From Candidatus Iainarchaeum sp. (lineage in GTDB: Archaea > Iainarchaeota > Iainarchaeia > Iainarchaeales > DTGL01), in assembly GCA_026413945.1 (NCBI GenBank), contig JAOAJX010000006.1, forward strand, positions 1 to 64,000: a stretch of DNA of 64,000 bases. Reading direction: 5' to 3'. How positions within the stretch are numbered: the stretch's first letter is position 1; each line of letters opens with the position of its first letter. A program made the position numbers and the translations under genes. Shown one piece after another: positions 1 through 64,000 of this stretch. The notes under the pieces were generated by a model. It saw only the letters and a program-made list of their open reading frames with translations, ran no database searches and was not told the DNA's origin.

Positions 1-175
1 TTACTGTTGCTGTTATTGTGTTGCTCTGGTTCCTTGTGAGATCTCCCGAGGTTATTTGAACAGTTGGTCTTGTGCTGGCAGCAGATGAAACTAATGGCAA
101 AAAGGTCAGAAAGAACACTACTAAAGCAATTGAAAAAAATTTACCTAGCTTTCTTTCTCCATAGTTAGATGACAT
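1..175 (-). CDS. Secreted/surface protein, 5' part only (runs off the window start)
   Basis: Manual translation from ATG at 175: MSSNYGERKLGKFFSIALVVFFLTFLPLVSSAASTRPTVQITSGDLTRNQSNTITATV..., open to base 1. Sec-type signal peptide, GGTG upstream and a BRE/TATA at about 238-254. Not in the ORF track. Confidence 0.75.
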   Translation of the reverse strand, partial: MSSNYGERKLGKFFSIALVVFFLTFLPLVSSAASTRPTVQITSGDLTRNQSNTITATV

Positions 176-237
176 AAAAAACACCGAGGCATTTTTTGCA
201 TAAAAATAACATAAATCACATGAATTATTATTTGGGA

Positions 238-254
238 TAATTTAAACCTTTCGC
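238..254 (-). promoter_or_regulatory. Archaeal BRE-TATA promoter for the minus-strand gene starting at 175
   Basis: The minus strand reads GCGAAAGGTTTAAATTA, matching purine-rich BRE + TTTAAA. Confidence 0.55.
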
Positions 255-394
255 AAGTTTTGCGAGTGCAGAAAGTAATAAAATTACTCTCAAGCCAATA
301 ATATTATGTTCTTTTTGGCTTATGTTAGGGCTTATTTGTCAATTATATCTCTTTTTTATTGCTTTTTTATTAGTAGATTATTAAAGTTAAAGAG

Positions 395-1351
395 GTGGCT
401 TTAATGCAAGGCACACTAGAATCTACAAGGGTTGGTTATGGCAGAGCAATGGAAAAACTCTCTAAAAGCAGAAAAGATATTGTTGTAATTGATGCAGACC
501 TTGCTGAGAGCACCCGTAGCATTATGTTCAAGAAGTACGCACCTGAAAGATTTTTCTATGCCGGCATCTGTGAGCAGAACGCTATTGGCCTTGCCGCAGG
601 CCTTGCGCTTTCTGGCAAAATGGTTTTTGTTTCAAGCTTTGCAATATTTATAACTGGGAGAGCTTGGGAAGTAATAAGGCAAAGTGTATGCTACAACAAT
701 GTTCCTGTAAAGATTGTTGGCTCACACGCAGGCATTCTTACAGGTAAAGATGGGCCAACTGCACATGCTACAGAAGACATCGCAATAATGCGCGTTTTGC
801 CGCGCATGAATGTCATTGTGCCAGCTGATTCTATTGAAGCCGAACACGCAACTCTTTTCTTAGCTGATTTTAATGAGCCATGCTACCTGCGCACAAATCG
901 CGAGGCAACGCCAGTTATTTTTGAGGAGCAAAACTACAAATTTGAATTTGGAAAGGCTTCTTTGCTTTGTGAAGGTTCTGATGTAACAATAATTGCCTGT
1001 GGCTCTTTGGTTCCTATTGCAATAGAGGCCTGTAAAGAGTTAGAAAAAAATGGCATTAAAGCAAGGGTTATAAACATGCCCACAATAAAGCCGCTTGACA
1101 GGAAGGCAGTAATAAAGGCAGCAAAAGAAACCGGTGCCATAATAACTGCAGAGGACCACCAGATTATTGGTGGCCTTGGAAGTGCTGTGGCTGAAGTTCT
1201 TGCCGAAGAAAAGCTTTGCGTTCCTTTTGAAAGAATAGGCCTTAATGGCTTTGCAGAAAGCGGTTCTCCAAAGGAACTCTATGAGAAGTATGGATTAAAT
1301 AAGGAAAGAATTAAAGCTACAGTTAAAAAAATTCTATGTTTTGCTCGCTAA
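395..1351 (+). CDS. Transketolase C-terminal subunit (pyrimidine-binding + C-terminal domains)
   Basis: DADLAEST, PERFFYAGICEQNAIGLAAGLA, GKDGPTAHATED, TIKPLD and AEDHQIIGGLGSAVAE motifs; 318 aa, typical of a split transketolase. Confidence 0.93.
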   Translation: MALMQGTLESTRVGYGRAMEKLSKSRKDIVVIDADLAESTRSIMFKKYAPERFFYAGICEQNAIGLAAGLALSGKMVFVSSFAIFITGRAWEVIRQSVCYNNVPVKIVGSHAGILTGKDGPTAHATEDIAIMRVLPRMNVIVPADSIEAEHATLFLADFNEPCYLRTNREATPVIFEEQNYKFEFGKASLLCEGSDVTIIACGSLVPIAIEACKELEKNGIKARVINMPTIKPLDRKAVIKAAKETGAIITAEDHQIIGGLGSAVAEVLAEEKLCVPFERIGLNGFAESGSPKELYEKYGLNKERIKATVKKILCFAR

Positions 1352-1394
1352 AAGAAAATTCTACACATTTAAAATGTTAGCTTGCAAATGAATA

Positions 1395-1408
1395 GAAAAC
1401 TTTATATA
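1395..1408 (+). promoter_or_regulatory. BRE-TATA promoter
   Basis: GAAAACTTTATATA, about 50 nt before GTG 1457; nearly identical to the element at 31158-31173. Confidence 0.6.
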
Positions 1409-1456
1409 GTAGTTTGGTTAAAATCTTTTAAGGTTTTTAAAGAGGGGGCATCGTTT

Positions 1457-3121
1457 GTGCTAAATAAATTTTTTACAATTCTAATTGTTTGTCTTTTTTT
1501 CGCTGGAGTGTCCGCTAACGTTTCAATCAGTATTGGTGGCACCAGCCCGGAACTTGGAAACATAAATTGCTTTGATTATTACAAGTTTTCTGAAGGTGTT
1601 GTTCTGGAAAATGTGTTTTTAGAGAATGACTCACTAAAGGGCGGTGATACTGTTGAATTAAATGCCGACATAGTAAACAACAATTCTTATGCTGTCGTGA
1701 ATTTGGACGTTGTTGCACAAGTTTACTTAAGGCCAAAAAACATTAGTGATGAACTGGAATATGGCAGCTATCTATTAGATGAATTCGTGGCTGAAGAAAA
1801 CATAAATCTTAAAGCTGGTGCTATTAGGCCGCTAAAGATAAGTTGGAAGATTCCCAAGAATACACCTAGTGGAAATTATTTTATAGCACTTTTCATAAAC
1901 GCAAATAAAAATCTGAGCATAAGCGGTCTTTCATTTTCAAATTACATTTTCTCAGCCACGGCATATTTTACAGTAGAAAACCAATCAGAAAAGTTTTTGC
2001 TTTTTGACTTACGTTCTATAAAGGTCAATGGTGAACAACAAAAGCTCAGGGAGATTTCAAAAACTCTCAATACTAATAGTGCCAATATTGAGATCTCACT
2101 TATTAACAATTCGTCCCAAGATATCGCAACGGATTTGGATTATGAGCTATACTGGTGGGACACGATTGCAAGCAGTAACAAAATATCAAAAGAGCAGGAA
2201 AAATTAACTATAAAGGCAAAGCAAAGCCACAAAATAACAAAAAAATATACAGATCTTGGGCCTGGCACATATGTTTTGAAAATAACTGCAAATTATGACG
2301 GCCAGAAAACAATGGCAAAGATAAGATTTTCAATAATTGGCGCAAAAGGCAAAATAATATATGCTGCACTCACAAAATTCCCATTAACTGAAAATTCGGA
2401 TTATTCCATATTTGCCTGCTTTACAAATGGTGCAGATTATCGCACTGATTTTAATGGTAAAGTCAAGGTTTCTTTATTAGACGAGAAAAGAAACAAGCTG
2501 GAAGAATTTGAATATGTTGGCACTATAAATCCAACTGTAATTGGCCAAAAACAAGATTTTACCGCAAAAAGCAGCTTTTATAAGGGATACTTAGTAGTGA
2601 AGATTATGGGTCCAAATGATGAATCGATGGAGGAAACCACCTTTGAGTATGACTTTGACAGGCTATATCCAAAAGTTGAAGCGATTGTGAGCAAAAAAAG
2701 CAATCGGGAGATCAAAGTTGAACTTACATCAGAGAGGTTACCAACTCCAAAACTTGATCTGGAAATAGTTGTTTATGACATACACGACAAAATCCTTCTA
2801 AAAAAGATTTTTGAAAAAACATCTGAGGCAATAATTGAGACTAACTTTAAACCTGGCCTATACACTTTAGAAATTGTCGGAAAAGATGAAAGGCAGGAAG
2901 TTGGGTTATATCATAGAGAAGATATTTTATTTGAGGAAATAAAAGGCCCAATAATAACGCCAAAACCACAAAGAACTTTGGCGCCTACAAAAACAGCCAT
3001 TGGAACACCAATCAAAGAAGAGTATGGAAAAATAGATTTACCTTTGGTGATTGGTTTAGTTGTTGGTATTTTTGTGATGGTTGCCGGAGTATTTATGCTT
3101 ATGAGAAGGAGGAGTAAATGA
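1457..3121 (+). CDS. Membrane-anchored Ig-like surface protein (paralog of 6977..8986)
   Basis: Start moved from 1382 to GTG 1457 (TATA and GAGGGGG upstream; gives signal peptide MLNKFFTILIVCLFFAGVSA). Beta-rich body with KIPKNTPSGNYFI, a P/T linker, a C-terminal TM helix and RRRSK. Confidence 0.75.
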   Translation: MLNKFFTILIVCLFFAGVSANVSISIGGTSPELGNINCFDYYKFSEGVVLENVFLENDSLKGGDTVELNADIVNNNSYAVVNLDVVAQVYLRPKNISDELEYGSYLLDEFVAEENINLKAGAIRPLKISWKIPKNTPSGNYFIALFINANKNLSISGLSFSNYIFSATAYFTVENQSEKFLLFDLRSIKVNGEQQKLREISKTLNTNSANIEISLINNSSQDIATDLDYELYWWDTIASSNKISKEQEKLTIKAKQSHKITKKYTDLGPGTYVLKITANYDGQKTMAKIRFSIIGAKGKIIYAALTKFPLTENSDYSIFACFTNGADYRTDFNGKVKVSLLDEKRNKLEEFEYVGTINPTVIGQKQDFTAKSSFYKGYLVVKIMGPNDESMEETTFEYDFDRLYPKVEAIVSKKSNREIKVELTSERLPTPKLDLEIVVYDIHDKILLKKIFEKTSEAIIETNFKPGLYTLEIVGKDERQEVGLYHREDILFEEIKGPIITPKPQRTLAPTKTAIGTPIKEEYGKIDLPLVIGLVVGIFVMVAGVFMLMRRRSK

Positions 3122-4140
3122 TGTATATGAAACTTTTTACATTGATTTTGTTTTCTACTTTGATACTAAATGCATATGCACAAACATATGTACCTGCACA
3201 AACATATGTACCAGCACCCATAAGATGGTTTACTTTTCATTATAGTTGCGGAACTTATGGATTTACAATTACTACAGGCATAAATTTTACAGACAATGTA
3301 AAGATAATAAAAAATGGGGAAATAATGGGCAATAATTTCAAAATGTTCCCTGGAGAAAGCTTTAGAGTTGAGACTATTGCAGATGCAAATCAAATCTCTT
3401 CTGGTGAGTGGTTCTTACCGGGTGGACCATCCAATTCTCCGCCGGTTAATTTAATGTCAATGTCTGATTTAAACAATCTATTAAGGGATATGAGCAAGAC
3501 GTGCAGTTTCCAAATAAGAAATTTGGGCACGGACCCGGGAGCAAGCTACTACGACAGCCGATTTAATAAGCTAACATATAAGTTACCAATAGTCTTAAAA
3601 TATTGGGTGCGGATGGCAGATGGTTATTGTTATGCGGGATTCCCCCCCAACTCCTACCAATCCTATGGTCAGAGAGAATGCAATCTTTACTCAAACTTAG
3701 GCATGCAAATAAATTGCGGATATGAAAAATCTCTAAGGGTCAGGGGGCCGATCAGCTGCTCGAATGATGTATGCACCGCTACTCAGGATGGAAACGCCAC
3801 AATTAGTGTCTCGGCGATACTTAAGTGTATCTCATATTTAGATAAATTATGGCAAACTCAAATTGCGCCATATCAGGAGGCCCAGCTTATGTTCCGTAGT
3901 GACCCAAAAGATGTTCAGTACTGGACTGGTAATTATAGGATAGAAATAGTATGTCCAAATAAGTGCACAGAGTTGGGTCGAGTAGAGTGCTACGATACAA
4001 ACACAATACGAGAGTGTAAACATTTAGTGGGCAACTGCTACAGCTGGTCATACAGCGACTGCAGTTATGGAAAGGTTTGTTATCAAAACAGCTGTGTCGA
4101 TGCAGACATTTTGAGTGTTGAAGATGTGGAAATACGTTAG
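3118..4140 (+). CDS. Secreted Cys-rich protein
   Basis: Signal peptide, many Cys and a C-terminal disulfide module (CPNKC...ECYD...C..W...CSYGKVCYQNSCV); ATGA overlap with the upstream gene. Confidence 0.75.
   Translation: MMYMKLFTLILFSTLILNAYAQTYVPAQTYVPAPIRWFTFHYSCGTYGFTITTGINFTDNVKIIKNGEIMGNNFKMFPGESFRVETIADANQISSGEWFLPGGPSNSPPVNLMSMSDLNNLLRDMSKTCSFQIRNLGTDPGASYYDSRFNKLTYKLPIVLKYWVRMADGYCYAGFPPNSYQSYGQRECNLYSNLGMQINCGYEKSLRVRGPISCSNDVCTATQDGNATISVSAILKCISYLDKLWQTQIAPYQEAQLMFRSDPKDVQYWTGNYRIEIVCPNKCTELGRVECYDTNTIRECKHLVGNCYSWSYSDCSYGKVCYQNSCVDADILSVEDVEIR
3178..3212 (+). repeat. 18-bp in-frame tandem duplication (AQTYVP x2)
   Basis: GCACAAACATATGTACC at 3178 and 3196. Confidence 0.85.
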
Positions 4141-4164
4141 TGAGAATTAACCTAGTGAGATAAG

Positions 4165-4632
4165 ATGTCAAATAAGTGGACTGTTTGCTGGCTAACCATT
4201 TTTTTTATCCTACTATTGTTAGTACCAACTTGCTTTGCAGGCATATACAAAGTATCAGCATATGTAAAAAATAAGATTGGAAACCCTGTTTTAACATCTG
4301 TTGACTTAACTTTGCGTGATCCTTACACTCTTGAAATCAAAGCATTTAAGACACAGTCAGTTTCGTTCAATCCTTATGAAAGAAAGCTTGTAGAGTTTGA
4401 ATTGGACAGTGTTGCGGAAAATATAGAGCCGGGAACATATTTGGCGGAAATATTTGCGCACCCCATAATTGGGATAGAGAGATATATAATCAACAATAAA
4501 TCTTCCAAGCACTTTTCAATACTTAGAGATCCGAAACCCATAGTTGCTTCAGAGCACACAACTGTCGCGATGGTTTCAATTATCTTAGTTTGCCTTGTTT
4601 TACAAAAAAAATTTGGCAAGAATGATAGTTAA
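4165..4632 (+). CDS. Small Ig-like surface protein with C-terminal TM/sorting-signal-like tail
   Basis: Signal peptide, one beta domain (EPGTYLAE), tail KHFSILRD..IVASEH-TM-KK similar to the 5334..6980 tail. Confidence 0.7.
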   Translation: MSNKWTVCWLTIFFILLLLVPTCFAGIYKVSAYVKNKIGNPVLTSVDLTLRDPYTLEIKAFKTQSVSFNPYERKLVEFELDSVAENIEPGTYLAEIFAHPIIGIERYIINNKSSKHFSILRDPKPIVASEHTTVAMVSIILVCLVLQKKFGKNDS

Positions 4633-5279
4633 TGAAAAGCTCAATTATTGCACCGAGCATCTTGAGTGCTGATTTTGGTAAGCTTAATGAGGAAATTGCT
4701 TCTGTAGATAATCATGCTGACCTAATCCATTGTGATGTCATGGACGGTTGCTTCGTGCCGAACATCACGTTTGGCAACGAGGTTATAAAAAACATTAAGT
4801 GCTCCAAGCCATTGGATGTGCATTTGATGATTGCGAGACCTGAAAAGCACATAGAGGCTTTTGCAAAATGCAATGAAATGGTTGAAATGATTTCTTTTCA
4901 TTTGGAAGCAACAAGGAAAGCTGAAGAAATTATAAAAGAGATTCGTGGCTTTGGGCTTAAGGCAGGAATTGCAATAAAACCTAGAACTCCTGCCAAAAAA
5001 ATTTTTCCCTTTTTGAAAAAAATTGATTTTGTGCTTGTTATGACTGTAGAGCCTGGTTTTGGTGGGCAAAAATTTATTGCAAAGATGATCCCCAAAATAG
5101 AAGAAATAAGAAAAAAAGCGCCTGAGATTGACATTGAGGTTGATGGCGGCATAAACGAGCAAACAGCACCTCTGGCTGTAAAAGCTGGCGCTAATATCCT
5201 TGTTTCTGGCTCGGCTATTTTTGCGCAAAAAGATAGAGAAGAAGCTATTTCACGCATAAAGACTGCAGCAGAGATTTAA
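4632..5279 (+). CDS. rpe: Ribulose-phosphate 3-epimerase
   Basis: IAPSILSADF, HCDVMDGCFVPNITFG, DVHLM, MTVEPGFGGQKF, EVDGGIN and LVSGSAIF motifs. Confidence 0.97.
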   Translation: MKSSIIAPSILSADFGKLNEEIASVDNHADLIHCDVMDGCFVPNITFGNEVIKNIKCSKPLDVHLMIARPEKHIEAFAKCNEMVEMISFHLEATRKAEEIIKEIRGFGLKAGIAIKPRTPAKKIFPFLKKIDFVLVMTVEPGFGGQKFIAKMIPKIEEIRKKAPEIDIEVDGGINEQTAPLAVKAGANILVSGSAIFAQKDREEAISRIKTAAEI

Positions 5280-5333
5280 GGGCACTGCAAAAAAATAAAT
5301 ATAAGTTTGTTAATATTTTGTCTGGTGGTATTT

Positions 5334-6980
5334 TTGCGCTCAAGTTTTGGCATGAGCTTATATGTAATATTTGCATCCTTTCTTGTAAGTTTGCCTATAA
5401 GTGTTTTTGCGGACTGTCTTTATGCAGGTCAAATTGTGCCACACCTTGGCATGGTGGACATTGACTGCGTCATGCTTCACAATACAAACCTTGAGTATAT
5501 AGAAAAATGCGGAAAGCTTGTATGCAAAGGCACGGAGCTCTACTTTGCCAATGAGAGGACTTTGCTTGGAACTGGCTTAAACAGAGTTTTCACCTGTGAT
5601 TCTGAAGCGCCTTATGGCCGATATCACCCATGGCATTTTCAGACAGCTGTTGCTGATGCAGTGTATAGCAATACAGAAACATGCCGGGGCTCAGAAATAG
5701 AGGTAACCTTGCCAAAGCAGTTTTCAATAGTTTGCATTGACGGCTCTGTTAGGACTGGCTACCCCACATTCTTTGTGGGAACGCGTGAGAATAATAATAA
5801 AGTAAATGTATTTGGGCACAATTGCAAAGGTGGATTTAGCTCCAAGCAATGCAACACACTTTTTGAATTTGGTGCAAACGCAAAAGTAATTATCCCTTTT
5901 GTGCCACTAGAACAAAAAACGCTTGATGTTTTTGCTGCAATGCAGACAAAATATGATTACCACATTACAGAAGCACATCTTCCTTTTGGAATAATACAGG
6001 GCGGCTGGCAAACAATAAAGCTGCTCGATCCAGATTTTAGCTTTTCAATTGATAAAGTTGAATATTGCGGTAGTGAGTCAATAGCAATCTCTGGGAAATC
6101 TACGTGTTGTGGGGAGCCGGGGACTAATGTCGAAATTGAAATAAAAAATGCTACTGGCAATGTTGTAAAGAGTGTTAGCACGAAAATTGATGCAAACGGT
6201 GTCTACAATGCTACGGTTTCCCTCTCAGGTCTTCCTTTTGGGAATTACAGTGTAGAGGCAAAAGCACCTTTAAACTCTAGATTTGACATCTGCAAGAAGA
6301 GTTTGTCTTTTAGAATTAGAAATTTCTCTTTGATGTTTGGCACATCAAGCGCAACTATTCCAACAGGCGGCTCTTTTAAGGTATCTGGTTATAGCATTTG
6401 TTGCACACAACCAGGCCAAAAGGTTAGGATTGAACTCAAACAAGGAAGCACAACAATATTTGGGCCTACAGATGCGGATGTCTTGACAAATGGATATTTT
6501 GAGAAGAACATAACACTACCATCTGGCGTTCTTGGAGAAATTGAGTTAATTGTGAGCACTCCAAGCACGCAGTCAGAGTGCAGAAAGCAAACAAAAATAG
6601 TTGCGTATTATCCTGAAAAAATAACAAATCTGCAGGCTGAAAACCTGAAAACAGGGGACAAAACTAAAGCGTTAGTTGAATGCACTGCTGACATGCCGAT
6701 GAAGTTGAAGGTTTACAGTCAAAATAATGAGCTTTTGGCCGAGCAATCATACACTTGCAACTCCGGAGTTATTGAGTTTGGGCCTGAGCTTGAGGAAGGT
6801 GTTTACAAAGTTGAAGCAATTGGGGAAATTGATTTCTGCCTTGAGTGCAGAGCTGAAAAGTACTTTTCAGTTCTAAGGCCTTCTGGCGAGATATATGCTG
6901 ATGAAAGTCACATTTTGCTAATCATATGTTGCGCTTTTGCCGCGCTTTTTATTGTGTCAAGGAAGAAGGTGAGAAAATGA
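5334..6980 (+). CDS. Cys-containing multi-Ig surface protein with C-terminal TM/sorting-signal-like tail
   Basis: Track ORF 5307..6980; TTG 5334 preferred (GGTGGT RBS). Signal peptide, two similar Ig repeats (ISGKSTCCGEPG / VSGYSICCTQPG), tail KYFSVLR..IYADESH-TM-RKKVRK. Confidence 0.72.
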   Translation: MRSSFGMSLYVIFASFLVSLPISVFADCLYAGQIVPHLGMVDIDCVMLHNTNLEYIEKCGKLVCKGTELYFANERTLLGTGLNRVFTCDSEAPYGRYHPWHFQTAVADAVYSNTETCRGSEIEVTLPKQFSIVCIDGSVRTGYPTFFVGTRENNNKVNVFGHNCKGGFSSKQCNTLFEFGANAKVIIPFVPLEQKTLDVFAAMQTKYDYHITEAHLPFGIIQGGWQTIKLLDPDFSFSIDKVEYCGSESIAISGKSTCCGEPGTNVEIEIKNATGNVVKSVSTKIDANGVYNATVSLSGLPFGNYSVEAKAPLNSRFDICKKSLSFRIRNFSLMFGTSSATIPTGGSFKVSGYSICCTQPGQKVRIELKQGSTTIFGPTDADVLTNGYFEKNITLPSGVLGEIELIVSTPSTQSECRKQTKIVAYYPEKITNLQAENLKTGDKTKALVECTADMPMKLKVYSQNNELLAEQSYTCNSGVIEFGPELEEGVYKVEAIGEIDFCLECRAEKYFSVLRPSGEIYADESHILLIICCAFAALFIVSRKKVRK

Positions 6981-8986
6981 AGCATACTGAAATATTAATC
7001 TTTTTTTTGCTCTTGTGTTGTTTTTCATTTGCTGCATGGGAAGCCGAGTTTTTCTGGGGAGGTCAAATTTTAGTGAAGCCAGACAAAATAAATGCAAATG
7101 CAGGTGATACTCTAAATGTTTCTGTTAAAATGGACAACCTTTCTGATGCGCCTTTCCCTGACGCTTACCTTGTTTTCCAGCTTGTGCATGTTTCAGACAC
7201 AAATGAATTTTTCTTCCATAGGGAAAACATAATTGCAGAGAAGGTTTCAGAAAGATATTATCTGCGAGGCAAAGAGTCAAGGACAGTGAATATAGAGCTT
7301 AAAATTCCGGAGCATGCGCCATCTGGCAATTATAGGATTGATGCTTACTTCAAAAACCCTCGAAGCTATGCTATTGGCGTGCCGCACATCTTTGTTTATC
7401 CTTACTCTGCATATCTTAAAGTAAAAAATTCCGGACAAGAGAGGAATGTGAGCATAGATAGAAACAGCACAGTTATCTGTGGGCCTCTTTCAGAACTTCA
7501 GTTTAAGCTTGACTGTTATTCCGGGCCTGTTGGCGTTATTGTTGAGCCAGACAAGGAGATTACCATAACAACTGTCGTGAAGAACAAATCAGCAACAGCT
7601 GAAGAAAACTTAAAGCTGCGCGTTGTATTTTACCACTATGATGATTCCTTGCAGGAGGCTGCTATTAAGGAATTCACTGTACCTATTGATAGAATAAACG
7701 CAAATTCCTCTTGGAAAAAAGATGTAAAAGTGCTTACTCCTTCAAAGCCTGGCGCTTACCCAATAAGGCTTGATGTTGTTGATTCAAAAGGGACTCTGCT
7801 TTCAACATTTAGGCACCGCGTGAATGTTTCCGGCTTAAGCTCGAGGTTTGTGTTTGCGTATGCTGACAAGATTTATTATAAAAAAGGAGATAAGGCAAAT
7901 ATCCTAGTTAAGTTTTTATCATCTTCTGATGCAAGAACTGAAGGCAAGGCAGATATTGAAGTTTATCTCATGAAAGCTGGAAAAAAGCTTTACACTGCAA
8001 AGAAAACAGTTGATCTTACACAACAGGTGCCAATAAGAACAGAGAAGTTTGCCTTTGATATTACAGAAGATCTTTCTGACTTTGTGCTTGGAGCAATATC
8101 AACAAACCATGAAAATGCTTCAATGGTGCTTGATTCATATGAACAGCCATATGTTTACGACAGGTTTTATGCTGCATTGTCTAAGCTCGAAATGAAAACA
8201 TACAGCGATGCTGCTTTTAGCAAAGAAGCCAACAACTTTTTGAAGGGCTCCCCCGTTTACATAAAAGTAAGGGCAGTTGATGAGAGAGGCAGCGAAGTCA
8301 CCGCTGAAGGAAAAATATTTTTTGAATCTTCAGGCATAAGCTTAGGGCCTTTTGAGCTGAAAAACAATTCATATGTTTTTGACCAGACTATTCCTGCCGG
8401 AGAATATAAGGTTAAATGTGAGGCACATAACCTTAAGGCAGAAAGTAAAATTGTTGTTCAGGAAATTTCAGGCTTGATTGTGAAAATCTATGGTGATGAA
8501 AAACTCACAATTGAAAAAAATGAGTTCAAGCGCGGCGAAACGATTTACTTCGCGGTTTATGCTGACAGCACTTCAGCTACAAAGCAGGAAGTTCCTGTGC
8601 AGTATTTTGTGAGAGGCGAAGGCTTTAATGTTGGGCCTTTTGCCTTTACAGGAAGCACTGCTTTCAAGCAGACATTGCCTGCTGGAAAATATGAAGCTGT
8701 ATTTTTCTCGGGAGATCTTGAGAGCAAGGCGAGCTTTTCTGTTACGGGCATAACTTCAATACCAACAACTCCAAAACAAACTCCGGGAAAAAAGCCTACT
8801 GGCTCTCCAATAGATGCTGGCAAGAAAACACCTTTGCCAACAAGCACTGAAAGAAGCACTGAAGGAGAAAAGCCCCTTAGCCTGCTTGGAATTCCTGTTT
8901 TCTTGATTGGCGGAATTTTGGCTTTCTTTGGAATTTTGGGGATTGGCTTATACATAATTAAGAAAAAGAAGGAATACATTAGGTAA
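6977..8986 (+). CDS. Membrane-anchored Ig-like surface protein (paralog of 1457..3121)
   Basis: Start ATG 6977 (AGGTGA RBS, ATGA overlap). Signal peptide, KIPEHAPSGNYRI, two C-terminal repeats (FLKGSPVYI..GPF..QTIPAGEY / FKRGETIYF..GPF..QTLPAGKY), P/T linker, TM + KKKK. Confidence 0.78.
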   Translation: MKHTEILIFFLLLCCFSFAAWEAEFFWGGQILVKPDKINANAGDTLNVSVKMDNLSDAPFPDAYLVFQLVHVSDTNEFFFHRENIIAEKVSERYYLRGKESRTVNIELKIPEHAPSGNYRIDAYFKNPRSYAIGVPHIFVYPYSAYLKVKNSGQERNVSIDRNSTVICGPLSELQFKLDCYSGPVGVIVEPDKEITITTVVKNKSATAEENLKLRVVFYHYDDSLQEAAIKEFTVPIDRINANSSWKKDVKVLTPSKPGAYPIRLDVVDSKGTLLSTFRHRVNVSGLSSRFVFAYADKIYYKKGDKANILVKFLSSSDARTEGKADIEVYLMKAGKKLYTAKKTVDLTQQVPIRTEKFAFDITEDLSDFVLGAISTNHENASMVLDSYEQPYVYDRFYAALSKLEMKTYSDAAFSKEANNFLKGSPVYIKVRAVDERGSEVTAEGKIFFESSGISLGPFELKNNSYVFDQTIPAGEYKVKCEAHNLKAESKIVVQEISGLIVKIYGDEKLTIEKNEFKRGETIYFAVYADSTSATKQEVPVQYFVRGEGFNVGPFAFTGSTAFKQTLPAGKYEAVFFSGDLESKASFSVTGITSIPTTPKQTPGKKPTGSPIDAGKKTPLPTSTERSTEGEKPLSLLGIPVFLIGGILAFFGILGIGLYIIKKKKEYIR

Positions 8987-9096
8987 AAAACTCTTCTTTT
9001 ATCTTGAAAGTTACGTTTAGGTAATATTATAAATGTTATTATAGAAAAGATTAATTATATTCGGTTAAAATCTTGTTAAAACAGGGGGGTAAAGAC

Positions 9097-11364
9097 ATGG
9101 TTCGTTTTGTTAGAAATAATTTTGTATTAAGCAGCTTGCTAATTCTTTTGGTTTTTTGCTCTTTTGCTTTTTCCGGAGCGCTTGTTTGGACTGACAAGGA
9201 GGATTATGCTCCTGGTGAAACCGTTATCATTTATGGATCTGGCTTTGAGCCAAATGCAGAAGTTCTTGTAAAGGTTATAAGGCCTGATGGCTCGGTTGTC
9301 AGCGGTGATGGAAGTTTCAGGCCCTGGCCTCAAAGCTATGATTATGCTACCGTTTCAGAAAACGGCGAGTTTGAGTTTTATTATATTCTAAATGGAATTC
9401 TCGGTAAATATATAGTTGAAATAATAGATGTTGAAACAGCAAATGTTTTAGCAACTACAAGTTTCACGGATGCGGTAAACACAACTACAACTTTGAATAG
9501 CATATCAACCCCCTTAAGTGCTGGCCAAACTGGCGTCGCATTTTCAGGCGCTGTTAAAGTTGGGGCTAGCAACATACCAAATAGAACTGTAGAGCTGCGC
9601 TATCTTTCTGGAACTAGTTGCCCTTCAGCTGGAAACAGAAAGAGCGCTGGCTCAGTGATTGCAACAGTTATTACAACTATAGCTGGCTTCAGTGGTACTT
9701 TTACCGCACCTGCAGCTGGCACATACCAATTTTGGGCATCGCACATTGGGGATTCATCATATCAGGATTCAGTGTCTAATTGTCAGCAAATTGTGGTTAA
9801 TCCAGCAGCAAAGCAGAACCAAACAATCACTGTTACACAAAATGCGCCATCAAGCGCTGTTTACAATACAAGCTTTAATGTTACTGCAACAGCAAGCTCT
9901 GGATTGCCTGTTGCAATAACAACAAGCGGCTCATGCAGCGGCTCTGGTTCAGGGTCAGCAGTAATAACAATGACAAGCGGCACTGGAACGTGCTATGTTT
10001 ATTATAACCAGGCAGGAAATGACAATTATCATCCAGCACCCCAGATAACTCAAACCGTAAACGCGCAAAAAGCAAATAGAACATGCACATTGGTTACAGA
10101 CAAGGAATGGACAAGAACATATGATGGCACTGAGTCAAATACAAGCTGCATCGTTTCAGCAGGAAGCAATGATGGAAGCATGGTCTTCACAAGAGGCTCC
10201 GAAATTGTCTCAAGCCCAGATAGCGTAACAAATGCTGGTGTTTATAATTATTCCTGCCAGTGGACTGAAGGAGCAAACTATAATGGCTGCCAAGCTCAAG
10301 AAAAAACATTAACAATAAACAAAGCCCTTCTAAGTGTTAAGGCGGAGGATAAGGAATTTGAGTATAGTGATCCTGTGCCGAAGCTGACTTATACCATAAC
10401 TGGTTTTGTTGACGGAGACACAATAGATGTTGTCAGCGGCGAAGCATCATGTACAACCACAGCAACCCAGTTTAGCCCATCAGGCACGTATCAAATAAAA
10501 TGCACTCAAGGAACTCTTTCAGCGACCAATTATTACTTTAACTTTGTTGATGGCACGATGACAGTGAAAAAGGAAAAAGTTGAAGTTGTATACACTGGCG
10601 ATACTTATGTTTTGACAGCTGGGCCAACAATCACGACAGCGGTTGTAACTTTGTCTGCACAACTTATTCAAGAAGATGACAGTTACCCAGGAGATTTGAG
10701 CTTGGCAACAGTAACCTTTATACTGAAGCCTGTTGGCGGAGGCTCTGATATTATAGTTCCAAAAATTCCAGTCAATTCTTCGGGTGTTGCTCTGACCACA
10801 AAGACCGTGGCTGTTGGAACATATGATGTTGTAGCAGTGGTTAGCAAAGACAATTTGTACTGGAAGACAAGCAAATGCGGCACGGGCAGCTTAAATGTTG
10901 TCCTTGGAAGCACCGAGCAAAGAGTCACTGGCGGTGGCTGGGTGCCTGATTCTTTGAGCCTGAATGGAAAGGATAACTTTGGCTTTACAGTGAACTATAA
11001 CAAGACAGGGGCGCCAAAAGGAAGCTTCCTGTTTATTTTCAGGGGAACTGACGGCTACGACTACAAGATTAAAAACAACAGCTGGGCAAAGGGCGGATTG
11101 TCCTTCACAAGCACCAATAGCGCCACATTCAGCGGCCAATGCACCTTACAGAAGATAAGCCAGGAAACCGGTGAAGTGGTTGAATCTTGGGGCAATTATA
11201 CTTTTATAGTACATGTGAAGGATGGAGATCTCACAAGCCCCAAAACTAAAGATACTATTGCCATAACAATCTTCAGCCCAGATAAGAAGATATGGAAGCA
11301 GTTAGGCACTAACACAAGCCAGATTGCACTCGGCGGTGGCAACATTACGGTGCACAGCAAGTAA
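9097..11364 (+). CDS. Secreted adhesin-like protein with MBG-like and Ig-like domains
   Basis: Signal peptide from ATG 9097; TDKEDYAPGETVIIYGSGF; ATASSGLPV..GTCYVYYNQAGNDNY; MBG-like TINKALLSVKAEDK..Y...P.LTY..TGFV.GD; C-terminal VTGGGW..FGF.V.Y..PKG..GGGNITVH; no TM anchor. Confidence 0.72.
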   Translation: MVRFVRNNFVLSSLLILLVFCSFAFSGALVWTDKEDYAPGETVIIYGSGFEPNAEVLVKVIRPDGSVVSGDGSFRPWPQSYDYATVSENGEFEFYYILNGILGKYIVEIIDVETANVLATTSFTDAVNTTTTLNSISTPLSAGQTGVAFSGAVKVGASNIPNRTVELRYLSGTSCPSAGNRKSAGSVIATVITTIAGFSGTFTAPAAGTYQFWASHIGDSSYQDSVSNCQQIVVNPAAKQNQTITVTQNAPSSAVYNTSFNVTATASSGLPVAITTSGSCSGSGSGSAVITMTSGTGTCYVYYNQAGNDNYHPAPQITQTVNAQKANRTCTLVTDKEWTRTYDGTESNTSCIVSAGSNDGSMVFTRGSEIVSSPDSVTNAGVYNYSCQWTEGANYNGCQAQEKTLTINKALLSVKAEDKEFEYSDPVPKLTYTITGFVDGDTIDVVSGEASCTTTATQFSPSGTYQIKCTQGTLSATNYYFNFVDGTMTVKKEKVEVVYTGDTYVLTAGPTITTAVVTLSAQLIQEDDSYPGDLSLATVTFILKPVGGGSDIIVPKIPVNSSGVALTTKTVAVGTYDVVAVVSKDNLYWKTSKCGTGSLNVVLGSTEQRVTGGGWVPDSLSLNGKDNFGFTVNYNKTGAPKGSFLFIFRGTDGYDYKIKNNSWAKGGLSFTSTNSATFSGQCTLQKISQETGEVVESWGNYTFIVHVKDGDLTSPKTKDTIAITIFSPDKKIWKQLGTNTSQIALGGGNITVHSK

Positions 11365-11401
11365 GTTGCAAGCAACTAAAAAAAGGTTTCCAAATTAAAT
11401 A

Positions 11402-11440
11402 AAGCCGGTTTGCCGGCTTCTTTTTTTTCTATTTTTTTTG
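11402..11440 (+). terminator. Hairpin + poly-T terminator
   Basis: AAGCCGG-TTTG-CCGGCTT (7-bp stem) followed by two T8 tracts, just downstream of the 11364 stop. Confidence 0.65.
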
Positions 11441-11924
11441 GCTATTTCCCGCACTTTGGAAAGCATTCACTAAAATGAGAAATGCCATTTCTTTTGGTGG
11501 AAGAGCAAAAAAGGATTTGTGGAAAAGCAGTGGTTCCTTATTTTTGAAGGGAAAATTTTTTGGATAAAAGGAAGCGAAGAAAACAAAAAAATTTGCTCTT
11601 GGCTATTGCTTGATTAGTGCTTTCCTGCCAAAATGCAACCCTTGTATTCCCAATCCGCAAATAAGAAAAAAGAGGCAGTCTTCCTCTGACTTTGGGCTGC
11701 TTATTCAGGAAAAAATTTTTTGGCTATTTTTTATCTCTCTTTTCCTCAAAAAAGCCGATGAAACACAGCAATGCTTTCAGAAAAGTATTTAAGAAGTATG
11801 CACGTTTGTAATTTAGTAAAAAATGCTTTGTATTAGCAACAGATAAAAATATATATAAGAAAAAACAAATAATAAGTAAAGAAAAAATTAATGTTCGTGT
11901 ATTTATGCTTGTGAGGTGGATGTG

Positions 11925-13571
11925 ATGTCTGGAGTTAATTTCTGTAAAAATTTAAAAATAAAGGGTGCGTTGTTTTTGCTGTTTTTAATTTTGCTCTCAG
12001 CAGGCGTAAGCGCTAATGGTGATGGGCCTATTTGTGGATTTACCAATCTGACCAAGTCATTTTATGGTCCCATTAGCTGGCCTGATGAGATAACAGGAAC
12101 AGCAAGCTATGGGAATAGCGGAGTTGATGAAGTCAGGATTGCAATATGCTACGACACTGATAGCTGCTGGGATGGTGATTCATGGGAAGAAGGCGTAAGC
12201 TGGGTTTCGGCAAATTACGAGGGTGGGACGTGGAGTTATTCAATAGAGCATGAAATATTTGAAAATGCATATCTTAATGGTGAGCAGATCAATGTAAGGG
12301 TAAAAGCAATTGTTGATGGCAACGGAAATATATGCAATCAATACAGCTTTACTTGGGATCAGGAAGGGCCCTCTGTGGAAATAAATTGGCTTAATGTGTA
12401 TTACGGCCCTCTTAGCTGGCCTGGTGAGATAACAGGAACAGCAAGCGATGAGCTTAGCGATGTTAACTTTGTAATAGTAACCTTGTGCTATACCGCTGGT
12501 GAAACTCAATACTGCTGGAATGGAAGTGAGTGGAGCGAGGGAGATCCAACACGGTTCTGTCCTGAATATGATGAGGAAAACGAAACGTGGGTTTTGGGAG
12601 ATATGGGTGCCAATACATTTGATGGCTTGGACGGTGTCCAGATTGATGTGAAAGTTTTTGCAGTTGACAAAGCTGGAAATGAATCGGAATGGGCTGAATA
12701 TAGCTTTACTTGGGATGAGACTGCGCCAAAGCTTATGGAAGAGGGAAGCATTTATCGCCATGGATACAAGGAATTGATATTGATCTTTGATGATAAGATA
12801 ATGGATATAGTTGACGAGACAAAGATTCTCGTCTCTTACGACCCTCAAGTAGAGGGCTTTGCGATTGACGAAGGCGACATATGCTTTAGCGGCTACGACT
12901 ACATTGTGTGCTACCTGAGCATAGTACACAGGGATCTTATACAAAGCTGGTATAACGAAGGCCACAGGACGCTTTACATCTTTGTTGGTGCTGGGGCTGT
13001 TCAAGACAAAGCAGGAAACCTAAATGAGGATACAAATACAACAATTGACGTATACTGGATTCCGAAAGCACAGGGAAGCTTAAATTTAGCCCAAGGGTGG
13101 AACTTCATCTCCATACCATTTAAGCTTGCAAACAACAGCTCGCAGGAAGTTCTTGGGCTAGAAGAAGGCGATGCAATCTACCACTACTACAACGGCACAT
13201 GGACACAGCCAACAGCATTGGAGCCGCTGAAAGGTTACCTGGTTTATAAGGCAACTCCGGGCACCAGGGAAACGATATACGATTACTCCTGCGGCATACA
13301 GGAAGTCCCGCCAAGCGTAACTGTTGCCGGAAATAAGTGGAATATGATTGGCCCAGACACACACAAGTGGGTATACATAGATAAATTCCTTGAAACCTCG
13401 AAGTACAATTACATAGGCGACAAGATCTTCACTTACAGCAACATACTTGGGACTTACATTAAAGAAACATACATAATGACTTCAGGAACCGGCTACTGGG
13501 TGTTTTTCAGGGCAACCGCAGTAGTGCCGGGATCGCCCTGCTACGATGAAGGAGAAGAATTGCCAGGTTAA
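11925..13571 (+). CDS. Acidic secreted/S-layer-like protein with two tandem Ig-like repeats
   Basis: ATG 11925 after GAGGTG; signal peptide; repeats (F/Y)YGP.SWP.EITGTAS...YSFTWD; AVDKAGN/VQDKAGN; C-terminal LAQGWNFISIP...WNMIG...GYWVF domain; D/E/W-rich. Confidence 0.75.
   Translation: MSGVNFCKNLKIKGALFLLFLILLSAGVSANGDGPICGFTNLTKSFYGPISWPDEITGTASYGNSGVDEVRIAICYDTDSCWDGDSWEEGVSWVSANYEGGTWSYSIEHEIFENAYLNGEQINVRVKAIVDGNGNICNQYSFTWDQEGPSVEINWLNVYYGPLSWPGEITGTASDELSDVNFVIVTLCYTAGETQYCWNGSEWSEGDPTRFCPEYDEENETWVLGDMGANTFDGLDGVQIDVKVFAVDKAGNESEWAEYSFTWDETAPKLMEEGSIYRHGYKELILIFDDKIMDIVDETKILVSYDPQVEGFAIDEGDICFSGYDYIVCYLSIVHRDLIQSWYNEGHRTLYIFVGAGAVQDKAGNLNEDTNTTIDVYWIPKAQGSLNLAQGWNFISIPFKLANNSSQEVLGLEEGDAIYHYYNGTWTQPTALEPLKGYLVYKATPGTRETIYDYSCGIQEVPPSVTVAGNKWNMIGPDTHKWVYIDKFLETSKYNYIGDKIFTYSNILGTYIKETYIMTSGTGYWVFFRATAVVPGSPCYDEGEELPG
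12073..12446 (+). repeat. Intragenic direct repeat marking a domain duplication
   Basis: 35-nt TTAGCTGGCCTG(A/G)TGAGATAACAGGAACAGCAAGC at 12073 and 12412 (one mismatch); a second shared block AATA(C/T)AGCTTTACTTGGGAT at 12340 and 12697. Confidence 0.8.
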
Positions 13572-13577
13572 AAAAAT

Positions 13578-13622
13578 GGCCCCGGAAGGGGCTTTTATTA
13601 CTTTTTTCTTTTTAATTTTTTT
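13578..13622 (+). terminator. Hairpin + T-rich terminator
   Basis: GCCCC-GGAA-GGGGC (GNRA loop) followed by long T-rich tracts right after the 13571 stop. Confidence 0.6.
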
Positions 13623-13673
13623 CTTGCAACTGTGCGATAGCTTTATTTAACTTTGGCAGTTTTTAGTGATATT

Positions 13674-15023
13674 ATGGTTAAAGCAGTTTTAAGACCTTTT
13701 ATTGCTTTTTTGCCATTATTTTTGCTTTTAATATTGATCTTAAACAATGTTGCCGCACAGGAAGGCGAGCTTCCTCTTATTCCGCATTCATTTTATGGAA
13801 CAGTGAAAATAAATGACCAAAACGCCCCTGCTGGCACTAAAATATATGTTTTTATAAATGGCGTATTGCGCGGTTCAATTGAAACAACTGAAAGCGGCTT
13901 TTATGGCAGATTTCCAAAGCTTGCAATAGACGGCACCTCTGCTGACAGGAACAAGCTCATTGTATTTTGCATTGGCGCTTTAAAAGCAAACCAAACTTCA
14001 CGCTGGCAGTCAGCAAAGGTGGAGCGCCTTAATCTCACAACCTCCGCTGAGAATTGCCCTTATAACCTAGAAGCAACGCCACAGCCGAGTCCGACACCAA
14101 CACCTACTTCAACAAGAACCCCAGCGCCAACAAGGACGCCTAATGATGATGGTGCTGGTGGCGGAGGCGGTAGCTCTGGAGGCAGCAGCGCTAGTGCAAG
14201 CCCAACTCAAACACAATCAGCCAAAACGCCGCAGGTTGCAGAAAAAATATTGTTGGAGGAAACAATTCATTGCAAAAAGCGCGATGACCTTGAAGGCTTT
14301 CTTGTTTTTGTAAAGAAGGAGCAAAGGAAAAAGAGCGCAATGGCACTCGATGGGCTTTTAAGGATTGAGAGGAAGATTGTGCTGAAGGAAATGAGCCAAG
14401 GAAACAAGAAATGGCTTAGGGCTGAAGTAATGCTTATAATTGAGAATGTGTCCGGCAGAAGAATTGAGAACTTGTTCCTAATTGAGGAAATCCCAAAGGA
14501 AATAGCAGAAAGCGCCGACTCGGTAAAAAGCAAAAGGAATTTTGCTGTTCTCATAAAAGACCCTGTGATTGAGTTTTATCTTGGAAGCATTGAAAATGCA
14601 GCCGTAATTTCTGTGCAGTATTATTCTGATATTGATTACAGCACAGATATTAATGAATTAAAGGCAGTTCTTACTGCAACGAAAGGGCCTGTTGCTTATG
14701 AAGTAAAAGAAAGCAAGGACTGCAATGATAATAATCCATGCACGATTGACGAATTTAAAGAAGAGATTGGCTCTTGCCAATACACTGTGCTTCCTGACGG
14801 GACAAAATGTGGAACTGGAAAAGAATGCAAGGCCGGCAAATGCACAGAAGTTAAAGAAACTAAGGCGCCTGTTGAAACGGAAATGCCTCTAGAAACGACT
14901 GCGGCTAAAGAAAAAGTCGTCCTGCAGGATTATTTATGGGTTATTTTTGCAGTTTTGGCAGCATTTTTTGTGGTAGGGATATCTATATTAATAAGAAGGT
15001 ACAATATAGTTAAAGAAAAATAA
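13674..15023 (+). CDS. Membrane-anchored surface protein with PT/Gly linker and Cys-rich module (paralog of 15070..16884)
   Basis: Signal peptide; PHSFYGTVKINDQNAPAGT domain; PTPT and GGGGGS linker; IEEIPKEIA..DPVIEF domain; DCNDNNPCTID (CTDC-like) module; C-terminal TM. Confidence 0.75.
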   Translation: MVKAVLRPFIAFLPLFLLLILILNNVAAQEGELPLIPHSFYGTVKINDQNAPAGTKIYVFINGVLRGSIETTESGFYGRFPKLAIDGTSADRNKLIVFCIGALKANQTSRWQSAKVERLNLTTSAENCPYNLEATPQPSPTPTPTSTRTPAPTRTPNDDGAGGGGGSSGGSSASASPTQTQSAKTPQVAEKILLEETIHCKKRDDLEGFLVFVKKEQRKKSAMALDGLLRIERKIVLKEMSQGNKKWLRAEVMLIIENVSGRRIENLFLIEEIPKEIAESADSVKSKRNFAVLIKDPVIEFYLGSIENAAVISVQYYSDIDYSTDINELKAVLTATKGPVAYEVKESKDCNDNNPCTIDEFKEEIGSCQYTVLPDGTKCGTGKECKAGKCTEVKETKAPVETEMPLETTAAKEKVVLQDYLWVIFAVLAAFFVVGISILIRRYNIVKEK

Positions 15024-15069
15024 TGGGAAATAGGTGGGAATAAAGATAAATGATTAGTAGGTGTTAATT

Positions 15070-16884
15070 ATGCGATCAAGTTTACTTTTAATGCTTATTA
15101 TTGTTTGTTCCTGTGTTTACGCCCAAACATGGTTTACTGGAAGCCTAAAGGTTAATGGCCAAAATGCGCCTGTTGGCACTACTCTTCAAGGCATAGTTGA
15201 AGGAATCATAGATGGAAGCGCCACTGTTTCGACTGCTGGAAAATACACCCTAATGGTGACAAATGACATGTGGGCAAACTATATCACATTTAGGATAAAA
15301 ACACCGCAGATGCTTAGCTATGCTGAGAAGACAATTCTTTTTGATCCAGAAGTTGATTTGCCTGAAGGCCTTGGCACAGAAGATGAGCCGTATGTTCTTG
15401 ATTTAGATTTTGAGGTAGAGTTGCCAACGCCAACTCCTACAGCTACGCCAAGCCCAACCCCAACGGTAAGCCCCTCGCCAACACCAAAGCCAACAAGGAC
15501 GCCAAAGCCAACTGCAACAAGAACACCAGGCGGTGGCCCTGGTGGTGGCGGAAGAGGTGGCGGAGGTGGAGCACCACCAACACTGACTCCCAGCCCTTTA
15601 AAGACAATCACACCTTTGGAAACACCGCCAAGACCGCCAAGAGATGAAAACAGAAATGTTATTTTCGAATCAACCTATGAATACAAGCCAACTGCTGAGG
15701 AAGTTGCAAGCATGCTTGCCAAGGCTGGCTATAGTCAAGAGTTTATAAACAGGGCTCTGAAACAGCTTAACTATATAAAGATTAAAAAGACGTTGAGAAT
15801 TGAAAAGATAACAAATGTAAATGGCAAGGTGAGTTATGAGAGCGTATATGTGATAAAGGTCACAAACATTTCAGATGACATTCTCTTTGGGGAAGTTATA
15901 ATTTCGGAATACATACCAAAAAACATAGCAAAAAAAGCCTCTGATATAAAGTCGGACATGAAATTTGAGATAGTACAGGAAGACCCCGTAATTCAGTGGC
16001 TCGTTAAGGAGCTTGGGCCTTGGGAGTCGGTAACGATTGAATATAAGGTAATTGGCCAACTTGCACCTGAGAACCTCGCTGAAACAAAGACATTTTTCCA
16101 AGCAACCAATGAAAGCAAGGTTGTTGGCTTGGCAAAGCTTATAGTTAATGTAAAAGATCCCGAAGGAAGGCTGATTGAAGGCAAATTCAATGTTTCTGTT
16201 TATGATAAAGCTGGCAATAAGGTAAAAGAAGGAACAACTGAAAAAGGCAGGATTGTATTTTCCCTTAGTGCTGGAACATACAAAATAGAAGTAGCTGAAA
16301 GCCAAAGCTATGTAAAAGGCACAGCTGAAGTAAAGCTTAAGGCTGGTGAAACAAAAAGTGTTGATGTAAAAGTTGCTTTGAAAACCACTCCAAGGCCAAC
16401 TGGAACAGTAGCACCTACACCTAAGCCATACAGCCCCGAGCTTTTGCTCCTTATAATAATAATCTGCCTTGTTGTATTCTTGTTATACTACTTTATAACA
16501 AAGAGACATGAAAAGCCAAGGGCAAAGGAAAGACTAAGAGAGGAAAAAGAATCTGAGGAAAGAGGGGCAGCACCTGCTGTTGTGACAGCAGAAAAGGAAA
16601 AACCTGAGGAAAAGAAAATTGAGCCCGAGAAAAGGGCGCGCATTAAGAGACCTAAAAGAAAGCCAAAAAGGCCAGAACATAAGGAAAAAGTGAAAGAAGA
16701 GGGCAAGTTCAAAGAGCCAATTGAATACGCAAAGGAAGAAAAGCCGAAAGAAGAGCCAAAAGCGCCTGCAGAAACTAAGGAAGAGCCTAAGCAAACAGAG
16801 CAAAAGGAAGAGAAGAAAGAAGAACAACCGCAGGAACAAACTGACAAAAAGGAAGAGAGTGCAGAAGACAGCATAGTCGGCTAA
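15070..16884 (+). CDS. Membrane-anchored surface protein with PT/Gly linker and long charged cytoplasmic tail
   Basis: Signal peptide; FTGSLKVNGQNAPVGT; (PT)n and poly-G; ISEYIPKNIA..DPVIQW domain; carboxypeptidase-regulatory-like domain; TM; E/K/P-rich tail of about 125 aa. Confidence 0.78.
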   Translation: MRSSLLLMLIIVCSCVYAQTWFTGSLKVNGQNAPVGTTLQGIVEGIIDGSATVSTAGKYTLMVTNDMWANYITFRIKTPQMLSYAEKTILFDPEVDLPEGLGTEDEPYVLDLDFEVELPTPTPTATPSPTPTVSPSPTPKPTRTPKPTATRTPGGGPGGGGRGGGGGAPPTLTPSPLKTITPLETPPRPPRDENRNVIFESTYEYKPTAEEVASMLAKAGYSQEFINRALKQLNYIKIKKTLRIEKITNVNGKVSYESVYVIKVTNISDDILFGEVIISEYIPKNIAKKASDIKSDMKFEIVQEDPVIQWLVKELGPWESVTIEYKVIGQLAPENLAETKTFFQATNESKVVGLAKLIVNVKDPEGRLIEGKFNVSVYDKAGNKVKEGTTEKGRIVFSLSAGTYKIEVAESQSYVKGTAEVKLKAGETKSVDVKVALKTTPRPTGTVAPTPKPYSPELLLLIIIICLVVFLLYYFITKRHEKPRAKERLREEKESEERGAAPAVVTAEKEKPEEKKIEPEKRARIKRPKRKPKRPEHKEKVKEEGKFKEPIEYAKEEKPKEEPKAPAETKEEPKQTEQKEEKKEEQPQEQTDKKEESAEDSIVG

Positions 16885-16949
16885 AGACTTCTAATTTACT
16901 TTTTTAAACCTTACCTTGCAGCATTAATTATAGCTGCTAAGGGGTTGGG

Positions 16950-18689
16950 ATGCATTTAGAAGCAGATTCTACTCTGTGTGAAGCGTGCAAAGAAAAAGCC
17001 TGTATGAACTTTTGCCCCAAATCTTTAAGTATTAACGCACTGAAATGCAAGCATTGCAAACCAGAGGAAGCGCGATGCGCCTTGGTTTGTAGAAAAAATG
17101 CTTTTTACAAGGTTACTGAAAACATAGTTTCGATTGACAAAGAGCTTTGCGATGGCTGTGGCGCATGCATGAAAGCATGCTCTTACAGAGCAATAACCAT
17201 TGTTGAAGGAAAGGCAAGCAAATGTGACCTTTGTGCAGAGCATGGCTTTGAGATTGTTTGTGCAAGGGAATGCCCAAAAGGTGCAATAAAAATTGAAAAA
17301 AGTGATAGGGAGTGCTTGCTAACAGAAAAGCTTCTCGGTTGGAAGTGCTTTAGCATTGATAAAAAAATAAGGAAGGTTTATAGAAAAAGGCCAAAAATAG
17401 TAGAAGCTGAGGGTTACATTTGGTACATTTTGCCTTTGCCAGAGCTTTCATCTGAAGAAGCAAACCTTGTTAAGGATGTTTTGGATGGCTTTCAGAACAA
17501 TGGCTATGGCCAAAAAGACATTGAAAAAGCACTCACGCATTACTGCTTTGACAATGAAATATTGCTTGATGATAACCAAAAAAGCTACTTAGTTAAACTG
17601 CTCAAAAGCCTTGCAAATGGCTTTGGTCCTATTGACGAGCTTCTTAGTGATGAAGAGCTTGAGGAAATAGCGCTTACTGGAATTGGCATAGAAAAGCCGC
17701 TCAAGGTATTTCACCAGACCTTTGGTTGGTGCAACATAAACCTTTGCTTTACAGATGAAGAAACAGTACGCAACCTTGTGAATAAGATGCTGAGAAACAA
17801 CGAGAGGCGCCTTACGCTTAATAGCCCTTGCGTCAATGGCATGTTACCTGACGGCTCAAGAATAAATGCTACGCTGCCGCCAGTTTCAGTTGGTGAGCCA
17901 ACATTCACTATAAGAAAGTTTAATGTTAAGAGATTCACTCCTGAGGAGCTTGTGAGAAACAAAACATTTACCTTGGAGCTAATGGCTTTTTTGAATTGTG
18001 TAATGCAAACCGATTGCTCAATAATGGTTGCAGGAAACACTGGAAGTGGAAAAACAACAAGCTTAAATGCAATATTCAATTTTGTGCCAAAAGATGAAAG
18101 GGTTGTAATAATTGAGGAAACCCCTGAGCTCCAGATACCTCACAAGCATGCTGTAAAGCTTTCAGTTTGTAGGGAAAAAAATGTAGGGATGCACAAGCTT
18201 ATAGAAAACTCTCTCCGAATGCGCCCAGACAGAATTGTGGTCAGCGAAATACGAAATAGTGCAGAGGCAAAAGCATTCATTAATACGTTGCTAGCAGGCC
18301 AAGGAAAGGGCAGTTACACGACATTCCACGCAAACTCCGCAGAAGACACTGTGAAGCGCCTTGAATTTTTGGGAGTTAAAAGAGTTGATATTGGCTCAAT
18401 AGACCTTGTGCTTGTGCAAAGGCGCTGGCCTGTTATGAAAAATGGTAGAAGCATAGAACAGCGCAGGATAGTGGAAGTATCAGAACTTGAAAACAACTCT
18501 GAGAATATAATATACAGCTATGATTACAAAAAAGGCATACTGAAAAAAAACTCTGAAAGCAAAAAAGTTTTTGAAAAGATTGAAAGGACTTTTGGCGAAA
18601 GCGCAAATGCAGTCGTAAGAAGATTCTCTAAGAGCATGAGAAAAAAAATCTTTTTTGGTGACAAAAGTGCCATTGCCCAGCTTCATTGA
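16950..18689 (+). CDS. CpaF/TadA/VirB11-family secretion ATPase fused to an N-terminal four-cluster [4Fe-4S] ferredoxin domain
   Basis: Walker A AGNTGSGKTT, Asp box IEETPEL, Walker B RPDRIVVSEIR, His box TFHANS, DGSRINA..PP..TIRKF. Residues 10-108 carry 16 Cys in four groups, including CDGCGACMKAC and KCDLC..CARECP. Confidence 0.9.
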   Translation: MHLEADSTLCEACKEKACMNFCPKSLSINALKCKHCKPEEARCALVCRKNAFYKVTENIVSIDKELCDGCGACMKACSYRAITIVEGKASKCDLCAEHGFEIVCARECPKGAIKIEKSDRECLLTEKLLGWKCFSIDKKIRKVYRKRPKIVEAEGYIWYILPLPELSSEEANLVKDVLDGFQNNGYGQKDIEKALTHYCFDNEILLDDNQKSYLVKLLKSLANGFGPIDELLSDEELEEIALTGIGIEKPLKVFHQTFGWCNINLCFTDEETVRNLVNKMLRNNERRLTLNSPCVNGMLPDGSRINATLPPVSVGEPTFTIRKFNVKRFTPEELVRNKTFTLELMAFLNCVMQTDCSIMVAGNTGSGKTTSLNAIFNFVPKDERVVIIEETPELQIPHKHAVKLSVCREKNVGMHKLIENSLRMRPDRIVVSEIRNSAEAKAFINTLLAGQGKGSYTTFHANSAEDTVKRLEFLGVKRVDIGSIDLVLVQRRWPVMKNGRSIEQRRIVEVSELENNSENIIYSYDYKKGILKKNSESKKVFEKIERTFGESANAVVRRFSKSMRKKIFFGDKSAIAQLH

Positions 18690-19254
18690 AAGATATGTGT
18701 GTATGAGAAAGGCAAAGTACCTTGAGGCATCACTTGCAATTTTTGTGCTTTCGCTGAGAACAAAGCTACTTGCTGGCCTAACGCTTGAAACAGCAATATT
18801 GAAGCTAAGGGATGAACTTTCAGGGGAACTGAAGGAAGAGCTATCAAAAATAATAGGTGAGGTAGATAAAGGTAAAGATATAAGCGATGCTTTTGCTCAT
18901 GCAGCAACACAGACATGTTCTATTGAATTTAAAAAGGTTTTAAGCCATTTGAACCAGATTGCCCAGAATGGCTACTCGAGAAAAAACGATACGCTGAAGC
19001 TCTTGAGCAAGGAGCTTAGTTCAATGCAGCTTGCAAAGATACGCAATTACTCTTCAAAGCTAGCAATTATAAGCCTTATATTCATTGCGAGCACGGTTGT
19101 ACTGCCAGCGCTTTGGCTTGCTTTTGTCGTGATGGGCTCGGCTTTTTTTGCGCTTGATATTGAGCCTTTGCATGTGCTTGTAGTAACAACAGTTGCATTC
19201 CCTATGATTGGCTCTGTTGTTCTGCTTTATATGAAGGAGGTTGCGCCAATATGA
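18655..19254 (+). CDS. Type II secretion system F / TadB-like membrane platform protein
   Basis: Directly after the ATPase; L.AGLTLETAI...GELKEEL.KI..EVDKG.DISDAF pattern and two C-terminal TM helices. Confidence 0.75.
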   Translation: MVTKVPLPSFIERYVCMRKAKYLEASLAIFVLSLRTKLLAGLTLETAILKLRDELSGELKEELSKIIGEVDKGKDISDAFAHAATQTCSIEFKKVLSHLNQIAQNGYSRKNDTLKLLSKELSSMQLAKIRNYSSKLAIISLIFIASTVVLPALWLAFVVMGSAFFALDIEPLHVLVVTTVAFPMIGSVVLLYMKEVAPI

Positions 19255-20162
19255 TTCAAGCGCTAACCTTCTTTTTTCCAGAACACAAGATTAGGGGCTT
19301 TGGAACGCTCATCCACAATGAGTTAAACATAAGCATTGAAAAAGCAGATAGCATAGCAAAAATTTTTGCAGCAATAGCTTCAGTGATTTCGGCATTCTTT
19401 GTTTTTATTTCAGCAGGGGATACAGCAATAATAATTGCTACTTTCATTTTGTCCTTCTTGGGCTTTTACTTTTTTGCTATGGCTTTTATCGGCTTTTTCG
19501 CTGAAAAAAAATTGATTGAAAAGGAGAACAGCTGTGCTGAAGCACTAATGCATGCAAGCCTACTTCCTGAAGGCACACCAGTTGAGAAAATCATAAGCTA
19601 TTTAGGCAATGGAAATTATGCCATTGCCAAAGAGTTTCAAAAGGCAGAGGATGAAATAAACAAAGGGGCAAGCCCAAACAAAGCACTCTCTAGAATATAC
19701 AAAAGATGCAAAAAAGCAAATATAGCCCACATAGTACAGCTGCTAAAATTAGCAGATGTTTCTGGCAGCATAGGTCCAGAAACCTTTAGAGAATCAGCTA
19801 CCGGAATGCTTGAAGAAAAAGCACTTATGCGTGAAAGGGCAGCAATGCTTACAATACAAAAAGTTACAGTGATCTTAAGCAGCATGCTTCTTGTGCCTTT
19901 TATACTTGGCATCCTTTGCAGCATAACAAGCAGCTTTGACTTAAGCTACCTTGAGATTCTTGGCATGGATAAGCCAAACCAAAGAAAGCTTGTAGCTGCT
20001 TCAGCAATGGCAAGCATCACGTATGTACTTGAATTAGCATTGATTTCAGCGGTTTTTTTGGGCATGCAAGATGGAAACCTTAAAAAATCTGTTTTTTATC
20101 TTGCCTTTATAGCGCCTATTGCGCTCCTAATTTTTCTAAATGCCTCTGCCTTAATGGCATGA
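19251..20162 (+). CDS. Type II secretion system F / TadC-like membrane platform protein
   Basis: N-terminal TM pair, YAIAKEFQKAEDEINKGASPNKAL, C-terminal TMs with DGNLKK; ATGA overlap. Confidence 0.78.
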   Translation: MIQALTFFFPEHKIRGFGTLIHNELNISIEKADSIAKIFAAIASVISAFFVFISAGDTAIIIATFILSFLGFYFFAMAFIGFFAEKKLIEKENSCAEALMHASLLPEGTPVEKIISYLGNGNYAIAKEFQKAEDEINKGASPNKALSRIYKRCKKANIAHIVQLLKLADVSGSIGPETFRESATGMLEEKALMRERAAMLTIQKVTVILSSMLLVPFILGILCSITSSFDLSYLEILGMDKPNQRKLVAASAMASITYVLELALISAVFLGMQDGNLKKSVFYLAFIAPIALLIFLNASALMA

Positions 20163-20234
20163 TTAAAAAATAAGGAAAATAATGGCATTTAAGGAAGCAT
20201 TTTTAATATACTATAAATATTAAAAATAACAAAG

Positions 20235-23200
20235 ATGTTATTAGAAATGATGTTTGATTATTTTCGTTTACCGAAGCAGTTAGCAAAAGATATTTCCTTG
20301 GTTTTCTTAGTGTGGATTTTGATAAATTATCAGTTTGTTTTGCCGGTGTACGCCGCAGATGAGTCATCTGATGAAAAAAAAGCAGCACCAATAAGAGATA
20401 AGTTTACATGTGAAATGGGGCAGCTTAGCAAAGAGGATTCTTTCAAGATTTTAAAGCTACTTGCAGAAGGCCTTACCGGCTCAAAGATAGCAAGTTCCAC
20501 GAAACAGGATACTAACAAAGACCGTGAGAAGCTCGAGAATCCAACCATAATAATACCAATAGATGCTAATAAAGGTGAAGCGGCAAAGGTGCCTGTTGCT
20601 GATGAAAAGTTTAACATTTCTGAAGCAATACATCTCACAAATGACTGGATTTCAGGCCCTTATGCCTTTGGTCTTGTTCTTACAGATACGTTGCGTGTTG
20701 GTAGATGCAACAACCTTGAAGATAAAAACATACCTTGCCCGGTGGTTGATAAGCAGCTAACTCTAAGAAATTCTGGTGAGGGCATAGTTAGCGACTTTAA
20801 ACCTCTTACTGACATTCTAGCCATTAAGGGCAAAAAGCCAGAAGATTTTACAGAAGAGGAATACAAGGAAATAAGGGAAAAACTTGGCCTGCCGGAAGAT
20901 GCTCAAGATGAATTAGAGATGCGGATTGCTGCAAGCGATTTTAATGAAATAAATATTCAGGCTTATAAAAGAGCTCAAGGCAAGATGATACCTAACTCAA
21001 TATTAACTTATACTTTCAATGCGTATGGGCAAACAACCTGTAATAGCTCAGACTGTACAATAACAATATACTCGCTTTTTGACAAGTACTATAACAATTG
21101 GTTTTCCATGGAGATGACATTTTCCACTTTCGGGCCGACTCTTGTTGGCCAAGCAAGAAAGCTATTTCAACACCTCGGTGTAAGCAAAACATTTCTTTTT
21201 AGGCTATCAGAAACAGAACTTGCAGACAGATTAAGGCGGAGCCTTTACAATTCGGATGCACTTTTTGGGAGGCGTCTTAGGGCAAGAATGAAGATGCGCG
21301 CCCAACAATACCCTGAAGTAGCAAAATTTACAAAAGAACTCACAGAAGGAAAAGGTTGGACTTCGGGTTATGAGCTTCTTACAAACCCATCAATACCGCG
21401 AACAGTCTCAAGTGACTGGCTCGGCGCAGGCGGATGGATGAGCAAAATAGATGATCCTATTGTGAAGCGAGAGCTTTATAGGCAGGCAAAAGATATTGAA
21501 AAATTCACCAAAACACAAAGGGCTTTTTTAAGGGAGGCCAAGGAAAACTATCTCAAGGCTGCAAAGAGTGGCTTAGGCTCACCACAAGAAATGGCAGCCA
21601 GGGTTGAATATGGAAAGACGATAAGTGAAGCAATGCTTGATTACACAGATACACTAAGTTTAGATGTACCGGGTTGGTTTTCAAAATATTCGCCAGTAGG
21701 CTTATATACACAGAACATAAAAGGGGTAGGTGATGTATCACCTGCTTGGATTGCTGGTGATTCTGCGTATATGTATGATATGCTAAAAAAATATTCAATA
21801 GATGGTCACTTTGGTGGTGGTTGGCCCGGTAACGCATATCATACTGAAGGAAAAAACTTAGTGCTTTATAGGTTAGTTCCTGAAGAGGCTAAAATAAAAG
21901 ATATAACATTCGACGAGTTACAAAAAGGTTGGTTTAAGTATGAAGGCTTCTTTGTCCAGACAGACTCTGGCGTATTGCTACCGGTAAATGAAACAAGCCT
22001 AAACACACTTAAAACCCAGATGACAGGAGCTAAGCCGCTATTCTCATTAAATGAGGTGAAAAAGAAACCAACTGGTAGGTTAACCCCAGAAGACTTCGCA
22101 ACTAAACTTATGGAAACAAAAAATACTTTACAGTTAGAAATCTTTGCTCCGGAAAGTGCAGAAAAAATAACACAGATCCTACAAGCAAGGGGTTTCGAGC
22201 TAAGGCGTTATTCTAGCTTACTTGATAGGGCAATCGCTTATCAAGATAACTTTATACATAATTATATGAGGCCAGCTGGTGGACTTAAATGGACTGCCCT
22301 CTTTAACATGTATTGGGTTGGGAAGCGCGGCCTTAATCAGAAGTTTGCCTCAGCATATATGCTGCCAGATACATGGCGTGAGGTGCGTTGGCCTCTTGGC
22401 CAAGGTGAAATTTATGATGATGCCTTTATTGACTTTTTCTCACACGAAGGATCTGATCAAGGAGATATGTTCAGGCGCCTTATGAGTTTAATGCCTTGGG
22501 AGTGGCTAATGCTAAATACATTTGAGAAGTTCGAACCTGTAAAAAATATGTACGAACGCCTTACTGGGAGCAATGTAAGGACAAGTGTTGAAAATCTGGC
22601 TATATATGCAACAACGCCGCAGGATTGCACAAATTGTGGCATACTCATGCGCTCAGGCATGGATTATAGGTATTATTTCACAAACTTTTATTCTGGCAGA
22701 AAAATTGATTCATACATTCTTGAGGACGCTGTTTCAGAGAATGTAAAAAACTGGGGTTCAACGCTTATAATGTTCTCTCGCCACACAGATCTTGAAGGCA
22801 AAGAAAAGAATGTGAGTGGAAGCTCGAGGATAAGCCTGGAAGAAGCGGTAAAGAAGAAGAAAACATGCGCAGATGCTGTCGAAGAGGCAACAATGGGCAT
22901 TTCAAAGTATATTGGAATAGGCACATTATTTAAGCCACACACCATAGGTGGTGCCCTAGCTTTAACCGATTCTTTAGGCTATGCGCTCTTTGGATTTGGT
23001 GCCGTTTTCGGAACTTTGGCACAGCAGCTTGTAATAGCTCCAAAACTTCAGGATTGCGTTGATGTTGATGGCGGCTATTATACGCACATATTTGTGCCCG
23101 CTAAAAAAGAGGATAAAGGCAAGGCAGCAAGCCAGCTTTCTGCTGAAACCGCAATGAATAGCATCAGGTCATTTGTTGATTCCCTTACCTCTATGTTTAA

Positions 23201-24812
23201 ATCAAATTCAAATTCATATACAGCAAAAGCGGCAACAGAGCTTGATGAGAAAGTAAAAAAGTTCACAAGCGGGGCAAAACAAGACAACATTGTACAGGCA
23301 AATGTGCACCTTGAAGGCCCAACTACGGGAATACTCCAAGGTGAAGAGCTTTTTTCCTTTTGGTTTAAGGGCGAGTCAACACCAACAACATACAAAACAG
23401 AGGGACAAAAAGTGATTGCTTCAGATAATAACCGAGCAATCATTGTGGACTTCAAGAACGGAAGAATTCTCTTAGTGGATCAGAATGGCAACATTTTAGA
23501 TGTTATAACTGAAAACGATGTGCCTTCTCGCCTGATTTCTACAAACACAGATATACCTGCTGAAGAGATTCCAAAGCGCTATACGCTTGTAGGTTTGCCA
23601 GACTCAAATGACCCAATGTTTGAGATGAACATAGACTCTGAGCTTATTGTGCTCATCCCTGAAATTTCCGAATGCATATTGAAAGGCATAGAGTATCAAA
23701 GCGGCTTGGAATACAAACAAGCAGACTTAAAGCGCCTTAATCTTACTGATGTCTTTGGAAAAGTGCTTGCAATCACTACAGACACGCACACGATAAAGGC
23801 AGTAGCGGAGCAAAAAAGGATTGTCGCTGAGGGAATGCCAAGAACAATGGTTGAAAGCCAAAATGCAAAAGCAATAGTTCTTGCAAACAGGGAAACAAAA
23901 ATTAAAGATGGCAAAGAGGAGTATGTTGGCTTATTTGAGTCTGTGCAGTTTGAAAATGGTGTAATACTTTACAAGCCAGACACTCACGAGCTCATTATTT
24001 GGCTTAAAAGAAACAAGCAGGCAGAGCTCTCGGGTAATGATGTGGGTGGAATTAAGCTAAGCCCTGCGCAAGTTGTTGACCCTGAAACAAATTGCCCTGT
24101 GCCAGCAGTATCATTACAAGCAATTCCAAAGGAAACTGAAGGCATAGGCGCTTACCGTGTTGAGCAGTTCAATAAATCATTAGCTGCCTCTGGGCCTTTC
24201 AATGTATTGGAAACACCAACAAGAAGATTTGTGTTCTTCGCAAAATACGAGCCAGATGGCAAATGCTCGGGCCTAGAATGCTGCAAGAATTACATAAGGG
24301 TTATAAACAAGGAAACTGGAGAAGTTTATGAGGCGCCCATTGAAACATTCCAGGTAAGACCTGATGGCATATACATAAAGGATGGAAAAGGTAACGAGCA
24401 CAATATAAAGATCACCGCAGATGATGGAAAACCTATGCTTCAATATAATAACTATCCGCCGGAGCCACTTACAAGTGCACAAGGCCCAAACGGCTCATTT
24501 TGGTATGATCCAACTGCAAACAAATGGTATGCAGAAAATGCACAGCTTTTGCCATTGCTTGAAGCATTTAGGGCCGGAGCCTTGACTCAAGCTGGTGCAG
24601 GCGGAGTCGTAACAAAGGCAGGTGACAATATTTTGAATGTATCAGGCCTTGGCTCATCAGGTGGCTTCAATCTACCATCTTTGCCAGAAGACGTGGTTTT
24701 TCTAGTAGTTTACCTTTCTTTGTTACTTACTACAATAACCACAACACGTACCTTTTTAAGTAGAAATAGCAAAAAAAACTTCTCAATGCAAAAGCAAAAA
24801 GATTTTAAATAA
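20235..24812 (+). CDS. Large (1525 aa) surface protein of unknown function with a C-terminal LPSLPE-TM tail
   Basis: Long ORF; N-terminal signal (..VLPVYA); paired Cys; internal hydrophobic Gly/Ala-rich segment; C-terminal GGFNLPSLPED + TM + basic tail. Confidence 0.75.
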   Translation: MLLEMMFDYFRLPKQLAKDISLVFLVWILINYQFVLPVYAADESSDEKKAAPIRDKFTCEMGQLSKEDSFKILKLLAEGLTGSKIASSTKQDTNKDREKLENPTIIIPIDANKGEAAKVPVADEKFNISEAIHLTNDWISGPYAFGLVLTDTLRVGRCNNLEDKNIPCPVVDKQLTLRNSGEGIVSDFKPLTDILAIKGKKPEDFTEEEYKEIREKLGLPEDAQDELEMRIAASDFNEINIQAYKRAQGKMIPNSILTYTFNAYGQTTCNSSDCTITIYSLFDKYYNNWFSMEMTFSTFGPTLVGQARKLFQHLGVSKTFLFRLSETELADRLRRSLYNSDALFGRRLRARMKMRAQQYPEVAKFTKELTEGKGWTSGYELLTNPSIPRTVSSDWLGAGGWMSKIDDPIVKRELYRQAKDIEKFTKTQRAFLREAKENYLKAAKSGLGSPQEMAARVEYGKTISEAMLDYTDTLSLDVPGWFSKYSPVGLYTQNIKGVGDVSPAWIAGDSAYMYDMLKKYSIDGHFGGGWPGNAYHTEGKNLVLYRLVPEEAKIKDITFDELQKGWFKYEGFFVQTDSGVLLPVNETSLNTLKTQMTGAKPLFSLNEVKKKPTGRLTPEDFATKLMETKNTLQLEIFAPESAEKITQILQARGFELRRYSSLLDRAIAYQDNFIHNYMRPAGGLKWTALFNMYWVGKRGLNQKFASAYMLPDTWREVRWPLGQGEIYDDAFIDFFSHEGSDQGDMFRRLMSLMPWEWLMLNTFEKFEPVKNMYERLTGSNVRTSVENLAIYATTPQDCTNCGILMRSGMDYRYYFTNFYSGRKIDSYILEDAVSENVKNWGSTLIMFSRHTDLEGKEKNVSGSSRISLEEAVKKKKTCADAVEEATMGISKYIGIGTLFKPHTIGGALALTDSLGYALFGFGAVFGTLAQQLVIAPKLQDCVDVDGGYYTHIFVPAKKEDKGKAASQLSAETAMNSIRSFVDSLTSMFKSNSNSYTAKAATELDEKVKKFTSGAKQDNIVQANVHLEGPTTGILQGEELFSFWFKGESTPTTYKTEGQKVIASDNNRAIIVDFKNGRILLVDQNGNILDVITENDVPSRLISTNTDIPAEEIPKRYTLVGLPDSNDPMFEMNIDSELIVLIPEISECILKGIEYQSGLEYKQADLKRLNLTDVFGKVLAITTDTHTIKAVAEQKRIVAEGMPRTMVESQNAKAIVLANRETKIKDGKEEYVGLFESVQFENGVILYKPDTHELIIWLKRNKQAELSGNDVGGIKLSPAQVVDPETNCPVPAVSLQAIPKETEGIGAYRVEQFNKSLAASGPFNVLETPTRRFVFFAKYEPDGKCSGLECCKNYIRVINKETGEVYEAPIETFQVRPDGIYIKDGKGNEHNIKITADDGKPMLQYNNYPPEPLTSAQGPNGSFWYDPTANKWYAENAQLLPLLEAFRAGALTQAGAGGVVTKAGDNILNVSGLGSSGGFNLPSLPEDVVFLVVYLSLLLTTITTTRTFLSRNSKKNFSMQKQKDFK

Positions 24813-24853
24813 TAAAATGTTAAAATAATACACAAAACTTAAAAGGTGCTAAG

Positions 24854-26392
24854 ATGCCTAGCAAAGTTGCAGATAATATAGTACCACAGAATGTAAAGCA
24901 TCAGGGGATATATGATCTCACTGAAGATGACTTAAAGAAGCTTGATGAGACACAAACTGAGCGCATAATGAAATCCCTTGGGCAAGCAAAAGAACCTTTG
25001 AGAAAAAATATGAAATATATTTTAGGTGTAATTGTTGCCATTTTTCTGATTTTTGTTGCCTATCTTATAAATGAGAATTTTCTTTTTGGCTCATACAGAG
25101 ACCTTACAATTCAAGTGAAAGACCTTGAAAAACAAAGCATAAGCGAAAATATAGTCACTATAAAGGATATGTCGGGAAAGTCCGTCTTTGAAAAAAGCGG
25201 CGAAAGCACATACATTGCAAGAATACAAAAGGGCAAGTATGTTGTTTCTGTAAGTGCGACAAACTACAAGAAAGCGTCAAAGAATATTGAAATTGACAAC
25301 TCAAAAACAATTGAAATATATTTGGAAAAGGATAGTGGTGTCAAGATAGACTCAATATCGTTCCCTACAACGCTTTATATTGGACAGAATTTTATTTTAG
25401 ATATCAAATTGAAAAATTATACAGTAACGAACGAAACTTTATTGCTTTCATTTGGAAATGACTTAAATCTCTTCAACTGCCGTTTGGCTGAAATAATGGT
25501 GCCTGCAAACACTACACAAGATATATCTGTTCTGTGCGAGATTCCAGAAAACATTAAGTTAAAGTATGACTGCGAACAAAAAAAGGCAAAAGTTGGAATA
25601 AAATATACTAATGAAACCGCTGAAAAGCAATTTAGTCTTTGTATAAAGCCAACAATCTCTATGAGTGAAATTAGTTTCACAATAGATCCGGTAACAAAAC
25701 CAAACGAAAGGAAAGATATAGGCATAAAAAACCAAAGCCCGTTTCATGTAAAGGACCTTACTCTTGGCATAGAAATAACTTCTTCGAAAGAGAATAAAGT
25801 TGAAGATATTCTTAAGTGGTTCGCATTTGGAAATGTTATAACAGATCCGAGAAACAAGAGAACAATTATTGAGATACAACCAAAGTCAACCATAAATGAG
25901 CCATTGGAAGTAAGCGTACCTCTCACGGCAAAAGCTGAAACAATATATGGGAATATTGTATTAGATGCTCCTTACCTTAAGGAGCCTGTTAAGTCAAAGC
26001 TTACGCTTGCAATAAAGCGTACTCCACGTTTAGCATTTAAAGCAAACCTAACGGTTTCAAGGACAGTAATAGTTTACAGAAATGACCTTCCCACAGAGAT
26101 AACAGTTAAAGTACAAATAACTAATAGTGGAGACTTGCCAATAAAAAATATAGATATTAAAGTTGATAACCCGCAAGAATGCACAACACAATGGCTTAGG
26201 CCTCTTGATGTGCTTTCGCTTGACTCTGTTGAGCCACAAAAAGTTGGCTATATAACACTCATAGCTTCAGCGCCAGCAGATGCTACAAAAAACACAACGA
26301 AAAGATGTATAATAAGCATGACCTACGAAGACACCATTAAAGGTACAATAGAAACAGAAAATGTGGGGGTCGTTGAAGTAGTAAAAGGATAA
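24854..26392 (+). CDS. N-terminally anchored protein with carboxypeptidase-regulatory/PEGA-like and CARDB/Ig-like domains
   Basis: Charged N-terminus, a single TM (YILGVIVAIFLIFVAYLI), GKYVVSVSATNYK and VQITNSGDLPIKNI motifs; AGGTG RBS. Confidence 0.7.
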   Translation: MPSKVADNIVPQNVKHQGIYDLTEDDLKKLDETQTERIMKSLGQAKEPLRKNMKYILGVIVAIFLIFVAYLINENFLFGSYRDLTIQVKDLEKQSISENIVTIKDMSGKSVFEKSGESTYIARIQKGKYVVSVSATNYKKASKNIEIDNSKTIEIYLEKDSGVKIDSISFPTTLYIGQNFILDIKLKNYTVTNETLLLSFGNDLNLFNCRLAEIMVPANTTQDISVLCEIPENIKLKYDCEQKKAKVGIKYTNETAEKQFSLCIKPTISMSEISFTIDPVTKPNERKDIGIKNQSPFHVKDLTLGIEITSSKENKVEDILKWFAFGNVITDPRNKRTIIEIQPKSTINEPLEVSVPLTAKAETIYGNIVLDAPYLKEPVKSKLTLAIKRTPRLAFKANLTVSRTVIVYRNDLPTEITVKVQITNSGDLPIKNIDIKVDNPQECTTQWLRPLDVLSLDSVEPQKVGYITLIASAPADATKNTTKRCIISMTYEDTIKGTIETENVGVVEVVKG

Positions 26393-26416
26393 TTCTTTTT
26401 TGTTGAGGGTGGTTTT

Positions 26417-27169
26417 TTGATAAGTATTGTGGAAAAGCAAGAAACAGACTTTAGTGGTTACACGTTAATAGAAGGATTCCCAGGTTTGGGGCTTATTGGA
26501 ACAATAACCGCAAATTACTTAGTGGAAAAGTTATCTTTTGAGAAATATGCACATATAGAAGCAGATTTCTTCCTGCCAGTTGTTAGGGTCCATAAAGGTT
26601 GGCCTAGGCATCCATCAATGATTTATGTTAATCATGAGCTTAAGCTACTTGTTGTATATTCGGAACAGATAATACCAAAAACATCAGTTTTTGAGGTTGC
26701 CAAAGCAATTGCTGATTGGGCAAAAAAAAGGAACATAGCAAGAGTTATATCTTTGGAGGGCATATACACTCAAAACACTGAGCAGAACAATTCAGAGGCT
26801 AATGATGTTTATGGGATAGCTTGCAATGAAAAAGCAAAAGAGGAGCTCCTTAAGCATAGTGTAAAGCTAGTCGAAGAAGGAATAACTAGCGGTGTAAGTT
26901 CAATTCTTATGCTTGAACTCACAAAAAGCAATGACATTATAAGCTATTGCCTTCTTGGCAAAGTATCTGTCATAGAAGACTACCATTCGGCAGCAATATG
27001 CTTAAATAAGCTCGCTCAGATTCTTGGGATTAAAATTGACACGCAACCACTTTTAAAGGAGGCAAAGCGCATGGAAGCCACACTCTCAAAACACATCAGA
27101 GATATGAAGAAAGTGCAGGACAGTGTGCAGAGATTTGAAGAAAGCGGCAACCCAATGATGTATACTTAA
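26417..27169 (+). CDS. PAC2-family proteasome assembly chaperone-like protein
   Basis: LIEGFPGLGLIGTITANYLVEKL, VISLEG, GITSGVSSILM and LGIKIDTQPLLKEAK motifs; C-terminal ..MYT. Confidence 0.85.
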   Translation: MISIVEKQETDFSGYTLIEGFPGLGLIGTITANYLVEKLSFEKYAHIEADFFLPVVRVHKGWPRHPSMIYVNHELKLLVVYSEQIIPKTSVFEVAKAIADWAKKRNIARVISLEGIYTQNTEQNNSEANDVYGIACNEKAKEELLKHSVKLVEEGITSGVSSILMLELTKSNDIISYCLLGKVSVIEDYHSAAICLNKLAQILGIKIDTQPLLKEAKRMEATLSKHIRDMKKVQDSVQRFEESGNPMMYT

Positions 27170-27190
27170 ATTTTTAAAGTTTCTTTTAGT

Positions 27191-27727
27191 TTAGCCAGAG
27201 TAGAGATAATAAAGCACTCCAACTAAAATTGGCTCCATGAAAAAAAGGAACAGGGCGAAAAATATTAATGTGCTAATATAAGTTGAAATAAAAAGTGCAA
27301 CTTTTTTATTGAATTTCTTTCCTTCCAAAGCTCTTGCGATAAAGCTAGCCATAAAAACGAATGGCATGGAAAGTAGTGCGAAAAAAATAGATGTGATGAA
27401 AACTTTAAACATTGAGTTAGTCGCAGATAAAAATTTCTCGGAGAGTTCTGGCCTTAGCTCAGCTGGAATTTCACCTAGCTGCTCGCGTGGCAAAGAGATT
27501 ATATAAGGAAAAATATAGGCCAAAGAAACAGCAATAAGCGAGAACAAAAAGGCAACTAGAAGGGCGCTTTGAAACCATGAAATCCTTAATCGCTTCTGGA
27601 GTTTAACCTGAATGTATTTGCCAAAAATAGCCAATAAAAAGAACAAAATTGCGAATGGCAAACTACCCTTTAGCAGATCTAATATAGATAAAAGCAGTGC
27701 TAAGATATTATCAAAAAATCCCGACAT
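27191..27727 (-). CDS. Hypothetical multi-pass membrane protein
   Basis: 178 aa with about four hydrophobic helices; divergent from 27787. Confidence 0.65.
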   Translation of the reverse strand: MSGFFDNILALLLSILDLLKGSLPFAILFFLLAIFGKYIQVKLQKRLRISWFQSALLVAFLFSLIAVSLAYIFPYIISLPREQLGEIPAELRPELSEKFLSATNSMFKVFITSIFFALLSMPFVFMASFIARALEGKKFNKKVALFISTYISTLIFFALFLFFMEPILVGVLYYLYSG

Positions 27728-27786
27728 TTGATTAATTAAAACAAAAACATATATAAATAGGTTTTGCTTTTATATTAAAGGGTAGG

Positions 27787-28467
27787 ATGGACAAAACAGA
27801 ATTTACAACATACCATGTTATTCAACATATAGACTTAAGCTCAATCCCGAGAAGAAAAAGAAGGTTTTTTAGAAATAAAAATCGCATAATAACTGCAGTA
27901 TCTAAGCATATAGCCAACATGCCTGATGTAAGGGAAGCCGAAAAACAGCGCATAATACAAGAGCTTAGGGAAAAGCTTGAACACCTTGCAAAAGAGGAAC
28001 TTATTCTTCTTTCAGAGAGAATATTTGATCAGATGAGCAAAGAAGAAGCAGAAAAGATTGTCGAAAAGAGCATAAGGGAGAAAAGAAAGGGCACTGAGCA
28101 GCTTACGAAAGCAGATATAGAGGAAATAGTCAACAGCATATATGAGCATATAAAAGAATCTAAACGCAACGAGGTTATTGAAAAACAAAAAGAAGAAACA
28201 AATAAGGAAAAAGAATTGAAGAAAGTAAAAGAGCGCTTATCTTCGCTGAAAAAAGAGCCTGAAAAAGAAGTGATGCAACCAAAGCAACGAATTCAGGAAA
28301 GCAAGAATATACCTAGCGATGATGAAATATTGGCTGAACTTAAAAAAAGTTCTTTTGATGACGAGCTAAGTGAAAGTGATCTCTCATTAGGTGATAAAGA
28401 AAAGGATGAATCATTGTTCAGGGAGCTTGAGGAACTTACAAGTGAAGAGAAGAAGAAGAAAAAGTAA
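27787..28467 (+). CDS. Hypothetical charged coiled-coil cytoplasmic protein
   Basis: 226 aa, E/K-rich and helical, no signal peptide or TM; acidic end followed by poly-K. Confidence 0.65.
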   Translation: MDKTEFTTYHVIQHIDLSSIPRRKRRFFRNKNRIITAVSKHIANMPDVREAEKQRIIQELREKLEHLAKEELILLSERIFDQMSKEEAEKIVEKSIREKRKGTEQLTKADIEEIVNSIYEHIKESKRNEVIEKQKEETNKEKELKKVKERLSSLKKEPEKEVMQPKQRIQESKNIPSDDEILAELKKSSFDDELSESDLSLGDKEKDESLFRELEELTSEEKKKKK

Positions 28468-28470
28468 TTG

Positions 28471-29229
28471 TTAAATATCATTTATTCTTGTACAATTAAG
28501 GCTGTTTGGACCTATTAAGCTCTCATTTTCTACTCCAGGTAGCATTCCTGCTGAATGCCACATTATAAGGCCGGTGAATATGACTACGCTCTTACTTTCT
28601 CTACCGCTGTAAGAAGGAACAAAGCGCTTGAAAAGAAGCGTAATAACCCTTGTGCTTGTGGAATTTGGTGCATGTTTGAGAACAAGGTTTAAGGCGCGAT
28701 TAAGCTTTAATTTTGGCTCGCAAAAGTATTCCAAGCGCTCTACGTTTTGTGGCCCCTTTATATCGTTTATTTTCATATAGACAAAAACAAAGCGATCTGT
28801 TTGATTTCCAGTTGGATTTCCTGTTGGTTCAGGTGCATAATCTGCTGGGGTCCAAAAATATAAGATATAGTCATAGTTTACTGCTCTCGGGGACATTATT
28901 TTGTCAAGGACCCTCTTTGCAAGAATTTTTGTATCATTTGCTATTGTTCCTGTGTTTGCATAATCCTCTTTCATCTTTGTGAGAAGCCAATCAACCTCAT
29001 CTGCTGTTTCTAACTCGTCTGATGTGAAACGCGGTATGCTTGAATTAAGCATTGCACGCAATGCAGAAGATGCATAATCTTCATTGAAGTACTTATGAAT
29101 GTTTATTTCAACGCCACGGCCGTACGAAAACGAAATATAAGCCATTCCAGCAGCAAGTGTCGCAACAATTACTAGCATAAAAAGTGCATCTGTTATTGAA
29201 GCCTGTGCCTTTTCACATTTCATTCCCAT
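28471..29229 (-). CDS. Class III signal peptide (pilin-like) protein
   Basis: N-terminus ..EKAQASITDALFMLVIVATLAAGM (basic-A-Q then hydrophobic helix); last gene of an overlapping minus-strand operon; alternative start 29223. Confidence 0.65.
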   Translation of the reverse strand: MGMKCEKAQASITDALFMLVIVATLAAGMAYISFSYGRGVEINIHKYFNEDYASSALRAMLNSSIPRFTSDELETADEVDWLLTKMKEDYANTGTIANDTKILAKRVLDKIMSPRAVNYDYILYFWTPADYAPEPTGNPTGNQTDRFVFVYMKINDIKGPQNVERLEYFCEPKLKLNRALNLVLKHAPNSTSTRVITLLFKRFVPSYSGRESKSVVIFTGLIMWHSAGMLPGVENESLIGPNSLNCTRINDI

Positions 29230-29723
29230 ACCACCACTACCAAAAGCATTGGTTTTGTTATTGGTTTTCTCAGCGCACTATTATCTTTATAAGATACAGG
29301 CACCATGTGGACTATAACACGGCTGTTTAGCTTAAGCTTTTGTTCTATCTCAAGTGGGCAAGAAAAAAAGTTACCGTCTTGTGAAAATATTCTTTTACCT
29401 TCGTTCACGAAAGCATATATATCTATGTGCTCAAATGGTTGATTAAGGTCTACAATACCAGCCCTAAAATTATAGCCACGAGGATTAAGGCCATAGCAGA
29501 TACTCTCAAATTCAGCATAATCATCTATTTCACGATCACTCTTAAGAAAGCTGGCAATGCTCATTGCATTAGAAGTTAAGCTAAAATTGGCAGATGTTTG
29601 CCTGTATATTGTATGGGCGCTATAGAAAGATGCAAAGAAAATAAGCAATGCAAATATCAGTGGAACCAGGCTTGGTAGGTCATCACCAATTGGACCAATA
29701 TAGCCAGCAGCTCTTTTAAACAA
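29220..29723 (-). CDS. Pilin-like protein (atypical class III signal)
   Basis: MFKRAAGYIGPIGDDLPSLVPLIFALLIFFASF; single N-terminal helix, C-terminal beta strand LLVVVVW; in the operon. Confidence 0.6.
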   Translation of the reverse strand: MFKRAAGYIGPIGDDLPSLVPLIFALLIFFASFYSAHTIYRQTSANFSLTSNAMSIASFLKSDREIDDYAEFESICYGLNPRGYNFRAGIVDLNQPFEHIDIYAFVNEGKRIFSQDGNFFSCPLEIEQKLKLNSRVIVHMVPVSYKDNSALRKPITKPMLLVVVVWE

Positions 29724-30404
29724 TTAAACCCCCCAGCATGTTGGAGCATCCCTGCTTATGCAGTCAGCAATGTTAACATTGAAGCAGTTGCTCAAATCTT
29801 TTCTTTTCCTGTACAAGTAGCAGCCGACTAACTGTTTGTTTTGCTCGCAAATGCCTTTGGCAGTAGTTGAACACGGTATCAGATAAAGATATGGTTTGCC
29901 CTTATAAATCTCATGAACCACAGTAAGTTGATCCATCGTTATTGGTGCAGATCTAACATCAAGCACTGTTCTTTCTGTAGGACACAAAAGCGCTTCCTTT
30001 TGGTCATATGAAAATATTTGTATATCTGAGTTTAGGTCAAGCTGCGAAGAGCTCACTACTGTTGGATTACCACGCTTCTTTAGGTAATCGTTGCGTTCAA
30101 TAATTGCAATTATAAGGTGCTGTTTGCCTGAAGTTAAAGATGTCTCTTTTCTCAATTCTACTACATAATAAAAGTCCATAAGGTTGTAAAAAGAGTACTT
30201 CCGTCTAAAAGCAATCTCTTGTGAATCGCAAAGGGCTTTTTGGCTCACCACACGAGAGATTGTTTCGGCAGAGCTGCTTGCAATATTTTTAGAGATGTCA
30301 TAAAGCAACGTTGACCTAAATGAAAACGCAAATCCAACAATTATTGCAAATAAGGCAATTGCAAGTATTAAAAGATTGATTTTGCTCAGCGTAAATTCCA
30401 TCAT
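29724..30404 (-). CDS. Pilin-like/N-terminally anchored protein with Cys-rich C-terminus
   Basis: MMEFTLSKINLLILAIALFAIIVGF followed by an amphipathic helix and a globular domain; in the operon. Confidence 0.6.
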   Translation of the reverse strand: MMEFTLSKINLLILAIALFAIIVGFAFSFRSTLLYDISKNIASSSAETISRVVSQKALCDSQEIAFRRKYSFYNLMDFYYVVELRKETSLTSGKQHLIIAIIERNDYLKKRGNPTVVSSSQLDLNSDIQIFSYDQKEALLCPTERTVLDVRSAPITMDQLTVVHEIYKGKPYLYLIPCSTTAKGICEQNKQLVGCYLYRKRKDLSNCFNVNIADCISRDAPTCWGV

Positions 30405-30408
30405 AAAA

Positions 30409-30960
30409 TCACTTTTTGTAATATGCGCAAACTATTGGAAATGTCTGCCTCGGGGGTGTTTCGTTGACCAAATCATAGTGACCTATTGGCATGTTATCGC
30501 GAAGATCTATTAGCGTGTAACCTTCGGAAGACCTGTCTGGACAATTATCAAGCGTTGTTGGGAAGTAAACCTGCACTGCAGTTTTAAGGCAAAATCGCTC
30601 AACAAAATCTTTGCTGTCAAACAAAATGAAAAGGCATGCAGGAGTTGCTATATCACATGCGGAAGCACATATTACTTCATCAGTTGTAGAGACAACTTTT
30701 ATCCTCTGGTTTCTATAGCACGATGGTGGGTTAAAGTAAAGCTTTGACCGGCTTCTTAATTCAGAGACGTTTTCAAGCTCAGAGCGAAATTTTTCAATGC
30801 TTGCCCTTAAGCGATTTTTGCAATCCTGATTAAGCATATCGCTCATTACCATAAAACCAATGTAGAGGACGAAACCCATTATTATCACAGCAATTAAAAC
30901 CTCAAAAGGCGCAGATTCTTGCGCCTTTTCATGCATTCTGCTTTTAACCGTAGATATCAT
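30409..30960 (-). CDS. Class III signal peptide (pilin-like) protein
   Basis: True start probably ATG 30960 (ATGA overlap with the stop of the 55-aa gene), not 31128. MISTVKSRMHEKAQESAPFEVLIAVIIMGFVLYIG; Cys-rich globular domain. Confidence 0.7.
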   Translation of the reverse strand: MISTVKSRMHEKAQESAPFEVLIAVIIMGFVLYIGFMVMSDMLNQDCKNRLRASIEKFRSELENVSELRSRSKLYFNPPSCYRNQRIKVVSTTDEVICASACDIATPACLFILFDSKDFVERFCLKTAVQVYFPTTLDNCPDRSSEGYTLIDLRDNMPIGHYDLVNETPPRQTFPIVCAYYKK

Positions 30961-31124
30961 GAAGTCACACTCTTTGTTGTTTTTGTCACTATCTTTTGGG
31001 TATTTTGGTACATTGGTTTTATAATATATATAATGAGAAGCGCAACAATTGCAAACACAAGGATTAAGTAAACTGCAGACCAATCGCCTTGGGCCTTTTC
31101 TTCTGGCAAGATGCCTTTTTTCAA
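30957..31124 (-). CDS. Small (55 aa) Flp-like class III pilin, not in the ORF track
   Basis: TTG start after GGTGGTGTGA: MKKGILPEEKAQGDWSAVYLILVFAIVALLIIYIIKPMYQNTQKIVTKTTKSVTS*; first gene behind a BRE-TATA. Confidence 0.8.
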   Translation of the reverse strand: MKKGILPEEKAQGDWSAVYLILVFAIVALLIIYIIKPMYQNTQKIVTKTTKSVTS

Positions 31125-31157
31125 TCACACCACCATTAAATTAGAATATGCTTTGGA

Positions 31158-31173
31158 CTATATAAAGTTTTTC
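31158..31173 (-). promoter_or_regulatory. BRE-TATA promoter of the minus-strand pilin-like operon
   Basis: The minus strand reads GAAAAACTTTATATAG about 35 nt upstream of TTG 31124, in the divergent intergenic region. Confidence 0.65.
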
Positions 31174-31234
31174 AATTTAGTTAAATTTAATAATAAGTTA
31201 AAATATCAATCCTAAAGAAGAGGCGTGAATTAAA

Positions 31235-33514
31235 ATGAAGATTGGCGGTTTTAAAGTAGGGGAATATGCATTTAAGGAAGAGGGCAAAAAAAAGCATCTT
31301 GTATTTGATTGTGCCTCATGTGTTTATCATGCATCAATATCCGATGACCGCGTTTGCATGTATCATGTGCTTTATGCACTCAATGAGATAGATGCAGATG
31401 TAATTGTACTTTCCGAGGTTTATGAGAGGATATATGATGAAAAGCAAACCCTTATTTTGAAAGAAATTGTAAAGCTTATTCAAAAGTTCTCGATGGAGGC
31501 GCCTTGGTCATACAATAACCTTGTCAATCCGCAATACCTTAAGGATGAAGGCGTTGTAAGTGCAAGACATAAAATGATTGTAACTATAACTCATGACCTA
31601 ATAGCATATGATCCACTCGGTGCCTACTTTGCATGTCTGCGTGAAATTAACAGGGAAAAGGAAACGTTCTCTAGCAGCGGCCCTGATTACAAAGCAGGTT
31701 CTGCTATTTACCTCAAGACACTGCTTTACATTAAAAGTGCATTTGAGGAATGCGAACTAATAAAGCAGACAAAGAAGTTTTTAACTGAGCTCAAGGAGAT
31801 GCCTGAATTTAAGGAAATTTATAGGGCTTTGTTTGAAGCGCAAATAAAGCCGGCCTTTATCGGATCGCGTCTTGTTTTTAGAGAAGAAGAAGGCATGGAG
31901 CTTCTCGATGAGTATTTGGTTAAGAATAGCACAGTCCAGATATTTAGCCATCCAAACCAGACACAAAATCTTTACTTCATAAATCCCCCCGAATATACTT
32001 TGAGCCCAGAAAAATATTTCGTACTTAGCAAGGCAAAAGAGATTGTCTCTGGCTATACGCCGGGCAAGGCATCACTGAGCACAGTTGCAAAATCGAGGGA
32101 GTATTTTGAGCGTTTATATAGAAGCACTATAATGGAAATAGCACAACAGCATAACATCTCGCTAAACAAAAAAGAAATTGTTGAACTCAGCGAAATTGTT
32201 GCAAGATACAGCGTTGGTTATGGCATACTTGAAATACTTCTAAGCGACAGGAAGCTCACAGACATCTACCTTGACTCCCCAATAGGCCAGACGCCGCTCT
32301 ATGTTATGCACTCTGATTTTGATCAGTGCCTTACAAATGTCCTTTATACAGAAAGGGAAGCATCTGCGCTTATCACAAAGCTCAGAGCTATGAGCGCAAG
32401 GCCTTTTGATGAAGTACATCCAGTGCTTGATTTTGACCTACCTGAGCTCGAGACTAGGGTAGCAGCTATAGGACCGCCACTTGCACCAGATGGCGTTGCT
32501 TTTGCATTCCGCCTACATAAAATAACGCCTTGGACATTGCCTCAATTCATAGATGTAAAATACCTAAATCCTTTGGCTGCTGGATTTATTTCATTCTTAA
32601 TAGATAATCAAGCAACAATGCTTGTAACTGGTTCAAGAGGCTCTGGCAAGACATCTTTGCTTAGTGCATGCATCCTTGAAATTCCTAAGAACACAAGGAT
32701 TATTGTGCAAGAGGACACGCTTGAAATACCCGTAGAATACATGAAAAAAGTTGGTTTTAACATACAGCGCCTAAAAACAAGATCGCCCATAAGTGTGTCA
32801 AAAACTGAAGTTGAGGTTGAACCAGAGGAAGCGCTTAGGACTGCCCTGCGCTTGGGCAACAGCGCGCTTGTCATAGGAGAGGTGCGTTCAAAAGAAGCAA
32901 GAACATTATACGAAGCGATGCGCATAGGTGCCGCAGGCAATGTTGTAATTGGCACAATACATGCTGACTCAGCCTATGCTGTTTGGGATCGTGTTGTTAA
33001 TGACCTTGAAGTTCCCACCACTTCTTTCAAGGCAACAGATATAGTTGTTACGGCACGCCCAATAAGGTTTTATGGCTCATTAAAAAGTAACAGACGGGTT
33101 GTTGAGATAACAGAAATAAGGAAGCATTGGATTGAGGAACCTGCAAGAGAAGGCGGCCTTTTAGATCTGATGAGATATTCTGCAAAAGAAGATAATCTTG
33201 AGCTTTTGGAGGACAATCTTAAAGAGTCTGAGCTTTTTGATAAAATCTCGAGAATATCTGGACAAACCCTTGAAGAGATGTGGAAAGATATAAGAATGCG
33301 TGCAGAGTCAAAGCGCTACCTAGTAGAAATGAAAAACAAGCATGATATACCTGAGTTATTAGAAGCTGACACTGCATCAATGGCAAATGACAAGCTTATG
33401 CTTCTGAGGGAAAAACAAATCAGAGAGTTTGGCAAAGTAAACTATGATGAAATTCTTGAGCAGTGGAAGAAATGGCTAAATGATAAAATAATACCAAGGC
33501 TTATAAAGAAATGA
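31235..33514 (+). CDS. Type II/IV secretion (type IV pilus assembly) ATPase, long archaeal form
   Basis: Walker A TGSRGSGKTS, QEDTLEI, ALRLGNSALVIGEVRS, GTIHADS, GYGILEILLSD; N-terminal CASC..C motif. Confidence 0.92.
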   Translation: MKIGGFKVGEYAFKEEGKKKHLVFDCASCVYHASISDDRVCMYHVLYALNEIDADVIVLSEVYERIYDEKQTLILKEIVKLIQKFSMEAPWSYNNLVNPQYLKDEGVVSARHKMIVTITHDLIAYDPLGAYFACLREINREKETFSSSGPDYKAGSAIYLKTLLYIKSAFEECELIKQTKKFLTELKEMPEFKEIYRALFEAQIKPAFIGSRLVFREEEGMELLDEYLVKNSTVQIFSHPNQTQNLYFINPPEYTLSPEKYFVLSKAKEIVSGYTPGKASLSTVAKSREYFERLYRSTIMEIAQQHNISLNKKEIVELSEIVARYSVGYGILEILLSDRKLTDIYLDSPIGQTPLYVMHSDFDQCLTNVLYTEREASALITKLRAMSARPFDEVHPVLDFDLPELETRVAAIGPPLAPDGVAFAFRLHKITPWTLPQFIDVKYLNPLAAGFISFLIDNQATMLVTGSRGSGKTSLLSACILEIPKNTRIIVQEDTLEIPVEYMKKVGFNIQRLKTRSPISVSKTEVEVEPEEALRTALRLGNSALVIGEVRSKEARTLYEAMRIGAAGNVVIGTIHADSAYAVWDRVVNDLEVPTTSFKATDIVVTARPIRFYGSLKSNRRVVEITEIRKHWIEEPAREGGLLDLMRYSAKEDNLELLEDNLKESELFDKISRISGQTLEEMWKDIRMRAESKRYLVEMKNKHDIPELLEADTASMANDKLMLLREKQIREFGKVNYDEILEQWKKWLNDKIIPRLIKK

Positions 33515-33526
33515 AGTCGTGGTTAT

Positions 33527-35884
33527 ATGCCTGAAAGAGCGAAAAAAAGCACTGGTTACACAATAGGTCAGCTTTACAAAGGCATTGTTGTAGAGCGCGG
33601 CTTACCTGAAGAAGGTGAAAGCAAGCTGATGAAAAAAAAGATGCCAAGGTATGTGCGGTTCTGCAAGAGAGTTGCAAGAATGGTGCCTGCGATGGGCGGG
33701 CAGAAAAAATTTCCAGAGGAGCACAACAATGCAATTGAATTTCTTGGCTGGGATCTTAGACCAGAAGAGTTTTCAGCAGCAGTCAACTTCATTGCACTAA
33801 TTCTTGTTTTTTTAGCTTTCGCTATTTGGCTTGTAGTTGTATCTAGCCCAATTGCCAAAGCGCTTTCGACAGTGCCTTACAGTGCGTATGCATTGCTTGC
33901 TATGCTTGTGGTTGCCGCACTTTCAGTAGCAAATTATATTTACCGTTATCCAATATCAGCTGCACAGGCAGAACAGAAAAAAGCCCTTGGGTATATACCT
34001 GAGATTGTAGGTTACATGATAATGTCAATGAAGTTAACACCAAATCTTGAAAAAGCGGTTGAGTTTTCTGCAGACCACGGAAGGGGCAAAATAGCTGAAG
34101 AGTTTAAGAAGCTCACATGGGATATAAGCACTGGAATATATACAACCATAACTGAGGGGCTTGACAGAGTTGCATACAGATGGGGCTCTTATGCGCCGGA
34201 ATTCAAGCGTGCACTAGTTAGGATAAGGGCATCAGTGCTTGAGGACACTGAAGCAAAAAGGGATGCGGTGCTAAACAAAACCATGGATGAGCTTCTTGCC
34301 ACCATTAAAGAAAAAATGGATGCTTATGCAAGAAGCTTAAGGCAGCCTGCTGTTGTGCTTTTTTTTGTGGGTGTGCTTTTGCCACTTATCCTCATGATAA
34401 TACTGCCTATTGGTTCAGTATTCAGCGGCTTGCCACTTGCAAATCCTCTCGTAATAATTGCTTTGTACAATGTAGCAATACCTCTTGGGTTGATTTATTT
34501 TTCATTAGGGATTTTAAAGCAGCGACCGCCTACACAAGAAGCACCAGAGATACCCGATGATTATCCAGGATTACCACCAAAAAATAAAATTAGGTTTGGA
34601 AATAATTATATTGACATCTTCTTGTTGGTTGGAATTGTTGCTTTTATTGGCATAATTGCTTCTTATTATTTTCATCAGGAAGGCTTTCCCCCAAAAAGCA
34701 TGCTTAGGTCAGAGTATGGCGAAAAACCTTCTCAAATTATAAGAGCTGACCGCACTGAAAAAGAGGTACTTGAAAGAAGTGGTTACCCAGAAGATTATTT
34801 TGATATACCTAATGGTGTGCTTTATAAGCAATATTTGAGCAGTTATTCAGAAAGTAGTAGCGCTGACATAGAGAAAAAGGCAGAAAATAAGGTTTTATTT
34901 GAAAAAAAAATATTCTTTATGACAAAAGAAAATGATATAACGCCCTACAATCTCTGGTTTGGGCTTATATTAACTTTTTCCATCTGTCTTTTCATCGTTT
35001 TATATTATCCGGCGAAATACAAAAGAAAGATACAGCTTGAAATATCAGCCATGGAAAGCGAATTTAAAGATGCACTTTATATTATGGCTTCACGTCTCGG
35101 AGAAAACAGGCCAATGGAAGAAGTGCTCAAGCAAACTATTGATTTTTTACCTAACGCAGTAATAAGCAAACAAGTGTTTTCAAAAACAATTGATAACATC
35201 ACTCTTCTTGGAATGCCTTTGGACAGCGCTGTTTTTGATCAAAAGTTTGGCTCTGTTGCAAGGATACCCTCTGAAGTTATAAAAACCGGGATGCGCCTTG
35301 TAGTAGATGCTTCAACCTTGGGCACGAGTATTGCTGCAAGAACATTGGCATCTTTGTCTATACAGCTTGATAACACTGAAAAGGTTGCAAAAGCGCTGAA
35401 GGAAATGATTGATGAGATAACAGTAACAATGCGCACCATGGCAGTAATAATAGCCCCTGTTGTCTTGGGCATAACAACGGCACTTTTCAAGATAGTTGTG
35501 CTTACGATGGCTAGCATATCACAAAGCTTAGAAGGAAGCAGCTTAGGTGGACTATCTGGAAACATACCAACTGTGGGGACAAGTGGAAGATATGGAAACC
35601 TTGGTGCTTTAACTGAATCATTTGCAAAGGTAAGTGTAAGCAGCTTTGTAAAACCGGAAGCACTAGCACATATTGCTGATCCGCTGCAATTCATCATCAT
35701 AAGCGGAATATATGTATTTCAAATTGTTGCTATAATCCTATACTTTGTAACAATGCTTGAAGAGCGAAATAAGCTTCTTCTCAGACTGAACATCGCAAAG
35801 TATCTTCCACTTGCTTTGGCAATATACATTGCGACAGTCATGGGCACCAACGTGCTTCTTGAAACGATGACAAGCGGAGTGTAA
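33527..35884 (+). CDS. TadC/ArlJ-like membrane platform protein with two T2SSF domains
   Basis: Follows the ATPase; MKLTPNLEKAVEF..GKIAEEFKKL, a second domain EFKDALYIMASRLGENRPMEE, APVVLGIT; many TMs. Confidence 0.82.
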   Translation: MPERAKKSTGYTIGQLYKGIVVERGLPEEGESKLMKKKMPRYVRFCKRVARMVPAMGGQKKFPEEHNNAIEFLGWDLRPEEFSAAVNFIALILVFLAFAIWLVVVSSPIAKALSTVPYSAYALLAMLVVAALSVANYIYRYPISAAQAEQKKALGYIPEIVGYMIMSMKLTPNLEKAVEFSADHGRGKIAEEFKKLTWDISTGIYTTITEGLDRVAYRWGSYAPEFKRALVRIRASVLEDTEAKRDAVLNKTMDELLATIKEKMDAYARSLRQPAVVLFFVGVLLPLILMIILPIGSVFSGLPLANPLVIIALYNVAIPLGLIYFSLGILKQRPPTQEAPEIPDDYPGLPPKNKIRFGNNYIDIFLLVGIVAFIGIIASYYFHQEGFPPKSMLRSEYGEKPSQIIRADRTEKEVLERSGYPEDYFDIPNGVLYKQYLSSYSESSSADIEKKAENKVLFEKKIFFMTKENDITPYNLWFGLILTFSICLFIVLYYPAKYKRKIQLEISAMESEFKDALYIMASRLGENRPMEEVLKQTIDFLPNAVISKQVFSKTIDNITLLGMPLDSAVFDQKFGSVARIPSEVIKTGMRLVVDASTLGTSIAARTLASLSIQLDNTEKVAKALKEMIDEITVTMRTMAVIIAPVVLGITTALFKIVVLTMASISQSLEGSSLGGLSGNIPTVGTSGRYGNLGALTESFAKVSVSSFVKPEALAHIADPLQFIIISGIYVFQIVAIILYFVTMLEERNKLLLRLNIAKYLPLALAIYIATVMGTNVLLETMTSGV

Positions 35885-35889
35885 CTGCA

Positions 35890-36336
35890 ATGATGAACAA
35901 AGGTTATTTTTGGCCTTTTAGGTTGTTGATTGCAACAATATTTGCGCTTGCGATGCTCACAATAATAATTTCTGCTTTGGAGTACTTCAAAAATGTGGAA
36001 AGATCAACAAGCTACGAGAGGTTTGAAAACGGCTTCAAAAATGCGCTATATGCTGCAAGCAGCGATCCAAGTTATGGCTTGGCAAAAGAGAAAAACATCA
36101 CAATTGTTGGAATAATAACAGCAGGCCAATTTTCAGAAAAATACAAAATACCCTCAGAATGCATAGAGTTTCAGGCAATAAGCGGCATGCTAATAAAGCT
36201 CTCAGAAAACAAGCGAAGGGTTATCATTGAGAAGGAAATAACGATTGATGTTTATTTCCATTGCATACGATACAACGTTGGAGAATGCGAAATAAAATGC
36301 TACATATCCTTTGGCAAAGCGCCAAAAATTGGTTAA
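35890..36336 (+). CDS. Class III signal peptide (pilin-like) protein
   Basis: MMNKG-YFWPFRLLIATIFALAMLTIII; globular part resembles 36413 (IPSECIEF vs LEKEQICL). Confidence 0.68.
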   Translation: MMNKGYFWPFRLLIATIFALAMLTIIISALEYFKNVERSTSYERFENGFKNALYAASSDPSYGLAKEKNITIVGIITAGQFSEKYKIPSECIEFQAISGMLIKLSENKRRVIIEKEITIDVYFHCIRYNVGECEIKCYISFGKAPKIG

Positions 36337-36354
36337 AGGTTACATTGGCTATAC

Positions 36355-36410
36355 AAAAGGTTTAAATATAAGAAATAGTATTCTTATGAAATATAACTCG
36401 TGAGGTGAGG
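36355..36410 (+). promoter_or_regulatory. BRE-TATA promoter and strong RBS for the 36413 gene
   Basis: AAAAGGTTTAAATA at 36355-36368 and GAGGTGAGG at about 36402-36410. Confidence 0.6.
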
Positions 36411-36412
36411 AT

Positions 36413-37015
36413 ATGATGCGTATGAATTCAAAAGGGCAGGCTTTCTCAACATTCCAGCTGCTTATATCTGCAATAATTGCGCTGGCTATACTTGTGATCC
36501 TGCTTTCCGTGCTAGGAATAATTCCAAATCTTTTCAATATATCCCAGAATCCAGTGGATGCGATGGTTGACAAGATAAAAGATGCGAGGAACAAGCCAGC
36601 CGTGCCAGTACAAGGCGGTAAGGTAAATTTCACAAAGGACAACAGAACTGTTACAACTGAAAGCATAGCAAGTGTAAGTGGTGTTGGTCTTGAAAAAGAA
36701 CAAATATGCTTAAGCCCGGGCCAATTTATGGGCCAAGCAGAAATAATCAGCAAAGGCCAAGATGGTTCAAAAGAGAAGCAATGGACTGTAGTAGAGGATG
36801 GTTCAAGGATAACTTACAATAAGGACAATGTGCAGACAACATTTACAGTTATTTGCCATTCTTCAGCGACAAGGCTCAAGACTTACATTGAAGAGGATCT
36901 TCCAGAGATAAAGGTAGAGTGGATGGACAGCGGCTCTTTTAAGTGCAAGTGCCTTGATAATGAGCAATTCAAGGAGCAGCCATGTTGCCTAATAGTGCTT
37001 AAATACTCTAGCTAA
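36413..37015 (+). CDS. Class III signal peptide pilin (candidate major pilin)
   Basis: NSKG-QAFSTFQLLISAIIALAILVILL, the canonical [K/R]G-Q processing site; own promoter; C-terminal Cys. Confidence 0.75.
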   Translation: MMRMNSKGQAFSTFQLLISAIIALAILVILLSVLGIIPNLFNISQNPVDAMVDKIKDARNKPAVPVQGGKVNFTKDNRTVTTESIASVSGVGLEKEQICLSPGQFMGQAEIISKGQDGSKEKQWTVVEDGSRITYNKDNVQTTFTVICHSSATRLKTYIEEDLPEIKVEWMDSGSFKCKCLDNEQFKEQPCCLIVLKYSS

Positions 37016-37028
37016 AAGGCTATGAAAG

Positions 37029-37679
37029 ATGGCCAAAAAAAGCGCATCTAAGAAAAAAAGCCCCAATACTTTTATAGGACACTCTTGGCAAAGATTTAGC
37101 AAACAGAGCTTGAAGAAAGAGCTTTTGGCATCAGCAAAGTTTCTAATTTTTTTTCTGATTTCTTTTTCCATTATTTTCATTATTTTTTCTTTTCTGCCAA
37201 TAGAAATTTTCGAATTTTTCACAGCAAAGATATCTGCAGCAATTCTCGAAGCCGTGGGCTATTCTACCAAAATAATAACCGATGAACCCGTAAAGATTAT
37301 TGTGAACTCTAAACACACGATTGAGATAAGCTACCTATGCACAGGAATTATTGAAACTATCGTGGTTGTAAGTGCGGTTGCAGCATCACTTGGAATAAGT
37401 CTCAAGAAAAGGCTCATTGGTGCTTTGGCAGGAGCTATTTTTGTGAATGTGCTTAATATATTAAGGATAATTGTAACAATCGTTGCAATATCGAATCTGA
37501 AAGATATTGGCTTTGTGGATTTTATACATAATGTGCTTTTCAGGGCAACTCTTTTTGTGGGCATCGCTGTTTATTATGCTGTCTGGTTTTTTGCCTCAAC
37601 AAGAAGCTTTAATCCAATAGCACGTTTTAAGCTATGGCTTTTCCCTAAAATAAATTGTAGAAGAAACAAAAAACAATAA
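37029..37679 (+). CDS. Exosortase/archaeosortase family transpeptidase
   Basis: Multi-TM protein with IEISYLCTGIIE (catalytic Cys), NILRI (Arg) and FIHN (His) in the expected order. Confidence 0.85.
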   Translation: MAKKSASKKKSPNTFIGHSWQRFSKQSLKKELLASAKFLIFFLISFSIIFIIFSFLPIEIFEFFTAKISAAILEAVGYSTKIITDEPVKIIVNSKHTIEISYLCTGIIETIVVVSAVAASLGISLKKRLIGALAGAIFVNVLNILRIIVTIVAISNLKDIGFVDFIHNVLFRATLFVGIAVYYAVWFFASTRSFNPIARFKLWLFPKINCRRNKKQ

Positions 37680-37749
37680 TTATATTAATAACAATAGCAT
37701 TTCTTATTCATAAATCAGTATCTGGAATAAATATCTGGGGCGTAAAAGG

Positions 37750-40700
37750 ATGTTAACAGATAAGCTCGGCTCTATTTACGCAGGCATAGAGGAGAAATGG
37801 TTTGAGCTGCTTAAAGCACTGCAGGAAAAAGGCATTCCTGCGTATAGCTATGCTGAGTTCTTAGAAAGCAGGGGCATACCATCTTTGCCTTTTACAATAG
37901 CCATCATAATACTCCTTCTTGTAATTTTGTTTTCATTTTCTTTTGGGGGCGCATACACGGATGTGAGCTTAACTGTTACAATAAGGGATGATCAGGGGCA
38001 ATCGCTAAGTGATGTCAAGCTCGAATTATATAATGACGATGGGCAAACACTTAAAAGTGAAACTGTGCAAAGTGGTTACAAGATTGAACTTAAAAGAGTT
38101 AAGATTGGCTCAACCATAACAGCATCTGCTTCAAAATCTGGTTACAGAAGTGCTTCGGCCGAAAAAGAGATAAATTCCAAAACCGCAACTATAAGCATAA
38201 CACTTAAGAGAGAGGCAAGGCTTGTTTCTGCAAAAGTCCGGCTCATCGATGAGCTTACCTCAACCTTGATCAGAGATGCGAGGTGCGAAGTTTCTTTTGA
38301 TAAGAATACATTAGGCATTACTAGAGACTATGATGGCTTGTTTTTGGTAAATGTGCCACAGAAAACAGATGTGGTGCTAAAATGCACAGCTAATGGCTAT
38401 GAAGACCTTCAGGAAGCAATGCGATTTGATGACGGTGAAATCAAAGTAGTAAAGTTGAAGCCAAAATCGGTTGATGTTAATTTAAGCACTCTACTGATAA
38501 GCGTATATGACGAGGAAACAAAGCAGCTTATAAAAGGGACAAGCATTCGCATTATAAACTCATCAACAGGCGTCACGATAACAGACATTAATTCACAGAG
38601 CGGCGATTATACTGAAAAGATAAAGATAAACACCCAGGTTAGGATAATTGTAGAAAAAGCAGGTTATATGAGCTATGTTGAAGATTTCACCATAAGAACC
38701 GCAGAGGTTGTTAAGAAAATATACTTAAAAAAAGGCGGTGCACAACTTATAGTAAATGTTACCTCAAAGGATGGCATTGTGCAAGTAAATGCTGATGTTT
38801 CGCTTTTTGACTCAAACTTCCAACTCGTTTCTGCAAAAAAAACTGCCGTTTTAGGGAATGCTGCTTTTGATGGTATTGATCCAAACAGGGATTATTATTT
38901 TAATGCATTCAAAGAAGGTTTTCTGCCGGCTTATGGAAGAATAAGTGCAGGGACCAAAAGCTTGGATATTAAACTTGAAAAGCCAACAGCACAAAATTCT
39001 GCATTGGTGAAAATAACAGTTAGGAACAGCTCAGGCAATATTACAAACAATGCAGCGCTGAAATATTATCGCATTATAAATGCATTCAAGATTCCTCTTG
39101 GCATTCCTGTGAGAAAAACAGGGCTTACAGGCACAATTATAGAAACCCTTCCAGAGGGTACATTCCTTATAGCTGCCGAGACTGAAGTAGAGTATGGTGA
39201 AAAGGAAATAACAGTGATGGCAGGCATCGACCAACAGGTTGACATAAACATGTCAAGAAAGCCAAACTTTGTTGAGCTTCGATTAATTGATGGGAATGGA
39301 ATGCCTTTGAAGGGAGAAGTTATTGTAAAGAGCAAAAGCGGAAAGACACTTTTTGCTGGAAATGTAAATGGGGGCGCGATTTTTGACAGTGAGATGAATG
39401 AAAGCTTTTTGGTGAGCGTGAAAACGCCTGATGGCAAAACATTTGAGCAGGAAGTAAGGGTTGGCGCAAACAATGTTGCTGAAGTCCGATTAGGGGCTGA
39501 TAAAAAGGAACTAACAGATGGTGTCAAGCCCATAATAGAGTTTGCTGGAGTTTTTGATTCTGGAGGAAAAAGCATTGAAGGAGTTACGGCTGGGGAGTTT
39601 GCTTGGCTGCGTTTCAATGTCAGTTTTCCCCAGGGTGAGAAAACAGGCATACATATAAGGGTTGGGCCTGATAGCATTGCGTCTGCCGATGCCCAAGAGA
39701 TTGGAATTTTTGGTTTTGATGGAAATGCAAGCAGCTTTGTGTATGGCAAAAGCTATCAGGCACCTTTAGGTGAACAAAAGGATCTTGCAAGCAAAGGTGC
39801 AGCGAATGAGAGAAACAAATGGCTTGAGCTTTACTTTAACAAAGCACCATCGCAAACAGCAGTAAGCATAAAGGTAAAAACAGATAATATAAGCAGAGAA
39901 AAAGACTTTGAAGTACACTACAGAGCTTGGAGCGAAATAGGTACAAAAGTATTCAGAGACCCTGCAGACAGCGTGCTTGGAAATGAGAAAACAAGCAATG
40001 CAAAGCAAGCGCTTTATGCTGAAACAAAGATTGCAAGAGTAAAGGTATTTGAAGGAAAAGCAAGCTGCTCTGAAGAACTCTGCATAGCTCTTGCTTTAAT
40101 AGACTCAAACAATGTGAAGGTTAAAGAAGATGGTTTCTCTGCAGTTGAGGGTCAAACATATGCTCTAGAAATCTCTGTAAATTCTGGCAAAAAGATGAGT
40201 GCTGAAATTGTAGTAAGAAGCGAAAACTCAAATGTATTGCTTTCAGAGCTTACCGAAGATGTGTTGTCCTTTAGCCCGAAGGGAGAATTTTCAAAGACTG
40301 AGTTAAGGGGCTCCTTAAAACTCGAGGCAAATTCTTCAAAAATTGTAAGGGCTTACTTCAAAGGCAAGTCAGCCGGTACAGCAACGCTTGAGGCCCTTGT
40401 TAGGAGCGGAGACCTGAACGCAAATAAAAAGATAAGTTTCAATGTAACTGGAAGCAAAGAAATGCTTGCTGAAATTTATAAGAAAGGTGAAATAAAGGCA
40501 GGTGAAAAGCTAAGAGTTACCTTAAGGGATTCTGAAACAAAGGATCCCATCACAAATGCTTTTGTTTCAATAACAAGGGAAGGTGAGGTGCTTTTAAGCA
40601 CTACTGGAAACAACACAAATGAAAACGGTGCAAATGGCATTTATGTCTTGGGTATAGATAAGCTAAGCCCGGGAAAGTATGTGCTGACAGCTAAGGCAGT

Positions 40701-43700
40701 TGGTTACAAAGATGCTTCTTTCCCAATAGTAATTTCAGCAGAAAAGTTACTTTCAATAGAACCACAATTAGAAATAATGCTAAATAAGGGCGAGAAACAA
40801 AGAAGCGCAAAGCTGAAGCTTACAAATGGCTCATTTGATGTTATAGATAAGCTTGGTTATGAAGTAAAAGGCCTAAGCGGGGATACAAGCGATTTTAACA
40901 TCATAGTTGCTCTGCCTCCAAAAATAGATGTCAGCAGAACCATTGATATTGAAGTGGTTGCCATATATAAAGGAGATGTTGAGAAAAGAGCATATGCTGA
41001 ATTTGAACTTATTGTTAGTGGATCTGAAAACCCAGTAGTAACTGCAAAAAGCAAAATAAAGGTTTCATACAATAAAGAGATTCCACCAGAGTGCATTGAG
41101 ATTGACAAAAGTGAGGCTGAGATGCATTTCTCAGGAATTGCTGGCTCAGCTGAAGTCTTGCCTTTGACAATAACATACAAAAATGAAGCCTTTTGCAATA
41201 AGCCGCTTACATTCACGCCCAAGATGAAAAGCGATGATGATAAGCTTGTGCTAAGTGCACAGCCCTTCACCATAGTGCCTGGTGAAAATAAGACTATTGA
41301 GCTGAAAATAACAAACAATGCAGAAAGAGTGGGTGTGTTTGAGCAAAAAGTAGAAGCTACGGTATTCCTAGAAGCACCCGAGGTTACGAAAAGCATTAGC
41401 TTGGGGATATTATTTACAGATCCTGCTTATGCGCTCCAGACGAATGATAACATACCGATATTCATGAGTTTTGATGTTGCAAAAGGCAGCTTTAGCGGAA
41501 CAGCACCTTTGTTTGCGAAGAACTTTGGCAAAAAGGTTATTGAAAATATAAGGTGGAGCGTTAAGCCACCACAGCAGATTGAAATTTATATAACTTCTAC
41601 AACCGGCAGTGGTAGTGGACAGCCACAGAACATTCCCAACCAGCAAATGCCTGGAATGCAAAATTTCATGCAAGCACCAAACACGCCTTACATACAAGGA
41701 AACCCTTCAATGGCCGGAACCCAGTTTGCTGTAACCCTTGCTCCAGGCGAAGAAATGGAACCAAAAACAGTATTGGCAACAAGCACTGCAGCTAACCTCA
41801 CAAGAGGGCCTCACAAGGGCGAGATAATACTGACTGGAACTGTCGATGGCAAGCAGTTCCAAAAAGTAGTTTCGATATGGGTATTTGTTTCAACAGCACA
41901 ATGCATAAAAGTTGCCCCAGCTGATGAGCTTTACTTCTCAAGTGAGGATTCATCTCAGGGTGTAATAGCAAAGAAGATAACAATAAAGAACGAATGCGGA
42001 GAAGTAGCCAGGAACTTTATCCTAAAGCCCCAAAACCTTGGAAACAACACTTTGAGCATAACACTTCTTGGCAATAAGGACTTTTTGTATCCTGATGAAA
42101 GTGCACAAGCACAAATAGTTCTTACAAAGCGCGGTGATTACTTCAATGCTCAAAGGCCTGATAACATAATTGTTAGTGTTTTCCTAGTAAATAGCCAGAA
42201 ATTTGTTGATTCTAATCCCTTGCCTGTGCTTATTGAAGTAGGAAAGAAGCCAGATGTATCTGCTGGTCCAGTTTATAAAGAAGTGCAAATACCTGTTTGC
42301 GGCGAAACATCTTCAGTTAAAAAATCAGTCCAGTTCCCTGTAATGAGTGCAGATATTGGCTGTGATTCTGGCTACTGCGACGCAGTGCAGCTTTCTGGCT
42401 ATATTGTGGAGCGCATAAAAGGTGTGATGCAAAAAGTTGACAAAGTGCTGCAGCAAAACGATTTGGTGAGCAGCTATGCTATGTGCAGCCAGTTGGAAGG
42501 CTTCTGCAGCTTTTCTGCAATGGGCATAGTGCCTGAAGTTTACACAGTTTATATGAGAAATGATTCTTTTGGAAAAGAAGTTCTGCAAAGAAGGGTTGAA
42601 AGCTCAAAGGAGTTTGCAACATTTGTAACAGAATATTTCCAAGGCGATGTTAGTGAGATAGTAAAGAGCGCAACTGGTTTCACAACAAGCAAAATATTCA
42701 TGACAAAGCCTCTTGTTGGCTGCGGTCGCTATAAGATATCAATACAAGGCGCTGTGCAGAATATTCAAGGGCGTTTGTCAAGAGAAAACTACTTTATACT
42801 TGTAAAAATTGTTGAAGATAGGAAAGTTACGCCTGAGTGCATGATGCGTATCCAAAACATTGCAAATTTCTTACCATTAGATCGTGGGCTTGCTGCTGAC
42901 AAACATTATAATACCTGGCTCGGAACAACCGAGGGTTTGGATGCCACACGTAAAGCAGCTGAGCTTTTTGCACAAAAGCTTTTTGATGATAAGAGCAGAG
43001 TTAATGTTGCATATCACACGAATAAGCTTAAAGTTATTCTCGGTGAAATACCTGAAAGCGGCATTGCAAAGATTTCAATGAACCAGGTATCGCAACAGCA
43101 GGCACAGCCTGCAACCCTTGGCGTTACAATAAATAAGCTTTATGTTACGCTTGACGAAAAGATGCAGGATGAAATGATTGCAAAAGCATCTGAAGCGCTT
43201 AAGCAACTCATGGAGGGCTCATTTACTGTTGAGGGCTGCATAACAAAGGATGACTCTGCACTTGTAATATCAAAGCTCGAGCACACCGGCGACCTTGACA
43301 TTGAGAAAGCATCAGACACAATTGAACTTTACTATAGTATGCCTATGTGCGTTGATATGAACGTAGTTAGCACAGTTCTTGAGCCGGTGGTGCTAAAAAC
43401 AAGCTTTGCTTCGATGAAAGACAATGAAAAAGCAGGTATTCAGGATGTTTGGATTGAAGTCGATGGCAAGAGAATTTCAGAGTACTCTGAAAGGCAGGAG
43501 GGGACGCCAATCACACTTGAAAAAGAGGGTGGAGAAGAAAGCAAAAAGTTTAAGAAAAGCTTTAAACTATGCGTAAAGGCAAATGATGCTTACTTTGAGC
43601 TTGCTGCAGGCAAGAAGATTGGTGTGAAAGCCAGAAGCGTTATATTTGCAACTAAGGAGATGCGCTCATGGAAGGAAGTAACACTTGAGCTTTGTGGGAT

Positions 43701-45828
43701 ACACCCATATAAGCTAATTCAAAAGATGTCTAATGAAAAAGTAGAGCCTGGCAAAAGCAAGGTTTTTTATGCAACGGTTGGCTGGAAAGGCGAGCCAAAT
43801 GAGATTGACTTTGCTGCTACAACTAGGGGTTTGACTGCAAGCGATCGCTTGAAAAGAGCACAAGAGCTCATGGAAGATGTTGGCAAAGGCGGCCGCATTG
43901 ATGATTCGCCAATAGGCCAGAAAATATTGGGCCTGAAAAGGCAGGGTTATGGGCTTTATTTCGGTGCTTGCTTAGCCGTATCTTTCATCTGCCATGTAGT
44001 TACAGGTTTAGATCCTCTTGGCATTAGGGCTCTAATAAATGCCATGATCGACTGTTTGCCTGCAACAATAGGGGGGCTTTTTGGCACTACAAAAGCGGGG
44101 CAGGGGTTCCAAAAAGCTTTAAACGATGCTTGGGAAAAGGTTAAATCAAATCTTAGATGGTTCTATGCGCCATGGAGCAGCGGAAAGGCAACTCCAAATA
44201 CAGAAGCGGGGCTTTATGGGCAAGCAATGGATGAATTCTGGGATAATGCAGTGCCTGCTGCAATATTGGGCTTTGAGGCAGATTGGCTTGCAACAGAATT
44301 GCGCTCTTATGTTTACTCAAGAGGTTGGGCAAACAAGACAATAGGTAGCACCGAAGCCATAGATACAATTGCTGAACAGATGGCAAAAGATGCAACACAA
44401 AAGTTTACCTCAAAGTATCTAAAAGGTGTTACGACGGCAGCATCGGATGATTTTATTAATGCTTTTACCCCTCAGTTACAGAGTTCATTACAAGAAAGCA
44501 TTTCAAGCACATTAAGAAAAAACAGCAGCATGACATTTGGAAAACTTATTCAAGATAAAGCGGTTATGCAAAGCATGTGGCAAAAGGCAACGTCGGATGA
44601 GAAAATAAAAACGCTTGTTTACAGCAAAGGGTTTGGCCGCGGAGCAGAAATAGAAAAACTTATTAGCAGCCACGCTGAAGATTTCCTTAGAAAAAGCGTT
44701 GATCCTAAAGATATAAAAGAAATTTTTGGCTCAAGCTCTGTCAGCCAAGAAGATCTCGCAAAGGCAATTGTAGATCAGATAGATAGCGCTGGATACAAAA
44801 CATATGGAGTTAGGTTAACAAAGGATGTGCGAAAAGGTCTAATTAGTTCAGCAAAAAAGGGTATTAGCAAGGGTCATATTTATGCAGATAGTATAGAGGG
44901 ACAAGTGAATAATGCCTTAAAACACATACATATGGATAGAAGTAATGAGCTCATGCAAATTTATGGGCAAAATGTACTTGACAATCTTGATGATGTAATG
45001 GCCCAACCAAAGCAGCCCGGGGCTTTTAAGAGAATGATTGAGGCAATGAAAACAAGGAGCTTTTGGGCACGCTTGGCAAAAAGCATTGCCTGTGGCGCTG
45101 TTTCAAATGCTGCAGGATATGCTGCTTATTCAAGCCATGTAAAAGGCGGGATTGAAGAACTTATGGACAAGGGGTATATTCCAGAGGCGGGAGTCAGCGT
45201 TGGAGATCCTTCAAAGCTTATCAGCGGCTACACAGGCCCTAAACTTATGAAAAATAGGACTTACAAGATAACAATAAGCAAGGATGATTACGGAAACATA
45301 AGCTACAATCTTGAGCTTGTGGATACAGAAAAAGAAATAGAAGAAATGCGCGCTGCCATAAGCAAAAACCCTTCTGCACTGTGGCGCGAAGATTGTAAAG
45401 AGTACCGTGAAAAAGGCCTTTCTGAAATGGTCGGTTGCTTGGCACCAAAAACAGGTGATTACATAAAGCCAGAAGAGGTTGTCGCTTACTACAAAAACAG
45501 CGGCTTTATAAGGGAAGCTTCAATACAATTCAATGTGCACGAAGCGCTGATAATGGCTGCGCTTACAACAAGATTTGAAAACTTCGAGCCGTGCCCTGTA
45601 AACCAGAAATGGTACGAAGGCGAAGACAGTGAAAGAAAGCTCACCATAAAATGCGTAGCAATGCACATAAGTGAGAAGCTTGCAGCAAATCAGGATAATA
45701 TAAGGTCTGCATTTGAAGTCCTTAGCAAAGAAAGGTCTGCTGATAAAGCAAGAGCCTACGCGATGGATGTCGAAGCTAAATACAGGATGTGGAAAACATA
45801 CGACACATGCAAAGGAGAAGGGGGCTAA
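37750..45828 (+). CDS. Giant (2692 aa) membrane-anchored surface protein, paralog G1
   Basis: N-terminal amphipathic helices + TM; tandem carboxypeptidase-regulatory-like repeats (SKSGY, ANGY, EKAGY, KEGF); core motifs RDPADSVLGN..LYAET and YCDAVQ; C-terminal extension. Confidence 0.8.
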   Translation: MLTDKLGSIYAGIEEKWFELLKALQEKGIPAYSYAEFLESRGIPSLPFTIAIIILLLVILFSFSFGGAYTDVSLTVTIRDDQGQSLSDVKLELYNDDGQTLKSETVQSGYKIELKRVKIGSTITASASKSGYRSASAEKEINSKTATISITLKREARLVSAKVRLIDELTSTLIRDARCEVSFDKNTLGITRDYDGLFLVNVPQKTDVVLKCTANGYEDLQEAMRFDDGEIKVVKLKPKSVDVNLSTLLISVYDEETKQLIKGTSIRIINSSTGVTITDINSQSGDYTEKIKINTQVRIIVEKAGYMSYVEDFTIRTAEVVKKIYLKKGGAQLIVNVTSKDGIVQVNADVSLFDSNFQLVSAKKTAVLGNAAFDGIDPNRDYYFNAFKEGFLPAYGRISAGTKSLDIKLEKPTAQNSALVKITVRNSSGNITNNAALKYYRIINAFKIPLGIPVRKTGLTGTIIETLPEGTFLIAAETEVEYGEKEITVMAGIDQQVDINMSRKPNFVELRLIDGNGMPLKGEVIVKSKSGKTLFAGNVNGGAIFDSEMNESFLVSVKTPDGKTFEQEVRVGANNVAEVRLGADKKELTDGVKPIIEFAGVFDSGGKSIEGVTAGEFAWLRFNVSFPQGEKTGIHIRVGPDSIASADAQEIGIFGFDGNASSFVYGKSYQAPLGEQKDLASKGAANERNKWLELYFNKAPSQTAVSIKVKTDNISREKDFEVHYRAWSEIGTKVFRDPADSVLGNEKTSNAKQALYAETKIARVKVFEGKASCSEELCIALALIDSNNVKVKEDGFSAVEGQTYALEISVNSGKKMSAEIVVRSENSNVLLSELTEDVLSFSPKGEFSKTELRGSLKLEANSSKIVRAYFKGKSAGTATLEALVRSGDLNANKKISFNVTGSKEMLAEIYKKGEIKAGEKLRVTLRDSETKDPITNAFVSITREGEVLLSTTGNNTNENGANGIYVLGIDKLSPGKYVLTAKAVGYKDASFPIVISAEKLLSIEPQLEIMLNKGEKQRSAKLKLTNGSFDVIDKLGYEVKGLSGDTSDFNIIVALPPKIDVSRTIDIEVVAIYKGDVEKRAYAEFELIVSGSENPVVTAKSKIKVSYNKEIPPECIEIDKSEAEMHFSGIAGSAEVLPLTITYKNEAFCNKPLTFTPKMKSDDDKLVLSAQPFTIVPGENKTIELKITNNAERVGVFEQKVEATVFLEAPEVTKSISLGILFTDPAYALQTNDNIPIFMSFDVAKGSFSGTAPLFAKNFGKKVIENIRWSVKPPQQIEIYITSTTGSGSGQPQNIPNQQMPGMQNFMQAPNTPYIQGNPSMAGTQFAVTLAPGEEMEPKTVLATSTAANLTRGPHKGEIILTGTVDGKQFQKVVSIWVFVSTAQCIKVAPADELYFSSEDSSQGVIAKKITIKNECGEVARNFILKPQNLGNNTLSITLLGNKDFLYPDESAQAQIVLTKRGDYFNAQRPDNIIVSVFLVNSQKFVDSNPLPVLIEVGKKPDVSAGPVYKEVQIPVCGETSSVKKSVQFPVMSADIGCDSGYCDAVQLSGYIVERIKGVMQKVDKVLQQNDLVSSYAMCSQLEGFCSFSAMGIVPEVYTVYMRNDSFGKEVLQRRVESSKEFATFVTEYFQGDVSEIVKSATGFTTSKIFMTKPLVGCGRYKISIQGAVQNIQGRLSRENYFILVKIVEDRKVTPECMMRIQNIANFLPLDRGLAADKHYNTWLGTTEGLDATRKAAELFAQKLFDDKSRVNVAYHTNKLKVILGEIPESGIAKISMNQVSQQQAQPATLGVTINKLYVTLDEKMQDEMIAKASEALKQLMEGSFTVEGCITKDDSALVISKLEHTGDLDIEKASDTIELYYSMPMCVDMNVVSTVLEPVVLKTSFASMKDNEKAGIQDVWIEVDGKRISEYSERQEGTPITLEKEGGEESKKFKKSFKLCVKANDAYFELAAGKKIGVKARSVIFATKEMRSWKEVTLELCGIHPYKLIQKMSNEKVEPGKSKVFYATVGWKGEPNEIDFAATTRGLTASDRLKRAQELMEDVGKGGRIDDSPIGQKILGLKRQGYGLYFGACLAVSFICHVVTGLDPLGIRALINAMIDCLPATIGGLFGTTKAGQGFQKALNDAWEKVKSNLRWFYAPWSSGKATPNTEAGLYGQAMDEFWDNAVPAAILGFEADWLATELRSYVYSRGWANKTIGSTEAIDTIAEQMAKDATQKFTSKYLKGVTTAASDDFINAFTPQLQSSLQESISSTLRKNSSMTFGKLIQDKAVMQSMWQKATSDEKIKTLVYSKGFGRGAEIEKLISSHAEDFLRKSVDPKDIKEIFGSSSVSQEDLAKAIVDQIDSAGYKTYGVRLTKDVRKGLISSAKKGISKGHIYADSIEGQVNNALKHIHMDRSNELMQIYGQNVLDNLDDVMAQPKQPGAFKRMIEAMKTRSFWARLAKSIACGAVSNAAGYAAYSSHVKGGIEELMDKGYIPEAGVSVGDPSKLISGYTGPKLMKNRTYKITISKDDYGNISYNLELVDTEKEIEEMRAAISKNPSALWREDCKEYREKGLSEMVGCLAPKTGDYIKPEEVVAYYKNSGFIREASIQFNVHEALIMAALTTRFENFEPCPVNQKWYEGEDSERKLTIKCVAMHISEKLAANQDNIRSAFEVLSKERSADKARAYAMDVEAKYRMWKTYDTCKGEGG

Positions 45829-45833
45829 TTTAA

Positions 45834-47525
45834 GTGAAAGTCCGTGGTTTTAATCTGTTTACAGCACTACTCGCAATGATAATTGTCGTAACAAGCTCCA
45901 TGCTTGTGCTAATAATGATACAAAATGAAAGAAACGCGAACACCATTGTCGAAAATGCAACAAGTGATGCTAGGCTTGAAGCGGTTATAAGGACAATGCG
46001 CACAGATGTGCTCAATTCTTTCAACCATTATGTTAGGGAAGAAATAGAGTACTACACAAGCATGAATCCCATTCCAATAGAAGATCTCTCTGTTTGGGAG
46101 GATTGGGATACACTCATAAGGTATTTTATACACGGTTACTTTGGACGTAGTGGTTCACCCATGTTTGCATCACAGATAGCAAACAGCATGCCAGAAATGA
46201 TAAGAAGCTACCGCGAAACCCTAACTTATGAAGCACGTTACAAAGTTGAAGTTGTCGGCGACGATGAAAAGTTAAAGGATGCAATACTTGAGCTAATACT
46301 TGTATCAGCAGAAGAAGATGATTTCATTGAGGTAATTCAATGTGATGGCACACCGCAGGGCTGCCCCATTGGAAGCTTTTATATTAATCTTAGAATAACA
46401 AAGCTGAGCAATGAAAAATATGAAAGCTTGCCAAGGATTGTGGTGCAAGACCTTGTAACAAAAAAAGAGATTAGGGAAATAATACTTCCAAAGGCAGACC
46501 TAAAGATGTATGTCCCATCACGGCTTTTTAAGGCAATGGCTTATACGAGATATTTTATGCATACTGACTTAACTAATGTAAATTCTTCTAATGATTATGG
46601 TTATTTATCTCCAAGAATACACAATGAGATTGATTCAATGGCTTTAGGCATCTGTGACTATGGATTTTGCAAACCTCGGGAAAATCCATACTTTCCACCA
46701 ACTGCAAGGTTTATTGAGGACAAAGGATGTCCCAATAGCGGCAGAAATCAGTTAGATAAAGTAATTGGGAATTTTAGAGGCCATTCTTTTGTCTATAACC
46801 CATCAGATGGTGCTGATTTAAGAGAATCTCTTGAGAAGCTTGTAAAGATGCGCATATGCGATCTTTCTGCAAAGCATGTTGCACCTTTAAGCACAGATAA
46901 ATTCACAGTTGCGAAGGGGCCTTCTGTGGAAGGCGTTGATTGCTATGTTACGTTTGATAGGGTTTCAGCAACTGCTACATCTGCGAAAAAAGTAGAATAT
47001 TCTTTGCCGGGCCTTACTTTACCAGGCATAATGCCACCCCAAGAGCCAAACAATCCAAGTGCATGTCCCTTCAATTTCAACTTACCACAAAACCGAAATT
47101 TGGGGTACTACATAGAAGGAAGCAAAATTAAGTGGCCGTCAGAGAAAACAATTAGCGTCCATCAAGACGTTTGTAGTGCACTTTTAGCTACTGTGCCAGG
47201 CCTTGAACAAAAGCTAAGGTTTTGTGGTGTTCAAAATTGGAGTTGTTGTGCAGAGATTGCTGAAGCTACCTTTGTAGTTACTTTTATAGAAGGCGATGCA
47301 AACTATAAGGTAAACAAGAACAGGAATGTGAGATTTATGTTCCAGATTCCTGACATGAGCTACACGCCATTTAATCCAAATTACACTTCTGGATCAGTGC
47401 TTGGAACGCTTGGTTGTGCTTTAGAGCATCAGCCGAGATTACAAAGCTGCAACCCAGATCAATGGACTTGCCAAACATATGAGTATCAGGGCAATGTATA
47501 TGGCTGCTATCCAAAAGTGCCATAA
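45834..47525 (+). CDS. Large class III signal-like protein (563 aa), Cys-rich
   Basis: MKVRG-FNLFTALLAMIIVVTSSMLV followed by a long helix and Cys-rich globular domains; lies between G1 and G2. Confidence 0.68.
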   Translation: MKVRGFNLFTALLAMIIVVTSSMLVLIMIQNERNANTIVENATSDARLEAVIRTMRTDVLNSFNHYVREEIEYYTSMNPIPIEDLSVWEDWDTLIRYFIHGYFGRSGSPMFASQIANSMPEMIRSYRETLTYEARYKVEVVGDDEKLKDAILELILVSAEEDDFIEVIQCDGTPQGCPIGSFYINLRITKLSNEKYESLPRIVVQDLVTKKEIREIILPKADLKMYVPSRLFKAMAYTRYFMHTDLTNVNSSNDYGYLSPRIHNEIDSMALGICDYGFCKPRENPYFPPTARFIEDKGCPNSGRNQLDKVIGNFRGHSFVYNPSDGADLRESLEKLVKMRICDLSAKHVAPLSTDKFTVAKGPSVEGVDCYVTFDRVSATATSAKKVEYSLPGLTLPGIMPPQEPNNPSACPFNFNLPQNRNLGYYIEGSKIKWPSEKTISVHQDVCSALLATVPGLEQKLRFCGVQNWSCCAEIAEATFVVTFIEGDANYKVNKNRNVRFMFQIPDMSYTPFNPNYTSGSVLGTLGCALEHQPRLQSCNPDQWTCQTYEYQGNVYGCYPKVP

Positions 47526-47635
47526 ACAGAATATTAAAGGACATTTTAATGCATTTAAATTAAAGATAAGATTAATAAATCACAAATAACTATATAGATA
47601 CCAAAAAAGCCATTAAAGATAGGCGGTTGGTTTAA

Positions 47636-50600
47636 ATGCCATTTACTGAAGCGCTCAAGGAAAAGTGGGAGAATTTTAAGTTTTGGCTTGAGGAACACAA
47701 CATCCCAATACCTTTATTTTTTATATTAGTTATTTTAGCGATAGTTGCGCTTGCGTATTTTTTAATAACCATGTTTTTACCTACAGAAGAAGTATATTAT
47801 TCTCTTAAAATAACTGTTTTGGATAGGCAAAATCAGCCCATAAGCAACGCTACTGTCACAATTAAAAGCGAGTTTTTTAAGGAAAAGACAGAGAAAACAG
47901 ATTCTAGGGGCAGAGCATCTTTTGAACTGCCAGCAAAGAAAGAATTTACAGCAATAGCAACCTATCAAGAGAAATCTGCTTCGCTAAAAATGTCTCTTGA
48001 AAGTGACAGGGAAGAAAAAATTGTGCTTCCAATTGAAATCGTTACTTATGCTGATAAAAAAGTAATATTTTACAAAGGTGAAACTTCTGAGAAGGCAACC
48101 GAGATAAAAGATTTTTCAGCATATTGCTCAAAAGCTGAGTGGAACAAAAACCTTTTGGCTTCTGGCGGTGAGGCCACTCTTGAAAAAATACCAAGTGACT
48201 GCGGAACATTAACATTGCGCATCGGAAGTGAGATATATACAACAACAGACGTAAGTGCAAGGCCTTTTGAGGTCAGGGTTAAAAGCATTGCAACCAAAGG
48301 CAGCATTCTTGCAATAATAAAAAGCTTAGAAACTGGGCTTGCTGTAGGTGCTGGTGAAGTAAGTGTTTCCCTAATCAATGAATTTGGAATTACTATAGAG
48401 GGCCCTCTACCAAGTAGTGCCGCTGGCTCTGTTACTTTTACTGATATTGAACCTGGCAAGTATGCTGTAAGCGTCTCTGGGGCTGGAAAATATAAAAGCA
48501 CAACAAGTGAATACAAAGAACTAAAGGGCGCGGGACAAGTAATATTTGATGTCAGTTTACAGCCTGCTGAAAAGGTTTATAACATAAAAGTGCGAGTATC
48601 TGACACAAAAAGCCAACCAGTAAAGGCAATGCTCGAACTCAGAGATCTTTCAAACAATATCATAGTGCAAAGCAGATATGCTGATGACAAAGGCGAATAC
48701 ACATTCAAAGTTGATGAGAACAAAAGCTATAACCTTATAGTGAAAGTCGGCGAATGGGTTGAAAATTTCAATGTGAGGCCTAGCGAATCTTTTTACGATA
48801 TAACATATGATGAATCAAAGCTCAGTAAATGCGCAACATTATTTGTTTATGTGAAAGACTCTGAAGAAAAGGCACTTGAAAAAGCAAAAGTGGAAATCTT
48901 CAAAAAGAGCAATGAATCTGCTGGTCTACAATGCTCTACAGGTGCAGACGGCAAATGTGAATTTTACAACCTGCCAGAGGGCCTTTACTATGCCAAAGCA
49001 TCTTTTGCAAATTATCCGCCTGTGCAAAGCGGAATTTTTGAGGCAAAAGCAAACATGCAGAAGCCGATTGAAGTTGTAATTAAAATAGAGATTCCTAAAG
49101 CTCAATTCGAGTTTGTTGTTTATGGAGAAAACGATGAAAGATTGCAATCAGTAAACATAACTGCTTATGACTCTGCCTCAAGCAATATTCTGGGAGAAAG
49201 TAAAACTGATACAAACGGGGTTGGTAAAATTTCAGTTCTTGCAGGCCTGAAGCCATACTTTGTTATAGACGCAGAAGATAGTGATTACCTACCTTATATA
49301 ACAATGCCAATGAGCGCAATTTTCGGCATTAAAACAACTAGGGAGATAAGATTAGTAAGAGGAAAAACACTGAAAATAATTTTTGACGGCCTTAAATCGC
49401 AAGATGGTAATGCGGAAAAAACACTAAGTGCTGGTAGTGCCTATAATGCAAAATTCAGACTGATTGTACCAAATAAAGGTTATACTAGTGCGGGCATTTT
49501 TGTTATTTCCGGCAATGACATTTCTGGTAAAACAAACTTGATGGAAGAAGACACAACCTATCTCGGTGGCATAAAAACCTCTGCAACGAGAATCTCGCGC
49601 GGAACCTCTTATACGCCACCGACAGGAACAGCCACAGACCTTGAAAGTGCTACAAATGAAAATGCTAAATGGGTTGAGATGGAATGGTCACTATCAAGGT
49701 TGGGCGTAAGTGGTGGTGTGTTTGAGGCAGAGGTTGAGTATTTTGTAAAGGAAGGAATTTCTGCTGGTGAGTTAGCAAAGATTGGTTATAGAGGATATGC
49801 GCAAGCAGATAGTGTAGACAGAGATCCTAAAGACAATATCTTGGGAAATAAGAAAAATTCACCTGAAAAGCATGCACTGTATGCTGCAACATATAGCTTA
49901 GTTTATTCAGTGGGCGAAACAAACCTTTGTGATGGCAAGTTCTGCAAGAGCTTTTCCATAGAAGATATTCAAAGAAGAACCAAAAGCTTTGTAACAGATA
50001 CCTATTCTGCACAGCTTAATAGCAACTACCGCCTTAGCTTTGTGATTAATAGGCAGGCCGGATCTTCAGGCAATGCAACACTTAGAATATTTGATGAGCA
50101 GCGCGCATTTAGCTATGGTAAATATGAGGTTATAATCCCTGATGGTTCTGAACAAAAAGGAACTGCGGAAAAGGAGCTATTGGTAAATTTGGGCTCATTT
50201 AGGCAAAATTCATCAGTATCGGGAACGCTGCAGTTTTCTACTTTGAAGGAAGGGGATATTCCTTTAAAAATTCTTATAGAAGACGCATCTGGAATTGTAT
50301 TTGAGCATGTGATAACAATAAAGGTAGCGCCTGCAAGAGAACTTTCTTTAGATGTTGTGCCAAAAATACTTATAGCTTTGGTAGATAATGAGGTGCTCTT
50401 TAGGTTTACAGATAAAAATACTGGTGAACCAGAAAGCAATGTTTCAGTTACGCTTTATCTCGATGATAAGATCATTGCTTCGGGAATTACAGATTACGAT
50501 GGAGTTTTACCATACAAAATTGAATCACCCTCTGCTGGCTCTGTTTTAAAAGTCGTTGGTAGAAAGACCGGCTTTAGAAAGTTGGTTCAGGAAATCAAAA

Positions 50601-53600
50601 TAGAATCTAGCGCTTTAAAATTAACCCCGCCAACTCTTGACTTGGAGCTGCAACCAGAAAGTCGTGAAGAAGCAGAGCTTATTTTTAGAATTGAAAACCA
50701 AGCGCCTTTCAAGTTGAAAATTGGTGCAATAAGTATTGATGGCCTAGAAGATCTTGTAGTTGTGGGTGATATCTCTTCGTATATTGGTAAAGAAATTGCT
50801 CCGAGCAAAAGTTTAGACGTAAAACTCAAGGCCAAATTAAGTGATAAAGGTAAAAATATAGATGTAACAAAAGAGCTTTTGGGTGCAATATCTGTCACCA
50901 CTGAAAGTTCATCACCAGCCAAGGAATGGACCGGATCTATTGAGCTAAGGGTGAGAATAAAGCTTGGCTCAGCACTTGACAGCATAAAGTGCTTAGCTGT
51001 TGAGCCATCATCTTGGGAAATAAAAAGTTATGGCGAACAGAAAAAGCTTACCTTAACAATAAAAAATAACTGCACAGTCCAGGGCATACCTGTGCCACTC
51101 AAGGAATTAAATGCTAAGGTTAGATGGCTTGGTGAGAGCGCAATTGGCAACTTCCAAATAAGTGGAGACGATCTCGAAACAACAGAAATTGAAACACAAT
51201 GGACAACAATAAGTGATTCATTGGCTAAAAGTGAAGAGCGGGAATTCATTTTGTTCTTTAATCCAAGCGCTCAACTGACAAGTGCGAATGCTCAGCCAAA
51301 GATAGAGTTCTCAGCAAATTATTATTCAGATAAAGGCATAGATAAGCCGAAAGCAACTATGAACATAAGCATAAGCGTAAATAATTTGCTCAAATGTTTG
51401 CAGATCGTAAGGCCTCAGGGCATAGAGCTTAAGACTTGTGGCTTTGACACGGGATGGGGTCTTAATACAAAATACTTTGACAGAGATCCTTACGAGGCAG
51501 CGCAGCAACAGCAGTATTTCGCATGGCCCACTGTGCAGTATATACCACCGTGGCAGACATCAGCACAAGGGCAAAGCACCCAATGGAAATGCACATCAGA
51601 TAGCGCTGACATAATCATAGATAATTCTTGCGCCCAGGACGTTGATATAACTGTGCAGGCCGATTCTGGTCTTATTGCAAAGCCAACATCTTTGAAGGTA
51701 AATGCAAACTCATCGAAAAGCTTCAAAATTGAGCCAGCTACAGCTAAAGGCCAATTTAATGTTAAAGTCCTTGCAAAGTTTAGTTCATCAAGCAAAAGAG
51801 CTGAAGAAATAGACAACTTTGCTGTCAAGGTTGTAAGACATGATGAAATGCTAGAGGAATGTTTGCCAATAATAGAGCCAAGGACTTTAAGAGCTAACTT
51901 TCTTGGCTGGCAGCACACAGTTGCAAAGATATATAACAAGTGTTACCACCTCGGTTATGCTTTAAGCCAGCTTAAGCTTAGCAACATACATTGTTATTCA
52001 CCTTCAAGCAAAGGCACATCGCTTGAGGGACCATGCCCAATGATAAAAAATATGGTAATTGCAAATACTGAAACAAAAAAGGTTTCAGAAAGAGAAGAAT
52101 GGGAAATTATGGAAGTGCACCTATGGTTTGATCCCAGCATAAAGGAAGTCAACCCAATTGACTTTGAAGGATCTGCTGAAGAAGTAATAGGTAACATAAG
52201 GGTCATAGCAACAGACCAGTATATGGCTGCTGTATCACCGGGAATAATTTCGGTTCCAATGAAAGTACCAATGTTGGGAGAAAAGTACTTCCCGGTAAGC
52301 GTCACATTTGAGAATCCCCTTGCATGGCTTGGCCTTTTAGGTGGCCTTTTAAATAAAGGCTCAGACAAGCTCGAGCCAGCACAATGCATAAACCCAAATG
52401 CATTAATAGTTCCAGAGCCACTCACAGACGATCACTTTGTTGATGATTTGTTTATATGGAAGGAAAGCCCGCCTGTGACTGAGTTAGTGCTACCATATGC
52501 TAGATCAAACGAAGAAGTTAATCCATCTGGTGAAGGTGGAAGGGCTTTTTGTGGGAAGGACGACTATATAAGCAACGTTGGCTTTAACTCATGGGAAGAC
52601 CCTAAGTCGGGTGTGCGCCTTTACTTTGAGCTCACAAACGACAAGCATCATATTGTAATGAAAGTAGACAGAAGTAAAATGATAACTGAGTGCGCGAGGA
52701 TAAATATTGAGCTTCCAATCAAGGTAACAAGAGTTTACTACAAAAAAGGCACACAAGAAGTAAAGCTTAAAGTATCTGTAAATGTATTGAACAAAGGAAT
52801 TTCACAGCTTTCAGATGGTTGTGAAAACAGGGCTGCTAGGCTCAACGTCATGCCTAGCTGGGGCGTAATAAAGCCATGTGATGGCGAGGATAAATATGAG
52901 AAGTATGGCTTTGACCGGCTTCTGTTTACATGGCGTACGGATGATATAACTACAAAAACTTGCGAACCTGAACCAAAAGGTGATGGTTATTTCTGCGATG
53001 GTGCGCAGTTTGTAATGCAGACTGCAGCCAAAATAAGAAAGATAAACCAAAGGGTAAGTGAGATAAATACAAGGTTGCCAGCTGAATATCAGGCAGCTGT
53101 TTCTGTAATAGGCAAGAGTCCAGAATTAGTGCAAGAAATAAATTCATCTGAAGGGAAACTATATAAGATTTTCAAGTCGCAGTTCATACTGCGTGACGAT
53201 GTCTCAAACAGCAGTGCACTTGTTTTTGTTTCCAAAGAAGGCCTTTTGCTAGGCCAACCGCCATTGCCTCAAGAAGCTTGCAGTGCATCACACATAGAGA
53301 CTACTCTTAGTAACATAATAAAGGCACCTCAAAATGAGCTCGGTGCGATAGACGCAATGAATATTTCATTCGCACAATTCGAAGCCCTTTTAGCAAAATG
53401 CTATGGTAATGACATTGGTATGGGAAATGCGGTTGCTTTAACTTCAAAGGAAATCGATTATATTTCTGATGTTCAAAACATATGGAGCAACATTAGGAAA
53501 GTAGCAGATGAGATAAAGCTTCCGAGACAAAATGCATATGCTCTTACATTTTCAGAATATCTTACCATACACGAACAATTAACCGCTGGAGTAAAAGCAA

Positions 53601-54955
53601 ACATTGTTCAGAAAAACAGAAGTGCACCCATAACCGTAAACATTGGTCAAACTTCCATAACTGCTACGGAACAAGAATGGACAAAGTTCCTATTAGAATA
53701 TAGCAAACGCACCACTTTTATGCTTGTAGTTATGAATAAGCCAGGCCTTTCTCAAGCAATGGAAGAATATATAAGAATAAGAGCTCAAGACATCCTCGGT
53801 AAAACAGAGGAAGAAAGCCTTATAGCAAGTGCAGAAGCATATCTCAAAACAGATAACCTAAGCCGCGCACTTATAGAAGACCTCGACAAAGGAAACGAAA
53901 CACTCAAAATGCTTGGTCTCAAAGTTGATCAGCTTGAATTCAAACGCTACGAAGATATTAATTTTAAAGATGAAATTTCCCAGAAAAGGACAGAATGTGG
54001 CGTAGTTTCTGGCAAATATTTTTACAGAATTGAGCCGAAGATTGCTATTGATTATGCAAGCAACCCGCCAAAGATAATTGTTATGCAATACATTGTAAAG
54101 CTAGCACTTACAGAATCACTCGAAGCCATTGACAAAAGAAAAGGAACTAAGTTTTCAGAAAATCCTCTGATGTATATGTCATTTGATGGAGAAATAGGTA
54201 AAGAAAGTGTTGGTGCAAACTACGGTGTTGGTATAACACTAGCAGGTGCAGTACCTTCTGAGCTGTTCTATAATGAACACGGCGAACGCATTTATCCGAG
54301 AAAGCCGGGCGTCGCGCCATTGTCATTCTCCTATAATGGGAAATTTGAAAAGAGCAGGACTGGTGTTTTAGTTAGCATAGACCTTAAGTCAAAAAAGATG
54401 GAGTATATACCAAGCTATCCTTTTATGCTGAGAATTATCTCGAAAAATGAAGGTCAAAATGTGGTATATTACAGATTGAGCAATAGAGAATATTATGGGG
54501 ATATCAAGGAGCTTTTCGTTTGGCACCAGCCAAGTGAATCAAATACTGAAGGCACTGAAGCAAAGCCTTTTAGTGTCGACAGCTTTGGTATGCAAGAGCC
54601 AGATAGCTTTTGCTCTGGTTGGTCACAAAAAACAGAGGCAGCAAAGCTTATTATCGGACAAGGTGCTTGGTTTGCCATGAGCTATGTTCCTTCAAGGGCC
54701 GCAAATGAATACCTCAAGCTTGAGCTTATTTGTGCAAAAAATCCCGTTGTTTTAAGCACAGTCACTTACGAAGGCCAAGAGTACAGCACCTCTGAAAGCC
54801 GTGGAGTCGAAGGTGGCACCGTAAGAATAATAGACACTGCAAGGCAGCCATCGCTTAAAGAATATATTGAGAAGATTGAAACAGGAGAGATATGCATAGA
54901 AAATATCAGCAGGACACAACTAAAGCTAAGATGGAATCCAGCAATATTTGGGTAG
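47636..54955 (+). CDS. Giant (2439 aa) membrane-anchored surface protein, paralog G2
   Basis: EKWENFKFWLEEHNIP + TM; repeats with TDSRG/ADDKG/TGADG/TDTNG; RDPKDNILGN..LYAATY; FCDGAQ; MYMSFDGEIG; C-terminal ICI..LRWN. Confidence 0.8.
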   Translation: MPFTEALKEKWENFKFWLEEHNIPIPLFFILVILAIVALAYFLITMFLPTEEVYYSLKITVLDRQNQPISNATVTIKSEFFKEKTEKTDSRGRASFELPAKKEFTAIATYQEKSASLKMSLESDREEKIVLPIEIVTYADKKVIFYKGETSEKATEIKDFSAYCSKAEWNKNLLASGGEATLEKIPSDCGTLTLRIGSEIYTTTDVSARPFEVRVKSIATKGSILAIIKSLETGLAVGAGEVSVSLINEFGITIEGPLPSSAAGSVTFTDIEPGKYAVSVSGAGKYKSTTSEYKELKGAGQVIFDVSLQPAEKVYNIKVRVSDTKSQPVKAMLELRDLSNNIIVQSRYADDKGEYTFKVDENKSYNLIVKVGEWVENFNVRPSESFYDITYDESKLSKCATLFVYVKDSEEKALEKAKVEIFKKSNESAGLQCSTGADGKCEFYNLPEGLYYAKASFANYPPVQSGIFEAKANMQKPIEVVIKIEIPKAQFEFVVYGENDERLQSVNITAYDSASSNILGESKTDTNGVGKISVLAGLKPYFVIDAEDSDYLPYITMPMSAIFGIKTTREIRLVRGKTLKIIFDGLKSQDGNAEKTLSAGSAYNAKFRLIVPNKGYTSAGIFVISGNDISGKTNLMEEDTTYLGGIKTSATRISRGTSYTPPTGTATDLESATNENAKWVEMEWSLSRLGVSGGVFEAEVEYFVKEGISAGELAKIGYRGYAQADSVDRDPKDNILGNKKNSPEKHALYAATYSLVYSVGETNLCDGKFCKSFSIEDIQRRTKSFVTDTYSAQLNSNYRLSFVINRQAGSSGNATLRIFDEQRAFSYGKYEVIIPDGSEQKGTAEKELLVNLGSFRQNSSVSGTLQFSTLKEGDIPLKILIEDASGIVFEHVITIKVAPARELSLDVVPKILIALVDNEVLFRFTDKNTGEPESNVSVTLYLDDKIIASGITDYDGVLPYKIESPSAGSVLKVVGRKTGFRKLVQEIKIESSALKLTPPTLDLELQPESREEAELIFRIENQAPFKLKIGAISIDGLEDLVVVGDISSYIGKEIAPSKSLDVKLKAKLSDKGKNIDVTKELLGAISVTTESSSPAKEWTGSIELRVRIKLGSALDSIKCLAVEPSSWEIKSYGEQKKLTLTIKNNCTVQGIPVPLKELNAKVRWLGESAIGNFQISGDDLETTEIETQWTTISDSLAKSEEREFILFFNPSAQLTSANAQPKIEFSANYYSDKGIDKPKATMNISISVNNLLKCLQIVRPQGIELKTCGFDTGWGLNTKYFDRDPYEAAQQQQYFAWPTVQYIPPWQTSAQGQSTQWKCTSDSADIIIDNSCAQDVDITVQADSGLIAKPTSLKVNANSSKSFKIEPATAKGQFNVKVLAKFSSSSKRAEEIDNFAVKVVRHDEMLEECLPIIEPRTLRANFLGWQHTVAKIYNKCYHLGYALSQLKLSNIHCYSPSSKGTSLEGPCPMIKNMVIANTETKKVSEREEWEIMEVHLWFDPSIKEVNPIDFEGSAEEVIGNIRVIATDQYMAAVSPGIISVPMKVPMLGEKYFPVSVTFENPLAWLGLLGGLLNKGSDKLEPAQCINPNALIVPEPLTDDHFVDDLFIWKESPPVTELVLPYARSNEEVNPSGEGGRAFCGKDDYISNVGFNSWEDPKSGVRLYFELTNDKHHIVMKVDRSKMITECARINIELPIKVTRVYYKKGTQEVKLKVSVNVLNKGISQLSDGCENRAARLNVMPSWGVIKPCDGEDKYEKYGFDRLLFTWRTDDITTKTCEPEPKGDGYFCDGAQFVMQTAAKIRKINQRVSEINTRLPAEYQAAVSVIGKSPELVQEINSSEGKLYKIFKSQFILRDDVSNSSALVFVSKEGLLLGQPPLPQEACSASHIETTLSNIIKAPQNELGAIDAMNISFAQFEALLAKCYGNDIGMGNAVALTSKEIDYISDVQNIWSNIRKVADEIKLPRQNAYALTFSEYLTIHEQLTAGVKANIVQKNRSAPITVNIGQTSITATEQEWTKFLLEYSKRTTFMLVVMNKPGLSQAMEEYIRIRAQDILGKTEEESLIASAEAYLKTDNLSRALIEDLDKGNETLKMLGLKVDQLEFKRYEDINFKDEISQKRTECGVVSGKYFYRIEPKIAIDYASNPPKIIVMQYIVKLALTESLEAIDKRKGTKFSENPLMYMSFDGEIGKESVGANYGVGITLAGAVPSELFYNEHGERIYPRKPGVAPLSFSYNGKFEKSRTGVLVSIDLKSKKMEYIPSYPFMLRIISKNEGQNVVYYRLSNREYYGDIKELFVWHQPSESNTEGTEAKPFSVDSFGMQEPDSFCSGWSQKTEAAKLIIGQGAWFAMSYVPSRAANEYLKLELICAKNPVVLSTVTYEGQEYSTSESRGVEGGTVRIIDTARQPSLKEYIEKIETGEICIENISRTQLKLRWNPAIFG

Positions 54956-55029
54956 TGCGAATTATAAAAGCTTAGTCAATAAACAAAAAATATATTAATA
55001 TTAGAGGCGTATTAAAGTTAGGGATATCT

Positions 55030-58000
55030 ATGGGAATAATGAGTTCTTTGCGTGAATTTTATTACCATTTAGAGGATCGCTACTATGAAGTAATAGACAA
55101 AATAAGCACTAAAATACCCATAAACAAATTAACAGATGCTATTGACAAAGTTTTTCCTTCATTTATTCTTTTTATAATACTTTTATTTGTACTTTTAGCA
55201 GCTTTAGTGCTTTTTTTAATTCCATCCGTGGTAATTCCAAAAGATGTCGCATTAAATGTTTTTGTACAGTATCAAGACAGGTTTGGTGCAAAAAGACCTC
55301 TTGAGGGCGCAAAAATTGAGATAATCGTTGGTGAAAAGGTTCATAGGATAACAACATCAGAAAATGGAAAAATTCAGCCAATAATCCTCAAACCAAAAAG
55401 TGAAGTAATACTGCGCGTTTCAAAGGATGGTTTTAAGCCAAACCCGGCTGAGAAAAGCATAACGATGGAGGATGAAAATGCACAGGTAAGCTTTTTGCTT
55501 ACAGAGATAATAAAGACACAGAGCATTAGCTTCAAGATTATAGATGAAAATACAAAAAGCCCAATAGTGAAGCGCGTATCATTATCATTTGAGTGCTCAA
55601 ACAAAAAAGCAAATCCGCCAAAAGCTGCTGAAAAATACACTGATTATAGCGGCAGTATCCAAATAGATGATGTTGAGATTGACTGCTTACCATTGCTAGT
55701 AACGGTAAATGCGCAGGAGTACGAAACAGCAGAAAATGTCAGTGTTAGAGATGGTACCACAATAGCTTTGAGGAAAGTTGTAGAGCTTAAGCCGGTAGAA
55801 CAAAAGGGCAGGCTAATTGTAAATGTCACCTTTAGAGGTGAGTTGCCAGAAGAGAATATTATTGTTGATCTTGAAAAGGATACTGGTGCAGCCCCAATTT
55901 TTATGGAATCTGGAGTTACTAGCAGTGGCCAAGTTGTTTTTGAAGTCTTGCCTGGTAAATACCGAGTAAGAACAAAGGCAACTGCAAATTATAGTGTTGC
56001 GGAATCACAATTTATAAATGTTGGTGCAAACGAGAATAGGTCAATCAGCTTAGAAATTCAGAAGATAATAATTGGCAGTATAAAGATACAAGTTTTTGAT
56101 AAAGACAACTCAAAGCCATTAGCAAATGCCAGAGTAACATTAATTAAAGATAATACTCAGTTTGCATGCGCAGATACAAATGCTGAAGGCAGAGCTGATT
56201 TCCATCTATCCAAAGACGAAAATTTCTTGCTTGTCGTTGATCATCCTGATTACTGTGTTTATCGCCTTAGAGATGTGAGAAAATCGGATAGCATTCTTAG
56301 AATAGGCCTTGTAAAATACACTCAAGATTGTGGCGGCTCCATATCAGTAAAGGTTATCGACTTTGAAAAGCGTGCCATTTCAGGTGCAAAGGTTGCTGCC
56401 TTTGATGAAAACGGTAGCAGCCTTGGGCTAAAAGAGTTGATAACAGACATAAACGGCATCGCGGTATTCAAAGGGTTTTATCTCGGAAGATACAAATTCT
56501 TCGCATATAAGGGCTTTGGAAGCAGCTGGAGCGATATTATTGAGTTCTCGCCAAGATTGGGCACTGAACATGAAGCAGTGATCGTATTAAGCATCCCTAA
56601 GGCAACTCTAAAACTGAAAGTAACTAATGATGGTGGTGAAGGCCTTCCATTTAGTGATGTTATTGTAAAAGATGCATACACTGATAAAGTAATAAAGGGG
56701 CCACTAAAAATTGAAAATATTGGTGGAGATATTGACATAAACATAGATGCCGGCTTTTCTTTCTATTTGTATATAAACAACCCAGATTACGCACCATACA
56801 TAAGCGAAAGAATAGTGCTTAAGCCAGAAGAGCAGAGGCAAATGCATGTAAAGCTTGAGCCAAAGAGAATAAGTGGCGAAATAGCCATTGAATTCTTAGG
56901 CCTTTTTAAAGATGGGCAAAATGCTGTTGTGCTTGCAGCTGGAAAAGAATACATGGCAAAGTTTAAGGTTTCTGTCCCAGAATCTGCACAATATGATAAA
57001 TTCGGGGTGCATCTACGAGTTGGAAAATACAATATAATGGAAAAAGACTTCTTGTTCATAAAAGAAATTTATGCTGGCGGAAACCCAAAAATTATTCGGG
57101 GCATTTCATATAGCCCAGAGCAAGGCATGGGTCATGATTTCAGTCTATTGAGCACTGAAAGTGCAAAATGGGTTAATCTTGAATGGACAAGATTGAGTGG
57201 TGGCACCATTTATGTTTACGCAAAAGTTAAGGTAAAAGAATCCGCATCCTCTGAAGAGCTAAAAGTAATGTGGCGTGCTTGGGGCCTTAGAAAAGGTTTA
57301 ATGGTAAGAGATCCTGAAGATATGGCTTTAGGCAATGCTATGAGCGATGCAGAGCTTTATGCGAAAACGTATGAGCGTATTTATAATGTAGGAGAAGAAA
57401 AGCTTTGCACAGATAAGTGGTGCACTGTTTTCAAAGCACTTGATATTGAGGAAAATGTTGCAACATATATTGATGGAAGCTATACTGCAAAAGTTGGAAA
57501 ACCTTACAAGCTATACTTTAGTATAGCAAACAGTAGCAAATTTGAAACTGACACTTTTACAAATGTCAAGCTGAAGATATTTAATACTGAAAAAAACATA
57601 ACCTTTGGAAACTACATTGTTTATGGAGAAACGGTTGTTAAAGGCAGTGCTAATGCAAATGAAACACCATACATTGAAGTGGGAAATATAAAGCCAAATA
57701 ATGAAATTCATGGTGAGATAGAATTTTCGCCAAAATCAGGCAAATTTGGAAGCATAAATTTACGCTTGCACGATCCAACAAAGCATGCGCACATATTCGA
57801 AGAAACCATTGCGGTTAGCATAATTGCGGCAAGAAACTTCACGATTGACTTTAAGGTTGGTGAAAGCTTTCAGTCAGAGGCGCCTCTGCTGCCAAGCGGT
57901 GTTGAGAATACAATTATTGCTAGAATAAGGGACAAACAATCTGGGCTAGAAGTGTCGGATGCTATAGTTAAGGTTAAGGACTCTACTGGCAACACTATAA

Positions 58001-61000
58001 TACAAACCTTTACAGGCTCTTTAGGCCTTGCAGAAATAAAGCTTCCTTCGCTCATGCCAGATGAAAAATTAGTGCTTACTGCAGAAAAGCCAGATTATGA
58101 AGAAGCAAGGAAAGAAATACGCACTGATGGAAATGTTATTAATCTTGAGCCAGCAGAGATAGGCCTACAGCTTAATGTTTTCACAAAAAGGGAAGACAGC
58201 GTAGTTGTGAGAATCTTAAACAAAACAGCAATGACGCTCAAGCTTAGGGCAATTAAGCTTTCGGGAGAATTCTATGGAATAATTGACGAGCGGAAAGTTA
58301 GGGATTGGCTAGTTGGTGAATATGTAGGCAAGGAGATAGGGCCCAAAGGTAAGTTAGATATCGCACTAAAGGTTTCGCTAAGCGATTATGGAAAAACTAT
58401 TAATGAAGTCAAGAACCTTGAGGGTCTGGTAACAGCAAGCGTCTCCACTTCCTCTGCCTATGGTCACGAGTGGCATGCTGATAGCAAAGTCAAAATCTCT
58501 GTTGGAATAGGCGGTGAAGTTGATGATCCTTCATGCCTTATTGCCAGCATAAAAGAATGGAAAGCAAAAACAAAAAGCAACGAGGTAAGCACTGATTTTT
58601 CTGTTAAAAACAACTGCACTCTCGAAGGAAAGCCTATAGCACTCAAAAACTTAAGTGCAAAAATTGAGCTTAAAGGCAACCGGCTTGGAAGCTATTATGT
58701 GAAAATTGGCGACGTTGGCATAGAACTAAGCAACGCATACCCTAAAATATTGAAAGGAACTTTAAACCCAGAAGAAACTTTACCTGCCCTATTATCATTT
58801 GCTCCAGACGGTGGCATTGTCGGAACTGCAAAGGCAACTATTATAATAACTGCAGAACATTACACTAATAAAGGAAAGCAGACTTTGAGCACAAGCATAG
58901 AGACTGAAATAGAGATGATAAGCTTAGAGAATTGTATAAGATATGATAAAAGTCTCATAAGGATAGTTGATCATAACAGTGCAACTTTGAAAATAGAAAC
59001 TAAAGGTTGCAAGGTGCCAATTGACTTTATGCTTGATACTAAAATTGCGGTTTCTGAAAAAGAGTTTAACATGAAGGCTGATGATAATAAAGAATTAATA
59101 GTAATGCCTTCTCAGGAAGACATACCTGGACAGTATCCAATATATGTGATGGTAAAAAGTGCTAACGACAGCGAATATTCTTTCAACAAGCTTATAAGGG
59201 TAATTATAGAGCCCAAAGGCTGCTTAAAATTGAACCGCTATGAGTTTGACATATACGACGATGCAAATAACCCATATGATGGCTTTGATACTGCTCTTTT
59301 AATGAATGAATGCTATAAAAGGACTGAAAAGATAAGTATAAGCTATGATGAGCGTGACTGGTGGGAAGCAATAAAAACCGGCGCAGTATGGGGCCTTGTA
59401 GGTTTTGTCTATGGTGGCGTAAGGTCACTTGCAGCAGGCAAAACTTTCTTTGGCACAGAAAGGCCTTCTAATGTTTGCAGCAAAGCAGGCTATAAATACT
59501 GTGGAACTAAAAATCTATGCAAAGATGAACGTGTAGTAGTAGTTAATAATGTAACATGCTGTGCATCCGAGTGCATAACAGAAGAAACAGGTCTTCATAA
59601 AGACATTTGCAGCAAAAAAGGGTATAATTACTGTGGCGCAGGCAATTGTGATTTAACACAAGGTAAAGAGACGGTAGTAGATGGGGTTGTATGCTGCACA
59701 GGTAAATGTAAAACAGGAACTATTGAGAAACCTGAAAATATTTGCAAGTCGGCAGGCAAATATTTCTGCAAGACTGACGAAATATGCCCAGATGCAGCAT
59801 ACGTTGTTGTTGGTGATGTAACATGCTGTGGAAAACCATGTGCAAAAGGTCAGATTGCTAAGCCACCGATAACTCAGCCAACAACAGCAACTGTAAAACC
59901 ACCTTCAGGACAAAAAACAGACGAAGAACTATGTAAGGAATATTATCCAAATTCGCGCAAAATTACTTCTCAGGAAGAGTGTCACCCAAATTGTACATTT
60001 AGCAGACAAACTGCGGAAAGGTTAGTGAAATGTTGCAAGAATGACTGCACCGGCACAGAAAAGCCACCAACTGATGGTACAACAGAGGGGGGAAAGCCAC
60101 CCTCTGAAACAGGCGCACCTATTGAAGGACCAACCATACCAGATTGCTACAACACTGAGCTTGAATGTGCTGCAAAGGCATGGAAAAAGACAACTTTGCT
60201 TACTGGTGGTTGTGACTGCTATGCAGCAATAAATTGCATATATGACGAGTTTGGAAAGTGTTATAGGTTTGGGTATTGTAATAACAGCAAATGCACAACT
60301 CAAGGCACGACAGGCCCAAGTGAGCCCGTGGAAGGAGAATGTAAAATAGAGGGTTATTTCTGTAAAGGAACGGTAATGTATTGGAGAGATAGTTGCGGAA
60401 ATGAAGGCATACAGATGGACTGTGCAGAATCTGGTGCCATATGTGAAGCTGGAAATTGTGTATTACAGGAAGGTTGCAAACTTGAAGGTTACTTCTGTCA
60501 AGGAACTGTTTTACATTGGAAAGATAGCTGTGGTAATACGGGTGTTGAGAGAGACTGTGCAGATGCTGGAGGAATATGTCAGAATGGGAATTGTGTTGCT
60601 GCTGAAAGTGGTTGCCAGCGCATTGGTTACTTCTGTCAAGGAACTGTTTTACATTGGAAAGATAGCTGTGGTAATACGGGTGTTGAGAGAGACTGTGCAG
60701 ATGCTGGAGGAATATGTCAGAATGGTAATTGTGTTGCTGCTGAAGGCAGCAGCAGTGGTACCACTCAACCGCCTTCAGGCGATGTTTGTATTGGTTGCCA
60801 TGAAACATTGTCCAAATGCCAAAAAGCTAATGGTGCAGGCATCGCTAGGATATGTGATTGTGAGCTTGCTGTTACATGTGAATATGTGCCATCTTGTTCT
60901 GTAGCAACGCCGTGCTACAGATTCAAGAGCTGTAACAACAGTTTTTGCTCTTTAGGTAGTAGTGGAAGAAAAATGAATGAGGAAGGTATGATAAGAAAGG

Positions 61001-63510
61001 TTGTCGCTGCCAATTCTTCACCAGGCTTTGCAATTGGCTTATTTAGCTTGGAAAGCATCACAAACATCTTTAAAGGAAATATAGACATTTTGGGAAGTTT
61101 GCTGAAGATTGATGATCCATGGACTGGGGCATTGATTGGCTTTATAGCTGGCACACTATACACTTACTGGCAGCAGAGCCAAAATGTTGGCGTGCTCCAG
61201 ATTCCTGTTGCTGTAAGAGACCTAAACATATTGGAATTAAAGCTTCTAATACAAAAAGGTCTTGAAGAAGAGATTGAAAACAAGATCATCGTGGAAAAGG
61301 GCAAAGCCAAGATTGAAAACCCACCAGAAAAGCCATTGGGCATTGAGAAGATTGAAATTGTGTTCAAAAACAATGGCATAAAGCAAGAAGATATATACAA
61401 GCCAATATACCGCATACTAAAAGTGAATGGAAGCAAAATGGAATATCAGACTGACTACAATACAAAGAAAAAGAAAGATGCTGAGGCAATGAAGAAAATG
61501 GAGCCATCAGTGATTGGCAGCGAAGAGTATATACAGAAATTCCATCTGCAGTTCAATTCGTACAAGGCAAAACCAACCAAACCGGAAGTGAGACCTGAAG
61601 TAAGCTGCAAAGTTGGTGGTCTCATTGGCTCAACAGGGAAAGAAGCATTGCCAAAGATTAAGCTTTCATGGAACTGGAATGATATTGCAATTAATGAATG
61701 TGATGAAAGCGGAATCGGCAATTACTGCGATGCAACACAATTTAGCATAGAATTACTTAAGAAGTTAAAAAGAATTGACGAACTGCTCAGAGGCCAGAAA
61801 TTAAAGTGCCCTTCGGCTGAAGGCATACTTAGTGAAAAAACACAGGAATTGGATAATCTTAAGTTGGACGTCGCAGTTACAAAAATAAGAGTTGAAAAAA
61901 GTGGATTTAATGCAACAGTTATTGGAACCATAGCAAGCAATAACAAGCAAGAGATGACAGTAAATGCATTTTTGTCTGTTTCCAAAGGTGGAAATACAAT
62001 AAACTGCCCAGAAGGTGAAAAAGCAGTAAAGGTTATTGACAAAACCGAAGTAACATGCGTCTTTAACAACCTAGAAGAAGGCCTTTATGATGCTATGGTC
62101 AGGATAAGCCCTCAGCTAACAACATGTAGTGGGTCATGCAAAAACGAAAATTTAGGCAATGACACTATAAGCACAAAGTTCGCTGTTGGCACAACAGCAG
62201 GGATATTTGAAAAATGTGAGCCATACAGTACTGAACGCCTCCCAGATTTTATAGCAGCAAACCCAAACAATGCAAGTCTTAAAGAAGCATTATCACTTAC
62301 AAACTTCAACGCATACCTTATGCAAGATGGTTACACCTTGGACTTCAGAAAGGATTTCCATGAGTTCTCAGAAACTAAAGATTTCTTCAGCACCCCTTCT
62401 TGGTACAAAGGAGACATCGGCATAGGCAAGTATTTCTCAAGTGCAGCGCTCTTTGAATTTAAATCTCCATTCCTGAGACCTGAGTCAGGCTACCTACCAG
62501 CAGGCAAGTACAATGTTAGGATAAAAATTGATTATAATAATGGATCTTGGTGCTTGTTTGAAGGCACAATTCCAAATGCAAGAATAGAAGTAATTTTTGA
62601 GCGTTTAGATACGCCCGATCCAGATTCTGTGTTTTATTATATGCCATTTAACGGTCTTGTTGGTGTTGATAGCCAAAACGGGCGGCAGGGCTATGGAATA
62701 AACTTCAGGCAAAAATCAGAGGAAACCATAAAAATAAATGAAGATGTGAAACAGCCAATAAGAACTACCACAATTGCAAACTCAATACCAATACCAAATG
62801 GCTGGGTTGAAGCCCGCGTTGTTAAGGATTTCAAAACATTGCATGGTGATACGCCTGGTGTTGTGCTCGAAATTGAAAAAAGCACAGCTGGCTTGAATAT
62901 GGTATATAGCCCAAGTGTAGCCACACCGCTTTTGCTAAAAGTTAGTGGTGGTGAGAGAAAGAACGCTTATGCATTTTACCAGCTAACAATAAACAACAGA
63001 CCACAGGAAGCCTCAAGTAGCTTGTTCTCATGGAGTGGCCTTGTAAAAGGCTGTAAGGACTTCACTGATGCTGAAGTTACAGAAGCATTTAACTACAGGC
63101 GTGATATACGCGGAGGTGTTGGCAAAACTCAATGTGCAGGCAGCTTTTCAACACATCAGTATGGCGTAGAGTGGTGCAACATTAAGAGGCAAGGAGATGT
63201 ATTCCTGAAAACAATTCTATTCACACCACAAGAGAGTGTAGCTTTGCTCGAAATTGTAAGCTCTTCCGACAAAGCAGTGTTCATAAGCCCAAAAGGCACT
63301 GGCAATCGCATAGAAACCGGTGGCATCGAAGGTGCAACAATTACATCTGTAGAGAAAATACTTAAGCTTGTGGAAGAGAAGAAAGTGTGTGTTGCCGGCC
63401 TTGGAAGCAATAGCAGGGCAACATTCTTCTGGAATCAGCAACAGCTTATAGATGCTGCATTTAAAAACACGATAGAAAGCATACCTTCACAATGCATAAA
63501 AAGTAGCTGA
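55030..63510 (+). CDS. Giant (2826 aa) membrane-anchored surface protein with Cys-rich repeat insert, paralog G3
   Basis: N-terminal helices + TM; carboxypeptidase-regulatory-like repeats; RDPEDMALGN..LYAKTY; YCDATQ; YYMPFNGLVG; C-terminal VCV..FFWN; Cys-rich insert of about 500 aa. Confidence 0.8.
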   Translation: MGIMSSLREFYYHLEDRYYEVIDKISTKIPINKLTDAIDKVFPSFILFIILLFVLLAALVLFLIPSVVIPKDVALNVFVQYQDRFGAKRPLEGAKIEIIVGEKVHRITTSENGKIQPIILKPKSEVILRVSKDGFKPNPAEKSITMEDENAQVSFLLTEIIKTQSISFKIIDENTKSPIVKRVSLSFECSNKKANPPKAAEKYTDYSGSIQIDDVEIDCLPLLVTVNAQEYETAENVSVRDGTTIALRKVVELKPVEQKGRLIVNVTFRGELPEENIIVDLEKDTGAAPIFMESGVTSSGQVVFEVLPGKYRVRTKATANYSVAESQFINVGANENRSISLEIQKIIIGSIKIQVFDKDNSKPLANARVTLIKDNTQFACADTNAEGRADFHLSKDENFLLVVDHPDYCVYRLRDVRKSDSILRIGLVKYTQDCGGSISVKVIDFEKRAISGAKVAAFDENGSSLGLKELITDINGIAVFKGFYLGRYKFFAYKGFGSSWSDIIEFSPRLGTEHEAVIVLSIPKATLKLKVTNDGGEGLPFSDVIVKDAYTDKVIKGPLKIENIGGDIDINIDAGFSFYLYINNPDYAPYISERIVLKPEEQRQMHVKLEPKRISGEIAIEFLGLFKDGQNAVVLAAGKEYMAKFKVSVPESAQYDKFGVHLRVGKYNIMEKDFLFIKEIYAGGNPKIIRGISYSPEQGMGHDFSLLSTESAKWVNLEWTRLSGGTIYVYAKVKVKESASSEELKVMWRAWGLRKGLMVRDPEDMALGNAMSDAELYAKTYERIYNVGEEKLCTDKWCTVFKALDIEENVATYIDGSYTAKVGKPYKLYFSIANSSKFETDTFTNVKLKIFNTEKNITFGNYIVYGETVVKGSANANETPYIEVGNIKPNNEIHGEIEFSPKSGKFGSINLRLHDPTKHAHIFEETIAVSIIAARNFTIDFKVGESFQSEAPLLPSGVENTIIARIRDKQSGLEVSDAIVKVKDSTGNTIIQTFTGSLGLAEIKLPSLMPDEKLVLTAEKPDYEEARKEIRTDGNVINLEPAEIGLQLNVFTKREDSVVVRILNKTAMTLKLRAIKLSGEFYGIIDERKVRDWLVGEYVGKEIGPKGKLDIALKVSLSDYGKTINEVKNLEGLVTASVSTSSAYGHEWHADSKVKISVGIGGEVDDPSCLIASIKEWKAKTKSNEVSTDFSVKNNCTLEGKPIALKNLSAKIELKGNRLGSYYVKIGDVGIELSNAYPKILKGTLNPEETLPALLSFAPDGGIVGTAKATIIITAEHYTNKGKQTLSTSIETEIEMISLENCIRYDKSLIRIVDHNSATLKIETKGCKVPIDFMLDTKIAVSEKEFNMKADDNKELIVMPSQEDIPGQYPIYVMVKSANDSEYSFNKLIRVIIEPKGCLKLNRYEFDIYDDANNPYDGFDTALLMNECYKRTEKISISYDERDWWEAIKTGAVWGLVGFVYGGVRSLAAGKTFFGTERPSNVCSKAGYKYCGTKNLCKDERVVVVNNVTCCASECITEETGLHKDICSKKGYNYCGAGNCDLTQGKETVVDGVVCCTGKCKTGTIEKPENICKSAGKYFCKTDEICPDAAYVVVGDVTCCGKPCAKGQIAKPPITQPTTATVKPPSGQKTDEELCKEYYPNSRKITSQEECHPNCTFSRQTAERLVKCCKNDCTGTEKPPTDGTTEGGKPPSETGAPIEGPTIPDCYNTELECAAKAWKKTTLLTGGCDCYAAINCIYDEFGKCYRFGYCNNSKCTTQGTTGPSEPVEGECKIEGYFCKGTVMYWRDSCGNEGIQMDCAESGAICEAGNCVLQEGCKLEGYFCQGTVLHWKDSCGNTGVERDCADAGGICQNGNCVAAESGCQRIGYFCQGTVLHWKDSCGNTGVERDCADAGGICQNGNCVAAEGSSSGTTQPPSGDVCIGCHETLSKCQKANGAGIARICDCELAVTCEYVPSCSVATPCYRFKSCNNSFCSLGSSGRKMNEEGMIRKVVAANSSPGFAIGLFSLESITNIFKGNIDILGSLLKIDDPWTGALIGFIAGTLYTYWQQSQNVGVLQIPVAVRDLNILELKLLIQKGLEEEIENKIIVEKGKAKIENPPEKPLGIEKIEIVFKNNGIKQEDIYKPIYRILKVNGSKMEYQTDYNTKKKKDAEAMKKMEPSVIGSEEYIQKFHLQFNSYKAKPTKPEVRPEVSCKVGGLIGSTGKEALPKIKLSWNWNDIAINECDESGIGNYCDATQFSIELLKKLKRIDELLRGQKLKCPSAEGILSEKTQELDNLKLDVAVTKIRVEKSGFNATVIGTIASNNKQEMTVNAFLSVSKGGNTINCPEGEKAVKVIDKTEVTCVFNNLEEGLYDAMVRISPQLTTCSGSCKNENLGNDTISTKFAVGTTAGIFEKCEPYSTERLPDFIAANPNNASLKEALSLTNFNAYLMQDGYTLDFRKDFHEFSETKDFFSTPSWYKGDIGIGKYFSSAALFEFKSPFLRPESGYLPAGKYNVRIKIDYNNGSWCLFEGTIPNARIEVIFERLDTPDPDSVFYYMPFNGLVGVDSQNGRQGYGINFRQKSEETIKINEDVKQPIRTTTIANSIPIPNGWVEARVVKDFKTLHGDTPGVVLEIEKSTAGLNMVYSPSVATPLLLKVSGGERKNAYAFYQLTINNRPQEASSSLFSWSGLVKGCKDFTDAEVTEAFNYRRDIRGGVGKTQCAGSFSTHQYGVEWCNIKRQGDVFLKTILFTPQESVALLEIVSSSDKAVFISPKGTGNRIETGGIEGATITSVEKILKLVEEKKVCVAGLGSNSRATFFWNQQQLIDAAFKNTIESIPSQCIKSS
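59473..59842 (+). repeat. Three tandem Cys-rich protein repeats (about 44 aa) in G3
   Basis: (V/I)C(S/K)..G..(Y/F)C....C......V..V.CC...C three times; diverged at DNA level. Confidence 0.75.
60352..60744 (+). repeat. Three tandem 135-138-bp coding repeats in G3
   Basis: GYFC.GTV..W.DSCGN.G...DCA..G.IC..GNCV x3; copies 60487-60606 and 60625-60744 differ at one base. Confidence 0.9.
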
Positions 63511-63533
63511 CGCAATTACTAACAGGGATAGTT

Positions 63534-64000
63534 GTGGAAATCGAAGAAATTGAAGATGAGGAAAATATAATCTATAGGATAAAGGAACGTTACATCGCTT
63601 TTTGTGAAAAAAACAAAATACCAAAAGCACTTCCTATTTTAGTTGCAATAATTCTTATTTTAGCATTAGCTTATATTCTTTTTTTTAGTGCAAATCCGCA
63701 GCCGAAGCCAAAAGAATTTAGCTTAATAGTATATTTTAGAGATGAAAAAGGTGCTCCGGTAAGCGGACTTGATGTTAATGTAACAATAAATGGTGAAAAG
63801 ACACGCAGAAAAACAGACAGCAAAGGAAAAATTTCTATTACCGTGGATGAAAACAGCAATGTAAAGATTTCGTTGAGAGAAACTCTTTACCTTGATGGTG
63901 AATGGACTTTCAAAATAAGCGAGGATACTGAAAGAACAATAACATTAAAGCTAAGGGAAAAGCCACTTGAGAAGATTATAGTTCGCTTTGAAACAAGCAA
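63534..64000 (+). CDS. Probable fourth giant-protein paralog, 5' part only
   Basis: Manual translation from GTG 63534: MEIEEIEDEENIIYRIKERYIAFCEKNKIPKALPILVAIILILALAYILFF..FRDEKGAPVSGLDV..KTDSKGKISI, open to the window end; same E.x.IP + TM + carboxypeptidase-regulatory-like start as G1 and G2. Confidence 0.78.
   Translation, partial: MEIEEIEDEENIIYRIKERYIAFCEKNKIPKALPILVAIILILALAYILFFSANPQPKPKEFSLIVYFRDEKGAPVSGLDVNVTINGEKTRRKTDSKGKISITVDENSNVKISLRETLYLDGEWTFKISEDTERTITLKLREKPLEKIIVRFETS

Follow-up and report, generated by a model that had tools for sequence, protein, structure and literature searches.

Archaeal type IV pili (T4P) and Tad systems combine a TadA/FlaI-family ATPase, a TadC-like platform, several proteins with class III signals and large non-pilin proteins; in the available part of Makarova et al. 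2016 (PMC4858521), methanococcal T4P loci carry two large DUF2341 proteins proposed to be tip adhesins. The terms DPANN and archaeosortase each occur zero times in that paper. A review, in the part available to us, assigns archaeosortases to a subset of Euryarchaeota and describes ArtA of Haloferax volcanii as a polytopic enzyme of the exosortase family in which Cys, Arg and His residues are conserved, and which acts on Sec substrates bearing a signature motif (PGF), a TM helix and a basic tail (PMC6098224). SPEARE proteins of Nanohaloarchaeota are very long, membrane-anchored, mostly extracellular proteins with adhesion domains, and four SPEARE genes make up 4% of the genome of Ca. Nanopetramus SG9 according to the portion of PMC6642349 that we consulted. 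The locus reported here is composed of parts of known kinds. In the literature, we found no account of a motor, a sortase with a dedicated target and four giant proteins in combination.

The window, a stretch of 64,000 nucleotides, belongs to contig C18 of a 0.95-Mb Iainarchaeota (DPANN) genome, and the DPANN origin given for it in the initial annotation is supported. About 6% of the genomic DNA is devoted to the cluster of pilus motors, sortase and giants. This cluster is real, but its extent had been given as 47 kb up to position 64,000, whereas the unit actually ends near contig position 71,200. On balance, we favor by a modest measure the reading of a lineage-specific cell-envelope locus of Iainarchaeia consisting of a core and an add-on, in which a type IV filament system is accompanied by giant adhesin-like fibrils. 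The sequences show the gene content and synteny of the locus, together with its motifs, catalytic residues and conservation; from these we infer each step of assembly, as well as adhesion and any target cell. The observations of the initial annotation are thus partly confirmed, and its interpretation is partly supported.

Both of the ATPase and T2SSF modules described earlier are present. The first motor comprises ATPase579 (16950..18689, + strand), a TadA/FlaI/VirB11-family ATPase with an N-terminal 4Fe-4S ferredoxin-like domain (Fer4), a Pfam T2SSE match (E 5e-38) and the Walker A motif GNTGSGKT at residue 362, and two T2SSF half-proteins of 199 and 303 aa (18655..19254 and 19251..20162, +; 46.2 and 28.3 bits) which form a split TadC-like platform. 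The gene of a PAC2-family protein (26417..27169, +; Pfam PAC2 E 4e-37) is syntenic with this motor. The second motor has ATPase759 (31235..33514, +), a TadA/FlaI-family ATPase with T2SSE at E 2e-20 and Walker A GSRGSGKT at residue 466, of which orthologs with 55-97% identity occur in 39 of 41 genomes, the present one counted. Its platform TadC785 (33527..35884, +) is a polytopic TadC/FlaJ-like protein with 11 hydrophobic segments, in which one T2SSF domain was detected at 25.2 bits, exactly the cut-off; T2SSF is matched by 10 of 13 TadC785 orthologs. With T2SSE above cut-off and a Walker A motif in both ATPases, and T2SSF in TadC785 and both half-proteins, the locus has the ATPase and the platform of the type IV filament superfamily (archaeal T4P/Tad type). 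The nearest solved relatives of both ATPases are 2oap, CpaF and FlaI. As judged by the FlaI equivalog NF058587, the ATPases are not those of an archaellum, with scores of 132.4 and 192.4 bits (cut-off 550). By comparison with the methanococcal T4P loci, as far as these are covered in the available part of PMC4858521, there is no DUF2341 here, and ATPase759 carries a lineage-specific N-terminal extension of ~300 aa, which is found in 228 protein clusters. Further differences are the six conserved pilins with another of 563 aa, the archaeosortase dedicated to the locus together with its predicted substrate, and the four N-terminally anchored giants.

Seven proteins have class III-like N-termini, six small ones and the 563-aa protein; such N-termini had been noted earlier, with a number of about eight. 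On the - strand are pilin-like A (252 aa, 28471..29229; K/R-G-Q-A-x-[IV]-T-D), B (167 aa, 29220..29723; KKGFLGPIGDDLPSLIPL-type N-terminus), C (226 aa, 29724..30404; MLGFTLSKLNLLIL-type N-terminus) and D (183 aa, 30409..30960; KGQESAPFELL-type N-terminus, from an internal start of ORF 30409-31128). Pilin-like E (148 aa, 35890..36336), the class III motif of which is kept in orthologs, F (200 aa, 36413..37015), with a canonical SKGQAFSTFQLLISAIIALAIL N-terminus, and the 563-aa protein (45834..47525), which begins with K/R-G-F-[NT]-L-F-T-A-L, are on the + strand. Class III motifs are conserved among the orthologs of all seven proteins. Up to E<=10, the pilin families of Pfam gave no match to any of the seven. 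Genome-wide, a crude class III pattern is found in 38 of 906 ORFs, with 5 of the 38 inside the locus as first delimited.

Peptidase_A24 has three matches above cut-off, all on contig C11 and none inside the locus, and these provide the prepilin peptidase of the type IV filament superfamily. A conserved 178-aa protein with five predicted TM helices, encoded between the pilins and the gene of a 1525-aa protein (27191..27727, -), was ruled out as a prepilin peptidase, since its orthologs in five genomes (G007, G013, G020, G028 and G040) have no conserved Asp. We propose that one of the three A24 peptidases encoded outside the locus would cleave the pilin-like proteins after K/R-G, and that ATPase and platform would assemble them into a pseudopilus-like filament. 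This filament is likely to be heteromeric because six distinct small pilins are kept one-to-one across families.

The T2SS and Com pseudopili and the Sulfolobus Bas system consist of an ATPase, a platform and several different small pilin-like proteins, and a long fibre is not required. The locus resembles these systems in having an ATPase, a platform and a set of different small pilin-like proteins. The six pilins could accordingly form a short pseudopilus, comparable to T2SS, Com and the Sulfolobus bindosome assembly system, instead of an adhesive fibre; it would serve as a secretion or assembly piston by which the 1525-aa protein and the giants are mounted onto the S-layer or through it. 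The one-to-one retention of the six proteins, which extends even to a relative that has no giants (G048), is reminiscent of minor pseudopilin sets, and the models for BasE, TadA and FlaI match both ATPases, always below cut-off. There is also a separate S-layer candidate that such cargo would need to pass (C15:66417-69125; S_layer_C 40.8 bits, cut-off 23.9); S-layer families have no match in the giants or the 1525-aa protein. However, the giants bring their own membrane anchor, and the core persists without giants. The BasE scores, 66.9 and 117.6 bits, contrast with a cut-off of 1000, and neither a secretin nor binding-protein cargo was identified. Overall, we consider such a piston improbable.

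Downstream of pilin-like F, a mini-archaeosortase of 216 aa (37029..37679, +) bears out the exosortase/archaeosortase reported in the initial annotation, with TIGR04178 at 35.1 bits (cut-off 23). All 8 sequences aligned retain LCTG, FNxxRI and HxxLFR, the motifs that contain the catalytic Cys, Arg and His, so that both the family model and the catalytic residues of the exosortase/archaeosortase family are in place and the enzyme looks active by its sequence. Its closest subfamily is ArtD, but the assignment to Archaeosortase D/PIP-CTERM was rejected, as the ArtD score is 37.6 bits against a cut-off of 125 and the substrate has no curated C-terminal sorting model.

The 1525-aa exported protein (20235..24812, +) was earlier described as anchored, and indeed starts with a Sec-type N-terminus and has a TM helix near its C terminus. 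This helix belongs to a tripartite signal, present here and in orthologs, of LPSLP(E), ~20 hydrophobic residues and a basic tail, as is characteristic of cognate substrates of the exosortase/archaeosortase family. LPSLP is invariant in the 9 of 9 orthologs of which the C terminus was read, with the TM helix and basic tail alongside. No Pfam, NCBIfam or PDB match was obtained for the protein, and NCBIfam models matched neither the full length nor the last 100 aa at E<=10. Because the combination of LPSLP, TM helix and basic tail has one instance in the genome, the 1525-aa protein is probably the single substrate of the archaeosortase of the locus. Relative to ArtA and PGF-CTERM, as described in the available part of PMC6098224, the enzyme is just 216 aa long and below every subfamily cut-off, the motif is LPSLPE instead of PGF with no curated model matching, and there is one predicted substrate per genome, encoded at the same locus. 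By analogy with ArtA/PGF-CTERM, the archaeosortase would cut the ~1500-aa protein at LPSLPE and lipid-anchor the product at the surface. The gene of a 1525-like protein adjoins the T2SSF half-proteins in 8 of 9 genomes inspected. Next to it lies the gene of a 512-aa membrane-anchored protein (24854..26392, +) with a TM segment near residue 51 and weak Ig-like matches, a counterpart of which was not found in the relatives searched.

A family of giant paralogs was recognized correctly: there are four giants of 2296-2826 aa, together occupying 3.2% of the genome. These are G1 (2692 aa, 37750..45828), G2 (2439 aa, 47636..54955), G3 (2826 aa, 55030..63510) and G4 (2296 aa), all on the + strand; G4 starts at 63534, runs past the window and reaches contig position 70424. 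Next on the contig are the genes of a 4-TM protein of 138 aa (70475-70891) and of a protein of 106 aa whose N-terminus is pilin-like (70888-71208). G2, G3 and G4 have a common core of ~1300-1400 aa with 22-26% identity, and G1 shares only ~400 aa with them. The core has Ig-like content: among 42 core sequences, CarboxypepD_reg was found in 36, bMG3 in 15 and Big_1 in 9. An N-terminal anchor domain is conserved across the orthologs of G1-G4. A conserved Cys-rich region of G1 (residues 1320-2130) has no recognizable fold, and G3 has a lineage-specific Cys-rich insert (~1500-2000) ahead of a conserved C-terminal module (2100-2826). The insert agrees with the variable Cys-rich cassette noted earlier, as it contains 57 Cys in residues 1500-1999 and residues ~1520-2019 are skipped in orthologs. 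No known relatives of the C-terminal Cys-rich modules were found. As judged from their sequences, the giants are anchored at the N-terminus and consist of Ig-like domains in a string, with a Cys-rich module at the end. Each has a cytoplasmic N-domain of ~45 aa, which is conserved, a single TM helix, a long extracellular string of Ig-like beta-sandwiches and a terminal Cys-rich module.

The proposed core operon has a small ArtD-like archaeosortase gene back-to-back with an archaeal type IV filament operon; the latter would encode ATPase759, TadC785, six different pilin-like proteins and a multi-TM protein, and its last gene the Sec-exported ~1500-aa protein with LPSLPE, TM helix and basic tail. 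Conservation in relatives separates this core from the rest. In four sister-lineage genomes of the class, the archaeosortase, ATPase759, TadC785, six small pilins, multi-TM protein and 1525-aa protein are kept, and in all four sister-lineage genomes with an ATPase759 ortholog (G041, G048, G049 and G075) the sortase gene is back-to-back with the ATPase gene. The sister lineages differ in that one has two giants and another none. G048, which is 94% complete, retains the sortase, ATPase, TadC, six pilins and 1525-like protein with zero giants, and has housekeeping genes downstream of its sortase gene; the giants are therefore not the obligatory part of the pilus machine that they had been taken for. 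The giants arm (G1, the 563-aa pilin-like protein, G2-G4 and the 4-TM protein) is accessory. In the mechanism that we propose, it would be an add-on of Iainarchaeales downstream of the sortase gene, in the order G1, 563-aa protein, G2, G3, G4 and 4-TM protein.

Linkage of giants and motor in related genomes, on which the initial annotation had staked its proposal, was found. When the ATPase759 ortholog and any giant were tallied per contig in 40 relatives, both were on the same contig in 21, and in 20 of these 21 they were <=40 kb apart. The giant core had a match in 40 of 41 relatives (the present genome counted) and, when 151 genomes were sampled across the phylum, in 139 of these. A divergent two-arm architecture was seen in all seven genomes compared, from seven families, which had been picked for having both partners already on one contig. 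In these relatives, flanking housekeeping genes such as that of DNA polymerase keep their order as well; synteny alone is thus weak evidence, and the conserved gene order may partly be inertia.

The pilus-sortase core and the giants could accordingly be mere neighbors, in which case the core would be one system, the giants would be independent surface adhesins or glycocalyx, Sec-exported and held by their own N-terminal TM anchor, and adjacency would stem from conservative gene order. Besides the collinear flanks, this is consistent with the core of G048, and with family f3, in which the pieces are scattered and the giants unlinked from the motor: in G014, the ATPase lies at 709 kb, the giants at 237-263 kb and sortase-family genes at 74 and 806 kb. 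It also agrees with a second giant-family module of two genes on contig C17, which has housekeeping genes around it and no T2SSE gene nearby, and with the giants having neither class III nor C-terminal sorting signals. By contrast, a class III pilin-like gene, that of the 563-aa protein, sits inside the giants arm, beginning 5 nt past G1, and its orthologs are located between G1 and G2 in the seven genomes of the two-arm comparison. In all seven, the giants arm begins with the sortase gene. The tight packing reported earlier is confirmed by same-strand runs with gaps of -35 to 110 nt, and between ATPase759 and the 106-aa gene, both included, twelve genes follow one another on one strand with every gap <=110 nt. 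Moreover, among relatives with giants and a well-assembled locus, G008 and G026 were the only ones in which no ATPase759 ortholog was found. We therefore regard mere adjacency as rather unlikely. In the filament system with giant fibrils that we favor, the giants may accompany the filament on the cell surface as long fibrils of adhesin-like kind; the most likely physical link between the two would be the 563-aa pilin.

The initial annotation went further and proposed a host-contact or penetration machine. In such a machine, the filament would draw the cell up to a host, whose envelope the giants, with their hydrophobic Gly-rich segments, would recognize and breach. Segments of this kind, rich in Gly/Ala, are present (G1 2066-2112, G4 1466-1503 and 907-925 of the 1525-aa protein) and positionally conserved in orthologs of G1 and the 1525-aa protein. 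However, they are only moderately hydrophobic (1.3-1.6 in a 19-residue Kyte-Doolittle window). An SLT-like domain was not recovered: no SLT/lysozyme-like family was detected at E<=0.01 in any locus protein, nor in orthologs (42 core, 29 G1-mid and 26 C-terminal-module sequences). Pfam scans of all locus parts and orthologs likewise contained no lytic, protease, nuclease or pore-forming families. Giants diverge faster than the motor (71% identity for the G3 core and 91% for ATPase759 relative to G004), which is in line with this reading, and pilus-like systems have been proposed for DPANN-host contact in the part of PMC6642349 available to us. No host is known, and for Ca. Iainarchaeum andersonii a review argues, in its available part, that an independent lifestyle may be possible (PMC6349945). 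A host-contact or penetration machine appears very doubtful.

The giants resemble SPEARE proteins in length, membrane anchoring, mostly extracellular adhesion domains and in taking up several percent of a ~1-Mb DPANN genome, but differ from the description in the available part of PMC6642349 in being four paralogs in fixed order beside a pilus operon with a cytoplasmic part of only ~45 aa. Their identification as SPEARE proteins was rejected, as Pfam scans of G1-G4 and orthologs showed no serine protease, laminin-G or type III restriction-enzyme/restriction-endonuclease domains. Consecutive genes for giant extracellular surface proteins, amounting to several percent of a small genome, also encode Giant1-5 of Apilactobacillus kunkeei (PMC12863079); that organism is a bacterium with proteins of 3000-8000 aa and, in the part of the source available, no mention of a pilus/sortase module. 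Counting against the filament system with giant fibrils, the profile of the 563-aa pilin-like protein (A5) also matched parts of larger ORFs located at other loci in genomes without giants.

Iainarchaeota are uncultivated archaea. NCBI taxonomy assigns the genus Iainarchaeum to this phylum and to the kingdom Nanobdellati, or DPANN. The window sits on an 84.5-kb contig (C18) of a genome of 948,649 bases in 21 contigs, which is 92% complete; the window may stem from a hot springs metagenome. From position 16950 onward, an ORF list and family scans mostly bore out the parts named in the initial annotation, and they delimit a unit of about 54 kb (contig positions 16950-70891) that takes up 5.7% of the 0.95-Mb genome. 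A first motor is formed by an ATPase (ATPase579, 16950-18689) with two T2SSF half-proteins, and a PAC2-family protein is also present. The unit further comprises a 1525-aa protein (20235-24812) with a Sec-like N terminus and a C-terminal transmembrane (TM) helix, four small genes with pilin-like N termini on the minus strand, a second motor made up of ATPase759 (31235-33514) and a 785-aa TadC-like protein (TadC785), two further pilin-like genes, and a 216-aa protein of the exosortase/archaeosortase family (37029-37679; TIGR04178, 35.1 bits, cut-off 23). The giant proteins G1 (2692 aa), G2 (2439 aa) and G3 (2826 aa) are encoded here as well, with a gene for a pilin-like protein of 563 aa between G1 and G2. 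A fourth giant, G4 (2296 aa), extends from 63534 to contig position 70424 and is followed by a 138-aa protein with four TM helices and then a 106-aa protein with a pilin-like N terminus. G1-G4 alone account for 3.2% of the genome. Intergenic gaps within same-strand runs measure -35 to 110 nt. The density of N-glycosylation sequons is only about twice the genome median and is not decisive. No description of the locus was found in the literature; supplementary tables may list its genes.

On balance, we lean toward a reading in which the locus specifies a type IV filament system whose partner protein of about 1500 aa is sortase-anchored, and to which the Iainarchaeales have added giant fibrils together with a pilin-like linker, all of these parts taken jointly. 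The addition would consist of four giant adhesin-like fibrils joined to the filament system, and the large pilin-like 563-aa protein may link them to the filament. The division into a core and an addition comes from sister lineages of the class. In genome G041 (family f33), the sortase gene lies back-to-back with genes for the ATPase, TadC, pilins and a 1461-aa protein resembling the 1525-aa protein, and there are two giants only (2560 and 2082 aa) and a gene resembling that of the 563-aa protein. In G048 (family f34; 0.7 Mb, 94% complete), the sortase, detected by HMM, is followed by the ATPase, TadC, six small pilin-like ORFs, a TM protein and a 1217-aa protein of the 1525-aa type, and no giants were found in this genome. 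Downstream of the G048 sortase are genes resembling methionine aminopeptidase and histidyl-tRNA synthetase, named by similarity to genes of the studied genome only, the counterparts of which sit 7-10 kb past G4. A sortase-family gene is divergent beside the ATPase759 ortholog in all four sister-lineage genomes that have one (G041, G048, G049 and G075). This comparison indicates that the sortase goes with the pilus operon, and that the giants arm is an add-on, nearly universal in Iainarchaeales. The 563-aa protein did not serve as a marker of the giants alone, as genomes that lack giants also have larger ORFs, at other loci, with partial matches to its family alignment.

Within the order, a search with the G3 core matched 40 of 41 genomes, including the one studied here, and 28 of the 29 families besides its own; the giants usually occur as three or four tandem copies per genome. 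A profile of the giant core matched 139 of 151 genomes sampled from the phylum, and the locus thus probably has a central part in the contact of these cells with their environment. Orthologs of ATPase759 are present in 39 of 41 genomes at 55-97% identity, some of them fragmentary or split by an insertion, and the search gave paralog-level matches only in G008 and G026. We compared the positions of the ATPase759 ortholog and the giants in 40 relatives. Both lie on the same contig at most 40 kb apart in 20 genomes, and 447 kb apart in one (G014). They are on different contigs in 16 genomes, which are fragmented assemblies and uninformative, and one or the other was not found in three.

Gene order was examined by tblastn of the window proteins in seven genomes, each of a different family, over 60 kb apiece; the genomes were picked because both partners were on one contig. 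All seven have a divergent arrangement of two arms. The first contains ATPase759, TadC785, pilins E, F, D, C, B and A, a 5-TM protein and the 1525-aa protein, with some small genes undetected by tblastn in some of the genomes. The second contains the archaeosortase, G1, the 563-aa pilin-like protein, G2, G3, G4 and the 138-aa protein. Relative to the seven other families, the studied genome has an inversion of 31235-37015, a block that comprises ATPase759, TadC785, pilin E and pilin F, and the strands of these genes indicate the same for G006, a member of its genus; the 1525-aa gene is likewise flipped in the studied genome. Inverted repeats were considered as a cause of the block inversion there, and none was convincing. 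The first motor (ATPase579, the T2SSF halves and PAC2) is convergent to the 1525-like gene in eight of nine genomes examined, the sequence stretch of the ninth (G027) ending too early to judge. Two families have extra DNA of 10-28 kb between the sortase or ATPase and G1 (G025:C4:44546-72500 and G028:C1:654340-664571).

Alternatively, the giants could be merely neighbours of the core of pilus operon, sortase and 1525-aa protein. Housekeeping genes past G4, for example that of a DNA polymerase, are collinear in the same relatives, so that conserved order by itself says little about a common function. The parts of the locus lie far apart in family f3: in its member G014, G1 and the other giants occupy 237-263 kb, the ATPase is at 709 kb and sortase-family genes are at 74 and 806 kb. 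We regard mere neighbourhood as rather unlikely.

In the core itself, the 216-aa enzyme is closest to ArtD, far under the cut-off of that model (37.6 versus 125 bits). The motifs LCTG, FNxxRI and HxxLFR are kept in all eight aligned sortase sequences and match archaeosortase active-site residues as described in a 2018 review (PMC6098224), which places archaeosortases in a subset of Euryarchaeota. The C termini of the 1525-aa protein and of 9/9 orthologs read [FWL][NS]LPSLP[ET]x, followed by about 20 hydrophobic residues and a basic tail. LPSLP is invariant in the alignment of this family, and variants of the motif are LNLPLFPQE in G041 and SLPSLGE in G048. The 1525-aa protein is the only one in the studied genome to combine motif, TM helix and basic tail. 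No NCBIfam model matched it or its last 100 residues at E<=10. A collection of 5.8 billion sequences contains 72 clusters of its family, in which the named members are all hypothetical proteins, mostly from Diapherotrites, none with a Pfam domain; a PDB search with the family gave nothing meaningful, and the ESM Atlas no usable match to the protein. We read the sortase and the 1525-aa protein as an enzyme and its dedicated substrate, whose sorting signal is new. The enzyme would, like ArtA, cleave the protein and anchor it to lipid. In a DPANN lineage, LPSLPE-CTERM would then be a sorting signal that is new, can be tested and is served by its own mini-archaeosortase. Another archaeosortase-family protein is encoded at C17:26549-26803 of the genome. 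Several surface proteins have C termini in which a TM helix and a basic tail come after a short motif of acidic residues and Pro (for example PEIN), among them C16:53320-55746, C17:60968-62794, C17:63402-65318 and C20:828-3995, and by these features they may be substrates of the second enzyme.

The solved structures nearest to both ATPases are afGspE (2oap), CpaF and FlaI. Both have a Walker A motif, and both score under all NCBIfam equivalog cut-offs, including FlaI and BasE. A 300-aa N-terminal extension of ATPase759 is 51-97% identical among the best 120 of 228 clusters, the names of which are almost all Diapherotrites or Iainarchaeum. ATPase759 orthologs split by an insertion of about 500 aa include G020:C13:115354-119172 and G038:C13:5586-9386, and database matches to such proteins (clusters of about 1270 aa) carry intein and homing-endonuclease families PF14528 and PF14890. 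ATPase579 has 25 Cys and a 4Fe-4S ferredoxin-like domain at residues 1-120 (window 16950-17300). Its tblastn matches begin only at residues 113-159 in five other families of the order, which suggests that this domain may be variable; the G041 match covers 1-564. A paralogous ATPase at C15:21178-28034, 41% identical to residues 278-745 of ATPase759, adjoins a 630-aa membrane protein and PKD-repeat surface proteins, and counterparts occur in six relatives. The genome has seven T2SSE-family ATPase genes and nine T2SSF matches in total, which makes the locus one among several such systems for filaments.

Seven pilin-like proteins keep K/R-G, then Q or F, and a hydrophobic helix in orthologs, the N terminus of the 563-aa protein being K/R-G-F-T-L-F-T-A-L. 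None of the seven matched a pilin Pfam family, and PDB searches with the 563-aa family and TadC gave nothing meaningful. A 198-aa paralog of pilin F with a nearly identical N terminus (RGQSFSTFQLLISAIIALAIL) is encoded at another locus (C16:39186-39782, minus strand). Three Peptidase_A24 genes are present on contig C11. The 5-TM protein of the locus was considered as a hidden prepilin peptidase, but it has no conserved Asp and is therefore not a peptidase of the Peptidase_A24 type. The probable type IV filament system combines six conserved pilins with an ATPase that has a unique N-terminal extension. The same six pilins could instead form a pseudopilus on which the large proteins are mounted, which we consider distinctly improbable.

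The giants share several modules. A core of 1300-1400 aa, 22-26% identical, is common to G2, G3 and G4; G3 and G4 also resemble each other in a module of about 700 aa at the C terminus, and G1 overlaps with the others over only about 400 aa. Each of the four giants has, in relatives, a conserved N-terminal domain on the cytoplasmic side (about 45 aa; consensus YYxLEDKYYxxLDKIxxxIPVYKVIDPIDKxxPSF), after which come one TM helix and, about 10 residues further on, the first Ig-like domain. The N-domain is shortened in G2 and G4 of the studied genome, in which an HMM of the N termini matches only G3, G1 and a paralog on C17. We rejected a class III or otherwise cleavable signal: the leader is 30-60 aa, a K/R-G site occurs only in G1 of this genome, no class III site was seen in the relatives, and no conserved small-residue cleavage site follows the TM helix. 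The core is predicted to consist of beta-sandwich domains. Its aligned sequences match CarboxypepD_reg (36/42), bMG3 (15/42) and Big_1 (9/42) in Pfam; sequence and profile searches of the PDB gave Ig-like fragments only (8qox_B at 2.6e-5 and transthyretin-like chains), and the ESM Atlas only generic beta-sandwich surface-protein clusters, below 0.9. As single sequences, G3 and G1 had no meaningful PDB match.

Two conserved regions of the giants are rich in Cys, G1 1320-2130 and the C-terminal module, and neither has a Pfam or PDB match. On alignment by hhalign they share only a short YCDA[TV]Q[FL]S (15% probability). A search of 1.84 billion library proteins with the C-terminal module gave 828 representatives at E<=0.001 and 533 at E<=1e-30, and among the best 150 of the 828 matches the module forms the C-terminal end of proteins mostly of 2200-3250 aa, shorter ones possibly being fragments. 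The variable Cys-rich cassette proposed in the initial annotation is borne out in G3: residues 1500-1999 contain 57 Cys, and orthologs skip about 1520-2019. The giants evolve faster than the motor, identity to G004 being 71% for the G3 core versus 91% for ATPase759. Together with the 1525-aa family, the G1 mid region and the C-terminal module are three large conserved regions without detectable Pfam or PDB relatives. These, the sorting signal and the filament system lend themselves to structure prediction and to the design of antibodies or probes for locating the cells, and any partners, in enrichments.

Iainarchaeota may live alone or on a host. A device for host contact or penetration would agree with general DPANN biology (PMC11291902, PMC6642349) and with the conserved, Gly/Ala-rich hydrophobic segments of G1 and the 1525-aa protein. 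However, family scans found no lytic or pore-forming family, and the SLT-like domain suggested earlier was not found in the locus proteins or in the 97 ortholog segments scanned. These archaea have no known host, and according to a review (PMC6349945) an independent life is possible for Ca. Iainarchaeum andersonii. We therefore consider such a device highly improbable. A broader proposal takes the whole 54-kb unit as one undescribed surface organelle of Iainarchaeales, in which the sortase-anchored 1500-aa protein would form a collar holding a six-pilin type IV filament. Via the 563-aa pilin, this filament would carry four different giant fibrils; the fast-evolving Cys-rich end modules of the giants would recognise partner cells, and the partner membrane would be engaged by Gly-rich hydrophobic segments in G1, G4 and the 1500-aa protein. 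All of this together is improbable; if true, it would be a cell-cell contact device of a DPANN lineage without a known host.

Other surface proteins are encoded in the same genome. A 901-aa protein at C15:66417-69125 matches S_layer_C (40.8 bits, cut-off 23.9) and is likely the S-layer protein of the organism by this match, so that an S-layer role of the giants or of the 1525-aa protein is unlikely. Upstream of the unit, about nine genes (window 1382-16884) encode proteins with Sec-like N termini, and in five of these a TM helix plus basic tail is found at the C terminus. The group has weak Ig-like Pfam matches, one MBG domain and no LPSLPE, and by these predicted features makes up a second block of surface proteins. 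A two-gene module of the giant family (C17:3568-13279) lies amid housekeeping genes on a contig with no T2SSE gene. Its first product (1685 aa) combines the N-terminal anchor domain of the giants with four PKD domains, and the second, a protein of 1549 aa encoded separately, has a signal peptide of its own along with the C-terminal module of the giants.

What the first reader, a model, noticed from the sequence alone, without database searches (positions are those of the whole stretch)
37750..63510. Three giant paralogs share an unnamed multi-domain core
Collinear motifs in G1/G2/G3: I.F.G...G......AG; G.SY....G...D......KW; RDP.D..LGN..LYA.T (about 39955, 49820, 57307); C....C; a series of Cys-bounded beta domains (C[IL]...I.N.C); CD[AG].Q; NFLPLD/MYMSFD/YYMPFN. 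G2 and G3 both end C[IV]....WN. They are highly diverged, implying old subfunctionalised subunits rather than recent duplicates. I cannot assign the core to a known family.
Basis: partly seen in the sequence, partly recalled or inferred. Interest (0 to 1): 0.72.

Follow-up and report, generated by a model that had tools for sequence, protein, structure and literature searches.

The report
Giant anchored surface proteins of Iainarchaeota
Three neighbouring genes of a tiny uncultured archaeon encode huge membrane-anchored surface proteins, old relatives of one another, each a long chain of ordinary beta-sandwich domains with an unfamiliar tip, so they look like a new family of stalked cell-surface proteins and not a new kind of machine.

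Summary
G1 (37750-45828), G2 (47636-54955) and G3 (55030-63510) are intact ORFs of 2692, 2439 and 2826 aa. All three share a collinear N-terminal part of about 1260 aa (G1 against a G2/G3 profile, E 2.9e-41). G2 and G3 also share two C-terminal blocks. G1's C-terminal half shares only one short element, C[DE]..[FY]CDAxQ.

The family is large and otherwise unnamed. A core profile found 998 representative proteins, 436 of them at E<=1e-30. Every source name that gives an organism is Diapherotrites or Iainarchaeum. Pfam, NCBIfam and PDB sequence searches name only prealbumin-like beta-sandwiches.

AlphaFold2 shows that the "unnamed core" is five beta-sandwich domains (pLDDT 91.8). After it come a disordered hinge, more sandwiches, an alpha/beta module and a beta-rich end domain (pLDDT 84.6). 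Foldseek returns only generic Ig/MG/ASH arrays.

Each protein has a conserved cytoplasmic tail and one N-terminal membrane helix. The genes lie in a co-directional type IV pilus-like cluster.

Best reading: ancient paralogous, N-anchored, stalked surface proteins, adhesin-like or envelope-like. That they are subunits of one complex is not shown.

The parts
37750..45828 (+). G1, 2692 aa. Cytoplasmic tail plus TM (aa 1-61), prealbumin-like sandwiches (aa 73-150, 247-324, 332-410, 920-1009), shared core (aa 585-1284), then a G1-specific C-terminal half.
42298..42393 (+). G1 aa 1517-1548: the only C-terminal element shared with G2/G3 (C..., GCDSGYCDAVQL).
   Evidence: (Y1542 C1543 D1544 Q1547 L1548 invariant in 8 G1-like)
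43954..44079 (+). G1 aa 2069-2110: hydrophobic, Cys-containing stretch (KD 1.89), followed by a G1-specific C-terminal region that I did not model.
   Evidence: a hydrophobic segment after the core in 3 of 6 G1-like
45834..47525 (+). 563-aa protein between G1 and G2 with a prepilin-like N-terminus (..RG|FNLFTALLAMIIVV) and 16 Cys. It sits in the same place in L001 and L002.
   Evidence: no Pfam or PDB match
47636..54955 (+). G2, 2439 aa. Short tail plus TM (aa 27-45), prealbumin-like sandwiches (aa 56-133, 234-309, 316-383, 401-484, 919-994).
49343..51445 (+). G2 core, aa 570-1270: five beta-sandwich domains, about aa 580-730, 753-909, 918-988, 994-1108 and 1120-1249. The RDPxD..LGN..LYA motif lies at the junction of the first two, and a C765-C770 hairpin follows.
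51446..51589 (+). G2 aa 1271-1318: low-complexity Q/Y/P-rich stretch predicted disordered (pLDDT <50), a likely hinge. It is G/Y-rich in homologs P0007 and P0008.
52823..53167 (+). G2 aa 1730-1844: Cys-rich knot (C1748, W1766, C1776, C1787-D-x-x-Q1791) leading into a 25-residue helix that opens the alpha/beta module (about aa 1789-2105).
53819..54949 (+). G2 aa 2062-2438: end module shared with G3 (PFDG motif, beta-rich domain, C2420...W2433-N2434).
55030..63510 (+). G3, 2826 aa. Tail plus TM (aa 46-64), prealbumin-like sandwiches (aa 261-344, 350-424, 437-522, 526-610, 961-1040), core aa 606-1317.
59437..61089 (+). G3 aa 1470-2020: lineage-specific Cys-rich insert (most of the protein's 88 Cys). 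It contains a 138-bp tandem repeat at 60487-60744 (1.9 copies, 99% matches) and is flanked by Gly-rich hydrophobic stretches.
61480..61929 (+). G3 aa 2151-2300: CDATQ region homologous to G2 1730-1844.
62287..63504 (+). G3 aa 2420-2825: end module homologous to G2 2062-2438.
63534..63998 (+). Start of a further gene with the same kind of N-terminal tail plus TM, followed by a prealbumin-like domain. It is cut by the window end.
37029..37679 (+). 216-aa archaeosortase/exosortase-like membrane protein directly upstream of G1. Cys104 (YLCTG) and His167 are kept in the L002 ortholog (66% identity).
   Evidence: (TIGR04178 35.1 bits, cut-off 23)
31235..37015 (+). Type IV pilus-like machinery upstream, all co-directional with gaps of 5-76 bp: FlaI/TadA-like ATPase (31235-33514), TadC/T2SSF-like platform (33527-35884), and two small proteins with prepilin-like N-termini (35890-36336, 36413-37015).

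Best explanation
G1, G2 and G3 are ancient paralogs of a family of giant cell-surface proteins. As far as named records show, the family is confined to Iainarchaeota (Diapherotrites, DPANN).

Each protein is a single-pass membrane protein anchored by its N-terminus. A conserved cytoplasmic tail of about 25-45 aa (LEDKYY...IPxFP type) and one TM helix hold an ectodomain of about 2400 aa.

The ectodomain is a jointed stalk: about six prealbumin-like beta-sandwiches, a conserved five-sandwich core, a disordered low-complexity hinge and further sandwiches. The stalk ends in a disulfide-stabilised distal head. In G2 and G3 the head is an alpha/beta module plus a beta-rich end domain. In G1 it is a different C-terminal half.

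Inferred mechanism: the stalk holds a paralog-specific head tens of nanometres from the membrane, where the head binds a partner, that is, another cell, a polymer or a neighbouring envelope protein. The three paralogs would provide three binding specificities. They are made together with a type IV pilus-like apparatus encoded in the same co-directional cluster.

Shown: the architecture, the paralogy, the anchor, the fold class and the gene context.
Inferred: extracellular location, adhesion or recognition as the function, and co-expression.
For: Architecture and family
- The core profile finds 998 representative proteins, 436 at E<=1e-30.
- Of 163 rows of 2200-3300 aa that hold the whole core, 159 have it starting at aa 560-660.

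Anchor
- An N-terminal hydrophobic helix is present in 112 of 114 G3-like, 55 of 55 G2-like, 6 of 6 G1-like and 9 of 9 unclassified proteins with an intact N-terminus.
- A conserved tail precedes the helix. [IVL]P occurs just before the helix in 148 of 184.

Fold
- Core model: pLDDT 91.8, all beta. Foldseek matches it to ASH/Ig arrays, PrgB Ig-like domains, alpha-2-macroglobulins and an S-layer protein at E 1e-10 to 5e-17, with TM 0.13-0.21.
- C-terminal model: pLDDT 84.6. It has a disordered stretch at G2 1271-1318, then beta, alpha/beta and beta parts.
- The family profile hits NOMO2, a rod of prealbumin-like domains, at E 1e-9.

Extracellular character
- Cys counts are even: 28, 30 and 88. 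There are 17-23 N-x-S/T sequons per protein.
- Conserved Cys pairs bound the domains.
- Some homologs carry LysM or fn3 domains.

Context
- A co-directional cluster runs from 31235 to the window end with gaps of 5-110 bp.
- The order archaeosortase-like, G1-like, 563-aa pilin-like, G2-like is repeated in L002. The order G1-like, 561-aa protein, G2-like is repeated in L001.

Precedent
- Large proteins in archaeal type IV pilus loci have been proposed as adhesins or S-layer-like proteins (PMC4858521, passages read).
Against: - There is no direct evidence of binding, of location or of expression.
- The head modules match nothing of known function. The Foldseek lists are dominated by the Ig-like parts, so the alpha/beta module and the end domain were never searched on their own.
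- Sequon density (0.7-0.8 per 100 aa) is only modestly above that of the cytoplasmic proteins of the window (0-0.5).
- The lifestyle of Iainarchaeota is unsettled. Ca. Iainarchaeum andersonii was suggested to be capable of independent life (PMC6349945, passage), so a 'host' to adhere to is not given.
- Linkage to the pilus genes was seen only in the window. The two close relatives (L001, L002) cover only the stretch from the archaeosortase-like gene to the G2-like gene. Wider synteny could not be checked because the metagenome contigs were closed.
Confidence: 0.5

Rival explanations
1. They are the building blocks or anchors of the cell envelope, an S-layer-like canopy. The N-anchored stalks would set the spacing, and the heads would contact each other laterally to form the outer sheet. 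The paralogs would be co-assembling components, as SlaA/SlaB are in Sulfolobales.
For: - Large, Ig-rich, probably glycosylated, membrane-anchored proteins are what archaeal S-layer proteins look like. No DPANN S-layer protein has been determined experimentally (bioRxiv 10.1101/2023.10.27.564410, passages read).
- The SbsB S-layer protein is among the Foldseek matches (rank 40, ranks 28 and 36).
- The family is conserved, with a fixed architecture, across many Iainarchaeota.
- Makarova et al. note S-layer-like proteins in archaeal pilus loci (PMC4858521, passages).
Against: - The S-layer match is generic Ig-like similarity with TM <=0.15.
- There is no sequence match to any S-layer family.
- The DPANN S-layer candidate described in that preprint has about 1000 aa.
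- A disordered hinge in mid-stalk and lineage-specific inserts in the head region fit variable adhesins better than a lattice.
- Expression level is unknown.
Confidence: 0.25
2. One reading: the three paralogs are subfunctionalised subunits of one hetero-oligomeric surface apparatus, possibly assembled or operated by the adjacent type IV pilus-like ATPase and platform through the conserved cytoplasmic tails.
For: - The subfamilies co-occur. Likewise P0006 and P0173 on 157382 bp, and P0018 and P0171 on 118659 bp.
- Gene order is fixed in L001 and L002.
- A conserved cytoplasmic tail in all subfamilies suggests a common cytoplasmic partner.
- The cluster is tight and co-directional with the ATPase, platform and pilin-like genes.
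Against: - Co-occurrence and shared regulation do not show contact.
So the set is not a fixed 1:1:1.
- The proteins are not pilins. A [KR]G site before the helix occurs in only 16 of 184.
Confidence: 0.15
3. They are membrane-active devices. The Gly-rich hydrophobic stretch far out on the stalk, expanded to a strongly hydrophobic hairpin in some G3-like proteins and present in G1, would insert into another cell's membrane to bridge or open it.
For: - A hydrophobic segment (KD>=1.6) lies after the core in 31 of 107 G3-like proteins, at a median of about 190 aa past the core, and in 3 of 6 G1-like proteins.
- P0009 has a 47-aa hairpin-like stretch reaching KD 2.88.
- In G2 the equivalent position is a short amphipathic helix, PLAWLGLLGGLL, with lower confidence.
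- How DPANN cells pierce their hosts is unknown (bioRxiv 10.1101/2023.10.27.564410, introduction passage).
Against: - Only 1 of 51 G2-like proteins, and a minority of G3-like ones, pass the threshold.
- The window's own G3 does not pass it.
- No fusogen or pore-former appears in either structure search.
- No host is known for this organism.
Confidence: 0.06
4. They are alpha-2-macroglobulin-like protease traps, using the conserved Cys...Gln as a thioester.
For: - Weak Pfam hits to the MG-type domains bMG3, MG4 and MG2.
- Bacterial and animal alpha-2-macroglobulins and complement proteins appear among the Foldseek matches of the core (ranks 18-50).
- An almost invariant C-D-x-x-Q sits at the start of a helix.
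Against: - The spacing is Cys to Gln i+4, not the i+3 of CxEQ (CxEQ is recalled, not tested).
- There is no Pfam, NCBIfam or PDB-sequence hit to a thioester domain, bait region or receptor-binding domain.
- The MG-like matches have TM 0.12-0.2 and are generic sandwiches.
- The neighbouring conserved Cys residues (C1748, C1776, C1787) fit structural disulfides as well.
Confidence: 0.03

Closest known systems
NOMO (nodal modulator, BOS complex subunit; PDB 9c7v_B)
   Same: A rod built of consecutive prealbumin-like (CarboxypepD_reg-type) beta-sandwich domains, tethered to a membrane by one helix. It is the best PDB sequence match of the family profile (E 1e-9, profile positions 344-497).
   Different: NOMO is eukaryotic and about 1270 aa. 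Its anchor is C-terminal (recalled). It has no distal head like the one here. Only the repeated sandwich domains match.
Giant bacterial Ig-repeat adhesins (for example SiiE of Salmonella; PMC6272769, search listing and abstract start only)
   Same: What it works like: a very long stalk of Ig-like domains that holds a binding region away from the cell surface.
   Different: No RTX or type I secretion signal and no BIg-repeat family hit beyond weak Big_1. The stalk here has about 13 unlike sandwiches, not dozens of near-identical repeats. It is anchored by an N-terminal TM helix in a cytoplasmic membrane.
Large adhesin-like or S-layer-like proteins encoded in archaeal type IV pilus loci (Makarova, Koonin and Albers 2016, PMC4858521, passages read)
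   Same: Large secreted or anchored proteins with conserved cysteines, encoded beside a VirB11-type ATPase, a TadC-like platform and fast-evolving pilins. They are proposed to be adhesins or S-layer-like proteins.
   Different: Those described carry DUF2341 or a C-terminal TM. The proteins here have neither, are two to three times larger, and come as three ancient paralogs.
Alpha-2-macroglobulin / complement MG-domain arrays (for example Salmonella alpha-2-macroglobulin 4u48)
   Same: Membrane-tethered chains of MG-type beta-sandwiches; Foldseek E 3.5e-13 for the core.
   Different: No thioester domain, bait region or CxEQ motif was found, and TM is only 0.15.
ASH/PapD-like domain arrays of ciliary central-pair proteins (PDB 7sqc, 9ijj)
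   Same: Top Foldseek matches of both models (E 4.5e-17 and 6.1e-9). The Cys-bounded domains with a '..I.N.C' strand look like ASH/PapD-type sandwiches.
   Different: Fold-level likeness only (8-12% identity, TM <=0.21). These are eukaryotic intracellular proteins with no functional link.

Membership tests
Prealbumin-like / CarboxypepD_reg beta-sandwich domains (PF13620) | Domain-level match above the curated Pfam cut-off | tested here: met
   66-75 bits against a cut-off of 32.3 in all three proteins. An iterated HMM finds 4-5 copies per protein. This names a domain type, not the protein family.
Type IV pilins / archaeal class III signal-peptide proteins | Short N-terminal signal with a [KR]-G/A cleavage site directly before the hydrophobic helix | tested here: not met
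   [KR]G within 8 aa before the helix in 16 of 184 family members. The tails are 25-45 aa and conserved. The 563-aa neighbour (45834-47525) does have such an N-terminus.
Archaeosortase/exosortase substrates (PGF-CTERM, PEP-CTERM and the like) | C-terminal tripartite signal: motif, TM helix, basic tail | tested here: not met
   G1, G2 and G3 have no C-terminal hydrophobic segment. Their C-termini were read. Other ORFs of the window (1382-3121, 5307-6980, 6926-8986, 13653-15023, 20235-24812) do have a C-terminal TM plus basic tail.
Alpha-2-macroglobulin / thioester-containing proteins | Thioester domain with a CxEQ motif, plus a bait region | tested here: not met
   No Pfam, NCBIfam or PDB-sequence match outside the sandwich domains. 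The conserved motif is C-D-x-x-Q. The CxEQ definition is recalled.
Alpha-2-macroglobulin / thioester-containing proteins | Array of MG domains | tested here: inconclusive
   Sub-threshold bMG3/MG4/MG2 hits. Foldseek E 1e-10 to 1e-13 but TM 0.12-0.2. This cannot be told apart from generic sandwiches.
Known archaeal or bacterial S-layer protein families | Sequence or whole-structure match to a characterised S-layer protein | tested here: not met
   No Pfam, NCBIfam or PDB-sequence hit. SbsB appears only as a low-TM Ig-like match.
Known archaeal or bacterial S-layer protein families | Forms a two-dimensional lattice and is among the most abundant proteins | not testable with these tools
   This needs expression data and microscopy.
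RTX / type I-secreted giant adhesins | C-terminal RTX repeats and secretion signal; long runs of near-identical BIg repeats | tested here: not met
   No such Pfam hits. The only tandem DNA repeat is a 138-bp unit inside the G3 insert.
The unnamed Iainarchaeota giant-protein family itself (defined here) | N-terminal tail plus TM; about 6 sandwiches; five-sandwich core with K-W, RDPxD, LYA and C....C at about aa 570-1270; total length of 2200-3300 aa | tested here: met
   All three window proteins fit.

The most novel reading that the evidence does not exclude
The cluster from 31235 to beyond 64000 encodes a previously undescribed surface organelle specific to Iainarchaeota. A type IV pilus-like motor and pilins would work together with three or more ancient giant N-anchored paralogs. 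Their conserved cytoplasmic tails would couple them to the motor. Their distal heads, some carrying a hydrophobic hairpin, would recognise and perhaps breach a partner cell. This would be a candidate for the unknown attachment and bridging machinery of DPANN archaea.
Probability: 0.1. Interest if true: 0.8.

Novelty: new variant of a known kind. Interest (0 to 1): 0.45.

Why it matters
DPANN archaea are thought to live by their cell surfaces, yet hardly any of their surface proteins have been characterised (bioRxiv 10.1101/2023.10.27.564410, passages).

These results define a large, architecture-conserved family of 2200-3300-aa surface proteins. So far the family is named only from Iainarchaeota, and it has three ancient subfamilies kept side by side next to pilus-like genes. 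The family had no name in Pfam or NCBIfam, and I found no description in six literature searches.

The family gives concrete targets, the head modules, for asking two questions: what these organisms bind, and whether they are host-associated at all.

It is not a new principle. The shared 'core' is a chain of ordinary beta-sandwiches.

Tried and rejected
Searches that led nowhere
- ESM Atlas look-alikes for G2 aa 1690-2439 and G3 aa 2420-2826: no usable hit.
- PHROGs: nothing for G1, G3 or the 563-aa protein; one weak unnamed hit for G2 (E 0.004). tblastn of G2 aa 1700-2439 against phage genomes: no match.
- Pfam on 13 fragments at E<=1: only noise.
- PDB sequence searches: nothing below E 0.15 for the single proteins; 0 hits for the G1-family profile.

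Complex and cluster look-ups
- Complex prediction of the G2 end module with the G3 end module: no verdict (score 0.00 against a mark of 0.32). This counts neither for nor against binding.
- The listing of cluster members could not be run because the database was off. Cluster names and taxa beyond those are therefore unseen.

Synteny
- The genome-contig scan found only 2 loci, both close relatives. Metagenome and viral contigs were closed, so synteny in distant family members stayed unchecked.

Recalled lead dropped
- I recalled that a DPANN cultivation paper (PMC8784108) stressed 'gigantic surface proteins'. A term search of its main text found 0 occurrences, so I dropped that comparison. Its supplements were not looked at.

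Ideas rejected
- Pilin: no class III signal.
- Archaeosortase substrate: no C-terminal signal.
- Phage tail fibre: no PHROG or phage match.
- Alpha-2-macroglobulin: no thioester domain.

Limit of the fold searches
- Whole-model Foldseek is dominated by Ig-like domains. It therefore says little about the alpha/beta module and the end domain.
Full report
WHAT IS THERE

The region holds three intact + strand ORFs (translations):
- G1, 37750-45828, 2692 aa.
- G2, 47636-54955, 2439 aa.
- G3, 55030-63510, 2826 aa.

A 563-aa ORF (45834-47525) lies between G1 and G2. A further ORF starts at 63534 and runs off the window. The RDP.D..LGN motif begins at G1 aa 736, G2 aa 729 and G3 aa 760, which gives nt 39955, 49820 and 57307.

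IS THE SIMILARITY REAL?

For the N-terminal ~1260 aa, yes, and strongly:
- G2 and G3 align over 1036 aa (26% identity, E 7e-85).
- G1 aligns with G3 over 388 aa (E 1e-17) and with G2 over 244 aa (E 1e-11).
- Against a profile of 11 G2- and G3-like proteins, G1 aligns from aa 3 to 1267 (1175 columns, E 2.9e-41).

For the C-terminal halves the picture splits.
- G2 and G3 share a ~115-150-aa region around the CDxxQ motif (G3 2151-2300 finds G2 1730-1844 at E 1.6e-18).
- They also share the last ~380-400 aa (G3 2420-2825 finds G2 2062-2438 at E 8e-50, both by iterated HMMs; hhalign E 5e-37).
- They share about 120 aa just after the core as well (E 1e-9).
- G1-like proteins are hit by neither HMM (0 of 8).
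- Profile-profile comparison of the G1-family tail with the G2/G3 tails stays at E 0.007-0.018, probability 3-6%.

What G1 does share is one short element. [FY]CD[AGST].Q[FLM] follows the core in 6 of 6 G1-like, 32 of 51 G2-like and 106 of 107 G3-like tails. It occurs in only 34 of 200000 shuffles of the G1 tail. It is preceded in all three window proteins by '..DI....C[DE]' (read). It was also the top, though non-significant, profile hit in both G1 comparisons.

THE FAMILY

A profile of the three window cores (alignment A3, G2 aa 570-1270) was run against 1.84 billion representative proteins. It found 998 hits at E<=1e-3, 648 at 1e-10 and 436 at 1e-30.

Of 198 fetched proteins that hold the whole core, 163 are 2200-3300 aa long. 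In 159 of those the core starts at aa 560-660. The architecture is fixed.

Every source name that gives an organism is 'Candidatus Diapherotrites archaeon' or 'Candidatus ainarchaeum sp.': 1, 2 and 8. The only two loci found in the species-representative genomes are Candidatus Iainarchaeum MAGs (lineage).

OLD PARALOGS

I classified proteins by their C-terminal halves (phmmer). Among the 198 core-bearing rows this gives 121 G3-like, 59 G2-like, 6 G1-like and 12 unclassified; of the 12, only 4 have a complete C-terminal tail.

A FastTree of the 198 core regions (697 columns) agrees with that split:
- The G1-like rows are one side of a branch (support 100).
- Window G2 sits in a starred 66-row set of 59 G2-like plus 7 unclassified rows.
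- The labels need 13 changes, against a shuffled mean of 67.

This is a quick tree with local supports only, and it is unrooted.

Window copies are 81% (G1), 54% (G2) and 73% (G3) identical to their nearest orthologs in the core, but 21-29% identical to each other.

Some contigs instead hold two G3-like genes.

WHAT THE PROTEINS ARE MADE OF

Pfam and NCBIfam name only prealbumin-like or Ig-like sandwiches (CarboxypepD_reg, SpaA, Big_1, sub-threshold MG domains). These lie in the first ~600 aa and at about aa 920-1010. Thirteen fragments of the rest gave only noise at E<=1.

PDB sequence searches gave nothing below E 0.15 for the single proteins. For the family profile they gave NOMO2 (E 1e-9), FAM171A1 and Gram-positive surface-anchor Ig domains, all on the sandwich positions. 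The G1-family profile found nothing.

AlphaFold2 on G2 aa 565-1260, with 45 homologs, gave a confident all-beta model (mean pLDDT 91.8, pTM 0.62). From the strand pattern I read five sandwich domains, at about aa 580-730, 753-909, 918-988, 994-1108 and 1120-1249.
- The RDPxD..LGN..LYA motif lies at the junction of the first two domains.
- The invariant C765 and C770 form a hairpin turn.
- The 'C...I.N.C' domain is the fifth sandwich.
- Conserved acidic residues around the first junction (E637, D639, D668, D733, D777, 86-95%) would suit a metal-stiffened linker. That is inference only.

Foldseek against the PDB returned ASH-domain arrays of ciliary proteins, PrgB Ig-like domains, alpha-2-macroglobulins and complement, titin and the SbsB S-layer protein. 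E-values were 5e-17 to 1e-10, but TM was only 0.12-0.21 and identity 8-12%. This is generic sandwich-array likeness.

AlphaFold2 on G2 aa 1255-2439, with 33 homologs, gave mean pLDDT 84.6. In order it shows:
- a disordered Q/Y/P-rich stretch (aa 1271-1318), a likely hinge;
- a sandwich (about aa 1324-1401);
- an alpha+beta domain ending in the amphipathic helix PLAWLGLLGG (about aa 1561-1570);
- an irregular part with long hairpins;
- a Cys-rich knot;
- a 25-residue helix that starts exactly at C1787-D-G-A-Q1791;
- an alpha/beta module (to about aa 2105);
- a beta-rich end domain (about aa 2126-2439).

Foldseek of this model against the PDB and against viral models again listed only Ig/PapD/BACON-type arrays, with TM <=0.14. 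The alpha/beta module and the end domain remain without an identified analog. They were never searched alone, so I do not claim a new fold.

ANCHOR AND TOPOLOGY

One strongly hydrophobic helix lies near the N-terminus in 112 of 114 G3-like, 55 of 55 G2-like, 6 of 6 G1-like and 9 of 9 unclassified proteins with an intact N-terminus.

A conserved tail of 25-45 aa precedes the helix (..Y..LEDKYY..LD.L...IP.Y...D.I...IPSFP). [IVL]P lies just before the helix in 148 of 184. A [KR]G prepilin-type site occurs in only 16 of 184. So these proteins are not pilins.

None of the three has a C-terminal hydrophobic segment. So they are not classical archaeosortase substrates.

Several features fit an extracellular ectodomain. 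These are even Cys counts (28, 30, 88), Cys pairs that bound the domains, 17-23 sequons each, and LysM or fn3 domains in some homologs. Location has not been shown.

Extra hydrophobic stretches after the core occur in 31 of 107 G3-like, 1 of 51 G2-like and 3 of 6 G1-like proteins.

CONTEXT

From 31235 to the window end everything is on the + strand, with gaps of 5-110 bp. The order is:
- a FlaI/TadA-like ATPase;
- a TadC/T2SSF-like platform;
- two small proteins with prepilin-like N-termini;
- a 216-aa archaeosortase/exosortase-like protein (TIGR04178 35.1 bits, cut-off 23);
- G1;
- the 563-aa protein with an ..RG|FNLFTALL.. N-terminus;
- G2 and G3;
- a gene that starts like a fourth family member.

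L002 repeats the order archaeosortase-like, G1-like, 563-aa protein, G2-like. L001 repeats G1-like, 561-aa protein, G2-like. The pilin-like calls rest on N-terminal patterns only, because no family matched.

MECHANISM

- Shown: a single N-terminal anchor, a long chain of about 13 sandwich domains with a hinge, a distal Cys-stabilised head that differs between paralogs, ancient paralogy, and a pilus-like gene neighbourhood.
- Inferred: the proteins stand on the cell surface as jointed stalks and use the heads to bind something. This is how giant Ig-repeat adhesins work.
- Main rival: a structural, S-layer-like role. I cannot separate the two without abundance or imaging data.
One complex prediction gave no verdict (listed under tried and rejected only).
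- Alpha-2-macroglobulin-like trapping and a membrane-piercing role are minor possibilities.

COMPARISON AND NOVELTY

The proteins work like giant stalked adhesins or envelope proteins, and they resemble NOMO in their bead-string of prealbumin-like domains. They fail the defining features of pilins, archaeosortase substrates, thioester proteins, RTX adhesins and known S-layer families (see the membership table).

Papers and what I saw of them:
- PMC4858521, passages: large adhesin- or S-layer-like proteins in archaeal pilus loci.
- PMC6393860, passages: DPANN pilus loci full of unannotated proteins.
- bioRxiv 10.1101/2023.10.27.564410, passages: no DPANN S-layer protein determined; candidates of about 1000 aa with Ig-like folds.
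- PMC6349945, passages: Ca. Iainarchaeum andersonii possibly independent.
- PMC8784108, term search of the main text.
- PMC6272769 and PMC6642349, search listing only.

None of six full-text searches turned up a description of this family. Subscription journals and supplements were not covered.

VERDICT

This is a real, large and unnamed family of giant N-anchored surface proteins with three ancient subfamilies. It is a new variant of a known kind, of moderate interest.

Noticed in passing
window 16950-18689: A second type II/IV secretion-family ATPase (T2SSE, E 5e-38) carries an N-terminal 4Fe-4S ferredoxin-type domain (Fer4/Fer4_6 at aa 59-83) and 25 Cys. It is followed by two T2SSF platform genes (18655-20162). 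An iron-sulfur domain fused to a pilus-type ATPase looked unusual to me.
   Followed up: no
window 20235-24812: A 1525-aa ORF downstream of that second ATPase/platform set. It has no Pfam or NCBIfam match, an N-terminal hydrophobic segment, and a C-terminal hydrophobic segment plus basic tail.
   Followed up: partly
window 1382-16884: A run of + strand ORFs that look like secreted proteins. Four of them (1382-3121, 5307-6980, 6926-8986, 13653-15023) end in a TM helix plus basic tail, which makes them possible substrates of the archaeosortase-like protein. The whole window is a surface-protein island.
   Followed up: partly
window 37029-37679 and L002 272-922: A small (216 aa) archaeosortase/exosortase-like protein sits directly upstream of G1 in both the window and L002 (66% identity; YLCTG Cys104 and His167 kept). 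None of the giants has the C-terminal signal such enzymes are known to cut. The reason for this conserved adjacency is unexplained.
   Followed up: partly
window 60418-60777 (inside G3): A 138-bp tandem repeat, 1.9 copies at 99% matches (60487-60744), encodes a Cys-rich 46-aa unit inside the G3-specific insert of aa 1470-2020. This is a very recent internal duplication in an otherwise ancient gene.
   Followed up: partly
window 63534-63998: The next gene begins with the same kind of tail plus TM helix and a prealbumin-like domain (weak similarity to the G2 N-terminus, E 7e-4). The array of related genes probably continues beyond the window.
   Followed up: partly
window 28471-31128, minus strand: Four consecutive small ORFs (167-252 aa), divergent from the ATPase gene. 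Several have an N-terminal hydrophobic stretch after a short charged leader (pilin-like), and none has a family match.
   Followed up: partly
G3-like homologs, e.g. P0009 aa 1457-1503; window G3 aa ~1440-1465 and ~2025-2060: About 190 aa after the core, 31 of 107 G3-like proteins have one or two strongly hydrophobic, Gly-rich segments. Lineage-specific inserts (Cys-rich, coiled-coil-like, LysM) sit between the two halves.
   Followed up: partly
window 1-64000: No tRNA or tmRNA gene in 64 kb. GC skew is positive throughout and almost all long ORFs are on the + strand.
   Followed up: no
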